DNA of 64,000 nt from Felis catus (Eukaryota): the NCBI RefSeq assembly GCF_018350175.1, contig NC_058374.1:132370001-132434000 (forward strand). Direction: 5' to 3'. Position 1 is the first letter of the stretch; each line of letters opens with the position of its first letter. This document shows positions 1-64,000 of the stretch, one piece after another. The notes beneath the pieces were generated by a model. That model made no database searches and was not told where the DNA came from. It was given only the letters and a program-made list of their open reading frames with translations. The position numbers and the translations under genes were made by a program.

Positions 1-429
1 AGTCAGAAGGATTTTGAATGCCAAGTTCAGGGACTTGGGTATTCCTGGGAGTGTTCTCTGGGGTCTTTTAGGTGAGAGTGGAGAAAGTAGCTGTTGGACA
101 GTTCCAAGTAGGGCAGAAATATGGTCAGATCTTTTTTGACCACTGAAAGATCACTTGGGTGATGAATACGGTGGATCAGACTTGGAGTGGGTAGACAGAA
201 TGCGGGCACAGTGGGTTTGGTTTTAAGACTTGGCAGCTTGAGGTGTGCTTGGCCCTTGCCGATTCCCAAATCGCCTTCCTGGTGCGTTCTGAGGGTCCGT
301 GGAATGTCTGACTCAGATTTCCCCAATCCACTTTGCCAAGTTTCTCCAGGAGATGGAAGTTGGCCTTTGAGGGGGATGAAGCTCTCGCCTCCGCCTCTCA
401 TCCAAACTTCTAAAAGGGGTCCACGTTTG

Positions 430-2120
430 CTGTGTTCTCTTTCTCACCTCCTATTCAGTCTTCAGCCCACTACAATCTGGCTTCCACTCCCACGCTGCCA
501 CCACCGAAATTACCTCTTCCATGGTTACCGGTGACCTCCTGAAGAGTGGAATCCAACAGACCCTTGTAGTCTTTATCTTTCTGGACCCATCCCCTCTGCT
601 AGTGTAAACTTGTCGACCACATCCGTCTTTGTGAAATTCTCTACTCCAGAAGTAGTGCCTGCAGAACTCAATTTTCAGTGCAGATTCTAGGGCCCCATGG
701 CATCAGAATAGTGACGGGCAGGAATCTGTATTTTTCACAAGTACCCCCGGTACACATTCACAGTTGAGAATCACTGCTCTATCTTAACATCTGGGCACTT
801 CATTCTCCTGGATCTTCTTAAACCTCTCTTCCTTTCTGGCTCCTTTTTCCTTGGCTCTCTGTGCCCACCTTGACTCTATTTTCTTCTTACCGGTGTTCTC
901 AAATTTCTTCCTCCCCAAGGTCACATCCTCAGCAGCAAGAGTTACCCTTGGTCACACTTCCTAGGCTTGATACTCTGGAAAAGCCCCTCTGGTGATTCCA
1001 GACCCTCCCAGGGAGTTATGCCTCCCCATGCGTATCTTGTTTAGAATTGCTGCCTTAAGACTTGTCCTTTGGGGATTTCATCTATTCCCATGGTTCCATT
1101 GTCAGTGTCCTAGATTCTGATGGTTCTTGTGTTTCTCTGTCCAGAGTAGGCTTCTCACTGGAGCTCCAGACCTAAATATCCAAACGCTCCTGGCCATCTC
1201 CACCACCAGAATGTCCCACAAACCCTTCAAAGTCAATATGTCCCAAATTGAATTGATCATCTCCCTCTGATTTGCTCTCTCTGTATCCAGTATCTCAATA
1301 AATGCCACCACCAGGTTGCTTGCATCAGAAACCAGAGAATCGTGCCCTTCGTACTTACCACCCCCTGCCATCCCCCACCTGAAGTCAATCACAAGCTTCT
1401 TGATTCTGACTCCTAACTATGTTCTGATTACGGTCCCTTCTGGCTGTCTTCATGGCACTCCCCATGTGCACAACACTATGATCCCATCCGTATTATTGCA
1501 ACATCTTCCTAAAGGGACTCCCCGATTGGGACCCTTCTCCAATCCGTCCTCCACGCCACTGTCAACGCAATGCTTCAAAACCCAGTTTCACCACTGCGTT
1601 CCTCTAACAACTCCTCCCCTTTGTCCACAATTCCCCATCGCCTTCCAGGTGACATCTAGATGCCCCAGCCTGGCATTTGAGGCCCTCCCATGGCATGGCC
1701 CATGGGTGCCGCCATCTTTTCTTCCTGCTCCTTCTCCTGGGCTCTGCGCCCCAGCTACACCAACTCTTACGGCTCTCCACACCGTCCACACTGTTTCTCA
1801 CTTTGTCTTTGCTCACACATCCTCTTGGCCACATTCTCCCTCTAGCCTTCCAAAGGGCCCATACACTTTTAGTCTAGGTTGTATACACTGGGATTCCACC
1901 ACTTGCAATCAGAAGAGAGCTCTGTGCTCCCATCTCCTCTGGTGCCTGTTCCTGTCTTTGCTCTTCTCCACAGTTTAATTCTCTGTCTTCCCCTGTGAGC
2001 TCCTGGAGAGCAGGAACCTTGTCCTACACATCCGTATAACCCTGTGATACACACAAGATCTAGCAGAGAGTAGGTGCTTAGTCAACGTTTCATGAATGGA
2101 TGTCTGAGTGAGTGAATGAA
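430..2120 (+). mobile_element. L2 LINE remnant (interrupted by a MER5A-like element at about 655-780)
   Basis: Pyrimidine-rich L2 body ending in the typical ...gagtaggtgcttagt...tgaatgaa 3' end. Confidence 0.65.
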
Positions 2121-2254
2121 GCGGATAGGGTCTTACCCTACTTCTTCAAACTCAGCTCGTGTCAATGCTCAAGATTCAGCCCACATTCCAGCTACACCCT
2201 TTCATGTACTGCTCCTGATGTTTAACATGGCTGTTGGGGGGACACCCTGGAATC

Positions 2255-2680
2255 AGTTAGCAACTGGATCAGCTGCAAGTAACAGAGTGACTTAAAACAA
2301 CATAAATTTATTATAGTTCTTATAGTCAGTCAGATGACTGACATGGGTTTCACTGGGCTACAATCAAAGCATCCCCAGGGCTGTGTTCTTCCTGAGGCTA
2401 TAGGCTATAGGTGAGACTGTTTCTTTTCCCTTTTCCAGTGCCTAGAGACTTTCCACATCCCTCTGACCCTGGCTCTTCAGCCTCCCTTTCATATCTGAGG
2501 ACTCTTGTGATTACATCGGGTCTATCCAGATAATCCAAGTTAATCTTATCTCCTGGTCATCTGATTAGCAACCGTAATTCCATCTGCAGTCTCGTTTCCC
2601 CTTGCCACGTGACTTAACATAGTCACAGGTTTTAGGGATCAGGAGATAGACATCTTCGGGGGACCATTCTTCTACCTACT
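2255..2680 (-). mobile_element. MLT1-family (ERVL-MaLR) solo LTR
   Basis: Resembles recalled MLT1C/D consensus motifs (ttaaaacaacataaatttatt...; ttgtgattacatcggg...; cacaggtttagggatcagga). Confidence 0.7.
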
Positions 2681-3161
2681 CTTGTCAGTTTGGGTAAATC
2701 TTCCACATGTAATTGAAAAGATTATATACTCTGCAGTTGCTCCGTTAGGTCAAGTTTGTTAATTGTTTTGTTCAAATTTTGTATACTCATACTGGATTTT
2801 GTTTGCTAGCTTTATAACTTTTTGAGGGAGGTGTGTTAACATATCCCACTACAGTTGTGGATTTGTCAAATTTTCCCTTTGGTTCTGTCCATTTTTACTT
2901 CCTATATTAGGAAGGTGTGTTAATACATGCATCCAGATGTATAATTGTTATATCATTCTAAAAGACTGACTCTTTATCACCATGAAATGTCCCTTTTATC
3001 TCTAGCTGTGCTTGTTGTCTTAGAGTCTAGTTTGAACTAAGTAACACCAGCTTGCTTTGAATTGGTGTTTGCGTGGTACATATTTTTCTGTCTTTTAAAT
3101 TTCAACCTGTCATATAACCAGTTTTGCAAGATTAAAATTTTTGTTGGAATATTTCTCTTTT

Positions 3162-3355
3162 TTTAAAAAAAAATATTATTTTGGGGAGAGCACAAGCGGG
3201 GGAGGAGCAGGCAGAAGGGGACAGAGGATCTGAAGTGGGCTCTATGCTGAGGCTGACAGCTGCGAGCCTGATGTGGGGCTTGAACTCATAAACTGCGAGA
3301 TTATGACCCGAGCTGAAGTCAGATGCTCAACAGACTGAGCCACCCAGGCACCCCC
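3162..3355 (-). mobile_element. CAN-SINE (SINEC)
   Basis: Antisense tRNA-derived SINE; TSD GGAATATTTCTCTTTT at 3146-3161 and 3356-3371. Confidence 0.9.
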
Positions 3356-4611
3356 GGAATATTTCTCTTTTACTATTTAATGTAATTACCCACTTACATT
3401 ACCTTCAGGTTTAAATCCGTCAACTTACTATTCATTTTCTATTTATTCCACTGTTTGCGTATTCTCCTTTCTTCCCTTTTTAAGCCTTCTTTTGAATTAT
3501 TTTTATTATTCTTTTTTCTCCTGTTGTAACATGTTAGTTCCATATTCTTTTACAATCCTTTTAGTGATTACCGTAGGAAAATAAAATACTGATCCTAGAT
3601 GTATCAAACTCTAATATAAGATCATTACTCTCACTACCTTCAGGACAATGCAAAGGAATTAGAATATTCTAACTGCATTTATCTCTTCCCACCTTTTATT
3701 CTGTGACGAATTTTAAACCTCACAGGACATAGCTGTTATTATTTTTCTCAATCGGAATTAACTTAGATTTATCCACATGCTTATGCTTTCCGTTGTTCTT
3801 CGTTAGAATTTCCATGTTTTCTTTCAGGACCCTTTTCCCTCTCCTTAAAGAATTTTCTTTAGTCCTTTAGAGAAGCTTTGTTGGTCACAAAACCCATCGG
3901 TGATATTCTCATTGTTCCTTGTCTGAAAACATCGTTAGGTCATTTTTATTTTTGAAGAGTTTTCATTGAATATAGAATTCTAGAATGGTGGTTATGTCAA
4001 TACTTTGAAAGTATCACTTCCTCGTCTTCCTTTTCCCGTTCCTTCTATGGAGAAGTTAGTTGTTCTGGCCATCGCTCCTTGGAAGGTAACGCGTCTTTTT
4101 CTCTGTGGGAGCTCCTAAGATGTTTCTTTTTTGTCATTAATTTTAAACCTATTTCACTATCAAAGTCCTAGTTGTGGTTTTATTTGCATCTTTCACGCTT
4201 GGTGTTCCCTGAGATTCTTAAATCTGTGGCTTAATGTCTTTCAACAGTTTTTGGAAAATTCTCAGGTGTTGTCTGTTCAAATACTTTTTCTGCCCTACCT
4301 GCTGCCTCCACTCTGGGGCTTCTTCTTGTTTGACCTTTTCACAATGTCCCATATTAATCTTATGCTTCCCCTCCCTCCACCCCCCCCTCCCATTTACTTT
4401 CTATTTTCCCTCAGTTTTTACTCTGGCTCATTTCTTTCGAGATCTCTGCGAATAGAGCACACAATTCCTTCTTTAGGTGTGTCTGACCTGCTGTTAGACT
4501 TATTTATTGAGTTCTCAAGTTCAGATAGTGTGTTTTTCAGCTCTGGAATGTTCATTTCATTATTCTTCATAGTTTACAGTTCTCTGTTGAAATTCTATGT
4601 GTTATCTACAT

Positions 4612-4711
4612 TTTTCTTTTTAAGTAGGCTCCACGCTCCATGTGGAGCTTGAACTCACAACCCTGGGATCAAGAGCCAGATGCTCTACTGACTGAGCCAG
4701 CCAGCCATCCC
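4612..4711 (-). mobile_element. Short older CAN-SINE
   Basis: tttaagtaggctccacg...cttgaactcacaaccctg...ctgagccagccagccatccc pattern. Confidence 0.8.
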
Positions 4712-4799
4712 TGTCATCTAAATTCTTAAATATATTAACCATAATTATTTTCAAGCCTGTATCTCATAACTCCACCATATGGATCTCTTAAAGAGGTCT

Positions 4800-5009
4800 T
4801 AAAATTTTTTTTTTAATGTTGATTTATTTTTGAGAGAGAGAGAGTGAGTAGGCAAGGGGCAGAGAGAGAGGGAGACACAGAATCCGAAGCAGGCTCCAGG
4901 TTCTGAGCTGTCAGCACAGAGCCCAAGGTGGGGCTCGAACACACAAACCATGAGATCATGACCTGATCCGAAGTTGGACACCCACCCTCCTGTGCCACCC
5001 AGGCGCCCC
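4800..5009 (-). mobile_element. CAN-SINE (feline)
   Basis: Ends in caggcgcccc; TSD TAAAGAGGTCT at 4789-4799 and 5010-5020. Confidence 0.9.
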
Positions 5010-5984
5010 TAAAGAGGTCTGTTTAAAATGAGACTTTTAATTTTGAGATCATTATAGATGCACATTCAGGTGTAAGGAGTAATACAGAGAGATCTTATGT
5101 GTCTTTATCCAGTTACCACCAATGGTAGCATCCTGCAAAACGATAGGAGAGTATCACAGCCAGGACACTGACATTGATACGCTATTATTGAGATTTCCCA
5201 TTTGTACTCAAGTGCGTGTGTGAGTGTTTGTTTTGTTCCATGCAATTTTATCATACGCGTAGGTTTGTTGGCCTTTAAAAAAAAATTTTTTTTTGCCTCT
5301 TGATTTTTAGTCATTCAGTTTTGTTTCCAGATATGTCTGGTGATGCCAAACCTTGTGTAACAAAAATATAATGTGAGTTTGGGTGATATTGTTATCCTTC
5401 CTCCCGAGAGAATTTACTTTTGCTTTTGGCAAGATGTTGGTGAAAGAACAGACACCTTAATTCAATCAGTGACTGAGAGGATTGGAAGCCAAGATTCCGT
5501 CTTTGGAGGGCTGGAATATTTCCAATTTACCCTACTCTCAGAGTGTAACCTTTTGGGGTCTCGCTGAAAGCCTGCGTCACTTACCTAGAGCCCCTTATCT
5601 TGAACTCCAGTTTTTAGCTGGAATCTCTACTTCTGTTTGTCATACAGTTTCTTGGATCCATTAACCAGCTGCTCAGCTACTGCCCTCTGCTCAACTTAGG
5701 CACTTGGTGTAAGTGGGCAGGTGCCTCGAGGAGCATTGGAGCCCCCAAGTCAGGCTCCCCTCTCTGAGCTTCTGTGCTCTATGGGATCTTTGGCACTTAA
5801 CTCTCTCCTCTCTTGATGCCTCTCTGATGCCTCTTCTTGGAGGTTTCAGGTGTGCTGTTTGGTGTTTCTAGCTTTTCTCAGTGGGACAAGTAATCTGCAT
5901 CAGAAATCTACATCAGCCTTTGTTTCTCAAGCCAGTATTTGACATCCCGGAGGGGCTAAGGGGGAGCCAAAGTCACAGAGCATA

Positions 5985-6215
5985 CAGTGCAACATTTGAG
6001 GGCTTGCTCTGGAGTCAGGAAGGATTAAAATCCCAGTGTTGCCACTTCCCAACTGGATGACCTTGGACAAGTGCCTTCACCTTTCCGGGCCTGTTTGCTA
6101 GCAGCCCTTCCCTCCCAGGGTTAAATAAACGAGTATGTGTTGAGTGATCAGAGCAGTGAATGCCTGGCATACAGTAAGCACTTAATATAAATCAGTTATT
6201 AGTATTCAGTGAATA
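5985..6215 (+). mobile_element. MIR SINE
   Basis: MIR core gctctggagtcag...tgaccttggacaagt... and tail cctggcatacagtaagcactta. Confidence 0.65.
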
Positions 6216-6318
6216 CATAGTAAGCCCTACTCTGCCAGATGCTGGATGCACACTGTGGTGGAAAAGACAAATACAGTCCTTTCTCTGGTGGGGCCGACAC
6301 TCTGGGCGACCTACAATT

Positions 6319-6777
6319 TTTTTTTTTCTAATGTCTGTTTATTTTTTTTCTTCTTTTTTTTTTAATTTTTTCAACGTTTTTTATTTATTTTTGGGACAGA
6401 GAGAGACAGAGCATGAACGGGGGAGGGGCAGAGAGAGAGGGAGACACAGAATCGGAAACAGGCTCCAGGCTCTGAGCCATCAGCCCAGAGCCCGACGCGG
6501 GGCTCGAACTCACGGACCGCGAGATCGTGACCTGGCTGAAGTCGGACGCTTAACCGACTGCGCCACCCAGGCGCCCCATGTCTGTTTATTTTTGAGAGAG
6601 GGAGAAAGAGCGCGATCAGGAAGAGGCAGAGAAAGAGGGCGACGCAGAATCCGAAGCAGGCTCCAGGCTCTGAGCTGTTAGCACAGAGCCCGAAGCGGGG
6701 CTCGAACCCATGGACCCATGAGATCATGACCTGAGCTGAAGTCAGACGCTTAACCAACCGAGCCACCCAGGAGCCCC
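6319..6777 (-). mobile_element. Older CAN-SINE with a young SINEC_Fc (6347-6577) nested in its tail
   Basis: Outer TSD TCTGGG(C/T)GACCTACAATT at 6301-6318 and 6778-6795; inner TSD ATGTCTGTTTATTTTT at 6331-6346 and 6578-6593. Confidence 0.92.
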
Positions 6778-7075
6778 TCTGGGTGACCTACAATTAAAAG
6801 TAAATAAACAAGATCATTGTCAAAGAGAGGTTCATGCTATGGAAAGAAAGAGGATGATAGAGCACATCACCCCGATGATAGAGGTTTGTGTCCAGGATGA
6901 GTAGGTAAGGCTCCGTTCCCAATTCTGGGGTCACAGACAAGACCGAGTGAGTCGCAGAGGGTGACCAGGCAGCGACCGAAGGCTGAGGGGTCGGCGAAAC
7001 ATCTGCGATTGTTGCGTGACAAACTGAGACCTAAATGACAAGGGGGAGCAAGTCCTCTGAGAATAGGGGAAGGTG

Positions 7076-7301
7076 GGGGCGCCTGGGTGGCGCAGTCGGT
7101 GAAGCGTCCGACTTCAGCCAGGTCACGATCTCGCGGTCCGTGAGTTCGAGCCCCGCGTCGGGCTCTGGGCTGATGGCTCAGAGCCTGGAGCCTGTTTCCG
7201 ATTCTGTGTCTCCCTCTCTCTCTGCCCCTCCCCCGTTCATGCTCTGTCTCTCTCTGTCCCAAAAATAAAATAAAACGTTGAAAAAAAAAATTTAAAAAAA
7301 A
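7076..7301 (+). mobile_element. Young feline SINEC_Fc
   Basis: Full length, CpGs intact; perfect 16-bp TSD AGAATAGGGGAAGGTG at 7060-7075 and 7302-7317. Confidence 0.95.
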
Positions 7302-7552
7302 AGAATAGGGGAAGGTGCCTTCCAGGCGGAGGGAACATGTGCAAGATCCCTGGTTCTGGCATGCTTGGGGGACAGACGGAGGCCTGCATGTCCCGCAGCG
7401 TGATGGGAGGAAGAAGGAGAGTTACTGCACAAGACCTGAGAGGTGGGCAGGGGTCAGATCACGCAGGGCTTTGTAAGTCAGGGTGAGGGTGTGTGTCTCA
7501 TTCTAAGTGTATCAACAAGCTTCGGAGAGTTTTATGAAGCAGAATGATAGTA

Positions 7553-7778
7553 TTTTTTTTTTAATTTTTTTTTCCAACGTTTATTTATTTTTGGGACAGA
7601 GAGAGACAGAGCATGAACGGGGGAGGGGCAGAGAGAGAGGGAGACACAGAATCCGAAGCAGGCTCCAGGCTCTGAGCCGTCAGCACAGAGCCCGACGCGG
7701 GGCTCGAACTCACGGACTGTGAGATCATGACCTGAGCCGAAGTTGGACGCTTCACCGACTGGGCCCCCCAGGCGCCCC
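7553..7778 (-). mobile_element. Feline SINEC
   Basis: Full-length antisense copy ending in caggcgcccc. Confidence 0.92.
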
Positions 7779-8207
7779 GAGAATGGATTTTCAGAGGGGC
7801 TGTGGCCGTTGTACAATCAAGAGGCGACGGCTTGGGCAACCGGTTTGGACAGGCTGGTACCGGAAGTGGAGAGGAGTGGGCGGGCTGGAGATGCATGTTA
7901 ATGGTAGAGTCAGAAGATGGACGTCCAAGAGAAAGGGAAATCAATGATAACACTTGCATTTCTGATTTGAACAACTGGCAGATGGTGAGCCTATTCGGTA
8001 AGGGGAAGGCTTGGGGCAGAAGTCGAGGGGGATCAGGAGCGTGGGATATATTCATTCCGAGACTCCTATTAGGCAACCTGAATATATACACGAGGAGTCG
8101 AGGGAAAGGTCTCGAAAGGAGTCATTGGTCTGAAAGTCATCAGATGATAGCCAGAGCCATGAGCCTGGATGAGATTGCCTAGGCAGAGTGTCTGAATAGA
8201 AAGAATA

Positions 8208-8414
8208 GGGGTGCCTGGGGGGCTCAGTCGGTTAAGCGTCTGACTTTGGCTCAGGTCACGATCTGGCGGTCGGTGAGTTCAAGCCCCGCGTCCGGCTCCG
8301 TGCTGACAGCTCAGAGCCTGCAGCCTGCTTCGGATTCTGTGTCTCCCTCTCTCTGCCCCTCTCCCACTCATTCTCTCTCTCTCAAAAATAAATAAACATT
8401 AGAAACAATCTAAA
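8208..8414 (+). mobile_element. CAN-SINE
   Basis: ggggtgcctggg..ctcagtcggttaagcgtctgac..., then (CT)n and an A-rich tail. Confidence 0.9.
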
Positions 8415-8517
8415 TAGAATAAAGAGAGGCAGGGCTGTGCCCTGGGGTACTGCAGATTTAGAGGATGGGGAGATAAAGAATCAGAAGGAGCCTGAGAAGG
8501 AAGAGGCAGTGAAGGAA

Positions 8518-8700
8518 AACAGTGCTTCTTAAAGGACGGGCCAGGGACCAGCAGCCACAGCATCACCTAGCACTTGTTAGAAATGCTGAGGATCAGGCCG
8601 CACCCCAGCCCTGCTGCCTCAGGCCCAACCAGGGGGGAGGCCCAGTCATCATCAATGCTTTCACTACACTGCAGGCTAAACCAGTGAGCTGGGAGGCAAA
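8518..8700. mobile_element. MER5A-like hAT-Charlie DNA transposon relic
   Basis: cagtgcttctt...ggaccagcagccacagcatcacctag...cttgttagaaatgc resembles the recalled MER5A start. Confidence 0.6.
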
Positions 8701-8715
8701 CCAAGGAAAGGTGTG

Positions 8716-8937
8716 TTTTGTTTTGTTTGTTTATTGTAAGAGACACAGAGCACGAGCTGGGGAGAGAGGCGGGGGGGGGGGGGTGGTGGAGAGAGAGGGA
8801 GAGAGAGAATCCCAAGCAGGCTATGCACTGTCAGCGAAGAGCCCGACGCGGGGCTCAAACCCACTAACAGTGAGGGCTTGACCTGGGCCGGAATCAAGAG
8901 GTGGCCACTTTACTGACTGAGCCCAGCCAGGTGGTCC
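8716..8937 (-). mobile_element. Older CAN-SINE
   Basis: TSD GAAAGGTGTG at 8706-8715 and 8939-8948. Confidence 0.85.
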
Positions 8938-8989
8938 AGAAAGGTGTGGGTTGAAAGGCAAGAGAAGGAAATCTTTGGAGCAGGAAGGA

Positions 8990-9798
8990 AGGGTTAACTA
9001 TGTGTCCGTGCAGCTGGGAGCTCAACGCAGATGAATACAGAGGCCTGGCCATGAAGTTTCATAACGTGGAGGTCACCGTTGGCCTTGACAGCAGTGATCT
9101 CGGTGAGCTGTGGGGGCGATGGCGGAGTGGGAACCGGTGAAGGAGTGAACACGAGGAGTGAGTGGCAGAAAGACTGTGGACCCCGTGTGCAATAAAGGGT
9201 TACCCCGGCCACCTTAGGGTGCTCAAACCCTGCACATCCCCCCCCACCCCGCAAAGGCCTGCACCTTGACCAGTGGCTGTGATGTGAGCCCTTGGAATAT
9301 CTTGCCCGATAAGGGTCCTATCAGAGAATGTAGGATACCCAACTGATTTATGGGAAGCACCTGTTTTTTTTTTTGCCTGGGGCCCTGTATCGGTTTTAAC
9401 CGCCCCGGCGGCGGGCGGTGGGGTGGGGTGGAGACTGAGTAGTTGAGGCTCACACAGGTCCTCGTGCCTCCGTGACTGACCCCGAGTACAAGCCCTGGAC
9501 CCCAAGGCTCAGGTGAGTTTCCCTGGATGATGATTTTCTGTACAGGTGTCACACATCGTTGCTGGGGGTGGGGGAATGAAGCATCGTCTGTGACCCCCCC
9601 CCCCCCCCACACACACACCAGAAGGGAACACCTGGAGGCTTGCTCCTGGTCCCTCCCGGACTCTGCCCCATGTGCCTTTTTCCTCTGTCTCTGTTCGCTG
9701 TAACAAACCATAACCATGAGAACAGCCTTTCTGAGTCCCGCGCGTCCTTCCAGGGAATCATCCAACCCGAGGGTGGGTGGTCTTGGGGACCCTGACAC
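8990..9798 (-). mobile_element. MER21-family (ERVL) solo LTR
   Basis: Reverse complement begins tgtgtcagggtccccaagaccacc..., as in the recalled MER21 consensus. Confidence 0.65.
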
Positions 9799-10501
9799 AC
9801 CGGCTTTTTCAAGAAGCCTTGCAGTGAAAGCAGCAAAGAGAGACCAAGAGTTGAAGGAGGGTGTTGGCATTTTGTTTGAGATACAAGGGCATATTCACAA
9901 GCCTGTTGGGATGATGAAACAGACAAGGCGAAGTCGGTGATTCAGGAGAGACGTTCTTGAGAGGGCGAAGGGGTACACAAGGACCCCTAATAAGGGCAGG
10001 GACAGATCCCTCCGAGTGGCAGGAGGGCAGTCAGAGAATGTGCAGCTTTGTGGACACCCTTGGGGAGGTGACGATCGCTTGGTTTCGTCAGTGGGCTATG
10101 GGGTAAGGCCACCCTTGAGGGGGCAGGGCTCCAGGCGGTCCGAGGAGAGAGGGAGGGCGTGATTTTTTTAGCCATTTTGGCGAGCAAGCCCCTCACACAA
10201 GGCAGGTGCTAAGATCGCGGGGCGGGCAGAAACGCCTCTTGGAGATCTCCGGCCACGGGTTTAAAATGAGCGTCAGTGCGGGTCAGAGAGCCCCATGCTT
10301 TTCTGCCTCGGGGTTCAGCTGGGCAGGTGCTGGCATGAAGCAGGTGGGCAGAGGGATGACACCGGGGTTGGGCACGGCCTGCTGAGTGGGACAGAGGGAG
10401 AGAGGGTGTTTGTAAGTAAATCAGGACAAGAGAGGATAAACAAAGTATCTGCCGGCAGCTTCGTTCTGTTCAGTGGAAAGTAATTAAAAGCATTACTTTC
10501 A

Positions 10502-10741
10502 GGGGCGCCTGGGTGGCTCGGTTGAGCGGCCGACTTCGGCTCAGGTCATGATCTCGCGGTCCGTGAGTTCGAGCCCCGCGTCGGGCTCTGGGCTGACAGC
10601 TCAGAGCCTGGAGCCTGCTTCAGATTCTGTGTCTCCCTCCCTCTCTGACCCTCCCCCGTTCATGCTCTGTCTCTCTGTGTCTCAAACATAAAATAAACGT
10701 TAAAAAAAATTTTTTTTAAATAAAAAAAAAATTAAAAAAAA
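10502..10741 (+). mobile_element. Feline SINEC
   Basis: TSD TAAAAGCATTA(C/T)TTTCA flanks a full-length copy. Confidence 0.92.
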
Positions 10742-11601
10742 TAAAAGCATTATTTTCAAACAAATCTGGATTCATTTCGGAGAATGAAGGAAGCACATGA
10801 GCTCTGCAGACAAGCCTCAGATACGTTTTTCCTGTTTCAAGTGCTGCTTCCGGCTATATACCCTCCGGTCCTCACGGGGTGAGGTCACTTAGGTGGGAAA
10901 TCTGGGAAACTTTGGAAAAGTCTGGGAAGGCATGTCCTACTGGAGTGACACCCCCTCCCCCCGACCCGATTGGGCCCTTGGCGTTTCACAGGGGCTGTCT
11001 GAGGACGTGGCCCAGCTACGAGCAGTGACAACATTGATGGGGTGGACAGGGAGGGCTGGGGACCAGATCAAGGCCTCCTGGGGGTAGCGTGGGTGCTGGA
11101 AGGGGGCGTGGGGGCAGCAGACCCTGACACTAAGAGTCCAGCCTAGAGGCCGAACGAGTCACAGGGATCCAGGTAGACTGTGGAGAAGGGGCAGGCTGAA
11201 ATACAACCGAGTCCCTCCCTCTCTCCTACCCCATCTCTCTAGGACCCAAGGGAAGCAAGGCTCTGGGGGTCCAGGCAAGTGATTCAGGCAGACTGGGTCT
11301 CAGGGAACAAGTCAGGGACCTGGTTCCCAAAACTGGGGCACGAGGTGGGGATGGGATGTCGGGAATGAGGCCAAAGCCCAGTTATCAGAACTGGGACACT
11401 TTCCATGTGGGACTTACATCCTTCCTGCATAAATCCTGGGAAACGGGGTGTGTCTGCACCTGGGAGCTGGCAGGACTCTTCGTTTGAGAGGCAAAAGTGG
11501 GGTTGGGTGCGGCTGTGGGACATCAACGTACCACCTGCTCTGTCCCGCCCGGCACCCCAGGCTAGCTCACCCTTGGAAGAAAAGCCTCAGAGTAAACATT
11601 G

Positions 11602-11607
11602 TTTATT
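11602..11607 (-). terminator. NPTXR: NPTXR polyadenylation signal AATAAA
   Basis: TTTATT on the plus strand, with UGUA elements upstream (11621-11626, 11724-11731) and a U-rich stretch downstream on the minus strand. Confidence 0.75.
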
Positions 11608-11661
11608 TTGAACATTCAAATTTACAAAAACAAAAAAGTAACAAAAACCCATGACATAGCT

Positions 11662-11670
<9 letters not shown>

Positions 11671-11704
<34 letters not shown>
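11671..11704. repeat. (AC)17 microsatellite, read as (GU)17 in the NPTXR 3'UTR
   Basis: Read directly. Confidence 0.97.
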
Positions 11705-11706
<2 letters not shown>

Positions 11707-12649
11707 TGCATCTCATGTCACTTTATGTACAAAATTGGGCAAGGAGAAGGGGGCGGTGGGTCACCAGGAGGGTACAATAGTTTCACAGTGTCGGACAGCT
11801 GGACGCGCTCACTCACTGCTCAGCCTGGGCCCACACGAGCCCCTTCCCCACCCAGCAGGGGTGAGGTGGGATTTGGGGTGGCAGGCAGCTGTGACAGAGG
11901 GGAAGAGAATGATCCCATCTCTGGGAGGGGACCCCTTCTCCAGTCTGCTCAGGGCAAGGTGCTGGGAAATGTAGAGGAGCAGGGACCCAATTTTGGGGGG
12001 GGGCGGGGGTAGGGGCCACTGCGTTGTGGGGAGTCAGAAAGCTGAGATCAGGTCTCCAGGGGTCCGGCTGGGTGGCCCCGAGGGGCGCTCACCTTCCCTC
12101 ATCTGTAAAACGAGGCGTGGGCCTCTTGAAGAATCCTTCCTGCCCAAAGCTGTGGTCCAAGGTCATGCACAATTATGGCAAGGTGATCGGCCCCCTCGGG
12201 ATGTTGACTGGGGGTACAACGTGCCACAAAGGTGGGGAGATCTGGCAGATAAGAGCTGTGAAGCACCTGGCGCAGGGCTTGGCCCAAGGCAGGAGTTTGA
12301 GAAACATCATTTTCCCCCTTCCCTGCCTGGGACACTTGGGAGACTATCCAGCTTCCTCTTCCCTTTCATTTCTCCTGGAAACTCTAGCCAGGAGGGCTGA
12401 GGTGGCGGGCACACTTCAGAGGCACATGTTCCCTGAAGGGGCTGAGACCCCTCCCATGGCTTCACCCAAGGGGACCCTGGCCCTGGGGCCAGCCCATCCC
12501 GGGCCTCTGCCTCCATCACAAACCCTGTGAGGGTAGTGAATGGGGTCAAGCATCTCTTCAGGCCAAAATCCACCCGGAGCAACGATGCTAAGTGTCACTC
12601 CCTACAGAGAGCAGGGGTGCCCGTGCCTTTGCAACCTGTTTGGTTTGAA

Positions 12650-12860
12650 CGCTAGACTCCATCTTCTGCCAGCTGATTGACACTGGGCAAGTTACTTAAC
12701 CTCTCTGTGCCCCAGTTCCCTCCCTTGTATAACGGGGCCCCAAACCGTTCCAACCTCATAACTGTGTTGGGAGGATAAATGAGATGATGCGAGGTGCTCA
12801 GCGCAGCGCCTGACAAGGTTGTAAGGAACACGGGCCCTGGCACCATCGTTAGCCACAGCA
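12650..12860 (+). mobile_element. MIR within the NPTXR 3'UTR
   Basis: MIR core ctgggcaagttacttaacctctctgtgccccagtt. Confidence 0.7.
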
Positions 12861-15617
12861 GCTCAGGGACGCAACCGAGCGACATTTCTAGCTCCTCCTT
12901 CCCCGTCTTCTCGGCTGTGCCCAGGAGCAGCTGAACAAGACCAAAACTGGAGTCCAAACGGCAGGCGTTGGGCAGAGGTGAAGAGCGGTCCATGGATGAA
13001 GGAGGGGTGGGGACACCAGGCTTGCATCTTCCTGGAATGGGAATGGTCACCCAGGCCACTCACCGATGGCCCGGACTCACGGTCTGCACCTTGACGCCTC
13101 GGGTTTGTTCCTGTTCCCTCCGGAGGGCTGACCAGGGTGACTCAGCACAGGACTGAGGTCAGATGTCTCATTATGACCATGACAAAACATAAAGGACTTG
13201 GGAGGACGCCTCTGGGTGGGCTCAGCCATCAAACAAGTTCTGTCACTTTCCTCCTAAGACCCTTTCTTTCCCCCCAGGCCTCCACAAAAGCTGCTTCCTT
13301 AAAAACAATAACAGAAACCCAATAAGGCCCAGTGTCCCCGAAATCTGAGTTCTGAATTCCGCTGTCACCCCAGCAACAGCATATGTCATTAAGAGACGCT
13401 TGACCCAGCACTTGGGCTGATGTCATTGGCTGTTACCGGGGCAACCTAGGTCTCAGCAGTCTCTGGCAGAAGCGCGCCATCGCTGCTTCTTCTAGGGGGA
13501 GCTGGGCTGGAGGTGCCCAACGGTCTATCTGTGCTCTTGAAATGGAAACAAGGGTCTGGGAGGTGGCGGCAACAAGTTTTGGAGAAGCCTCCACAGCAAC
13601 GGCCCCACAGCCTATAGCTCATGCCTCAGGTTACGTGCTGGCGGGGAGCAGAGACGGGGAACAGAAAGCGGGACAAAAGGCACCTGTACCTGCTCGAGCC
13701 CGGTAGCCTGCAGCTGCCCAGACACCTGGTAGGCGACTGGCAGAAGGGACACCTGCCTTTTCAGCTTTCCATTCCTGCCAGAGTGCCTGGCGTTCACACC
13801 TGTCCTCCCCCCTACTTCCTGGCGGGGCCGGACGCCAAGATGTTTCTGTGCGTCATCAGGGAAGATGTTCGTGTTGGAAAGCATTCTGACCTCCCAAACG
13901 TCCATCCTCTCAGGCGAAGGCTGGACTCGAGGACACTCGTGGACAGGCAGAATGGCATAGGAGGGGAAGAGCCCTGAAGAGGGATTCAGAAGCCCTGGGT
14001 TCTAGTCCTGGCTCTGCCCCATTGGGCTCTGTGATCCTGTGCAAGTCATTTGACCTCTCTGAGCTCTTCCCCAGCTATACAAGCAAGAGGTCAGACCAGG
14101 TGGCTTTAACTCAGTTTTTACATCCTTCTACTCTCTTGGGGGAATCGGTGAGGACTCAGGGTGAGACACTCTCAAACAGGCAAGGGTGCCAGGCTGGCGG
14201 GGCGGGGGGGGGGGGGGGGCGTTGGAATCCAGAAAAGCTGGTTTTTACAATCTGTGCATGAAGTTGGCCTGCCTAGTCCCTTGCCTTTGCCCCTGACTCT
14301 CTGGAGCCAGCTGCTGACCCTGACCCATGCCCAGCCCATGATCCCATCTGCTGCCAACTCTCAGAATCTACCCCTGCTACGTCCCCTGGTTGCTAGGCAG
14401 CTTCAGGCTGGCCCCACCCTGTCCACGTGGAATCACAGACAATCTCACGTTTGATCTGGAGAGCTCTCAGCAATGACCACAGCAAGGGCCTCAGCTCACA
14501 AATGAGGAAGACGAGCCCAGAGAGAGCAGGGACTTACAGAAGGCCACACGGCAGGTCAGCAGCGGGGCTGGCTAGGAACCATGGGTTCCTCCTTCTCATC
14601 CAGTGCTCTGCACACCACTCCACCCTTCTCCCCTCTTTGCCTGCTCAGTTCCTTCCTGCCTTCCTTCCCCCAGAGGCTGCAGGGCCATGCAGAAGGGCTA
14701 GGTAATGCGACTCTGCCATAGCCTGGGTCCCAGGGCGCAGTGCCTCTGCCTCAAGCTGCTCCTAGGCCAGGCTGAAGTGGCCCAGGTCCTGTCCCGGGCA
14801 CGGAGGAGGAGAGGGGACCTGCCACTTAGCACACATGTGGGCGAGCACAAGGGGTGACTATGGCCTTTTGGCCTCCTAGGGTCTTGATCCCTCAGGCTGG
14901 AGCCGGGAAGGGAATGTCCTGGAAATTGAGGTGGGGGTGGGCCAGGCGTGGAACCAACATTCAAACCACTGCACACAAAGAAACAAGGAAAGAGGAAGAA
15001 GAGAGGGTGCGGGAGGCTCCATCAAGATTCCATTGCCCCTTCAGGGGCAACTGGTGGAAAGATGGAGGAGGGGTGAGTCTGAGTCTCCTATGTCTCTGTC
15101 ATGCCCTTCTAGGCTGAGGGGACAGCTCTAGAGCTTGTTGTGGCCCTGACGGGGATGGGGCCAGGCCTGTTGCATGGGGGACAGGAGCACTGAGATAGCA
15201 GGTCCTTCCCGCCGCCCCCCCACCCCCCCAGCCTGGTGGGATGTGCTGTTGAGATCAGCGGAATCAGACATGGCTGATGGGCCAGGGTGGGTGGGGGTAA
15301 GAGACAGCTCTAGTCTAATGCCAAGAGAGCGGACAGAGCTGTGGGCACTGTTACCACCTTCCCCCAGGTCCTGGACTCACCCCAGGCTTGACCTGTTGGC
15401 TTGAGCTGCTTGTCCCCGTCCAAGTGGGGGTAGGGGACAGCCATAGCAGGGCAGGGCATTCTGGAGGTGTAGGTATAGGTGGGGGAAACAGGAGGCACGG
15501 CCAGGAGCAGGGCAGGAGGGGGGGCAGTGTGTGGGTAGGCTGAGGAGGGAATGTGTGCCCCCAAAATAAGGTCCCCAAAATGGCAGGCAAGGGAGGGACC
15601 CTGGATGAGGTGGCCCC

Positions 15618-15842
15618 TCATGCCTTGGCCCTCCCCTTGCAGACATCAAAGGTAGCCTTTTTTGCACCCCCGAAGGCCTCCACCAGCTTGTCTTCCCAGG
15701 GAAGGACGTTGCCCAGCAGTGGCCCGGTACAGTTGGCAATGCCCAGGACCTGGGCAGGTGTCAGGGCGTGGTCCCACAGGTTAAACTGAGCGATGTCACC
15801 CACGAAGGCCTGAGTGGCGTCAAACCGGCCACCCAGGGCATC
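15618..15842 (-). CDS. NPTXR: NPTXR exon 5 coding part to TGA stop
   Basis: DALGGRFDATQAFVGDIAQFNLWDHALTPAQVLGIANCTGPLLGNVLPWEDKLVEAFGGAKKATFDVCKGRAKA*. Acceptor is cccAG|GAT. Confidence 0.98.
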   Translation of the reverse strand, partial: DALGGRFDATQAFVGDIAQFNLWDHALTPAQVLGIANCTGPLLGNVLPWEDKLVEAFGGAKKATFDVCKGRAKA

Positions 15843-16183
15843 CTGGGCCAAGAGAGGAGCAGAGAAAGGAGAGAGACATGGAGTGAGGCAGGGGGAAAGA
15901 CAGGCAGGCTGACTCAATCAGGGCCCAGGTCCTGCTGAAGCCCCGTCCCCGAAGTTCTAGCCCCGTCCCCAAGTTCCAGCCCTGTCCCCAAGGTTCCAGC
16001 CCCTTGGGCAGGTCTCTAGTCTCTCTGGGTCTCAGTTTGCCCACCTGCAGAATGGCTGGGTCAGACTGAGTGATCACTGCTGTGCTCTTAGGGTCCCTCT
16101 ACCTAACCCCTCCTTCTCAGGGGCCCTGGGTGAGTGAGATATCTTCCTTAGGCTTCATGCCCCCATACCACCCTGGGCCTTAC

Positions 16184-16363
16184 CTGCTCCTGGCCCAGGA
16201 TGAGGATTCCATGTGGTTTGATGGGGTGCCAGGCAGCCAGGTTCTCACCGGAGCCCTGCAGCTCCCCATCCTGGTAGGCAGACCACAGGCCGTCCCTCGT
16301 CGTCCAGGAGATGCAGATGTGGTGCCAGCCATTGTCCTTCAGGCTCAGAGGCAGCTGGGCCAC
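16184..16363 (-). CDS. NPTXR: NPTXR exon 4 (pentraxin signature), 180 nt
   Basis: VAQLPLSLKDNGWHHICISWTTRDGLWSAYQDGELQGSGENLAAWHPIKPHGILILGQEQ contains the pentraxin HxCxS/TW motif. Acceptor is tccAG|GTG, donor is CAG|GTAAG. Confidence 0.98.
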
Positions 16364-17441
16364 CTGGACATAGGTCCCGCGACCCCGGGTCAGAGGTGCC
16401 ACAGTCCCAAGGCTGGACCAGTGAGGAGGCGGGGGGACCAGGAGACCCGTGTTCTTCTCTCCAGGGACTGGCCCAAGGCTTGACCCTCCCGCTCCTCCCA
16501 GCCCAGCATCTTTCGGACCGCTTTTTCTTCTTTCCCCACAACTCAACCAGGCACTTCTCTCAGATCACAAGGGACTCTTCGGTACTGGTTTTCAGGTGTT
16601 TCCAGCTAGTTTATTCACCCTCTTACAGGGTGCGGGGCGGGAGCCACATCTCACCATCTCTGAACACCTCACACAGTGCCACGCAGCTGGGCTCACACTG
16701 GCAGTGGCGGAATGAGCCTTGGACTCTGAGGCTGGGCACTGGCACCCAGCCCTGGCTCTCCCAACCAACCTCCCGTGGGACCTTGGGGAGGCTGCTCTTT
16801 CCTCCCTGGGCCTCAGGTCTTCATCTGTGAAGTAAGGAGGTCAGGCAAAGGGTGGCAAATGTGTGGCCACCTCTGGCTCCTCCACTCAAGGCAGACATGG
16901 CTAATCAATTACGAACCTAGGCTCAGCCTCGGGATCTTTCCTACCACGGGGCTCTGGGAAAGCCGCTGGTGATTGACTCAAATTGGCCCGTGAGATGAAA
17001 GGTACTTGCTGCCTGTGGATTTGGGACTCCCGAGGGGCTCTTTCATCACCTAGTTCTGAGATCACACTTGAATACAACACTATCTGAGGCCTGCTTGGGG
17101 CCAGGCCTTGTTCTGGACACTGGGGATATGGATCCGGTCTCAGCTATAAATGAGTCTGAGTCTGCACGGGAGGGAAGAGCTTCAGGGCAACATTACAAGA
17201 CAAAAGACCAGGGGCCATTTGGGAGGTACAGAGGCTGTGAAGGCCCATAGGAAGAGGCAGGTGTGGGAACAGCAGACACGGTATTCAAACACATCTGGAA
17301 GGACAATGCATCTGGCCATCCCAGCAAGTTGGGGGCACAGTAGCAGCAAAGGCTAAGAGGCTGGAATCAAAGGAGACTGGAGTAATCCCTGAAGTTGACC
17401 CTCAAAAGGACTCTTGAAGTTCCTGGAATAGCGCTGTTCAC

Positions 17442-17462
17442 TGCCCTGTCCAGGGTGCTGAA
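17442..17462 (-). promoter_or_regulatory. RE1/NRSE (REST-binding element) in NPTXR intron 3
   Basis: Minus strand reads TTCAGCACC-CT-GGACAG-GGCA against the consensus TTCAGCACC-nn-GGACAG-CGCC. Both cores are perfect and the spacing is canonical. Confidence 0.8.
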
Positions 17463-18905
17463 TCCTTTCCACAGAGACCTGAGTGCTGAGCTTGAGCAGG
17501 GCCAAGGATGGCAGCCAGGGGGTGTACGAAGGGGACATGGCAGCAGGATCTAGATGTTGTCCAGCTACCCTAGGCTTCTTAAGACCTACTGGGCTACAAG
17601 AGAAACTCCTGTCCCCTGGGCCCATCTCCTTCTTCTTCATCCTCCTCCAGGACACCCATGAAAGACACCTCCTGCTGAGCTGGGTTCTGATGGGTGACAA
17701 CCACTCCTAGCAGATCTATAGGCTGTGGGCTGGTCATGAGTGGGTGTGGTAGGTGGTGCCTACATTTCCAGGGGGGTCTTAAAAGACCACCATGGCTGCA
17801 AATCCCAAAGCAATATGGCAGGCGAAGGAGGATATTTGAGGGGAATGAGGGGATAAGACACTCCCTCTTCTGCTCAATCACCGTGCCCCTGCCACACCAC
17901 TCCCCCATGTCCTTGTCCTGCCCTGCAGATAGGCGCAGGGAGGGCTGTGGGGCTGGGGGTCCAGGCATGGGGCAGATGGGTGGCCCAAGCACAGAACGGT
18001 GGAGGGGTTCACGGGGGGTTTCTGCAGCCCCAAACCGTGAATCCTATCAGCACCCCTTCACCAGCTGTGTGGGCCTGTGTGCATTCTTTGCCCTCTCTGA
18101 GCCTCAGCTTCTCCATGTGCAAAATGGTAATGATAAGGGTGCCTACCTCCCAGTGCTGTTGGGAGGGTCAAGGGTGATAATGTGAGTAAAGTGCTTATGA
18201 GCACTGGGCCTGGAATAATAACAACAGCTCACGTGGCTCAAAGCTTGTTAAATGTTAGGCTTGCTCACACCCCTTTACATGTATGTAAGCCACTCATTTC
18301 TCACCACAACCCCACGGTAGAGACTACTGCCAGTCCTCCTTGGCGGATGAGGAAACTGAGGCACGGGGCGTGTAAGTGACCAGTCTAATGTCACACAGAG
18401 GGTAAGCAGCAGAACCAGGATTCAAATCCAGCGTTCAGGCCTGACCATGGCCCATTCTACTCTCCCTATGAGGAGGGCGGCAGAGGGGGAGCTGCAGAGG
18501 AGGACGGGGGCAAGGAGTCCACCAGCGCTCCCTCCCCAAGTAGGTCCTTGGGCCTCATTGGCTTCTCTCTTTGCCCATGAGAGAGACAGCGCCCTGGGTC
18601 AGACATCTGTAGCCATGTTCCTACAGCTGGGTCACTGGGGAAGCCCCACAGGTCTCCTCTGTAAATGGACATGCCATCACTTACAGCTCTCGGATCCAGG
18701 CCCCTCTGCAGCCAGCCCCAGGTCTGGCTTGTCTTTGTACTCCTAGAACCCAGCCTGGCACACAGTAGGCATTTCATATGTGCTGAAGCTGCTGAGCAGG
18801 AGAACTGAAAGGGCCCGCAGGCTTGGGACCCAGCACAGTGCAGGTGCTCCTGGAAGGGTCACCCGGCCCCCCACTTTCCTCCCATTCTGCCCAGCCTCCA
18901 CTCAC

Positions 18906-19153
18906 CTTGTCGTTGATCAGCAGTTCCATGGGGTCGTGGCCCGCCTCCAGCAGCACAATCTCATTGGCCTGCCCGGGCACGGAGTAGGAGAAGGGTGTGC
19001 CCTGGCCATTGCCACCCGACCTGGACCGCAGCCACATGCAGACGGTGAAGGCGTAGAGCTCGGGCAGCGCCTTCCGCACGCGGGCGTACATGTAGTTGTT
19101 GCGGATGGGGATGCTGATCTTGAAGGCATCTGGGGGGCTGTAGGCTGAGGACC
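18906..19153 (-). CDS. NPTXR: NPTXR exon 3 (start of pentraxin domain), 248 nt
   Basis: (G)SSAYSPPDAFKISIPIRNNYMYARVRKALPELYAFTVCMWLRSRSGGNGQGTPFSYSVPGQANEIVLLEAGHDPMELLINDK. Acceptor is cttcAG|GG, donor is AAG|GTGAG. Confidence 0.98.
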
Positions 19154-19571
19154 CTGAAGGGGGTGGGCAAGGTGGTCATGGTGGGGATCAGTGGCCACTG
19201 ATGGGGATGGGCAGCGCGGACTACAGAATGAGGGCTACTAGTCCCTGGACATCTGCCATGTACCAGATGCATTTACAGCCTTTTCTACCCTGCCATTGTG
19301 TTGACGGGTGTGGTTAAGGTCCAAGGGCTCTGGACCTGAGACGTCCTGAGTTCAAATCCGGACTCCACACTTCCCAGCCACATGACCTTCCACAGTTCAA
19401 CTTCACCTCTCTCGGCCCTAGTTTGCTCAGTAAAATGGCATAAATAAGATTTCCTCCCTCTCAGGCTTGTGTGAGGGTTGAGTGGGACAAACTATGTAAA
19501 GGGCCTGGCCCAGAGTAAATGCTCGACAAATGTTAACTATTCCAATGATCATTGTTTGGACTTCTTTGCCT

Positions 19572-19781
19572 ATTGTTTACATTTTTAAATATTTATTTTA
19601 GAGAGAGAGGGAGTGAGCATGAGCAGGGGAGGAGCAGAGAGAGAGAGAGGGAGACAGAGAATCCAAAGCAGGCTCTGTGCCGTCAGCACAGAGCCCAATG
19701 CAAGGCTTGAACTCACAGACTGTGAGATCGGGACTTGAGCCAAAGTTGGACGCTTAACCAACTGAGCCACACAGGTACCCC
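19572..19781 (-). mobile_element. CAN-SINE in NPTXR intron 2
   Basis: Antisense copy ending in cacaggtacccc; TSD-like TCTTTGCCT. Confidence 0.9.
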
Positions 19782-21429
19782 TCTTTGCCTGTTTATTTAA
19801 CAAGCACTCTACAGTGCCTTCTGCATGGCAGGCACTGTCCTAAGAGCCTTTACATACATGACCTCCTTCATTCTTATGACAGCCCTATGAGGTGGACACT
19901 GTTATAATCCTCAGTTTACAGATGAGGCAACCTTGGCACAGAGGGGTTAGGTAATCTTCTCAAGGCCACACAGCTAGTAAGTGGCAAAGCTGGGATCTGA
20001 ACAGGATCATCCTGGGATTCCTTGATATCCAGGGCAGCACAGAGTTTCAGGGATTCTATGCCTTAAGTATTAGAGGGCTTTCTGCAGGGGCAGACTGGGG
20101 AGTCGCCATCTCTATGGGCAGGGGGGTGACACCCACCACACCCACCTCTGGGAGAGGAGTTCCCCTCCTCCAGCTGGTTGTTGAGGGCTGGGGTTAGGGG
20201 GTTAGGGCTGGGAATGGTGGACCCAGGTTCCCAGGTTCGGTTGGGGCTTGGGGTGAAGGCTGATGTGATGATGCATCATGGTAAGAGAGGAAGGGGCTCG
20301 GTGACGGTCCCTTGAAGCCTGTTTCATAGATGAGGAAGTCGAGTCCCAAGAAGGGACTTGCCCACAGGCATACAGACATCTAGCCTAGTTGCCTCCCTCT
20401 TCTCTGCCCGACAGCCGCTGGAGGGGGCATTTCCCCCAATCCCTTAGAAGATGCAGTACAGGGGGGCCAGTGGCAGGACTGAGGAGGGATGAGTTTGCCT
20501 TTCTTGTCTCTGTACTCCAGCCGGAAACCCACCAGGCCAAGCCTTGCCTTCAGCTGTGCCCCTGCTATGGCCCCTCCACTCCACAACTGACTCTACCTCT
20601 GCCTGCAAGGACTAGCTTGAGGCTCACCTCCTTCAGCCTCTTGGATTTCCTTCTCTGAAACTTCTGTCCCCATCTAAGCCAGTCCCAGATAATTACTCAG
20701 GATCCCCCCTAACTTGTCTGTAAGCCTCTTACAGGATGCTCCTCCCAAGGTTTCAAAGATGAAAGTTCCCTGAGACCTCCTGAGTCCTAAATCCCCGTAT
20801 TTCAGATGAGAAAAACGAGGCCTGCGGAAAGGAAGCAAAATTCAAAAGTCTCAGCGCAAGCCAGTGACAGCTGTGGAGGCCGGAGCCAGGTCCCCTTGAT
20901 GCTCATACCCGTGGACTACCCATTACCCTGACCCCTGGAAGCGCCAGGCCCAGGTGTTTAACAAGTGACAAAATCTGGATTCACTGAAGGTGCTATTTTG
21001 TGGGGTGGCTAAATGCACGGACTTTGGCATGAGACCCACTTTGAGGTTCAGATCCACCATTCACTGGCTCTGTGACGTTGGACAAGTCACTTGACCTCTC
21101 TGAGCCTCGGTTTCCTTTTCTGCGAAATGGGGATAATAACACACCATCCCTGTGTGGTTTGTGAAGGTTAACCCAGCTGACATGTCACGTAGTTAGCCCA
21201 CTCCCAGAACGTAAGTGCCAGAAAACGCTAACCGTTAAAAATAATAATCCTGATGATACTCCCCAATTATTCTCACCCTCTTGGGTTCTGCAGCCTCCTC
21301 CCCCGCCATCCCATCTAGCTTTAGCCTCTGGAGAGCATAAAAACGTCTTCGAGTGAATCTGCCACTTTGAGGACCCATCTGAGAACCAAGGCCTCGCCTG
21401 CTATGCCCTCTGCGGGGCCCAGGACCCAC

Positions 21430-21655
21430 CGTGCTCCAGTTCGGCTACGCGGTCCTGTAGCGCATCCAGCTCCTTCTCCACTTCCTGCCGCTGCCGGTGG
21501 CTGCTGTGACTCAAAGCCATGCGCTCCTTCTCCAGGGTCAGCACCTTGGCCAGCAGCTGGCCCTCCAGTTCATCCATCTTGGAGTGCAGGGCGGTGGGCA
21601 CCGCGGGCGCAGGGGCTGGGGCGGCTGAGAAGTTCACACGGGCCGGGAGCTCCTG
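21430..21655 (-). CDS. NPTXR: NPTXR exon 2 (coiled-coil region), 226 nt, phase 0 to 1
   Basis: Translates QELPARVNFSAAPAPAPAVPTALHSKMDELEGQLLAKVLTLEKERMALSHSSHRQRQEVEKELDALQDRVAELEH(G). Acceptor is ...taagCAG|CAG, donor is CACG|GTGGGT. Confidence 0.97.
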
Positions 21656-24600
21656 CTGCTTACGGGGCAGAAAAAAAAGGGGGGCATGTGAGGTCACTCG
21701 CAGGGAGGAAGGAAAGAGACACGGGGCTCAGAGGTGCCTACCACCCACCCCTGGTGATTGACCCCAGGTGAGCCTCAGCGTCTCCATATGCAAAGTGATG
21801 GTGAGCTGACCTCAAGAACATGTCAGTCTATGGTGGTGTCGGGGGGCCGGCAGTGGAGAGCTCTGAAAGCTCCCCTGGGTGGGTCTGATGTTGCCATCGG
21901 GGCTGAGAGCCACTGCTGAGCCCTTCTTAACTGAAAGACTGGACACTGATGGGTCTTTAAAGGAATGGATAGTCTTCACTCATTCACTTGGCCAGCTTCT
22001 CTAAGACGGTGAGAGGCTCTGCGTGGGCACTGGGCAGATAGATGCAGGGGCACAAACCAGGGGCTTCTGGAAAAGAGCTGCAATGGTGCGCCCATTCCAG
22101 AGTAGCATGTGGTTCAAGTCACAGGCTCTGGAGTCGGACAACCCGGGGCCCAAATCCAGCTCAAGAACCAATCTGCTGTGTGACCCTAGGCAAATGCCTC
22201 CACCTCTCTGAGCCCCTGTTTCCTCACAAGCAACAGGGGACAAGCATATCTATTTAGAAGGGTTGGGGGATGATTGGGCAGTTAACGCCAATGAACAGAG
22301 CCTGGTTATTGCAATTACTGTCTAGGGCAGAGTGTTCTAAGCTGGTCTCTGACACCCGCATCCTGCCTGGGGTGAGGACGAAGTGTTTAGAGTCCCCCTT
22401 TTCCTGTCTTAAGACCCCAGGGGGCAGGAGAATTGGGACAGGAGCCAGCAGTGGGGGGGGGGGGCTCTCCTCCCCCTCTCCTGCTGGAGGAAGCCCCTTC
22501 TGGGATGGAAGAAGGCAGGCAAGGCCACACGTCCAGACTCTGGGAGGGGGTAGTCTCTGGCAGGCACCGGGAGCATCAGCAGAAAATTAATAATTCAGCG
22601 AGCTTCTAGGAGCCAAATTAGACCTTCTCTGTCCCCTTGGCTTCCTCCACATCCCCAGAGGCCCAGGCAGTTCCCGCTCAGTCAGCCCCGGGCCTTGTCC
22701 GCAGGCTTAGCCCCAGACCCGAGCTCACTGAGTTCTCACGAATCTGTAAGTGAGCGAGTAAATGGTGAGCGCCTACCGCGGGCAGGGCACGGGGTGCTGG
22801 AGGGACAGCTGAGGGTCAAATGGACAACCAAGGTGCCCTGTGCCTCGCAGGGACGGCCCCTCGGCTTGGGGCAAGCACCCCTCCCTGGCCCCCACTGGCC
22901 CAGCCCACTTGCTGGGTGAGACTGGGTGGATCCCTTCGCCTCTCTGAGCCTTGTTGTCTGGCCATGTGATGAGGGGGTAAACGTGTCCCCCGCCTCAAAA
23001 CGCTGGGGGTGGGGGAGGGCGGTGTCTGAGAGAAGCTGCCAGGACCTTACGCTGAGGAGCTGGGGGAGGGGGACTGACGCATGGTTCTGTCACTCCGCCT
23101 TGCGAATGGGAGCAGGTGGGCTAACTTCTCTGGGCTCATTTCCCCTCATTTATAAAATAAGGAGTTGGAATGCCCAGCTTGCAGAGCTGTGGTCAGGATT
23201 AAATGGCGGTGGGCAGGAGAAGGGCCCAGACCAAGCCACCTTCGTCCCCCACCACGTCCCACATAAGAGGGCACAGCCATCCATCCGTCCGTCCTCTGTG
23301 TAGTCGCTTGCTTGGCCGGCCGGGCTGGGCTGCAGGCTGAGGGAGGTGGGCGGGCGAGGGATGAGCAGCTCCAGCGCACCTGACCCCACCCGTTACACGA
23401 ACCTCCCATGTCCTATCTGGAGGGCTCCTGCTGACTCCCTGGGTGCCTACGAATCCTGACTCTGGGTGACTAAAAACAAAGCCTCAGTTTCCCCTTCTGT
23501 AAAATGGGGACAACCAGCCCCAGGACAGATGTAACGATGGCAGAGAGCAGTAACAGGCCCTCGTGGACTATGAGAGCAGAACGCAAACTGTGAGCCTTGG
23601 CTATATCGGCCAACGAAGAGCTCACTACCTCCAGAAGCTTCCCTGGACCAATGCCGGGGGGGGAGGGAGGGGGCTCTGGCTGGGTGTTCTGGGCTCCGGC
23701 ACCCTCTATCCTCAGTTTCCCTCTTTCGACAGTGCCAAGCTTGGCACGAAGGGCACACATCTGAGTGAGACCGCGTGCCAGGCCCATCCTTGGCGCTGCA
23801 CGCGTATTTACTCCTCAGTCCTCACAGCCGCCCTTTTTGGTTGGTACTCTTACTGCCCCCATTTCACCGATGGGGGAACTGAGGCAGAGGTCCTTCTGAA
23901 TTTTCTACAGCAGCGGGGCCGGGCAAAGCCGATACCTCTGGCGCTCTCTAGCAAAGCGTCCTCCTCCCGCGGAGGGAGAAGGGGCCGGGCAGGAAGGAAC
24001 AGGACGTCTAGTGCTATTTACACAGACGCTGCGGTGAGCGGGCGTGCAAGCTGTTCTTTTGTCGGAGCCACCAGCTCTGCCGCCCGGCAGGAAGGCCAGG
24101 GAGGAGGTGGGCTCTCCAGATCGTGTGCGGCCCCCTCCCCACCCCAGTGTCTGAATCAGAAGAACACGACTCCCCCCCACTTTCCCCATCTGCTGCGGGC
24201 TCAGGCTGTGCCGCGTGGGCTCCCGGCTGATGCCAATCGGGCCCCTGGCCCAGGGTGGGGGGGAGGGATGATGATGCCATCACCCCCCACTCAGGTCCCG
24301 AAGAGGCAGGGAAAGGGGGGCTCCGAGCCCACAGGCTGTTGCGCTGGGAGTCTGCGTGGGGTTCGGTGTAAGCGCACAGGCCCTGAGCCAGCGCCGGGGT
24401 CCCGGTCCAGCTCAGCGCTAACGGGCTGGGCTCATTAGCGCTCGGCAGGGAGGAGGCGGGCAGAGGAGTTGTCCTCACCGCCGCCGTCACTGCTGTCACT
24501 ACCGCGTGCCAGGCCCCGCACCAGGGAAGCACCGCGCGAACACTTCACAGCCCTCTCGGCGATCTGGGGAGGTGAGGAGGCCCACTCTACAGATGGAGGA

Positions 24601-25690
24601 ACTGAGACAGTGAGGTGCAAGAACCCCAGCCCAGGCCCTTCTGATTCCAGAAGCTGTTCCCATTCTTCCCTCGCGGTGTGGGTCTCGGGCTGCCAAGTGG
24701 GCACGATGCCGGCCGCCCTGCCTGCCAGGGGGGCCAGCGGAAGTGGTTCTAGTGGCCACGAAAAGGCTGGGAGGGTCTGGAAGGCTATGTGAGACCGTGG
24801 CGGGGGGGGGGGGGCGGCAGCCTCACAGAGGGGGCCCGGATGGGAGGGACCTGCCCAGGCCGGGTGGCTCTGAGGCTGGGAGGATGCAGGGAAGACCCCA
24901 GCCGCCTTGTCCCCACGTGGGGTCTGTTCCTTTCCTGTGGGGGGCAGAGGGAGGGTGCTGGACCTCAGTGCACAGCTCACCCTCCACCCCCCCGCCCCCC
25001 GGACCACGCAGGGCCCGGCTCCAGGGGCCCCCGGGCGGGTGGAAAAGAACCAGCTTCACTCACCTCCCCACCTGACCACCCCCAAGCCTCGTGCGACTCT
25101 GCTGGGCTCAGCTCGGTTCCACCAGCCCGGTGACCTTATGTACAGCTGCTGTGCCTCAGTTTTCCCAGCTGAAAGGGGACAGCCATAATACCTCCTAGCA
25201 TATTAGTGATAATTGAGTTACATAATGCCCTTAGGGTAGAGCTGGCCTACGAAGGGCTCTGCAAGTGTGGATGATATTATTATAATTACTACTTGATTAT
25301 CGCTTGAAGGGACCCACCCTGCTCCAACCCCGACCATAAATCTGTTTGTTTAACCATTACAGCGAGAGAAGAAGCAAGTCTCAGAACACAGCTACACACC
25401 GTTTATACAAAGTTGCAAAGATTCCAAACCGGATCATGGATTTGTAAAAGCAGGAAGAAACACAGGGGGCGAGAAGGATACAAGTTCGGGACAGAGGTGA
25501 CCCTCTCTCGGGGGTGGGCGGTCTGGGGCTGGGAGTTGGGAGGCTCTCCCGGGCGCGAGCTGGCTGTAAATGTTTTGGTCCTTCTTGAGCCTGGATCCCT
25601 GCCTGGTCGGTGTTCTTCACACCTGCGTGTAGGTCTCAGATACTCTGCATTGATTTTCTTTCAAACAAAAACAAAAACGAAGGCAGGAAA

Positions 25691-25890
25691 GGGGCGCCTG
25701 GGTGGCTCGGTCGGTTAAATGCCCAACTCTTGGTTTCGGTTCAGGTCATGATCTCACAGTTCGTGGGTCTGAGCCCCACGTCGGGCTCCACGCTGATGGT
25801 GTGGGGCCTACTTGGGATTCTCTCTCTCCCTCTCTCTCTCTGCACCTCCCCTGCTCGCTCGCTCACTCTCTCAAGATAAAAAAAAACAAA
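25691..25890 (+). mobile_element. CAN-SINE in NPTXR intron 1
   Basis: ggggcgcctgggtggctcgg..., then (CT)n and an A tail. Confidence 0.9.
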
Positions 25891-26564
25891 ACAGGCCAAA
25901 GTCCAAAAGCAGTCTTTGAGCGTAGAATCTAACCCTGAATCTTAATGGTAGCCTTGCTTGGCTCCTCTGTCCCTCTCTAGTCCGGGCCACCGTCACCTCG
26001 GCTCCTACGCCGGCCCTTCTCCACACCGCAGCCGGGGGCAGCCGCCTAACTGCAAATCCAACCATGTTGCCGAAAATCCTTCAACAGCTCCCTTCCCCCA
26101 CTGATAAAGTCCCAGCCTCTCTGCGCTCAGCCCTCACTCCCCACCCCTGCAGGCTACACTTCATTCCCACCTAAAGTCACCAACGGCCCCCAGCTCCTTT
26201 CTCACCCCAGGGCCTCCGTACATTCTGTTCCTTCTGCTAAGAACACACTTCCTGTTCCCACCCTACCTCCCCCCGCCAAAGCCTGCTCACCCTCCAGATG
26301 GCAGCTTTCCCCACACCTGATCTAAGATGCTCCAAAGGGAGAAGAAAGAGGGCTTCTGTGGAGAGACCGAGGGTCTCGATTCACTCAGTCCCTCCCTCAC
26401 TCATTCGTCCACCCATCCACATACGCTGTGGCGACTCGACGTCACGAGCACAGGCACGACTCACATCAGACGGGCCAGCGTCGTTCCCAGGCTCCCCGCT
26501 TACTAGATCTGTGGCCCTGGACAAGCTGCTCAACTCCTTTCCTCAACTCTAAAATGGAGATAAT

Positions 26565-26787
26565 GGGGCGCCTGGGTGGCTCCGTTGGTTAAGCGTCCAG
26601 CTTCGGCTCAGGTCATGATCTCGCGGTTCGTGAGTTCAACCCCCGCACCGGGCTCTGTGCTGACAGCTTGGAGCCTGGAGCCCGCTTCGGGTTCTGTGTC
26701 TCCCCCTCTCTCTGCCCCTCCCCCGCTCACGTTCTGTCTTCCCTCTCTCAAAAATAAACTTTAAAAAAAATGAAAAAAATAAAATAA
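26565..26787 (+). mobile_element. CAN-SINE in NPTXR intron 1, inserted into a MIR
   Basis: Full-length copy; TSD-like aaaatggagataat / aaaacgggataat. Confidence 0.9.
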
Positions 26788-27899
26788 AACGGGATAATAA
26801 TAGTCTCTACCTTCTGGAATATAAGTAACGACAAAATGAAAGAACGTACGTGAAGACTGGCACACGATGAGTGACTGATAAATGGTTATAACCATTATTA
26901 TTATTTGCGGCTACTGAGGGGCAGCAGAGCACAGTGAGTAGTGACTGTGTGGGGCGGGTGGGGAGGGGGGGCTGGAGCCGGCTGTCGAGAGGGAAATCCC
27001 CACTGCGTGACCTGGGCAAGGTCAACCCCTCTGAGCCTCCGTGTCCTCACCTGTGAAATGGGAGCAGTTAAAAGTCCCATGGTGCTTATGGGGACTCAGT
27101 TGGAAGGCCCCTAGAAAAGGCTGGCACAGAGGGTGCCCTATGCCCTGCTGCCTCTTCCTGAGTGACAGGTGCAATGGGTCCAGAGGTGGACGAGGCCTGC
27201 ACCGGGCATGGGCCGTGCTCCCAGCTGGGGCGGGGGGGGGGGGGGGGAGGTAGACTAGGGGGCGTGACAGCACGAGAGCCCTCATGGAGGCACGGGCTCT
27301 GCGGGGCGGCAGGGGTCAAGGTGAGTCAGGGCAGGCCTCTCCCAGCAGGCCCTGTGTCTCCAACGTACCCAGAGGCGAAGGGGCAGGAAAGCAGGCCATA
27401 GAGGCCGGATTGGTCTTCGGTCCTGGGCTCTGAGGCCTCGGAGTTAAGTGATAGGTCACCCCCAACCCCAGGCTCCCTTGCCTCTCCCTTCAAGTGCTCC
27501 CTGTCCACGGCTGCATTGCCACAGAATTCCCTCTTGGGCCCTGCTTGTCCACATACTTCTGGGCCCGGGGCCAAACATCTACTGCAAAGACTGGGGATCC
27601 CCCTCCCCCCCTCCCAGCCCATTTTAATAGAAAATCCTGGCTGTGAGCTCAGCTCAGCTTCTGCCGTGCTGTGTGGCCTTCAGTCACTCGGGCTCTCTGG
27701 GCCTCAGCTTCCCCTGGAGTCAAATGAGGGGCATGTGGGGGCACATAAGTGTTTCCACCCCGGGCTGGCTGTCTCAGCCCCTGCCGCTAGAGTTCTATGG
27801 GGGGGACCGTGCGCCCGAGATTGTCCTCGGGGAACCCCACCACACCGTCACCTGGTGAGGAGCGCCAGCCCCTGCCTGACCTTTTTCCGCCTCCCATAG

Positions 27900-28610
27900 G
27901 CAAGGACTCCACCAAATGGCCAATAAACAGAAGAAAAGGTGCTCAACATCGTGAGTCATCAGAGATACACAAATTAAAACCACAGTAAGTTCACTGCACG
28001 CCCACCAGAATGGGGAGGGTTTTAAAAATAACCACACCAAGGCTGGCAAGCTTCACACACAGGTGGGCATGTAAACGCTTACTGCCACTTCGGCAAAGTG
28101 TTTGGCATCACCTCCTAAACGCTACGTAAATGTCTCTCCCGGGACCCAGACACCCACTCCTGGGGATGTATCCAGGAGAAATGAGGGCTTATCACCACCA
28201 AAAGATGTCACAAGAATGTTCATGGCAGCCTTATTTGTAACACCCGGATGTCCATCCACAGGGGAAGGGGTAAGTAAATGTAGGCGTGTCTATGCACCCA
28301 AACACTACACGGCATGAAAAAAAATCACAAGCCACTGTCACCCGCCCCACGATCAAATGTCAGCCATCACGTACAACAGAAACACCAGACATAAAGGGAT
28401 GCGGCAGTCTGGGGAAGTAGGGACTCCAGGGGTCCCAGAGGAGCCTTCAGGGACACTGGAAATGTCCCGCTCTCGATCTGAGCGGCGCTCTCGTCCACAC
28501 GTAAGTGTGCACTGAGCTGCACATTTAAGATTTGTGTGTTTTGTAAGTGAGAGACGTGAGCTCTTACGTATCTCGAATAGAAGATATACTTCAAAAGAAA
28601 AAAAAAAAAT
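27900..28610 (+). mobile_element. Old L1 (L1M) 3' fragment
   Basis: aaatggccaataaacag..aaaaggtgctcaacatc...aaattaaaaccacag are L1 ORF2-end motifs. Confidence 0.7.
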
Positions 28611-29611
28611 CCCCCAGGTTAGGTGCTGCCTTCTGTTCACGTAGCGCCTGCCGAGCTTGCAACAGCAGGAAGGGCCTCCCCCCCTGGGGCAAGGCCTGCC
28701 AGGGACGGGAGGCCACCAGGGCACCGTCCGGCGGGGCAAGCTGGCTCCTCGGAGCGCCGTGCGCGCCCCTGACATCTGACAGGTGGAGAATCTGAGGATC
28801 AGAGAGAAGAAGGAATTTTCTAAGGTCACAGCAAACAGGTGGCAGAACCGGGGTTTTTAACACCCGGTGTCTTGCTAGACGAAGGCGTGGCACAGGCAGG
28901 AGTAGGGGTTAAGGGCTGTGCAGTGGGAGTGTACCACCTAGAGATGGGGGGGGGGGCAGCCACAGGGAGAGGCGCCATCTGGGGCTGCAGGTGGGCACCG
29001 AGGATCCATATCGTCAAACAGAAGGCCAACGGGCAGAACCCCTCTTGCTGTAGCGCGCCAGCCCCCCTCACGGCCAAAAGAGGTAGGGTCAGGGAAGCAG
29101 CCCTCACAGAGCAGAAGCCGCCAGAATGGGCAGCAATGTAAAAAAAAAAAAAAAAAAAAAAAAAGCAACAGACTTTAGAAAAGGCACCGATAGATTCCCT
29201 AAGGCGCTGTGTTTCTCTGCAGATTTCCCTCCGAAACTGGAGGCCTGGGAGTGGGTGGGTGGGGGCTCGGTGAGGGCCTCGCACACACATGTAACCGCCC
29301 TCAACTCTCCCCCCCCCTCCCCGCCACCGCCAATCCCTAAGCAGGAGGCATCCGCCCAAGAACTCCCAACGGAGAGCCCAAAGGGCCGGGCCCAGATCCA
29401 GCCTCCCCCCCCCCCTTCCACCCACTTTACAGATTAGAAAACTGAAAAAAAAACAGAGAGGGAAGTAAAGAGCTTAGAGTCACAAGCAAAAAGAACTCCA
29501 CTTTATGCCACCAGCCGCGCTACCTCGGAGAACATTTCGAGCTGAAAGGTGTTTCGCGAACATCTGGCCCCGCTGTATCATTTCACGGAGCGGAAGCGGA
29601 AGCCGGCGCGT

Positions 29612-29680
29612 GGGGGAGGGGTGGGGGTGGGGGAGGGGTGGGGTGGGGGAGGGGAGGGGTGGGGGCGGGGGTGGGGCGGG
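29612..29680 (+). repeat. G-tract array (13 tracts of G3-G5 with 1-nt loops); predicted G-quadruplex
   Basis: Counted directly. Confidence 0.85.
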
Positions 29681-30369
29681 TTGTCGGGTTCTGGTTCTTC
29701 CACGTCCTTATCTGTAACAGGGGAGCGTGTACAGCCCGTTTCACAGGGCCCAAGACTGAATGAGCCAATCAGTGTTACTTAATACTGTTATTTATTATTA
29801 GCAAAACTTCCACGTGAGCCTTCTGCCGGTCCTGCCGGCCGGCAGGACAAGCCTTTGGGGACCGGCCCTCATCCCTCTGGCTCTGGGGGCTCTGACACAG
29901 AAACGGTCCGGGGCACCGTCTAGCAAGAGGCCCTGCCCCCCCCACCGGCCTTTCCCACTCTTCCTGAAGGTAGGTGAGGTCTGACCTCTCCAGATGGATC
30001 TAGAGAAAATGATGCCCACTAAGGGCTCTGGAACCAGACACTGACAGGCTCCCTTGCTGTGCGCGACCTTGGGCCAACTGCTTAACCACTCTGAACGTTG
30101 GTTTCCTCATCCGTACAAGGGGGATGAAATGGTTACCTCCCTTATGGAGATTTGATGAGGATTAAATGAGATAATGCCCAGTGCCCGACACACAGTAGGC
30201 GCTCAGCAAGCATGAGCTATAATTGTTATCGAGGCCAGGGTCCCCTGTGACCATTGTCAGGGTGTTCCTTACCCCCATCTTTCCACCCCAAGATGGAGGC
30301 AGGCGACCAGCTTGCTAGGCCGGGTTAAGGATGTGGTTTAGTCAAACAAAGAACTGCTGACGGAATCAA

Positions 30370-30960
30370 TCTGAAAGCTTCATTTGCCACATACATTAAA
30401 TTAATGCAAAAAAAAAAAAAAAAAAGGAACCCTGGAACATGTATGCGTGGCTGCTTGCCATGTAAATGGTTCAACCCTTTTGGAAAGTGGTTCTTGGCCA
30501 CAGCCATAAAAAATCAATATCCTCTGACCCAGTAATACCTCTCCTGGGAATTCAGCCTAAAGAAATAATTCAACAGACTTCAAAAGAAAAAAAAAAAACC
30601 TATCTGCATGAAATTGATCCTGTAATGAGCATCTAGAAGAAAAATAATTAGGGACAACCTACATCTCCAGCAAAGGAGAAGAGATGGTCAGAGCAGTGAT
30701 GGATGGTGGAGCCAGAGATAGATCCCAGCATATCATGGCCACCATTAAAACGGTAATTACTGGCAACCGGTAATTCTGGAACAATGTCTACATCTGGATA
30801 AAGGACCAGAAGGGGATGAAAAAATGGATGAAATGGTGGAATTAAATGCGATTTTTTCCCCCCAAGACACATTTTGACTTTTTTTCCATTAACAGCCACG
30901 ACCATAACAACAAAAACAAAAACACAGGCAAGAAGAGAAATAATTTCTCCTAGGCTCACA
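30370..30960 (+). mobile_element. Old L1 (L1ME-like) fragment
   Basis: ccttttggaaag...tgacccagtaatacctctcctgggaatt...aacctacatctccagcaaaggag motifs. Confidence 0.6.
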
Positions 30961-30989
30961 AACAGGGTTCTCACTTGAGGCCTCGAGGA

Positions 30990-32110
30990 GAGGCTGGGCC
31001 AGTGTGACCTTCCCTCCCCTTTGGTAGAGGGCTGGTGGGGTGAGGGGGGGTGGTGATACAGAGACGGGCCAGGTGGGGACGGGCAGGGATGCGCAGAGGG
31101 CTGCGGGAGCAGGAATGGGGGTAGGAAAAGGTCAGTGTGCGATCAGGGAGGGCCTCTGGGAGGAGGTGTCCTCAGAGCAGACCCTTGGCTGATGAGTATG
31201 GCTACTCTGGGGGTAATCTGGGCAGAGGCAAGGAGGAAATGGGAGATGGGCCAGCTCTGTAATGAGAGCCTGGGAGCAGGCTGAGGGGTTTGCACCATGA
31301 GGAAGCCCCATGATGGGCTTAAGGACGATCCTTGGGGCTTAAGGAAGACGGATGGAGGGGTGGGTGTGCCTGGAGTGGGAGACGACTGAGGAGGCTGCTG
31401 CAAGAGAGGTGAGGTCGACTGGAAGGAGGGCAGGGCGGGAACTAACCATGGCTTATCAGAGCACACCTGAAAAGCGGGTCGGCGGAGGACCTGAGTCCAG
31501 GTTGGGGCACCATGAGGGCAGGGGGCCAGTGTGACGTCCAGAGGGAGGTGCTCAGGAAGCGGTTGGATCTACCGGTCTGGAGCTCCGGAAAGAAACCTGG
31601 GCGGGACGAAGCTGGCTGGGGCGCCACAGCGGACTGGGCGTTGGGAGCCTCCGCGTGTGGCTGAGTTCACCCAGGGAAAGTGAGAAGAGAGCCAGGAGGG
31701 GTGCGACCGATAAAGGAGGAGGGCCCCGAAACGGGACACAGAAGCAGAGAGGGAGGAAGAGCAGGTAAGAGGTGTCTAGAAGCCAAGGGCCCGGAGATCT
31801 TTAGGAGGGAATGATCACTGGGGTCAGATGTTGCAGAGGCGTTCATCAAGGTAAGGACAGAATCGTTCCCATTCAATTGATCGTCTTGGGTGACGGCCCC
31901 AGAGCACGTTCAGCGAGCTGTAAGGGGAGAGAGGTGAGTGGCGAGAACACAGACCCTGAGAATCCGGGGGCAAGCTTTTGAGGATATCGGATGAAGAGAG
32001 GGGAGGAAGAAGACAGTAGCTAAAGAGAGCACACGGTTCCGCTGAGCTCAGGAGTCTGACCCCACAACTGTCAGGGTCCAGACCCCAGTCTCTCCCAAAG
32101 ACCCCAGGGA
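30990..32110 (-). mobile_element. L2 remnant
   Basis: Purine-rich antisense L2 motifs (ggaatgatcactggggtcagatgttgcagagg). Confidence 0.55.
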
Positions 32111-34107
32111 GATTGGCTCTGGGGCTGCCAGGCCCAGAAGGCAGATCTGGTGGGCAAGCAGACCCCCGCCTTCCTGCCTCCAAGTCCACTGCGCTCAGAA
32201 AGCAGGAGGGGCGTGTGTAGGGAAGCCAGGGCTCTCCCAACCCGGGAGGCTGGTCTGGTGACAAATCCCAGGCGCCAGGATCCCCACCCCCCCCAACCTC
32301 AGCAGGCTAACTGGAGGGGAGCCCACCCTGCCAAATGCACAGGTGCTGGGGGAACAGGTCCAGGGCAAGCCCAGCCCTGCCAGCCCCAGACGTGGGAGGA
32401 ACCACGGTGCCATCTGGGTGTGGAGGCAGGGGCTGGGGCAGGCAAGAGGAAGTTTATTGAAAACCGAATCTTTTTTTTTTTTTCTTTTTTTGACATTAAT
32501 AAACTCTTTTTCCTAAAAGGGGGGGGGGTTGTTCCCATTTTGATCTTTGGCTACTTGAAAAATTAGCAATATGATTGCTTAATGATAAAAATAGCCATCA
32601 CTCAAATTCATGGAGCACATCTCTGCCCGACGCCGTTCTGGGCCGTTCACAAAGATGAACTCACTTCATCTTCCTAACGCCCCGACGAGGCAGGTGACAT
32701 TACTGTCCCCATTGCACGGGTGGGGAAACTGAGGCTCCCCTTCACAGTTGCGCTTCAGTGTTTCTCTGATTATCTCCCTGCTCTTGGCTCTCGCATCCTA
32801 GAAATGCCCCAGAGGTGAAGTAGGAACGGGGGGTGTTGGCCTGGCACACAAGCCTCCTGGGCTCTCCTCCTTCCTGTCACTCACCTTAGGAGGGCCCTGA
32901 GCCCCAAGTGTCTCACCAGTAAGATGACAGGGCTGGCTGTGATGGCCTGGCTGCCATGTGACAACCCCCCGGCGGACCCCCACCAGAGGCGGGTGCTGAC
33001 ACCTGCACAGACTCCCTGGAGGGCCACTGGGCCACGGCAATGGCCAACCTTCCACACAGGCATCATTTGGTGCCGCTGGGCCGGAGGTTGATCTGCGAGA
33101 GCCATGAGGAGGGGGGAGTCCCTACCTTCCCTTCCTTCCAGCCTCTCCTCCCTCTGCCTTCGTCAGGTGCACCCGGTTGGGGGAAAATACTAAAGGAGCC
33201 TTTGGCCTCTTTCTCCCCTCTCTTTCGCAGACTCAGTTTTGTTGCTAACCCCCTTCCCTGCCATCTGGAAATCACGGATGGCTGGGGGGTGGTCAGTGTC
33301 TTGCAGCTGTCTGTCCTTCCTAGTCTGCCCAGCTCCCGCTCCGGGGGGGCCCCAAATGGGTTTTCACAGGGAGGTGGGGGGTCTGGAGACTTCAAATGAG
33401 AAACCACTGGTGGCAGAATCACACCACAGCCCAGAGCCGACTCCCTTTGTTACATCCCTTGTGTTTGACCTGAGCCAGGGACCGTTGAAAGGGGTGTGTG
33501 GAGAAGGAGCCCGCGCAAGAGCCTGTTCTCTGGCCAGTCCCCACCCCAGAGCGGCTGGCTGCCGGCAGTAGAGGCTAGGCCAGCGCTATCTAAGTTCCTG
33601 CGGTTGGGCCCGCGGTCTGAGCCCGGGGCGGGGGCGGGGTACGGGGATGGGAAGCCCTGAGGGGCAGCCGGATTTGGCTTATGGGACACTCCCTTCCCTG
33701 CTCTTCGGCAGGACAGCAGGTTCCCCAGTCCCCTGGACAGCGCTTCCTATCTCCTGACCACAGGAAGTGAGTGGGACTGGTCCCGCGTTGGGGGGGGGGG
33801 GAGGGGGTCTGGAAGAAAGAAACGAAACGGGCATTTAAGGAGGCCCTAGGACGGGCCAAGCATTTTCATATACCTACAGTTTACTAAATCCTCACTACAA
33901 GCGGGCACTCACGCCCATTTCGCAGAAGCCCAAACCGAGGCTTACGGCAGAGGGTGCCTGGAGGAAAAAGGGGAGCGGAACGAGCCTTTCCCGCGCGCCC
34001 CCTGAGCCTCAGTCACGGCGCCGGCCACGGCCGGCCTCCCCGGGGCGCCCGCGAGCGGCCCCTCCCACCCCCGCCCGCCCGCCCCCGACGGCGCGCGCGG
34101 CGCTCAC

Positions 34108-34722
34108 CTCGATGCGGTCCAGGCGGTCCCGGAGGGCTCGCACGGCGTCCTCCAGCTCGAGGATGAGGGCCGGCGAGTCCCAGGGCCCGTCGGCCATGGC
34201 GTCGCGGNNNNNNNNNNNNNNNNNNNNNNNNNNNNNNNNNNNNNNNNNNNNNNNNNNNNNNNNNNNNNNNNNNNNNNNNNNNNNNNNNNNNNNNNNNNNN
34301 NNNNNNNNNNNNNNNNNNNNNNNNNNNNNNNNNNNNNNNNNNNNNNNNNNNNNNNGCAGCAGCAGCTCCTCGCGCTCGCCGGCCGCCGCGTCGCCCTGCT
34401 CGGTCCCCGACGGGNNNNNNNNNNNNNNNNNNNNNNNNNNNNNNNNNNNNNNNNNNNNNNNNNNNNNNNNNNNNNNNNNNNNNNNNNNNNNNNNNNNNNN
34501 NNNNNNNNNNNNNNNNNNNNNNNNNNNNNNNNNNNNNNNNNNNNNNNNNNNNNNNNNNNNNNNNNNNNNNNNNNNNNNNNNNNNNNNNNNNNNNNNNNNN
34601 NNNNNNNNNNNNNNNNNNNNNNNNNNNNNNNNNNNNNNNNNNNNNNNNNNNNNNNNNNNNNNNNNNNNNNNNNNNNNNNNNNNNNNNNNNNNNNNNNNNN
34701 NNNNNNNNNNNNNNNNNNNNNN
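34108..34722 (-). CDS. NPTXR: NPTXR exon 1 (coding part); upper boundary is an estimate because the start lies in an N gap
   Basis: Visible segments translate in one frame: 34356-34414 gives PSGTEQGDAAAGEREELLL and 34108-34207 gives RDAMADGPWDSPALILELEDAVRALRDRLDRIE. Donor is GAG|GTGAGC at 34107. Both match recalled mammalian NPTXR. The start (CUG in human and rodent) and signal anchor fall in N gap 34415-34819. Confidence 0.9.
34208..34355. other. Assembly gap (148 N) inside NPTXR exon 1
   Basis: N run; reading frame preserved across it. Confidence 0.99.
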
Positions 34723-34819
34723 NNNNNNNNNNNNNNNNNNNNNNNNNNNNNNNNNNNNNNNNNNNNNNNNNNNNNNNNNNNNNNNNNNNNNNNNNNNNNN
34801 NNNNNNNNNNNNNNNNNNN
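34415..34819. other. Assembly gap (405 N) covering the NPTXR start codon and signal anchor
   Basis: N run. Confidence 0.99.
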
Positions 34820-34829
34820 CGCGCGGGGC

Positions 34830-34883
34830 CGAGCGGGAGCCGGAGCGGGAGCCGGAGCGGGAGCCGGAGCCGGAGCCGGAGCT
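34830..34883 (-). repeat. Hexamer repeat (GGAGCC/GGAGCG) x about 9 in the NPTXR 5'UTR
   Basis: Read directly: gagcg ggagcc ggagcg ggagcc ggagcg ggagcc ggagcc ggagcc ggagct. Confidence 0.9.
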
Positions 34884-35613
34884 GTTGCCGCGGCCGCTGC
34901 TGCCGCCGCTCTGAGCCCGGGCGGCGCGAGGAGGAGAAGGCGGCGGGCGGCGGGGAGGGGGAGCGGGCGCGGCGGCCCCGCCCCGCCGGCTCCCCCGGGG
35001 CCCGGCCGTGGCCCAGCCCCGCACCCGTTCCGTGCCGGGCGCCGAGGCCGGGGCGCCGGCGAGAGCTTTAGCCCGGCCGCCCGCCCGCCCGGCGCCGGGG
35101 GCGGCGACGCGATGGCCGCGCGGCGGGACGCCCTGGGGACCACCCCCCCCAGCCCCCCCGCCCCGCTCCGGTGCTCCGGCCCCCTCCCCGAACCCGTGAT
35201 GCCGACAGCTACCTCGCGGGGAGCTTTTCTTCGTGCCGGGCCCAGTGCCGAGCGAGCTACAAGCTCGGGCACAATTAAGCCTCACGGTGGACGTGCTCCC
35301 CGTGGAAATGAGGGGACCGAGGCCCACTGGGGTCAGGTCGCCGTCCAAGGTCACACAGCTAGGATGCGCTGGAACAGCGTTTGAGTTCAGGCGCTTCTGA
35401 CCGGACTCAGGCTGGGCGAGGGAGGTGGGGTGGGCGTGGGGAGAAGAAGAAGAAAAGAGGTCAGTGTTGGGGACAGGGGACTGGAGATTTTGAGCCACCT
35501 TCTTCCTATACGGTGGCCACCTGCCTGTCACTTGCCACCCCCAAGCTAAAGAAGGAGTAGAGTTCACTCGCCTCCACTCCCACAAAACAAACAAACAAAA
35601 TACGACAGGACAC

Positions 35614-35614
<1 letters not shown>

Positions 35615-35652
<38 letters not shown>
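35615..35652. repeat. (AC)19 microsatellite about 0.7 kb upstream of NPTXR
   Basis: Read directly. Confidence 0.97.
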
Positions 35653-35655
<3 letters not shown>

Positions 35656-37759
35656 GGAAAAACAAAGAAACAAAAACTTCCTGTGATCTCAGAGGGTAGT
35701 AGAAGTTTCCTCTTCTGAATCCTCAGGGGTGCCAGAGAAGACCCCCTCTCCCCACTGCAGTCTCTATTAGGAAGGCAAAACCCCGGTGAGCAGGTGGACC
35801 AGGCACTAGAAGGAACCAGAAGGAATGGGAGTGAGCTGTGGTGTGGGGGTGGTTGAGGAGACTTTTACTTTCTCCTATCAAAAATGTCTATAGATATATA
35901 TTGTGTTGCAAATGAACTTTTGCAATTAAAAACTTCAAAGAAAATCATACCATTCTTCACAGTTCAGGTCCCCTCCAATTTTCCACAAGGCGTTTTCTGA
36001 CCAGCGTGGCTTCCCAGGGCTGGAAGGGCATTCAGAAGGCGGTGGATGTTCATGGCTGCAGCCTAGGCTGGAGGAGAGGGGCTGTGGCTCCTAGGAGTCA
36101 TGGGCCAAAGCCACACCCAGGTCAATCCTGAACCTAAGCCACGCCCAGGCCTGTCTCCCTTTCTAGCCTGCGTTCTTGACTTCAGGGGGAAGGCACAAAC
36201 TGGGGCTCTGAACCACCACGGGACCGTGTGGTCTCTGCATCGTGCTGGTGGTGGGGAGAGACCGGAACATTTCTCAGAAGGCCGCAGCCCCGGGGACCAT
36301 CTTTGACCACTGGGATCCTGAGATCACATGCTCCACACACCCCGCCCCGCCCCCAGCCCCAGGATGATGCCTGCTCTGCTCCCCTGATCTCTGGGAGTCA
36401 AGGATCACGAGCTGTAAAGTGGGAGCAGAGCAAAGCGCAAGCCCTGTACATGAACCCCCCAGAGCCTTATGTGTGTGGATGTGAGTTCGTACTTGTTGGA
36501 GCCGTGACCTGGAAACCCTGCCCGGCGTCACAGCTTCGAGGAAGCATCATCTCCCTGATGGAGAGGTGAGCCAGGCTCTCTGAAGGCAAAGGCAGGCAGG
36601 AGGAGACCCATGAGGTCCTGAAGGTGCATGAGGCACGGGGGTCCTGGCTACCTCTACACGTGTTCTGTGAAGACAGAAACATGCACAAAACATCCGAGGA
36701 GAAACCGTCGTAGAAAATCCAGGGAAGGCTGGGAGAGGGGGCTGCCACCAAGGGCAGCAGAGCCACTGTGGCTTGGGTGCCAAATGGTGCCACTTTTATA
36801 TGAGCCGCCCCATGAGATTTGAGGACTGTTGGATAAATGGGCCCAGAGGCTGGAGTCTCATCTTGTTGAAGATTGGTCTGTTTATCCCCTAGGCTGGCTT
36901 TTTAAGCCTCTTGATAGGAACAGGCCACTCTTCCTGCTTATAAATCCATAGGTGGCTCCCCATCCCTTATGGAATAAATTCCAAACCCCTTAGGGAGGGG
37001 CAGGACTGCCTAGCGGTCAAAGGCATGGGTTCTGGAGCCAGAAGGCCTAATTCTGGCCCTGACTGCCCCCATTACCAGCTGTGTGACATAGTTTGCAAGG
37101 AGGGTAAAGTCTCAGGCCTTTCGCAATTCTTGACACCCTCTCTCTGTGCCTCAGTTTTCCAATCTATAAAATGGAATAACAGTAATACACGGAAAGCCTC
37201 AATAAATGCCGGGCCTTATGCTAGCTAGCTTCTTTTGGTCTGTGAGACTGTTGTCAATCTGGACACTGCTCACCCCTCCGGCCTCACCTTCTATTCCCCA
37301 CCCTGTTTGGAACAGTATCCAACGAGGCATAATGCCCCAAACTCACCAGAGTGTCTCCTCTCTCTGCTTCCTGCCTGGAACAGCTCCCCTTCCTTGGCTC
37401 GTCTCTGTCCTCGACATTCAGCACAGGGCCCCTTCCCAGGGTGGCTTCTTGGTAAATATTTGCAAAACTAGTTCCCCCATGGGCAACACTGGCTGCTGCT
37501 GGAGGCAGAGGGGAGGGGAGGCCAGGACAGGGAGGTCCTGAGACCCGTTTCTCCGGGGCTGTGGGAGAGACACCTCCCTCCAGTCCTAACACAGAATTTC
37601 TCCAGAGATGGTCAGAGACAGAGTCTCAAGGGGGAACTTCCCTCAGAATTCAATTGTCCCCACATTTCCTCTCTAAAGTCTCACGTCTCTGAGGCGTTTT
37701 ATTTCTTCACTTATATTCCATTCTTAGGCTAAGGGGAATTCTGCCCTAAATAAACAAAT

Positions 37760-37979
37760 ATAATTATTTATTCAAAATACATGTTTTTGAGACCGACTTT
37801 GTGCCAGGCATAATATCAGGCCCAGGGGAGAGTTGGAAATAAGACAGGCTCACAGTTCATAATCTAGTCGGGGAGGCAAACAGTAAACAAAAGAATAGTT
37901 AAATAAACAAGTTAATTTATAATAGTGATGAGGACTACCAAAAAATTTTTAAAGTAAATATTATAGAAAGTTGTAGGTG

Positions 37980-38020
<41 letters not shown>

Positions 38021-38640
38021 GTGGGGGGGGAGTTGGGAGATGGGCATTATTTATAAAATTGTCAGAAAGGTCCTGCATATGAGATTTGAATGACCTGAGA
38101 GACCAGCCATGCAGAAGTCTGGGGGAAAGACCGAGTGCTCTAGGCAGAGGCAACAGGAAGCGCAAAGGCCCTGGGGCAGAGATGAGCTTGGTATGTTCCA
38201 GGAACAGAAGGAAGGCCACTGGGGCTGGAGCAGAGTGAACTTCAGTGGAGAAAGATCTGGAGAGAAAGGCAGGGTGAAGTCATGTAGGACTTTACAGGCT
38301 AGGGGAAGGGAATGGGTTTGGTTCTAAGCCCAATTGGAAGACTTGAAGCAGGGAAGCGACATCGCGTGGTTTGTGTTTGTAAAAGATCATTCTGATGGTT
38401 GTATGGAGACTGGGTCATAGCGGGGTAGGAGAGGAAGCAGAGAGACCGGGTAGGGGCCATGCAACCATCCAGGTGAGAGGAATGGAAACTTGGGGGTCAT
38501 GGTGGCCAAGAGAATTGGATGGATTGTGGTTTGGTTTTGGAGGTGAAGTTTGCCACTTGGGTCCTCCAGGAAGCAGACACTGAGATGGGCTGGGAGGTAC
38601 AAGTGGTTGATCGGGGCGCTAAGGGCTGGGAGAGCCTCAG
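37760..38640 (-). mobile_element. L2a-like remnant containing a (GT)18 at 37982-38017
   Basis: atttattcaaaatacatg...tgtgccaggc is an antisense L2 3' end. Confidence 0.65.
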
Positions 38641-38789
38641 ACCCCAGTGCAGATCTGCCAAAGTCTTGGTCAACCCACCAGGGAGCTCCAGGGTCAAGAC
38701 TGCCCCATTTGGGAGGTTTTGCATTGTGCAGAAATTCCCAGGCCCTAACACTCTTTTCATGCCCAGCCATTAGTTGGGAGTTGCCCCAC

Positions 38790-39445
38790 AAGAAGGTGGC
38801 TTCAGCTCAGAAGCCGGGGTCGTGTCCACACAAAAACCTACGCACGGATGTTTATAGGAACTTTATTCATAATTGCCCAAACTTGGAAGCAACCAGGGTG
38901 TCCTTTGGTAAGTGNNNNNNNNNNNNNNNNNNNNNNNNNNNNNNNNNNNNNNNNNNNNNNNNNNNNNNNNNNNNNNNNNNNNNNNNNNNNNNNNNNNNNN
39001 NNNNNNNNNNNNNNNNNNNNNNNNNNNNNNNNNNNNNNNNNNNNNNNTGTATGAGCACCTATGTGACACTCTGGAGAAGCAAAATCAGTGAGGACTGTAA
39101 AAAGATCTGTGGTCGCGGGGGCTTATGGGGGAGGGAGGAATGAATAGGCGGAACACAGGATTTTTAGGGCAGGGAGACGACTCTCTAGGATACCATAATG
39201 GTGGAGAGGCATCATTCTAGATTTATCCAAACCCATAGAAGGTACACCGCCAAGAGCCAACCCCATGCGAATTACGGACTCGGGGTGACAATGCCATGTC
39301 AGTGTAGATTCGCTCATTGCAACAAATGTACCACTAAGGCAGGGACATTGGCAGTGGGGGAGGCCACGCATGTGTAGGGCGGGGGGTGTGTGTGGGAAAT
39401 GTTTGTACCTTCTGCTCGATATTGCTAAAATGGCTCTAACAAACA
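38790..39445 (+). mobile_element. L1MB/L1MC-type 3' end
   Basis: cacaaaaacct..cacggatgtttatagg...ttattcataattgcccaaacttggaagcaacc motif. Confidence 0.7.
38915..39047. other. Assembly gap (133 N) within an old L1 3' end
   Basis: N run flanked by L1-like sequence. Confidence 0.99.
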
Positions 39446-41393
39446 AACAAGAGCTGGGATGGCTCCTGAAGGTGCCGCATCTCCCACTTCCCCTGTCTCC
39501 CGCAAGACTGCCAGCCCCTCCAGGGCGGGGACCAGCTGCATCACCCTCATCTCTGTGTCTCCGGGACTGGCAGGAGACTGGTGTAAAATCTCCTGGGGAC
39601 TCGGGGGTAAGGACCATTCCTCAGCATGATTTTTTTTGGTATGCCCACGGCACAGCACTAAGTGCCTGGCACTTAGTAAATGCCCAATGCAGGCTGTCCT
39701 TTCCTTATTTATTCCTAGCACATATTAGGTGCCCAGTAAATGTTAATTTCCTTTTTTTATTTCTTTACCTTTATTCCCCAGGTGCCTATAGTGCCTTCCT
39801 TCATAGGTGTTCTGTTCTTTCTTCTTTCTGCTCCCACCCCCTTTCTGAACAGGGTGGGGAATCATTCAGCCTAAGGCTCATATATGTGTTCAACCAAAGT
39901 ACCCCAGCCTGGGACCTTCCGAGGGGAAGCAGGCTCAGGTAGGGCCCAGAAATGTTTGCGTAGCAACAGTAGATGCCAGGACTCGAGCCCAACCAGAGAG
40001 GAGGGGCAGAAGCCAGGGAAGAGAGAGCTTTCCTCTCTGGGGAAGCCCAGAGATTTCCATCCAGAGTTGCTGCTTCCCTGGAAGCCAAGCCACCTTTCAG
40101 GCTTGGGCAGGAAGCGAGGACATCTGTTCCCAGCTCAGGAGGGGCCGAGGACCAAGGAGGAAACGGGTGTCCTCCTTGCGGGGGGGCCCGGCAGTTGGCT
40201 GGAAGGTGTTTGCCTGCATCCAGGCCCAGCCAAGAGAGACCAGAAGGAGTGGCCAGCCAATAAGGCTGTGGCCTCTTTCCATAGCGGTCAGGGCTCTCAC
40301 CGTCTCACCCCGTCATCCTGACAGCCCCCGGGGTTCAGTCCGTCCCTCCTCCCCACACTTCGTACTCTGTTACTTGCCCTGGCCACCCTGGAGCTCCACG
40401 TTATAATCTTCCTTATTTCACAGGTAACACTTGAAACTCAGAGAGGTTCTGTAATTTGCCCGGGGTCCCATGGTCACCGGATGTGCACCTGGGATTTGAA
40501 CCCGGAAGTTTTCAGACTCCACATCTCTCGTTCTTGCTGTCTCTCAGCGTCCATCGGACCCCGACCAATGAGGAAGCAGCCAAGTACATCCCGGGAGCCT
40601 CACTCCGCCCTGGGCTCAGTCGACCCCCTCCTCCAGGCCCTTCCCCGACCCCATTAGCCAAGGTGGCCCGCCCCTGCCCTCCCCCGGTAGTCCCTGCACC
40701 TGTTTCTGTTGCACGGGTCTGTGACTTGTGTTTCCCTCACAAGCCTGAGAACTTCTTGAGCTCTGGCACCGTGGCTGTTTCCTATCTGGGTCACCGGCAC
40801 CTAATGTGTGCTCAGGGTGTATTTACTTCGTGCACAGCGGAACCTAAGGGCTGATGGCCATTTCTCCAGCGCCTCTAAGGAAAGGCAGGTTTCTGATGAC
40901 CCCCCACCCCCACCCCAGGATTCTGTAGACATGGCACTTGAAGGCAGGGAAGCTGAGTTTTAGGGCTCCAGGAGGGCAGACCTTGCTGTCTATGTATATG
41001 ATGGAAGGCCTGTGAAAGAGAAAAGGTCTCCCTATGAAGGAGGATCACTGAAGAGGGTCAGAGCAGAGGCTTGTGATGGGGTTAGAGGCAAGGGGGTGGG
41101 GGCCCGGGACCTCACCTGGATGACCGTTCATGTGTATCCAGCGAGGAACAAAGGGTACAAAGGAACAAAGGAACAAAGGGCAGCTACTCCTCAAATACCA
41201 TTTGTTTCCTGATCTAGTCGGGGGCAGGTTGGGGAGACTCTCCCAGAGGCTGGCAGAGGGACAACGCAGGAGAACGGGGTAGGGTGGACCGTCCTGCTGG
41301 CTGGACCCCTGATCCTGCCCGCTGACCTGCCAGCCTTCCTCTTGCCCCTCCTTGGGACGGGTCTGGGCTCGGGGTCTCTCTCCTCTAAAGTTT

Positions 41394-41444
41394 GGTACAA
41401 TTCGCCGCTAGCGAATTCGCCACTCGCTAGTGGCGAATTGTACC
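41394..41444. repeat. 51-bp near-perfect palindrome (21-bp stem, 9-nt loop)
   Basis: GGTACAATTCGCCGCTAGCGA-ATTCGCCAC-TCGCTAGTGGCGAATTGTACC; 20 Watson-Crick pairs plus one G.T, checked base by base. Confidence 0.95.
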
Positions 41445-44419
41445 CACACCCAATTTATTTTTTCAGATACAGAAACTGAGATTCAGGGAGGGAAAGGGAC
41501 TTGCCCAAGATTTCACAGCCAGGAGGAAGCCTTTGACAGTAATGATGACCCCTAACGCTGAGCGGGTTCTTGCTATGTTCCTAAGTGCATTATTTGTAAT
41601 CATTTGAACCCTCACGGATACCCAATGGAATACAGACAGTGATGCTGAAGTCCAGAGAGGTCAAGCAACGTGTTCTAGGTCCCTCAGCTGCCAAGGCAGG
41701 TCGCTGGGATTCAAACCCAGACGTTCGAGCTCATGACCACTAGGATATACCGACTTTCTGGGAGGAAGCGCAGTGCAGGGGAAAAGCTGTTCTCATTAGG
41801 GGGGTTCTTCAGAGAACCCCCGTCCCTATTGCTGGAGATCTCCCACCTGCAGCTGCCACCTGGGCGAAGCGTCCCCAGGCTGGCTGGGCTAACAGTCCCC
41901 TTCAACACCTGTCTCCCGGGGGTCCAGCCCAACATGAGTCTTTCTGATAGGATCTCAGGCCCCTTCCCTGCTTCCCCCCAACCCGTCCCCTTGGCACAGG
42001 ATCCTAATTCAAAATGACCTCAAACCAGCTACATTCTGCATGGTTCCCTCTGGGGCCCCGGGAGACACGCTCGCATCCTGGCCCCCAAATGCTGGGACCG
42101 CAGCCCATTCCCAAAGCAGCTCGGTCCTTGTCTCATAGCAACAAGGAAGCCTAGGCAGCCTCTCCCTCCCCTTGGTCACCTCACCCTCAGAATTCCAGTG
42201 GACACATGCCATGCCCTCGGGTTTTCCGAAGCCCCCTCACTTGCCTTGAGGTGGGGGGGGGCGCCCTGCCGACTGTTTCTGAAGAGAGCGTCCCCCTCTC
42301 CAACCGCATCCCCCCTCCAGCTACTTAGCCCCGCAGCCTTGGACGGATGAGAAATGAGGGGCACTTTGGGTCCAGCCCGTTTACAAGTCCACACGTTGGA
42401 ATGGGGGTACATGGCCCCCATCGTCCTCAGCTCTAGGGGTCTGGACGGGAGCAGGCAGCAGGGCTGAGGGGGAAGGGGGGGATGGGTGTCTGCATTCAGG
42501 GGTCCTTCAGTCACAGATGCTGGTAACGGGCCAGAAAGGGATGAGTCACAGACAAGGCGCAGGGTTCGGGCCCCCTCACTGGAAGGTGGTGAGTCAGGCA
42601 GCCCATGGGGGCCAATTTGCAGTCTGGAGGCTCGTTTTGAACAGAGTTTGAGGGTGTCACATGGGGGTGGGGCAGAGGGGTTGAAAGCATGGGCTTTGAA
42701 GTTAGGGCGTTTGGGCTTTAATCGCTGGGCCGCTACTTACTAACGGTGCCACCTGGGCAGGTGACTCAGCCCCTCTCTCCAGTTTCCTTGGCTGCACCGT
42801 GGGAGCGTGTCCAGCTCAGCGCCTGGCTCCTGGGGCCCTCAGCGGGGTTCCCTGCAATCCCACGAGGAAGGGGGTATTCCTTTCATCTCCTGTTTTGCAG
42901 CTGGGGAAACTGAGGCACCGTCGAGCTGAGCAATATGCCGCGGCAGGCGCACCCAGTCAGGCAGCCCGGCTCGAGTGGCTGTGCCCTCGCCCACCGTGCT
43001 GTGCGGGAGGATGTTGGCACGGTGGGAAGGATGGCCGCATGGGTTCAAATCCCCTCTCTACCATATAGGAATGTGTGAGTTACTTCACCTTTCTGGACCA
43101 CAGTCCCCTGCCCCCCCCCCCCCGTTTCTATATCATGGTTACCGCACTGTCCGGGTTGTTAAGCCTCGTAAAGTCCACCCTGTACGTGTTAGTTGTCCTT
43201 CTGAGAGCAATTCTGAGGTGGAGGGAGAATTAGAGGCAGCAGCTCTCCCCCATTGCAGAAGGGGATGCGGAGGCCCCGAGAGAGTGACCCAGCGGCTTGA
43301 GGTCACACAAGCGGCGGGAGCGGGGACTCATCCACTGTCTCTCAAGTATCCTGAGGCCGTTACCTGGGAGGAGGTATTGAGATCTGGTGAGCAGACAGCT
43401 GGCACACCCATACCGGAAGTCGGAGGAATGGTCAAGTCCGGGTACATCCATCTGCAAAATGTCTCTTCTCACCCAGGCCGTGCTGGAACAAAACACTTTC
43501 ACGCGCTTCGCCTCAGACCACCCCCTTCCCCACCCCACCCCCACCCCTGCCAGGAACCCTGCGAGGGAGGGGCTCCTGGCTTCTGATGCTACTAAGGAGC
43601 ACTGGGGGCTGGAGAGGGGAAGTGACCCGACCACCTGAACCTGGACGAGGGTCTCCTGATGGTGACTGAGGCATGAAAGGCAGGCAGGCAGAGGAGGGAT
43701 GGGTGTAGGCGAGCAGGTCAGGGCTGATGAGAACAGAAAGCCTCGGCCGGGGACACTCCACACTCCGGCAGACCCTGGGCCCTGTGTCCCTGCGGGGGTT
43801 GCCAAGGGAGCCAGCGAGATGATGGTCACTTTAATGAGTCCCTGTGGGGGACAGAGTCTACATTTGCCTTTTCCAAAGCGTGTCCTAATGCCTTGCTCAC
43901 AGACTACAGGAGCCTTAACAGAGAACCCCTAGGGACCTCGAAATCCACCCCAAAAGAGCGTGTTGCTCATGCTGGGATTTCACATCAGGAGGCAAGGTGG
44001 GCAGAAGGCTGAAGGGGGGGGGGCTGTCTTTATGTCACGGCACCTGCTTTGTCCACCAGCCCATCCCGGCTCTGCATAAATGGCTCCCTCTGGCTCCTAA
44101 AGGCTGACTGCTAGCAGCTGTCGCTTAAATAGAGGCTCCCGTCTTTGTCACATTGTGAGCGCAGCCTTTGGAAGGAACAGAGAACGCTTTGGTCTTCTGC
44201 TCTAATGAAGGTCATATTCCGTCTAGAGGGACCAGGGGGGACCTGTTCCCATCCAGCTCTGACTCAGATTGGCCGCACGCCTCCCGTGTCTGTCTGCCTT
44301 CTATTCACAGTTTCACATTCATCCTGAGTCTCTTTTTTCTAGAGATTTCAGAAGTTTGGGCAGGGAGCAAGATCCAGGGGAAGGGGAACGAGAGATCTGG
44401 GTTACTACCCAAGGAGACG

Positions 44420-45110
44420 AGCCTTGGGCTTTCAGTTCTCTTTTGGCTATTGATTTGTAATTTAACGGTAACGTGGGCTGTGGTGACAATTTCTTGAAAT
44501 TCACTGGGAGTGGCTTTCTCTCGTTACCACGCGACGTACACGGCCATGTCTGGAAATCTTCGGTGTGTGCTTGAAAATGAAAATGATGTGTTCGATGTAG
44601 GAGTCTGTACGGGCCGTTTGTCATTCTGCTGTGTGTCTTTGTGGCTCGCTTCTCTGTAGGTCTTGTAATTTTGGGGGGCAAGCTCCTGTTAACAAGGGTT
44701 TTATCCGTGAGCCTCCCATGTGGCCTTTACTGTGGGAATGTCCCCCCCCCCCCCCCCCCCCCAGCAGCCTTGTGTCTGCTATTCGACCTCTCTGTGGGTA
44801 TAACCACGTTGGCTTTGTGTGCTAATTACCAGACTTGGGAGTTCTGGGAGCGTGTGGATAACACAAATCCAAATCTCAAATGTGCGTTAGGGAAGTTCTG
44901 GAGTTACAATTTCTCGGGGGAAGACTTCAGTTTCATTTTTTCCAACGGAGCCAGAAACAACTTCTCCGACAACTTTTTTTGTTTTGTTTTGTTTTGCGGA
45001 AGGGTGATTTTTCTCCTCCATTTGCCTTTTCATTGAGGATATGCCTTATTTGGGTGTCTTTGTTTGAAATTTCTTCTGGCAAAGGCTCAAGGCCTTGTCT
45101 CCCCGTCCCT
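44420..45110 (-). mobile_element. Ancient L1 ORF2 (endonuclease region) remnant
   Basis: Reverse complement ttttcaagcacacaccgaagatttccagacatggcc...aaattacaaatcaatagc aligns by eye to the recalled L1 ORF2 consensus. Confidence 0.55.
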
Positions 45111-47530
45111 GTATAAATGTAAAATAGGCTCCTTGGTCACCGAAGGCCAGCAAAGGCCAACGCCTCCCCACACTTGACCCTGGGTCATCCGCAGACCCGC
45201 CCTGCAGGGTTAAGGATTGGCATCTTCTTAGCACTCTGAGTTTGGCTTCTTCTTTGTTTATGATCCCCGGGGATTTCTTCAGTGTTTTGGAAGCTCAGCT
45301 GGGCATTTAAAGGAATGTTTGCTCTGCCTTAGCTAGTAACTCTAAGTATCTAAGCCAATCACAAAATATCCAATATTCCAAATCTCTCTCAACTCCGGCC
45401 ACTTCCAACCATCCCCACAGCCTCAGCTGTGTCCCCGCCTCATTCTCGCTCACCAGGGTTCCTTCCTGCTTCATCCCTCCTGTGACTGGAGATGCCCAGA
45501 GCCTGTGGATGTCTGGGGGAGGGGGGAGGGGGGAGGGGGAGGTGCCTCAGCCCTGGCTTCCTTTGCAGACCCCCTGCGTGGACCAGGCGGCCTTGGGCCT
45601 TGAGCTCTCGGAGCCAGAGCCCTCTTTGAAGTGCGAACTCGCAGAAGCCAGCAGCCTGAACAAAGAGGGTGCCACGGGCACCCAGGCCTGTGATCTGGCC
45701 TGAGGGGGTCTTGCCGTCTGGACACAACCACGCTGACCGCTCCCCCCCCCTCCACCCTTCACTTCAGACAGCGCTTGACAAGGGCAGAAAAACCGCTGCC
45801 CTTACAGCTTTGAAAAAATGACAGAGTAATTGTGCACGCTTGTTCTTGCCCCATCCCGGCACCTCGTGGCTGACCCGTACCCCTGGAGAGGCCCACGAAT
45901 AGAAGGTAAGGGCGGGGGGGGGGGCTATGTCAGGCATCACCGGGCAGATGAACTCTGTGACACCAACAGTGACCCTGACGCACTTCAAACAGCAAAGCCT
46001 GCCCTCTGAGAGGCCTTGCGTGGTGCACCCCCCCCCCGGCCCCCAGAACGAACCCCCCAGTCCTCCTTGAGAAGCCGTTGTGGTCACACTCATGGCACGG
46101 CTTGCGACGAGAGACAGCAGGGACTCTAAATCTCTGAACGCACCCGCCTCGCGAGGGCACACTCTTGTTACCGGTCCCAGAGAGCGTGGGGCTTGAAGGC
46201 GGGAGTCCGGAGCAAAGCCCCCTCTCCTACTGAGGGCGGTATGACTTCAGGCAAATGACACAGCTCCTCATTTGAGGGGGAGGGGAAGCCGGGAGAGGGG
46301 AGGGGAAGGGGTGAAGGGAGCCAGTAAAGCACTCACTGGTGCTCCGCGGGTAGCAGGTGCGCTGGCCAGATGAGCAGGTGGCGTGGAGGAGGTGCCACGG
46401 AGGAGGGCCAGCCCTCACCCACCTTCCCACCCATCTGCCTGCCAGGGACACACTCCCACTTGCCCTGCCGGCCGGGGACCAGTTGGATGAGTCGCACTGG
46501 GGCCCCAGGTCTGCTGCTCGGCCACTCCCCAGCCTCACCGACCCCAGTGGGAGGTGGACCCTTGGTGACAATTAGAGAAACGACCAATGGAGGGCCTAGC
46601 GTCTGTGTCTCAGGCGCTGGGCTGTGAGACGCGGCCCCGCCCTTAGGGACCTGGGAGGACAAACCCACAGGTGGGGGCCTGGGAGGCACCTGGAGAGGCG
46701 CCAGGGTGGGAGGGGAGAGCACCTTGGCAGGCTGCCAGGTGGACGACTCGGGACACGATCCTGACTCCGGACACGATCGGGACACGATCCTGAGGACAGC
46801 CGGCTCCCAAGAGGCCTGAGGCAGGGGCCGCCAGCCCCCAGTGGCACTCGTGTGGAGGAAGTAGGGGGAGCGCGGGTAGGAACGGAGGCTGGCAGACCAG
46901 AGAGGCTTTGCCAAAGACCGGGCGGGACTGGTGGGGACTGTGCAGGGTGGGGAGACATCTGAGAGGCGAGACACCGGGGGTTTCATAAGGGGGTGGGGGT
47001 GCTGTAGGAGGGGAAGACTGGGGGGGGGGAACACCTGCTCAAGGCCCCGCAAACGGGGGGCAATGGATGGACACAGGTGTGGCTCAGGAGCAGAGCGACA
47101 GGCCCTCGAAGAAGGTTTGGGTTTGCCTGGGGCCGCTGCTCTTGAACCCGTGAGGCAGGCCGTGGGGAGAGGGCTCCTCGTGGCTGCTCCTCTCCCAAGC
47201 TCTGTGGCAAGAAACTTGTTAGGGACGCAGCCCTACAGACCCCTCCGCTGCAGCCACTGTGATTCCAAGTGGGGAGCGGGCAGTGGAGGGACCTCCCCCT
47301 CCCTCGTGCCCGCCTGCCTGGCCTTCTCCAGGTTCAGAAAGTGGCAACACCTCAGCCTTACCAGCCTTACCTGTGTAGGGTCCTCCCCTCCAGCTCAGTT
47401 CACTGGCAGGTGGTGGGGTGGAAGGAGGGTGGGAGGTGGCGAGCTCTGAAATGGGCCACAGCTGGAGGGGCAGCAGCCCCTCCCCTCCCCTCCCCTGCAG
47501 CAGGAGAGGCCCTGATGTTTTGGTGGGACT

Positions 47531-47668
47531 TTTTTGAGATTTTTTTTTAAAGTAGGCTTCATGCCCAGAACGGAGCCCAATATGGGGCTTGACCTCATGT
47601 TCCTGAGATCAAGACCCGAGCTGAGATCAAGATCGGATACTTAACCAACCAAGTGGCCCAGGCACCCC
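47531..47668 (-). mobile_element. Short older CAN-SINE downstream of the CBX6 poly(A) site
   Basis: ttttaaagtaggcttcatgcccag...ggggcttgacctcatg...ccaggcacccc. Confidence 0.85.
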
Positions 47669-47684
47669 TGGCCTGATGCTTTTA

Positions 47685-47931
47685 TTTATTTTTTTAAAGT
47701 GTATTCATTTATTATTTCTGAGAGAGAGAGAGAGAGAGAGGGAGAGAGCACACAGGAGGAGAAGGGACAGAGAAAGAAAGAGGGACGGAGGGAGGCAGAC
47801 AGACACAGAATCCAAGGCAGGCTCCAGGCTCTGAGCACAGGGCCTGACTCGGGCTCGAACTCCCAAACCGCGAGATCGTGTGACCTGAGCAGAAGTCAGA
47901 TGCTCAACCGACTGAGCCACCCAGGTGCTCC
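47685..47931 (-). mobile_element. CAN-SINE immediately downstream of the CBX6 poly(A) site
   Basis: Perfect TSD GGCCTGATGCTTTTA at 47670-47684 and 47933-47947. Confidence 0.92.
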
Positions 47932-48009
47932 AGGCCTGATGCTTTTAAAGGCCACAGTCACAGCCTGTTAGAAATGAGACAGACACACGCCCACTGTAGG
48001 GGCCGGACC

Positions 48010-49069
48010 TTTGCTTCGGAATGTGACAATTTATTTGGGGGGCAAAAGAGGCTTTTCACTCCCCCTTCCTGGCATTGATACAACATTGAAAAGCAGCAGA
48101 ACGAAACGTACAAGACGAGAGTAATCGGCACAGACCCCCCTCCCCCCGGCCCAGAAACAACCGAATCCAGAACAGAACCGAAACCCACACCCAAAACGAG
48201 CCGTCTTCTCCACCCGCCACCTCGGGGAGGGGGCAGGTGGACTGGGGGCCCCACCCCCGCGTGGGGGTGGGGGCTCCATTTCTGGTTCCCTCTCTTTCAC
48301 CACTGGAGGCAAAGTTTAGCCAGCTGGGAGCTGGATGGTTGAACCACAGACAAAGGCAACAACACTTCATTTTTAAAATGAGAGAGAAAAGAGACCGCGC
48401 CCCTCCCCAGATATAGAGCTATATATGTATATTTTTATATATATAGAATTCATTCGTGCACAGTTCATTCAATGAGCTTTTCAAAAACTAAAAAAAAAAA
48501 AAAAAAAAAAATCATACGATACGTTTCTTTAGGCCTTTGTGTTTTTAAATTAAAAGAAACGAAAAGTGCCCATCTGCACTCCACCCAACAGCCAGGGAAA
48601 GGCCCCAGAACCCGTTCTTTCTACCTTGACCTCTCGCAAGGGGTTCCCCCCGTGACACCATCAGCCTCCCTTTACCTAACTGAAGCTCTGCATACAGTTG
48701 GCGCTCACTCGCCGCTCGGAGTGGGGTACCGACTCCTTCAAGGTGGGGCAGGGAGACCCCGCAGGCCTGGGAGCTGGGGTCCTCTGTCCCCGCTCGGCCC
48801 GTCACCCTAGTTCGGCATGTTGGTGACTGTCAGCCAGACGGAGGCAGGCGAGGGAGACAGGCTCCTGGTTTTAGCCCCAACCTCCTTTCTGAATCTGAGA
48901 GGAGATGCAGACAGAAAAAAAACAGAAACCTTTAAACACTTTCCTTGTCTTTTTCAAAGTGATTCCTTAAACCATACAAGCCCCCAAGAGGCTGCCTTGG
49001 GCTAGTGCATGGGAGCCGGAAAGTGGAACTGACCATGTGGGGCTCCACCGTCTGGCGTGGGCCAAGTGC

Positions 49070-49100
<31 letters not shown>

Positions 49101-52100
49101 CACCCCCCCCCCCGAAACCAACAACAACAACAACAACAAAACAAAGCCCCCAAAACCCACCCCAACCCAAAAAACCAACAAAACCCAGAAAGGTGAGAAA
49201 AGGTGGTATGTCCACTCGGGTCCCCGCGGAGGCTGAAGAGGCTGGTGATGACCCAACCGCTCTGACCTCACTGCTTCCTCCTTGGGGCGGACCTCTTGCC
49301 CAGACCGCCCGGCAGCGGGGAGCCGGCCAGCTCTCTAGCAGCTTCGGCACCCAGGCCCCCACCTTTGGGAGGGGCTTTTCCCAAAATACCAGGGCAGCTG
49401 GGCGCTTCACCCCGCGAAGCAGCTTTGCCTCGTGGGGCCCTAGTTTCCAGGTCTCTTAAGTGGGGCGCTCTCCGCCCACCTCACACTGACGTCGGGCCTT
49501 GATCAGCCCTTCTCATTTTGCCCCGGGCCCCTGCAGGGGGCAGGAATGAAAGGGGGCTGTGGGAAGCTAGAGGCCCCGGCGCCAGCAACCTCGACCGCCA
49601 CCGGATCCTCAGCAGCTGCCTGGACACCAGCGGTGCTTTACGAAGAGGCCTTGCCGCCCAATACACCCATTTCACAGAAGGGCACGCTCAGGGTCGGAGA
49701 GGGAAATGAAGACGGAGGTGTCCCAATTTCCCATCTCAAACCAGAGACACGGGACCTCACCTGTTTCCTATGACACGTGGGCGGGGAGGAGGAGGTGGCG
49801 TTAAGGGGAGAATGACCGATGCCCCAACCGCTACTGAACGTGGGAAGAGATCGGGCTTTGAGGGATATTTCACATATAAAAATAAAGCGAACCAGAATGC
49901 GACTTCTGCTTGGTAGTTAGGTAAACGGAAAAGCAGCAAGGGGAGAGGGAGGGCCCGGAGAAGGCTGATTCGTGCAAGAGTGTGTGTGTGTGTGTGTGGG
50001 GGGGGTTATGGGTTTCCCGCTCAGAGCCACCCTCGGAGAGGTAGGAGGGCTCCGCTTGCTCTGGACCCTGTGCCCACCTAGACCCCCCCCAGGGGAGGTG
50101 CCCACCTCGAAGCAGCGTGCGCGTGTGCCTCTGCGTGTGCGGAGGTGGGGTGGGGCCACGCGGCGGGGGGGCAGGGGCAGGCATTCCCTTCCCCCCATGG
50201 TCCCCCCCAGTCCCTCTGGATCACCGCCTAAGATTCTCCCGGAGTCTACAGCTCCTTCTTCCTGAAGCCTGCAACCCCCACCCGGCCAGGCAAACTCAGG
50301 GGCGTCACGGTCTTTGGGGTGATGGGGAGGGAGGGACCAGAGGACGGGACACGCTGGCAACCAAACGGAAGAGAGCAAGGAACCCAACTGTATCCACTCA
50401 CCAGCCTTCCTGGAGAAAGTCACCGATGACACAACAGTGGGGCTCCCGCTGACCCCCACCCTCCCCAAACGTGGGCTCCAAGCCCCGGGCCCCTGCAGTT
50501 CTGGCTAGTTCCCTTGGGGACAGCTGTCTTCCTTCCCTTTGAAGGAGGGTAGGTGTGGAGTGTGGGCCCAGGACAGGAGGGAGGCCTCCCCACCTCGGGC
50601 CAAGGAGAGAGAGCAGGGACCCCAGGGACCGGCAGCCGGGTCTGGGTTTCCGTCCCCGGTTCCTAACATTGCCACCTCGCCTGTGCAATCATTGCTTCAC
50701 TAGTTTTTCTTTAAATATCTCTTTCTCTCCCCCCCACTCCCGCCCCAGCCCCATAGGAATCCCACGATATTTTTTTCTATTTCTTTTTTTTTTTCCTCTT
50801 TTTTTGTTTTTTGTTTTTCTGCAAAACTAACTCTTTCACTTTCCTGTCATAAAATCACCTCTGAAAACACAACTTCTTTACAAAAAAAAGTCACGAATGA
50901 CACGGACTCTCAGGAAAACACATTTCTATGGTCTCTGGAAACACCTGTAACTGGCACCCAGGTGGTCGTTCACCTGGGGTGAGGGGTCGGGTGGGGGGGG
51001 GGGAGTCCCCTCCGAGGACAGAGGAGAGATACCAGCCCTTCTTTGGGGAGGGGGGAAGCCAATTGGCACTTGGACGGCCACAGAGCCGACACAAAGGGCA
51101 GGGTGGGGAGGGGTCTAGGAGTGCCAGCCCCCCAAACCCTGTGAGGGCCCTTGTTCTACATCCTGGGGCGGGGAGGGACGGGGGCCACGCCACAGCCCCC
51201 CGCAGGGAGATTCGGAAGAACGAGTCCTCCTGTACTTCGGGCAAAGGCATTTGCTACCTAACAGGATTCCCTTTCTGCCTCCTTCGACCACCTTTTGCCA
51301 TCACGCTTCTGGGCTGACACACCCCTGGCCGCACACACCACGAAGCTCCCCTGGGCGACGCACAGGGACAGGCCATTCAGGCCAGACTGACAGCTGGGGC
51401 CGGCCGGCAGGGTGGCCTCCCGCAGGGCACGGGAGCCCTGGTCTCGCCCCCCCTCCCCCTCCCAAAGAACACAGGCCCCCTCTTTGGTCGCCCCCTTTGG
51501 CCTGCCTGCCCTCCCAGTGCCCGGCCTAAAGCTGGGGTGGGTCTCTGCCATTGGCATGGACGGCCACTGGCATGGCCCGGAGCTACCCACAGCTTCGAGC
51601 AGGCTGTGCTGGGAGGAGGAAGCCTCAGCAGTCGGCCGCAAGAGAGAGGGAGGGGGCGGGCGAAGCCGGAGGCCCCCCACCCCCACCCCCAGAATGGTGT
51701 CCAGGCTTCCTCTCCCCCTCCTCTGCCCCTCCCCCCCACCCCAGGGACGGGGGAAGAAGGGGATGGCCCGGGCGGGGGTCTCCCCCTTCCACCTCAGCCC
51801 CCACCATGCCGTGTCTGCAGCAGAGGCCCGGCTGGTTGCGCCCACCACCCCGAGGAGGAGGGCTTGGGGGCACACACACCAGCACTGGGGGGCTGAGGGG
51901 ATCAGCCTGTGGCCCCACAGCAAACTCCTCGGGCCCGAGCCAGGTCTGGGCAAGGAAAGGTCCAGGCCTTCGACGACCCTATTCCGTGGAACCCTCAAGG
52001 GGGCCGCCTGAAAGCCCGGGCCCAGCGCACATATGCGTAGGCGCACAGACACGCCAAGGGGCGGCAGATGAGTGCGCCAGCTGGAAGTTTCTACAGCAGG

Positions 52101-52852
52101 TTCTTGTAGCACCTTTGGTGGAGAACTGAAGGGGCCTTTAAAGATGCTAGGAGGCTGTGGCAAGGGGAGGTCCCTGCCAGTCCCTCCCACCTTTGAGATG
52201 GGGATTGGGAAAGAGACTGGGTGGGGTGGAGCCTAAGGGGACCTGCTTGGGTCTTGGCCAAAAGCGGGCAGGAAGACCCAGGCCTCCGGTCCAGCTCCTG
52301 CTGCATTCGTTGATATGGAGGGAGGGGCCGAAGCTGGCCTCACCTCAACCTCTGTCTGGGCTTTGCCATCCCTGCCCCTCCTGCCCAGGCATCTGGGGGA
52401 AGGAAAGAGGCAGTGCCCATACGGGGAAGGGGTCTCCTAAGGGGCCCCGCAGCTGCCGGGTTAGCACCGAGAAATCAGATGCTGTGTGCGCGAGCTGGAA
52501 GCAAGCCGGGGGAGAGAGAGCGGGATGTGGAGGAGGCAGCCAACTCTGGGTTCCGGGGCTCCCCAGGAGCCCCCCAGCGGGCCCCACCATGCATGGGCTG
52601 GGAGGGTGCCAAGAGACAAGGAGGAGGACTTCTGAGTGCCCTGGCCCCACCCCGGCCCAAATCCGTTCCGGGACGGCCGCTCCCCCAGGCTTCGGGGGGG
52701 TTCCAACCGCCCAGCCCCCTCCCGGGGTCAACACCGAGCCATCTGAAACAAGCAAAGCACGGGCAGAGGTGTCTGAGGGCAGGGGTGGGGGCAAGAGCAG
52801 GGCTCTGGGCAGGAGGGCCCCCCCAGCCCCCCCCCACCTCGGTGGAGCCCCT
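48010..52852 (-). other. CBX6: CBX6 3'UTR (about 4.8 kb)
   Basis: Repeat-poor GC-rich sequence running from the stop codon to the AATAAA at 48030-48035. Confidence 0.7.
48030..48035 (-). terminator. CBX6: CBX6 distal polyadenylation signal AATAAA
   Basis: TTTATT on the plus strand, with a GU-rich element (GTGGGCGTGTGTCTGTCTC) about 35-55 nt downstream on the minus strand. Confidence 0.75.
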
Positions 52853-53854
52853 TCACTTGCTCACCCCGCTGCCGCCACCACCCCCAGTGGCACCTGCTAN
52901 NNNNNNNNNNNNNNNNNNNNNNNNNNNNNNNNNNNNNNNNNNNNNNNNNNNNNNNNNNNNNNNNNNNNNNNNNNNNNNNNNNNNNNNNNNNNNNNNNNNN
53001 NNNNNNNNNNNNNNNNNNNNNNNNNNNNNNNNNNNNNNNGAGGAGGCGCCGGCAGGCTCAGGGGCCACGGGAGGCGCCTGGCCCGTGGCAGCCGTGACGT
53101 CGGGAGGCACCCTCTTGCTGGTGGCCGCCACCTCGGGAGGGATGGACAGGTCGAGCACCTCAGGCTCACGCCAGTCGGGAGCAGATGGGCTCATGGTCTC
53201 AGGGAGCAGCTTGGGGGGCGCGTCATCGGGGTCGGAGGAGGACTGCGGTGCCGGGGAGGGGCAGCCGGAGGAGCTGGAGCTGCGGGCGTCATAGGGGGCG
53301 GCGGGGGCCGCCAGCAGCAGCCCGGGGCCCGGGGAGGCGGCAGGGTCGGCCTTGCCCGCTGGCGGGGGAGGCGGAGGGCCGGGCGGGGGCTTATTGTACA
53401 GCGCGAAGGTGCCGAACTTCATGTGGCGGATCTGGGTGCGCAGGATGCTCTCGCTGAACTTCTTGCTTTTGCCGATGACGCGGTTCCTGGAGGGGACTTT
53501 GGGGCGAGCGAGGGCTCCTGCCCCCTGCCCGGTGCCCGCTCCACCCGTGCCCTTGTCGATCACCTTCAGGTTCAGGATGATGCGGTTTCGCTTGGGCTCC
53601 CGAGGCTTCACCTTGCGATTGATGATGCGCACCGTCTCAGAGAAAGGGGAGATGGGTGGGCGCAGGCCAGGGCTGCCTCCCTGGGGGTCCGGGCGGGGCA
53701 GCGGGCGGCGGGACATGCGGTGGCAGCGGCGGATGTCCTTCTTGAGCCGGTGCACGGCCGCGCTGGAGTGCAGCTTGGGCGAGGAGGCGCTGGCACTTGG
53801 CTTGACAGAGAAATGCACGTCACTGATGCGGAGGGCCTCAGCCTGGGCTCGCGC
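52853..53854 (-). CDS. CBX6: CBX6 exon 5 coding part (1002 nt including TGA; Pc box hidden in N gap 52900-53039)
   Basis: [57 protein letters not shown]...[12 protein letters not shown]...GGGGSGVSK*. Acceptor is cacAG|GCG. The frame is preserved across the gap. Predicted total is about 415 aa. Confidence 0.97.
52900..53039. other. Assembly gap (140 N) covering the CBX6 Pc box
   Basis: N run; frame preserved. Confidence 0.99.
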
Positions 53855-55646
53855 CTGTGGGGCAGAGGGAAGGGCTGAGCGGGGGCTCGGCTTCCTGCTG
53901 ACCTCCTCCGGGTGCTCCTGCGCCAGCCACCCACGAGTACGGTCCCGTTACGCTACCCTGCGAGCCCTTCAGAGAATCAGCTGTGCTCCCGACCCCGGCT
54001 TAGAGATAAAAGGAAGCCCATTCGGACAGGTGAAGCAAAGTGCACGAGGCCTGAAAGCAGGTCTCACCCCCGTCGGGGCCCGCCACGGCTTGGCGGTGGG
54101 GCCCTGGGACAGATAGGGTGGGGGCTGCCCTTGCTGACACAGAGGAGTGTCCTCGATCAGGACACGACCCAGAAAGCACACCCTTTGCTCAGAAGCCCCG
54201 GACCAACTCTGCTCGGTGAAGGATCCCAGCCTAGCCTGGCACCCCTCCACAGACCGATACTCGGGGACAGAAAGAAGGGGGAGGCTCCTCCCTGCTTCAC
54301 TCCACACCCCAACGCCACTGACCTACTCGCAGGGTCCCAAATGCTCTGTGCCCTGTCTCTGAACGGGCTACACTTCCAGATTGGATTTGCCTCCCCAGCT
54401 GATCACCCCTGGGACAGATCCTTAGCTCTCAGCCCCTCCTGTATGCTCGCATATGCCCTCCTGTATGCTGCCCTTCCCTTCCCGGGTCTGACTCATGTCT
54501 GCCCAGGATCTGGCTCAAGGCCTGGGTCTGAGCAAATCAGTGCCAGTGAATTCCAAAGCCGGCACCCAAAGCCTCGGTTGGAACCCACCCCAGCGAGACA
54601 TGGGTTTGGTGGGGATGAACCAAGAGGTGGGAACAGCTCCGAATCCGTGCCAAGGTGGCCTGAGGGCTGGATGGCTGAGTGAGCCTGTGGGGCCAGTGAA
54701 AAATGTCCCCCGCTCTCAGGCTCAGCTGCACTCCCAGGTGTGAGGCGTGTAAGGCCCCAGGGCTCTGTAGGAGCTCACTTCACTGAAGATGTGGGGTGTG
54801 GCAGGGCCCCCAGAGTCCTCAAGTTCAGGGCAAGGGACTCACAAGGCCATCAAGACCGTCCTCCATGGCCAATCCTTCCTTCACTAACAAAACACTAGTC
54901 ACAAGCCAGCTGCTTGGAGCTGGAACTATAACCGGAGCCTCTCCCCTAGGGGCTGCCCTCCATGGAGAGGACAGGTCACAGGCAGTTATGACACTGGGTG
55001 ACCGACTCAATGTAAGAAAGGACGTACGGGGCCTAGAGGAGCAGAGATCAGGCGCACGGGCCCGTCTTGGAGGATGAAGCCTAAGCAGGAGGGAGCCGTG
55101 GTCCCTTCTGAGCCTGACACGCCCCAGGCTGCTGCAGAGGTCCCGTGGCCTGCCGCACGGACGCCACTAAGACAAACAGTGGGAGCAGAGAGCCCAGCAG
55201 TGGGAGGATGTAGCGGGCAAGGGACTGAAAGCAATGGCTGGAGAGAGCGGAGGCGATGACAGAACTGTCACCTACAGATACCTTGGCTCCCGGTGGGGGA
55301 GACGCGCTAGGCTGTCTCCTCCAACCTGGGTGGGCCGAGAGGGAGAACACATTCCCACGGTCGGCCCGTGAGCTCCGCAAGAGTGAGACCTGTAGTTTGG
55401 GGTCTCTCTACATCCCACCCCACAGCACTAGACACTTAGCCAGTCCCTGCGAGGTGGCCTGTGTGCCCCTCAGGCAAAACTACATCGTATTTGACCACAA
55501 CCGCCCAGAAGCGGGGTTTGCGGACTTCTTCACTGCATTAGCGAGGATCGTCTTTAGAAGGTGGTGGAAACATGCTTCAACGCCACATGGCCCTCCTGGC
55601 CACGCTGGGGGGGGTCTCCTGAGGGCTGCTTGGCCAATGGTCCCTC

Positions 55647-55665
55647 CGGGCACTAGGTGGCAGCA
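55647..55665 (+). promoter_or_regulatory. Candidate CTCF site in CBX6 intron 4
   Basis: CGGGCACTAGGTGGCAGCA matches the CTCF core CCAC(C/T)AG(A/G)(G/T)GGC(A/G) with one departure (G at the first core C). Confidence 0.5.
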
Positions 55666-58191
55666 CACACGGCCTAGTCTGCCCGGGACCAGGGTGGCCA
55701 GCTCCTCCCGTGCACCAGCCAGTGGAACCAGGGACTGGTCTCATCCTATCCCTTCTCAGACAAAGGCAGGAGAAAGCTAGCCTTTTTCCTCGGCCTGGCA
55801 AGCAGGGTCTTTTGCAAGTTCATCCCCAAGGGAGCTCGGGGGAATCTCCACTCTTTCTGTCCCCGCCCTGGGCGGGGGGGGGGGGGGGGGGAGGGGTCAG
55901 CACCCTGGGGGGGGGGGTCAGCATTTATGCCATCCGCATGCTGCCTGAGCTCCCAGACCTCTGTCATCGTGGCTCTGCCCAAATCCAGTGGCGAGGGTCC
56001 CCGCGGAGCGGGGTTTCCAAACTTTTTATGGGAAACGTTTCTTACTTTGCAACTTCTCAACATATATATGTATCTTTTGTTTGGAAGGGGACCGGTTTAC
56101 CCTTTCCCCCTCCTCTCCCCTCCGCCAGGTGGCTGAGAATTCACTGAAGGTGGGACCTGGGTCTGGCCCGTGAATGAAAAATGGTACCCACGGCCAACGT
56201 GTTTACTCCGCTCTGGCCGGTGACAGGCACGGCTCTGAGGGGTCGGCAGGTACTACAGACAGCACAGAAGGTTCGAGACCTGGACTCTACCGCCGACTCT
56301 TGGTGACCGTGGGCAAGTTACACAACCGCCATGGCCTCAGTTTTCCTATGTATAAAATGGGGACAACGACAACCTACCTCACGGGCTCCCGTCTCCTTCA
56401 GAACGGTTCCGGAGCAGAAAGTAAGCGCTGAGAATACTTTGTCTCCCAGATACACCGCCTGTCAGGGACTCACAGAGCCCCGGGCCCGGACCAAACTGAT
56501 CTCCACCACCCCTTGCAAATATCTACAGTCACTGTCGTAAAGGTCCAGGTCAAGGTCCCGCCATCTGCCTCTCCACCCCCTGCCCCACCAACTCTGCGAC
56601 CATCATGGTTTCCTGTGTGTGTCCACCGTGTCCCCTTAACCTGACGTGTGCTCTCTGAGGGACGGGGGTGAAGGAAAGGAGCAGGAATGGAGGCCAGGAA
56701 GCCGGGTGATGGCATCTCACGTAAGCCTCCTCCCCCTCTGGGCCTTGATTTTGCTCATGTGCGTAATGGGAATGGTACTCCTTCATAGGGTTGTTGAGAG
56801 GATTAAAGGAGATAATCCACGAGGGGCCTCAGCACTGTGTTAGGCTCAGAGCCAGCTCAGGAGCTACGGCTACCAAAGGAAAAAAAAAAGGCATTTTGTG
56901 AATCCAAGCTCACGGTCATTACTCACTTCACCGCTAGAGGGTGCTCCAGCTGCGCTCACAGCCTGTCACACAGCCCACCCGCCCTCCAGCTGCTCCGCCC
57001 CATCCCTCCTCCTAAGAAACATCAAGGGTTAAGTGTGCTCCTCCATGGATCCCGGAGCGTGTGCAGGTTGGGAACAGGAATCGTGGAAACAGGTGGAAAG
57101 CTAAGGAGTCTTTCGTGTCTGCTTTAAGTCCAAACCCTTGTACACGCACAGACCTTTTGGTCTGGGCTTCTTGAGCCCCACCCCACCCTCACGGGGCCTT
57201 TTGGGCAAATGGGAGATTCCGAGGTTCTGCATTCGGCAGAGTCTCTCTTCTCTGCAGAGCGCTCCCTGCCCTTAGCCAATCGCCACAAAGTCACAGGCTG
57301 TCAGGGTAGGCTGGGGCCCCAGGCAACTTCAGCACTACTGGGTCAACTGTGGTTTCCCAGGGAGGCCTGCCTGCAGTCTCGCCTGCGTCCTAGGGTCATC
57401 TCACCTTCCCTTTCCGACTCTGTTCTGAGAAAAATAAAATACCACCCCCCACCCCAAACTGAACCCTAAGATGGCTTCCTTCCTAGGTCTCCCTCCCCTG
57501 CTGAGGCTAATGTGCTATGCTTTCACTCCCCCCACCCCATCTTCATTACAATGTCCAGAAACGGCCAGCGGTGGGGGTAAGCCAGTGGCTCAGCCCGTAA
57601 AAAACTCAAAGCGAAGTGATCTAAGGTCAAATTCAAGCTGCAGTCCCCAGTGAGGAGGGGAGACATGCAGAACCAATCCTGACAGTGAAAGAAGCTGGGG
57701 GCAGGGAGGCAGGTGGCCCCCAAATGCCTCTTCTGTTCCCAGCCCTAAAGGAAGCCACATTTACTCTCCCCCGCTGGGTTTGAATTCCAGGCAGAGCCTT
57801 AGCAGGGCTGGGGGCGATGAAGGTTCCCTTCATCTAGCGTGTGGAAGTAACCTCCCTGCCACCCCCTCAGGTGGACAGCCCCCACCTGCCTCATCCACCC
57901 CCCCCCCCCCAATGCGGGAGCCCTGCTGGCCAGCCCAGACTCTGTTTTCTCAGCGAGGATTATCCTCCCCCCTCACTTCCCACTCCCAGGCCCCTCTGGC
58001 TGAAGCTGGAGCTGCCCAGGGCCGGCTGCCAGGGGCTCTTCGGGGGCTCACAACCACCCCCTGCCCAGCTGGGGCCCCTCTGGAAAGGTCCGCCTGCCTG
58101 GGCAGCCGCGGATCTGTCCCTCCCTTGCAGGCCCCGTGCTGCGCCAGGGCTAGGGGCCCGAGAGGGGGCTGCTGGGGCTGGGCCAGGTTAC

Positions 58192-58258
58192 CTTCAGGAG
58201 GAAAGTTTTGGGTTTGGGTCCCCTCTTCTTGGGCCCATACAGCTCACGCTCCCTCTCC
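58192..58258 (-). CDS. CBX6: CBX6 exon 4 (AT-hook-like motif), 67 nt, ends in phase 0
   Basis: (K)[22 protein letters not shown]. Acceptor is cgcAG|GGAG, donor is AAG|GTAAC. Confidence 0.97.
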
Positions 58259-58408
58259 CTGCGGCCGAGAAACGCCAAAGGTTAAAAAGAGCCCCTTCCC
58301 GGGCCCCACTCCGCGCTGCCCTCCCCGCTCTCCCGCTTCCCCCGCTTCCCCGCGCGGCGCCCCAGCCGAGCCTTGGCCCCGCCGCCCCTGCCAGCTCCCC
58401 AAACTCAC

Positions 58409-58474
58409 TTCTGCTCGAAGGCTGCAATGAGCCGCGAGTCCAGGATGTTCTCCTCGGGTTCCCAAGTGCTGTAC
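58409..58474 (-). CDS. CBX6: CBX6 exon 3 (chromodomain), 66 nt
   Basis: (K)YSTWEPEENILDSRLIAAFEQ(K). Acceptor is ggcAG|GTAC, donor is AA|GTGAG. Confidence 0.97.
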
Positions 58475-58625
58475 CTGCCGAGTCACACATGCACAAAATA
58501 AAAATGAAAACCTAATGGGCAGAGGCACATGCGAGGCAGCAAACGTGCGCACCCCCCCACCAGGAAAAAAAAAAGGCCCCGTTGCCTCCCTTTCCCCCTC
58601 GCCCCTGTATCCCGCCGGCACTTAC

Positions 58626-58669
58626 TTGATGGCCCACCCCTTCCATTTCACCAGGTACTCGATGCGTCC
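58626..58669 (-). CDS. CBX6: CBX6 exon 2 (chromodomain), 44 nt
   Basis: GRIEYLVKWKGWAI(K). Acceptor is tttttcAG|GGA, donor is AA|GTAAG. Confidence 0.97.
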
Positions 58670-58832
58670 CTGAAAAACAGAGAAGAAAAAAAAGGGGGGA
58701 GTGGGGGTGGGGAGGATGCGGGGACGCGAGGAGGCGGCGGCGCGGGGGTGGGCGAGAGGGCCCGGGTTAGCGGGACCGCTTCGCCCCGGTGAGCCGCCGA
58801 CCCGGACACCGGCTGCCGGGCAAGGCGTCCCA

Positions 58833-58964
58833 NNNNNNNNNNNNNNNNNNNNNNNNNNNNNNNNNNNNNNNNNNNNNNNNNNNNNNNNNNNNNNNNNNNN
58901 NNNNNNNNNNNNNNNNNNNNNNNNNNNNNNNNNNNNNNNNNNNNNNNNNNNNNNNNNNNNNNNN
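58833..58964 (-). CDS. CBX6: CBX6 exon 1 (ATG plus about 23 chromodomain codons), inferred to lie inside this N gap
   Basis: The exon is not visible. The flank 58965-58990 (minus strand CGCGAGCGGTGCAGCACCGGC) resembles the recalled CBX6 5'UTR, and exon 2 begins in phase 0 at GRIEYLVKW, so an upstream coding exon is required. Confidence 0.6.
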
Positions 58965-60031
58965 GCCGGTGCTGCACCGCTCGCGCACGCGCCGCAGCGC
59001 ACAGGCCCCGGCGGGCGGGCGCGCGGCGGGGCGCGCGCGCTCGTGTTCCAGCTGCGGGCCGTCACGTGACCGCTCGGGGCCGGCGCGCCGTTGCCAGGAC
59101 CTCCCCCTCCCCCGGGGCGGTTGCTAGGGAAAGTGTGCGCTCGCGGGGCGGGGGCGCGCGCTGACTCTTAAAGGGGCCTCGCCTGGCGGCGGGAGTCTGG
59201 GCCCGGAACCCGGTGGATGCTTGGCTTGTGCGAAGCCTGGTCGGGCGCGGTGCAGCCCGACAAACACCCTCTCACTCCCCTCTCCGTCTTCCCGGCCCCG
59301 GAGAGTTGACACCATCTCCCTCCCTTTAACACCTCCCCCAGGAAAGGCTCGCTAGGCCCCTGCAGGGGAAGGACGTGAGAGTCTGTGCAGCTGCTGCGCA
59401 TCTTCCCGGCAGAAGTTTGCAAACAGTTAAATATGATACAGCAGAAATGCATTTGCTGTTGCCTTGCCAGGCCCTGCGGGAATTTCTTTAAAACATTGCC
59501 CTCCTCCTCCCCAATCCATTATTTATGTATTCGTGGGAGTGTGGTTTTGTAACCAGTTCAGATGAATTAAAACAAAAACTCCACCGCAGGAAGAGGGGTG
59601 GGGGCAGTGAACGGGGTGGAGGAAGGCCGGGATGGTCCTGTGCATCTGTTCTTTGGCCGGCTGGGGTCTTGGGCGGCACCTGCCTTCACCCGGGAGGCGG
59701 GCTGGAGATCACCACCGCGAGGACTGTGGTGGTGAGGGGAGGGAGAGAGAGGCTGTGGGTGAGATCCGGGTTCCTGACACCCCAGACTGGGCCTGAAGTG
59801 GGTCATCCTTGGGTCATTTGGCAGAAGGCGCCCACAGGGCCAGGTCTATACGTTTTCTGATTCCCAGGCCCCCTGGCCTCGCACTCTCCGGCTGCCTGCA
59901 GTTTCTAACGTGGCTCCGCCATTGCTCACAGGGAGACCAGACCCCAGCTTCCTATTTGAGGAGGGACCTGGCGACCTGGCTGGCCGGAAATGGACACAAA
60001 GTAGCCCTGCCACACAAAACGCTTCATTGCT

Positions 60032-60033
60032 TT

Positions 60034-60093
<60 letters not shown>

Positions 60094-60095
60094 TC
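60032..60095. repeat. (TTTC)16 microsatellite
   Basis: Read directly. Confidence 0.97.
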
Positions 60096-60305
60096 ACCAA
60101 CAGCCTTGTTCTTTGTAAATTAAAGAAAAAAGAAAAAACCCCAACTGTCCATAATCTCCATCAAACCATTGTTAATATCTTCACGAATCCTCTTCCAACC
60201 TGTTCTACACTTACATAAGCACAGGTGTATACGCATGTGTATACATTGTGTATACGTAGTACATAGATTTAAGTGACTTCTTTCAAAAAATGCTCATTAA
60301 AAAAA

Positions 60306-60503
60306 TTTTTTTTTAATTTCCCAGAGTGGGGGAGGGGCGGGGGCGGGGCCGGGGGGTGGGGGGGGGGGTGGAGAGAATCCCAATCAGGTTCTGCACTGTC
60401 AGTGCAGAGCCCAAGGTAGGCTCCATCTCACAAACAGTGAGATCATGACTGAGGAAGAAACCGAGAGTGGGAGGTTTAACCAACTGAGCCACCCAGGTAC
60501 CCC
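60306..60503 (-). mobile_element. CAN-SINE
   Basis: Antisense copy ending in cccaggtacccc. Confidence 0.85.
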
Positions 60504-60799
60504 TGAATTATTTCTTTTTAACAAAATGGGATCAGGTGATTCACGCTGCCTGGAATCTGCTCTTCTCCCTTAATGATATAAAGTGAACCTCTTTTGGTGT
60601 CACTAAATGGAAATTTTGCCACCGTTTCCGTGGCAGTGGTGGGGCTGAGGTGGAGGCGGAGAGCAATGGGGATGTGGTGAGGATCAGGACTGTCTCTTGC
60701 TTTCGTGACTTGTTTATTAGAACAGAGGATTTTTACATTTTGTACTGCAAGACAAATTCTTAGGGTTTCAAATCGACCACATCAAAATTTCTGCTTCTC

Positions 60800-61020
60800 G
60801 GGGCGCCTGGGTGGCGCAGTCGGTTAAGCGTCCGACTTCAGCCAGGTCACGATCTCGCGGTCCGGGAGTTCGAGCCCCGCGTCGGGCTCTGGGCTGATGG
60901 CTCGGAGCCTGGAGCCTGTTTCCGATTCTGTGTCTCCCTCTCTCTCTGCCCCTCCCCCGTTCATGCTCTGTCTCTCTCTGTCCCAAAAATAAATAAACGT
61001 TGAAAAAAAAATTTTTTTTT
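60800..61020 (+). mobile_element. Young feline SINEC_Fc
   Basis: Perfect TSD AAATTTCTGCTTCTC at 60785-60799 and 61021-61035; nearly identical to the copies at 6347 and 7076. Confidence 0.95.
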
Positions 61021-61220
61021 AAATTTCTGCTTCTCATCCCTGCATCTATGAAGATTTGTCTAATCAGTATCTTGGGAGAAATCCCCCTCGCCTTCCTTGA
61101 AATCAACATGCTCTTGAAAAATAGGTATCTTCTAGCCAGCCCAAAGTGAGCTTTGGTATATGAATACAGCTGCCTTCCTGGGGGTGATGGGGGTGAATGG
61201 GCAGGTGAGTGTGTGGATAT

Positions 61221-61222
<2 letters not shown>

Positions 61223-61258
<36 letters not shown>
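61223..61258. repeat. (GT)18 microsatellite
   Basis: Read directly. Confidence 0.95.
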
Positions 61259-61259
<1 letters not shown>

Positions 61260-61429
61260 CAAGCTGAGCGAGACAGGCAGCTGGATAAAGTGGGTGAACA
61301 TGAAATCCATTCATGCAGCAGCTTTTGTGACCCTTTTTAAGGTTTGGTGTTCAACCAGCTAACCAAAGATGCCCCGGGGTTGGGGGAAGTCTCAGTCAGG
61401 TGGGACAGGCACCTGCCATACAGTGTGAC

Positions 61430-61810
61430 TAGGGCTGGAATAAATGTGGAATTTCCTAAGGCTGCCTTAACAAATTACCACGAACTCAATAGCTTAAAAA
61501 CGACACAGACTTATTATCTTACAGTCCTGGAGGTCAGAAGTACCAAATCAGTGTCGCTGAGTTGAAGTCCAGATATCCCCAGGGCTGGTTCCTTCTGGAA
61601 GCTCTGGAAAAGAATCCATTCCTTGGCTCTTCCAGCCTCTGAAAGATGCTGGCAGTCCTTGACTCATGGCTGCATCCCTCTATAATCTTTATTTTTGCCT
61701 TCCCCTGACTTACCTCCTGCCTCCTTCTAATAAGGGCCTTTGTGATTACACTGAGCTCATCCAAATAATCATCAAGGATTATCTCCCCATCTCAACATCC
61801 TAACCACCCC
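61430..61810 (-). mobile_element. MLT1-family solo LTR
   Basis: tttcctaaggctgccttaacaaattaccac... is the reverse complement of the MLT1 3' end. Confidence 0.75.
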
Positions 61811-62369
61811 CACTCCTACCTCTTCCACAGTCTGTCCTTCTGAGATTTGGTCCAACACCACAAGGGAAAAGTTTGATCTCCAGGACTATGCAAGTTGCTG
61901 CCCAGGGAGAGGGCGTTTTAGTCAGGCTGTGCTATGAAACCAACCTGTCCTACGAAATACCACCCGCTGGTGGTTTAATACACAGAATCTATTTTTCATG
62001 ATCCTGTGGGTTGGCTGGGCTCGGCCCGACACTTCTTTGACCTGGTCTTGCTTCGGGTCCCTCATGGGGCTGCAAACAGAGACATGGCCAGAGTTGACCC
62101 ATAGGTCCGGGAGCTTAGTGCTGGGTGTTGGCTGGGCCTCGATCTCCCCCGGGGCCTCTCACGATTCAGCAGTTTAGCTCAGGCTTCCTCATGGGCCGCA
62201 GGAGCCACATAAGGAGCTGAAGAACGTTGCAAGGTCTCTTAAGGCCTGGCCTTGGAAGTTACACAACATCATCCCCACCGCATGCTGTTGATCAAAGCAG
62301 CCAGAATTCAAGGCCGTTAGGATTCCTGCCTCCCTGTGCACCACTCCCCCCGCCCCTGTGCTTGTCCTG

Positions 62370-63960
62370 TATAATTCCCTCCCCTGAGTGGGACTTACAA
62401 CGGGATTTTCTCCCATGATTAGGTTAAGTGCAAAGGCAAGGGCTTTTGCAACGTGATTAAGGTCCTTAACCAGTTGACTTTGACTTAATCAAAGGGAGGC
62501 CTTGATCTGTTTCTCCTCCCACAGCGCTTCTGACAGCAAACATGTGGGTCTGCTTCCCACACCCACAACCACGTTTCTTAGCTTTTTAGATACCAATGGA
62601 GGCGGCGGTGGTGGGGGCGGGGGTTGCGGTCCAGGATTTCAGTTCAATTCAGACACCAGTACCCAGAGTTAGCCCAGATCCCACGGGACTGCCCCACTTC
62701 AGGCAAGCCTGGGTTACTCACACTTCTGACTAAGTGGCTATAAGTTGAGGGTTCCCACAACCCTGTCCTCAGGTCGCCGCAACAGCTCCCAGGACTCAGG
62801 CAAACACTTCACTTACGTCTACCAATTTGTTCTAAAGGATGCCACTCAGGAATGGCCAGATGGAGAAGAGGCAGAGGACAAAGTGCCCAGAGCAGGTGCA
62901 GACCTAACGTGCCCTCTCTGGGCCCGCCACCTTCCCTTCCCAGCACCTCGGGGTGCTCGCCACCCCAGAAGCTCATCAGATCTCCTTCAAGTGTGAACAC
63001 CCCAGAAGCTCATCAGATCTCCTTCAAGTGTGAACAGGCCTGAGTCTGCAGCCTTCTCTCTGCTTCTCAGAGTTTGGAGGGGAGGCTTCACGTTCCAACC
63101 CTGTAATGGCTTGGTCTTTCCGGAGACCAGCTGGTCGTGAGGCTGCGTAGGGGCGCGCACCGAGAGTCACTTCATTAGCATAGACTCAGGGGTGGTTGAA
63201 AGGGGCTACCTAGGAGTAACACAAGACCTTCTTCTCCGTCCATCACTTTGGAAATTGCAAAGGTTTTAGGAGCTTTGTCCCAGAAGACCGGGAGGAAGAC
63301 CAAGTATATACATTTCTTATTATATCACGGTATCCCGTAAAGTTTATCCTGGCCTGAGCTAATCAGGAAAGCACTTTATTTTTTTATCAATGTGTTATTA
63401 TTTATTTTTGAGAGAGAGAGCGCGCGCGCGCGCGCGCGCGCGCGCGCGCGCGCGCATGAGCGGGGGAGGGGCAGAGGGAGGAGTGGGACGGAGGAGGAGT
63501 CGAAGCGGATTCTACACTGATAGCAGTGAGCCCCATGCAGGGTTCGAACCCACGAACCTCGAGATCAGGACCTGGGCGGAAGTCCAAGGTTCAACCGAGT
63601 GAGCCACCCAGGCATTCCATGGACAGCACTTTAAAAGATCCCTTTTTAAAGGACCCAGGCTTTAGCTGATGGAAGAGATTTGAAGCATCGGAAATCATCT
63701 CCTCAACTAGGAGAAACTTGCCAGGATGTGGAGAGGGCCACAGGGCAGAAAGGCAAGAAACACACGTGGCCTGTAGGCCCTGAGGCCCTCAGGTCTACAA
63801 TCTGTAGGATCTCAATTCCGTTATCAAGTGAGCCTCGAGGAGGAGCCCAGCTTCCAGATGAGAACAGAACCCCCGCCCACACTGTGACTGTGGCCTGAGA
63901 TCCAATGAAGTTTTTCCTTGACCTCTCTGACCTGCAGAAACTGAAGTGATATATGAGTGG
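62370..63960 (+). mobile_element. MLT1E/F-like LTR split by a MER21-family LTR (about 62540-63335, minus) and a SINE
   Basis: MLT1 motif gtgattaaggtccttaaccagttgactttg resumes at about 63340 (ctgagctaatcagg...). The inner element ends gaccaagtatatacatttcttattatatcac, the reverse complement of the recalled MER21 start. Confidence 0.6.
63379..63618 (-). mobile_element. CAN-SINE carrying a perfect (GC)18 tract (63420-63455)
   Basis: TSD AGCACTTTA at 63370-63378 and 63625-63633. Confidence 0.9.
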
Positions 63961-64000
63961 GTTTTTTATATGTTTATCTATTTTTGAGAGAGAGATAGAG
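63960..64000 (-). mobile_element. Tail of another CAN-SINE, cut by the window edge
   Basis: tttttatatgtttatctatttttgagagagagatagag. Confidence 0.7.

What the first reader, a model, noticed from the sequence alone, without database searches (positions are those of the whole stretch)
21656..58191. In-frame CBX6 exon 4 to NPTXR exon 2 read-through route (chromodomain-pentraxin chimera, Npcd-like)
Seen: CBX6 exon 4 ends in phase 0 (...TFLLK AAG|GT, 58192) and NPTXR exon 2 starts in phase 0 (CAG, 21655), on the same strand. One 36,536-nt splice that skips CBX6 exon 5 and NPTXR exon 1 gives a stop-free protein of about 374 aa: about 82 aa of chromodomain and AT-hook-like motif fused to 292 aa of coiled coil and pentraxin domain, with no signal anchor and no Pc box. 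Established: rodents express such Cbx6-Nptxr read-through transcripts (Npcd, neuronal pentraxin with chromo domain). Inference: the route is intact in this felid. It would place a normally extracellular synaptic lectin domain in the cytosol or nucleus, attached to a methyl-lysine reader that cannot join PRC1. I do not know of a description in carnivores.
Basis: partly seen in the sequence, partly recalled or inferred. Interest (0 to 1): 0.72.

Follow-up and report, generated by a model that had tools for sequence, protein, structure and literature searches.

The report
Cat counterpart of mouse Npcd read-through
Two neighbouring cat genes, CBX6 and NPTXR, can be spliced in frame at exactly the joints of the known mouse Npcd fusion transcripts; the cat likely makes it only as a rare by-product, no cat RNA was shown to carry it, and the frame match is an inherited feature of both gene families rather than a sign of function.

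Summary
CBX6 exon 4 ends in phase 0 at 58192. NPTXR exon 2 starts in phase 0 at 21655. The 36,536-nt splice gives an open frame of 59 visible + 292 aa (374 aa with exon 1, inferred). This is the junction of cloned mouse Npcd isoform 1 (TFLLK|QELPAR; 327/349 residues identical).

An intact route means little. Cat CBX4, CBX7 and CBX8 end the same exon in phase 0, and NPTX1 and NPTX2 have a phase-0 first intron. Penultimate-to-second-exon joining is the commonest read-through pattern.

Predicted carnivore models with these junctions already exist (polar bear, puma), probably projected from mouse. Cat RNA could not test it: 3 reads, one spliced into 21655 from an unseen donor.

Verdict: orthologue of a known read-through, expression in cat unshown. 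One lead remains: three shark annotations carry the isoform-2 junction as alternative isoforms, which would make it very old if reads support them.

The parts
58626..58669 (-). CBX6 exon 2 (chromodomain, cage W32/W35 region)
   Evidence: AG/GT ends, translation
58409..58474 (-). CBX6 exon 3 (chromodomain)
58192..58258 (-). CBX6 exon 4; basic KKRGPKPK motif; phase-0 donor = route 1 (mouse Npcd isoform 1)
53564..53854 (-). 5' part of CBX6 exon 5 (97 codons) up to an internal phase-0 donor AAG|GTGATC = route 2 (mouse Npcd isoform 2); 31,908-nt intron to 21655
   Evidence: mouse P0119/P0129
52853..53854 (-). CBX6 exon 5 coding part (333 codons plus stop; part under N)
48030..48035 (-). first AATAAA downstream of CBX6 exon 4; likely CBX6 poly(A) signal, which read-through must pass
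   Evidence: use as a poly(A) site inferred
34108..34200 (-). 3' end of NPTXR exon 1 in a CpG island; phase-0 donor GAG|GTGAGC; skipped in the read-through
21430..21658 (-). NPTXR exon 2 with tandem acceptors (21658/21655/21652); second coiled coil
   Evidence: one read fits splicing into 21655
18906..19153 (-). NPTXR exon 3 (pentraxin domain)
16184..16363 (-). NPTXR exon 4 (pentraxin domain)
15618..15842 (-). NPTXR exon 5 coding part and stop

Best explanation
This is the ordinary tandem CBX6-NPTXR locus, whose exon frames allow the same two joints as mouse Npcd isoforms 1 and 2, and the cat likely makes them only as rare read-through by-products. Inferred mechanism: some polymerases pass the CBX6 poly(A) signal (~48035) and run about 13 kb into NPTXR. 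NPTXR exon 1 has no acceptor, so the spliceosome joins the exon-4 donor (58192) or the internal exon-5 donor (53564) to exon 2 (21655). Shown: both joints are in frame, with the only stop in the last exon, so the RNA would escape nonsense-mediated decay. Shown: the phases are shared by paralogues. Inferred: the 374-aa or 471-aa protein lacks a signal sequence and Pc box. It would stay in the cytosol or nucleus without the pentraxin's disulfide and glycans, bind methyl-lysine poorly, and probably be cleared by ubiquitination, as reported second-hand for mouse NPCD.
For: Junction identical to the cloned mouse variants; 327/349 (route 1) and 424/446 (route 2) identical residues to mouse. Phase 0 at the same codon in cat CBX8, CBX4 and CBX7, 3 of 3, and in NPTX1 and NPTX2, 2 of 2. 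NPTX1 lies upstream of CBX4/CBX8 on the same strand, so no Cbx-to-Nptx read-through is possible there. The internal donor falls in the ILNLK-VIDK motif, kept in 10 of 10 CBX6-type proteins checked, so protein constraint can explain it. Prakash 2010 (passages): this splice pattern occurs in 42% of conjoined mRNAs, and 8 of 10 randomly chosen close tandem pairs gave one by RT-PCR. MisPred 2008 (section 7): such chimeric ESTs are 'very rare, or absent'. 15 of 16 felid NPTXR entries fetched lack the fusion. Review passage: KLHL2/cullin 3 ubiquitinates NPCD, and overexpression causes apoptosis.
Against: No cat junction read was seen, so even low-level expression is unshown. The Prakash test used genes under 10 kb apart; this gap is about 13 kb. 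Against 'mere by-product': mouse RefSeq curates two Npcd isoforms; NPCD is reported as a PTPRO substrate needed for NGF-induced outgrowth (second-hand); three shark RefSeq models carry the route-2 joint as alternative isoforms.
Confidence: 0.6

Rival explanations
1. The read-through is a regulated, selected isoform across vertebrates. It supplies an intracellular pentraxin (a PTPRO/KLHL2 partner) tied to a chromodomain, and the conserved Cbx6-Nptxr adjacency is kept for it.
For: Fused models from sharks, teleosts, a frog, birds, platypus, wombat and placentals: exact route-1 joint in 9, route-2 joint in 24, other fusions in 18 of the 391 proteins fetched (a hit list, not a random sample). The three shark models are named isoform X3/X5. 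Mouse functional reports, second-hand.
Against: Apart from the mouse cDNAs, all are predictions that can be projected from the mouse proteins. Several have junk N-termini without a chromodomain (puma, polar bear). Teleost joints are inconsistent. The newer polar-bear model is not fused. Phases are family-ancestral. CBX6 chromodomain Kd >500 uM.
Confidence: 0.2
2. The cat never makes it at a measurable level. Npcd is a rodent read-through, and non-rodent models are annotation projections that fill a missing GC-rich NPTXR exon 1.
For: Only 1 of 16 felid NPTXR entries is fused, and it is malformed. A canonical AATAAA ends CBX6. ESTs are very rare or absent.
Against: Read-through between close tandem genes is routine. 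Both donors score near real donors of the locus in a rough matrix (7.1 and 7.0, against 7.6-12.3). The RNA test here had no power.
Confidence: 0.2

Closest known systems
Mouse Npcd isoform 1 (Q6TLW1 '1.1 kb variant', NP_001013378.2, 372 aa)
   Same: Same joint TFLLK|QELPAR, same domains (Pfam Chromo + Pentaxin), 327/349 identical to the visible cat frame.
   Different: The mouse form is a cloned cDNA; the cat form is only a possible splice, 2 aa longer.
Mouse Npcd isoform 2 (Q6TLW0 '1.4 kb variant', NP_001013380.2, 469 aa)
   Same: The internal exon-5 donor is present and in frame in cat (53564); 424/446 identical.
Predicted carnivore models: Ursus maritimus A0A452UFQ8 (route 1), Puma concolor XP_025782337.1 (route 2)
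   Same: Same junction peptides.
   Different: Predictions with wrong N-termini and no Pfam chromodomain hit; transcript support unknown.
Conjoined (read-through) genes in general, Prakash et al. 2010, PMC2953495
   Same: Skipping of the upstream last exon and downstream first exon, canonical GT-AG.
   Different: Belongs to the 16% minority that keep both parents' frames.

Membership tests
Npcd (Cbx6-Nptxr read-through) | CBX6 upstream of NPTXR, same strand, no intervening gene | tested here: met
   Exon map; the intervening 13 kb was not searched exhaustively for genes
Npcd (Cbx6-Nptxr read-through) | In-frame exon 4 to exon 2 joint as in isoform 1 | tested here: met
Npcd (Cbx6-Nptxr read-through) | Internal exon-5 donor as in isoform 2 | tested here: met
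Npcd (Cbx6-Nptxr read-through) | Complete chromodomain including start codon and first cage residue | tested here: inconclusive
   Exons 2-4 match mouse; exon 1 is under N. A genome search reported a match to residues 1-33 upstream of exon 2.
Npcd (Cbx6-Nptxr read-through) | A transcript that carries the joint | tested here: inconclusive
   3 reads in 4 runs; donor of the one spliced read not shown
Npcd (Cbx6-Nptxr read-through) | Stable intracellular protein binding PTPRO/KLHL2 | not testable with these tools
   needs bench work
Membrane or secreted neuronal pentraxin (NPTXR) | N-terminal signal anchor or signal peptide from exon 1 | tested here: not met
   Exon 1 is skipped; the signal anchor is N-terminal
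Canonical PRC1 CBX subunit | C-terminal Pc box | tested here: not met
   Both donors lie upstream of the exon-5 C-terminus; Pc-box position and role recalled

The most novel reading that the evidence does not exclude
The Cbx6-Nptxr read-through, above all via the internal exon-5 donor, is a real splice kept from sharks to cats and mice (about 450 million years, recalled date). It would be one of the oldest vertebrate conjoined transcripts, giving a selected intracellular chromodomain-pentraxin protein.
Probability: 0.15. Interest if true: 0.65.

Novelty: already known. Interest (0 to 1): 0.2.

Why it matters
As a cat finding it adds little: the chimera was cloned in mouse in 2005, and an intact route follows from conserved exon phases. 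It would matter only if reads show the junction across vertebrates. That would settle the doubt raised in 2008 on whether chromo-pentraxin proteins are real or annotation errors. It would also run against the report that conjoined junctions are not conserved in lower vertebrates. Practical point: fused NPTXR models in draft genomes should be treated as suspect.

Tried and rejected
- Sequencing runs: no listed holder was on record as RNA; 'no RNA holder listed', no evidence either way.
- Read laying at the NPTXR exon-2 acceptor: 2, 1, 0 and 0 records in 4 runs (1-2% of each raw run read; tissue unknown), so no power.
- Search for short assembled fragments spanning the joint: 0 of the 48 newly fetched hits span it (52 hits, 68 candidates). 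Weak, because contigs drop rare splices and human-like records are filtered.
- AlphaFold on a 12-sequence alignment of route-2 proteins: pLDDT 46, pTM 0.38; unusable, no fold search made.
- Donor scores used a recalled approximate matrix. The internal donor ranks 3rd of 28 GT sites in the visible exon-5 coding part, so it is not exceptional.
- Template-switch artefact: rejected as the source of the mouse joints, since both ends are canonical GT/AG sites in cat.
- Primary NPCD papers (Chen and Bixby 2005, J Neurosci; Tseng and Bixby 2011) are not held; the J Comp Neurol paper was seen only as a citation.
- Supplements: PMC2953495 unreadable and may list this pair; PMC13429570, 0 hits in 4 files.
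- Earlier scan findings: none.

Full report
Observation. On the minus strand the window holds CBX6 (exons 2-4 at 58669-58626, 58474-58409, 58258-58192; exon 5 from 53854, stop at 52853) followed by NPTXR (exon 1 ends 34108; exon 2 to 21430; exons 3-5 at 19153-18906, 16363-16184, 15842-15618). All ends are GT/AG. CBX6 exons 2-4 total 177 nt and end in phase 0. NPTXR exon 2 has three tandem acceptors (21658, 21655, 21652), all in frame. The splice 58192 to 21655 removes 36,536 nt and reads open for 59 + 292 aa. CBX6 exon 1 is under N; orthologues give 23 residues, hence 374 aa by inference. A genome search matched residues 1-33 upstream of exon 2. Exon 2 is 100% identical to felid NPTXR entries, so the felid assignment holds.

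What it is. The joint TFLLK|QELPAR is that of the cloned mouse '1.1 kb variant' Q6TLW1 and of RefSeq Npcd isoform 1, with 327 of 349 residues identical. Mouse isoform 2 (469 aa) uses a donor inside CBX6 exon 5, after IILNLK. The cat has it at 53564 (AAG|GTGATC, phase 0, 31,908-nt intron; 424 of 446 identical). Pfam finds Chromo plus Pentaxin in both mouse forms.

Is the frame match meaningful? Mostly not. In the same genome CBX8, CBX4 and CBX7 end the homologous exon at the same codon in phase 0 (3 of 3; paralogue names from recalled motifs and position). NPTX1 and NPTX2 have a phase-0 first intron (2 of 2). NPTX1 lies about 450 kb upstream of CBX4/CBX8 on the same strand, where no such read-through can occur. 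The internal donor sits in ILNLK-VIDK, conserved in 10 of 10 CBX6-type proteins checked, so coding constraint can keep it. In a rough, recalled matrix it ranks 3rd of 28 GT sites in the visible exon-5 coding part. Prakash 2010 (PMC2953495, passages) found this skip pattern in 42% of conjoined mRNAs and products from 8 of 10 random tandem pairs under 10 kb apart. It also found no significant junction conservation in lower vertebrates.

Already in databases. Among 391 proteins fetched (hit lists, with large clusters only partly listed), 9 carry the exact route-1 joint, 24 the route-2 joint and 18 other fusions. Carnivore cases are polar bear A0A452UFQ8 (route 1) and puma XP_025782337.1 (route 2). 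Both have wrong N-termini and no chromodomain hit, which suggests projection from mouse onto drafts lacking the GC-rich NPTXR exon 1 (inference). 15 of 16 felid entries are not fused. MisPred 2008 (PMC2542381; section 7 parts 1-2 of 3, passages, supplement passages) flagged such models in human, mouse, rat and chicken and found chimeric ESTs very rare or absent. The one striking item: three shark RefSeq models, named isoform X3 or X5, join IILNLK to the pentraxin gene's exon 2. Whether reads or mouse proteins support them could not be seen.

RNA evidence. Laying four runs on the exon-2 acceptor gave 3 reads. One covers the exon up to 21657 and then runs on unlike the intron. Its donor was not shown. 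RefSeq-type models use both the Q and QQ acceptors (131 and 19 of 153 canonical joints). Expression of the chimera in cat remains untested.

How it likely works. Inferred: leaky termination at the CBX6 AATAAA (48035), transcription through about 13 kb, and pairing of a CBX6 donor with NPTXR exon 2 because exon 1 has no acceptor. The stop stays in the last exon. The protein would keep the chromodomain, the basic KKRGPKPK motif, the second coiled coil and the pentraxin domain. It keeps the sequons and cysteines that map to human N216, N463 and C322-C383, but would never enter the ER to use them. The signal anchor lies in exon 1 (bioRxiv 2024.02.16.580719, passages). The human CBX6 chromodomain binds H3K9me3 and H3K27me3 peptides with Kd >500 uM (PMC3013012, passages), so 'methyl-lysine reader' overstates it. 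Mouse NPCD is reported as a PTPRO substrate needed for NGF-induced outgrowth (PMC3676743, passages) and as a KLHL2/cullin-3 target that kills neurons when overexpressed (PMC3658946, passage). I saw these claims only second-hand; the primary papers were not held. An AlphaFold run was unusable.

Literature gap. Searches for Npcd/Cbx6/Nptxr, 'neuronal pentraxin with chromo', CBX6-NPTXR, KLHL2+NPCD and Npcd+readthrough listed no carnivore study by title or abstract start. The library lacks most subscription journals, and the supplements of PMC2953495 could not be read. PMC4619651 (passage) only lists the read-through name in a mouse protein group.

Verdict. It is the cat orthologue of a known mouse read-through, and the open frame is inherited from both gene families. 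Best reading: rare by-product, 0.6; selected conserved isoform, 0.2; not made in cat, 0.2. Interest 0.2. The shark isoforms are the lead worth checking.

Noticed in passing
window 53564 (minus strand): Internal phase-0 donor in CBX6 exon 5, the mouse Npcd isoform-2 route. Both it and the exon-4 donor end in the same exonic hexamer CTGAAG. A second AAG|GTG site 48 nt upstream (53612) is also phase 0.
   Followed up: yes
window 21652-21660: Triple tandem acceptor at NPTXR exon 2; database models use both Q and QQ forms, and cat NPTX1 exon 2 also has CAG CAG.
   Followed up: partly
P0165, P0166, P0204: Three shark RefSeq alternative isoforms carry the route-2 joint; read support unknown.
   Followed up: partly
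L014-L017 (own genome, contigs C37 and C16): NPTX1 lies about 450 kb from CBX4/CBX8, and CBX7 about 135 kb upstream of CBX6: a Cbx-Nptx paralogon with a different gene order.
   Followed up: partly
P0051, P0223: Ground-squirrel models join a CBX7-type exon 4 (KRLLLQ) to NPTXR; probably a projection error.
   Followed up: no
P0077: A vole model fuses NPTXR to a downstream dynein-light-chain (PF01221) segment; that segment had no match in this window.
   Followed up: partly
P0163, P0168, P0212, P0214: Bird models join nearly the whole CBX6, including the C-terminal box, to NPTXR exon 2.
   Followed up: no
window 48035-52853: CBX6 3' UTR of about 4.8 kb with several strong GT donor-like sites (49761, 50402, 52344) that could give non-coding read-through forms.
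   Followed up: no
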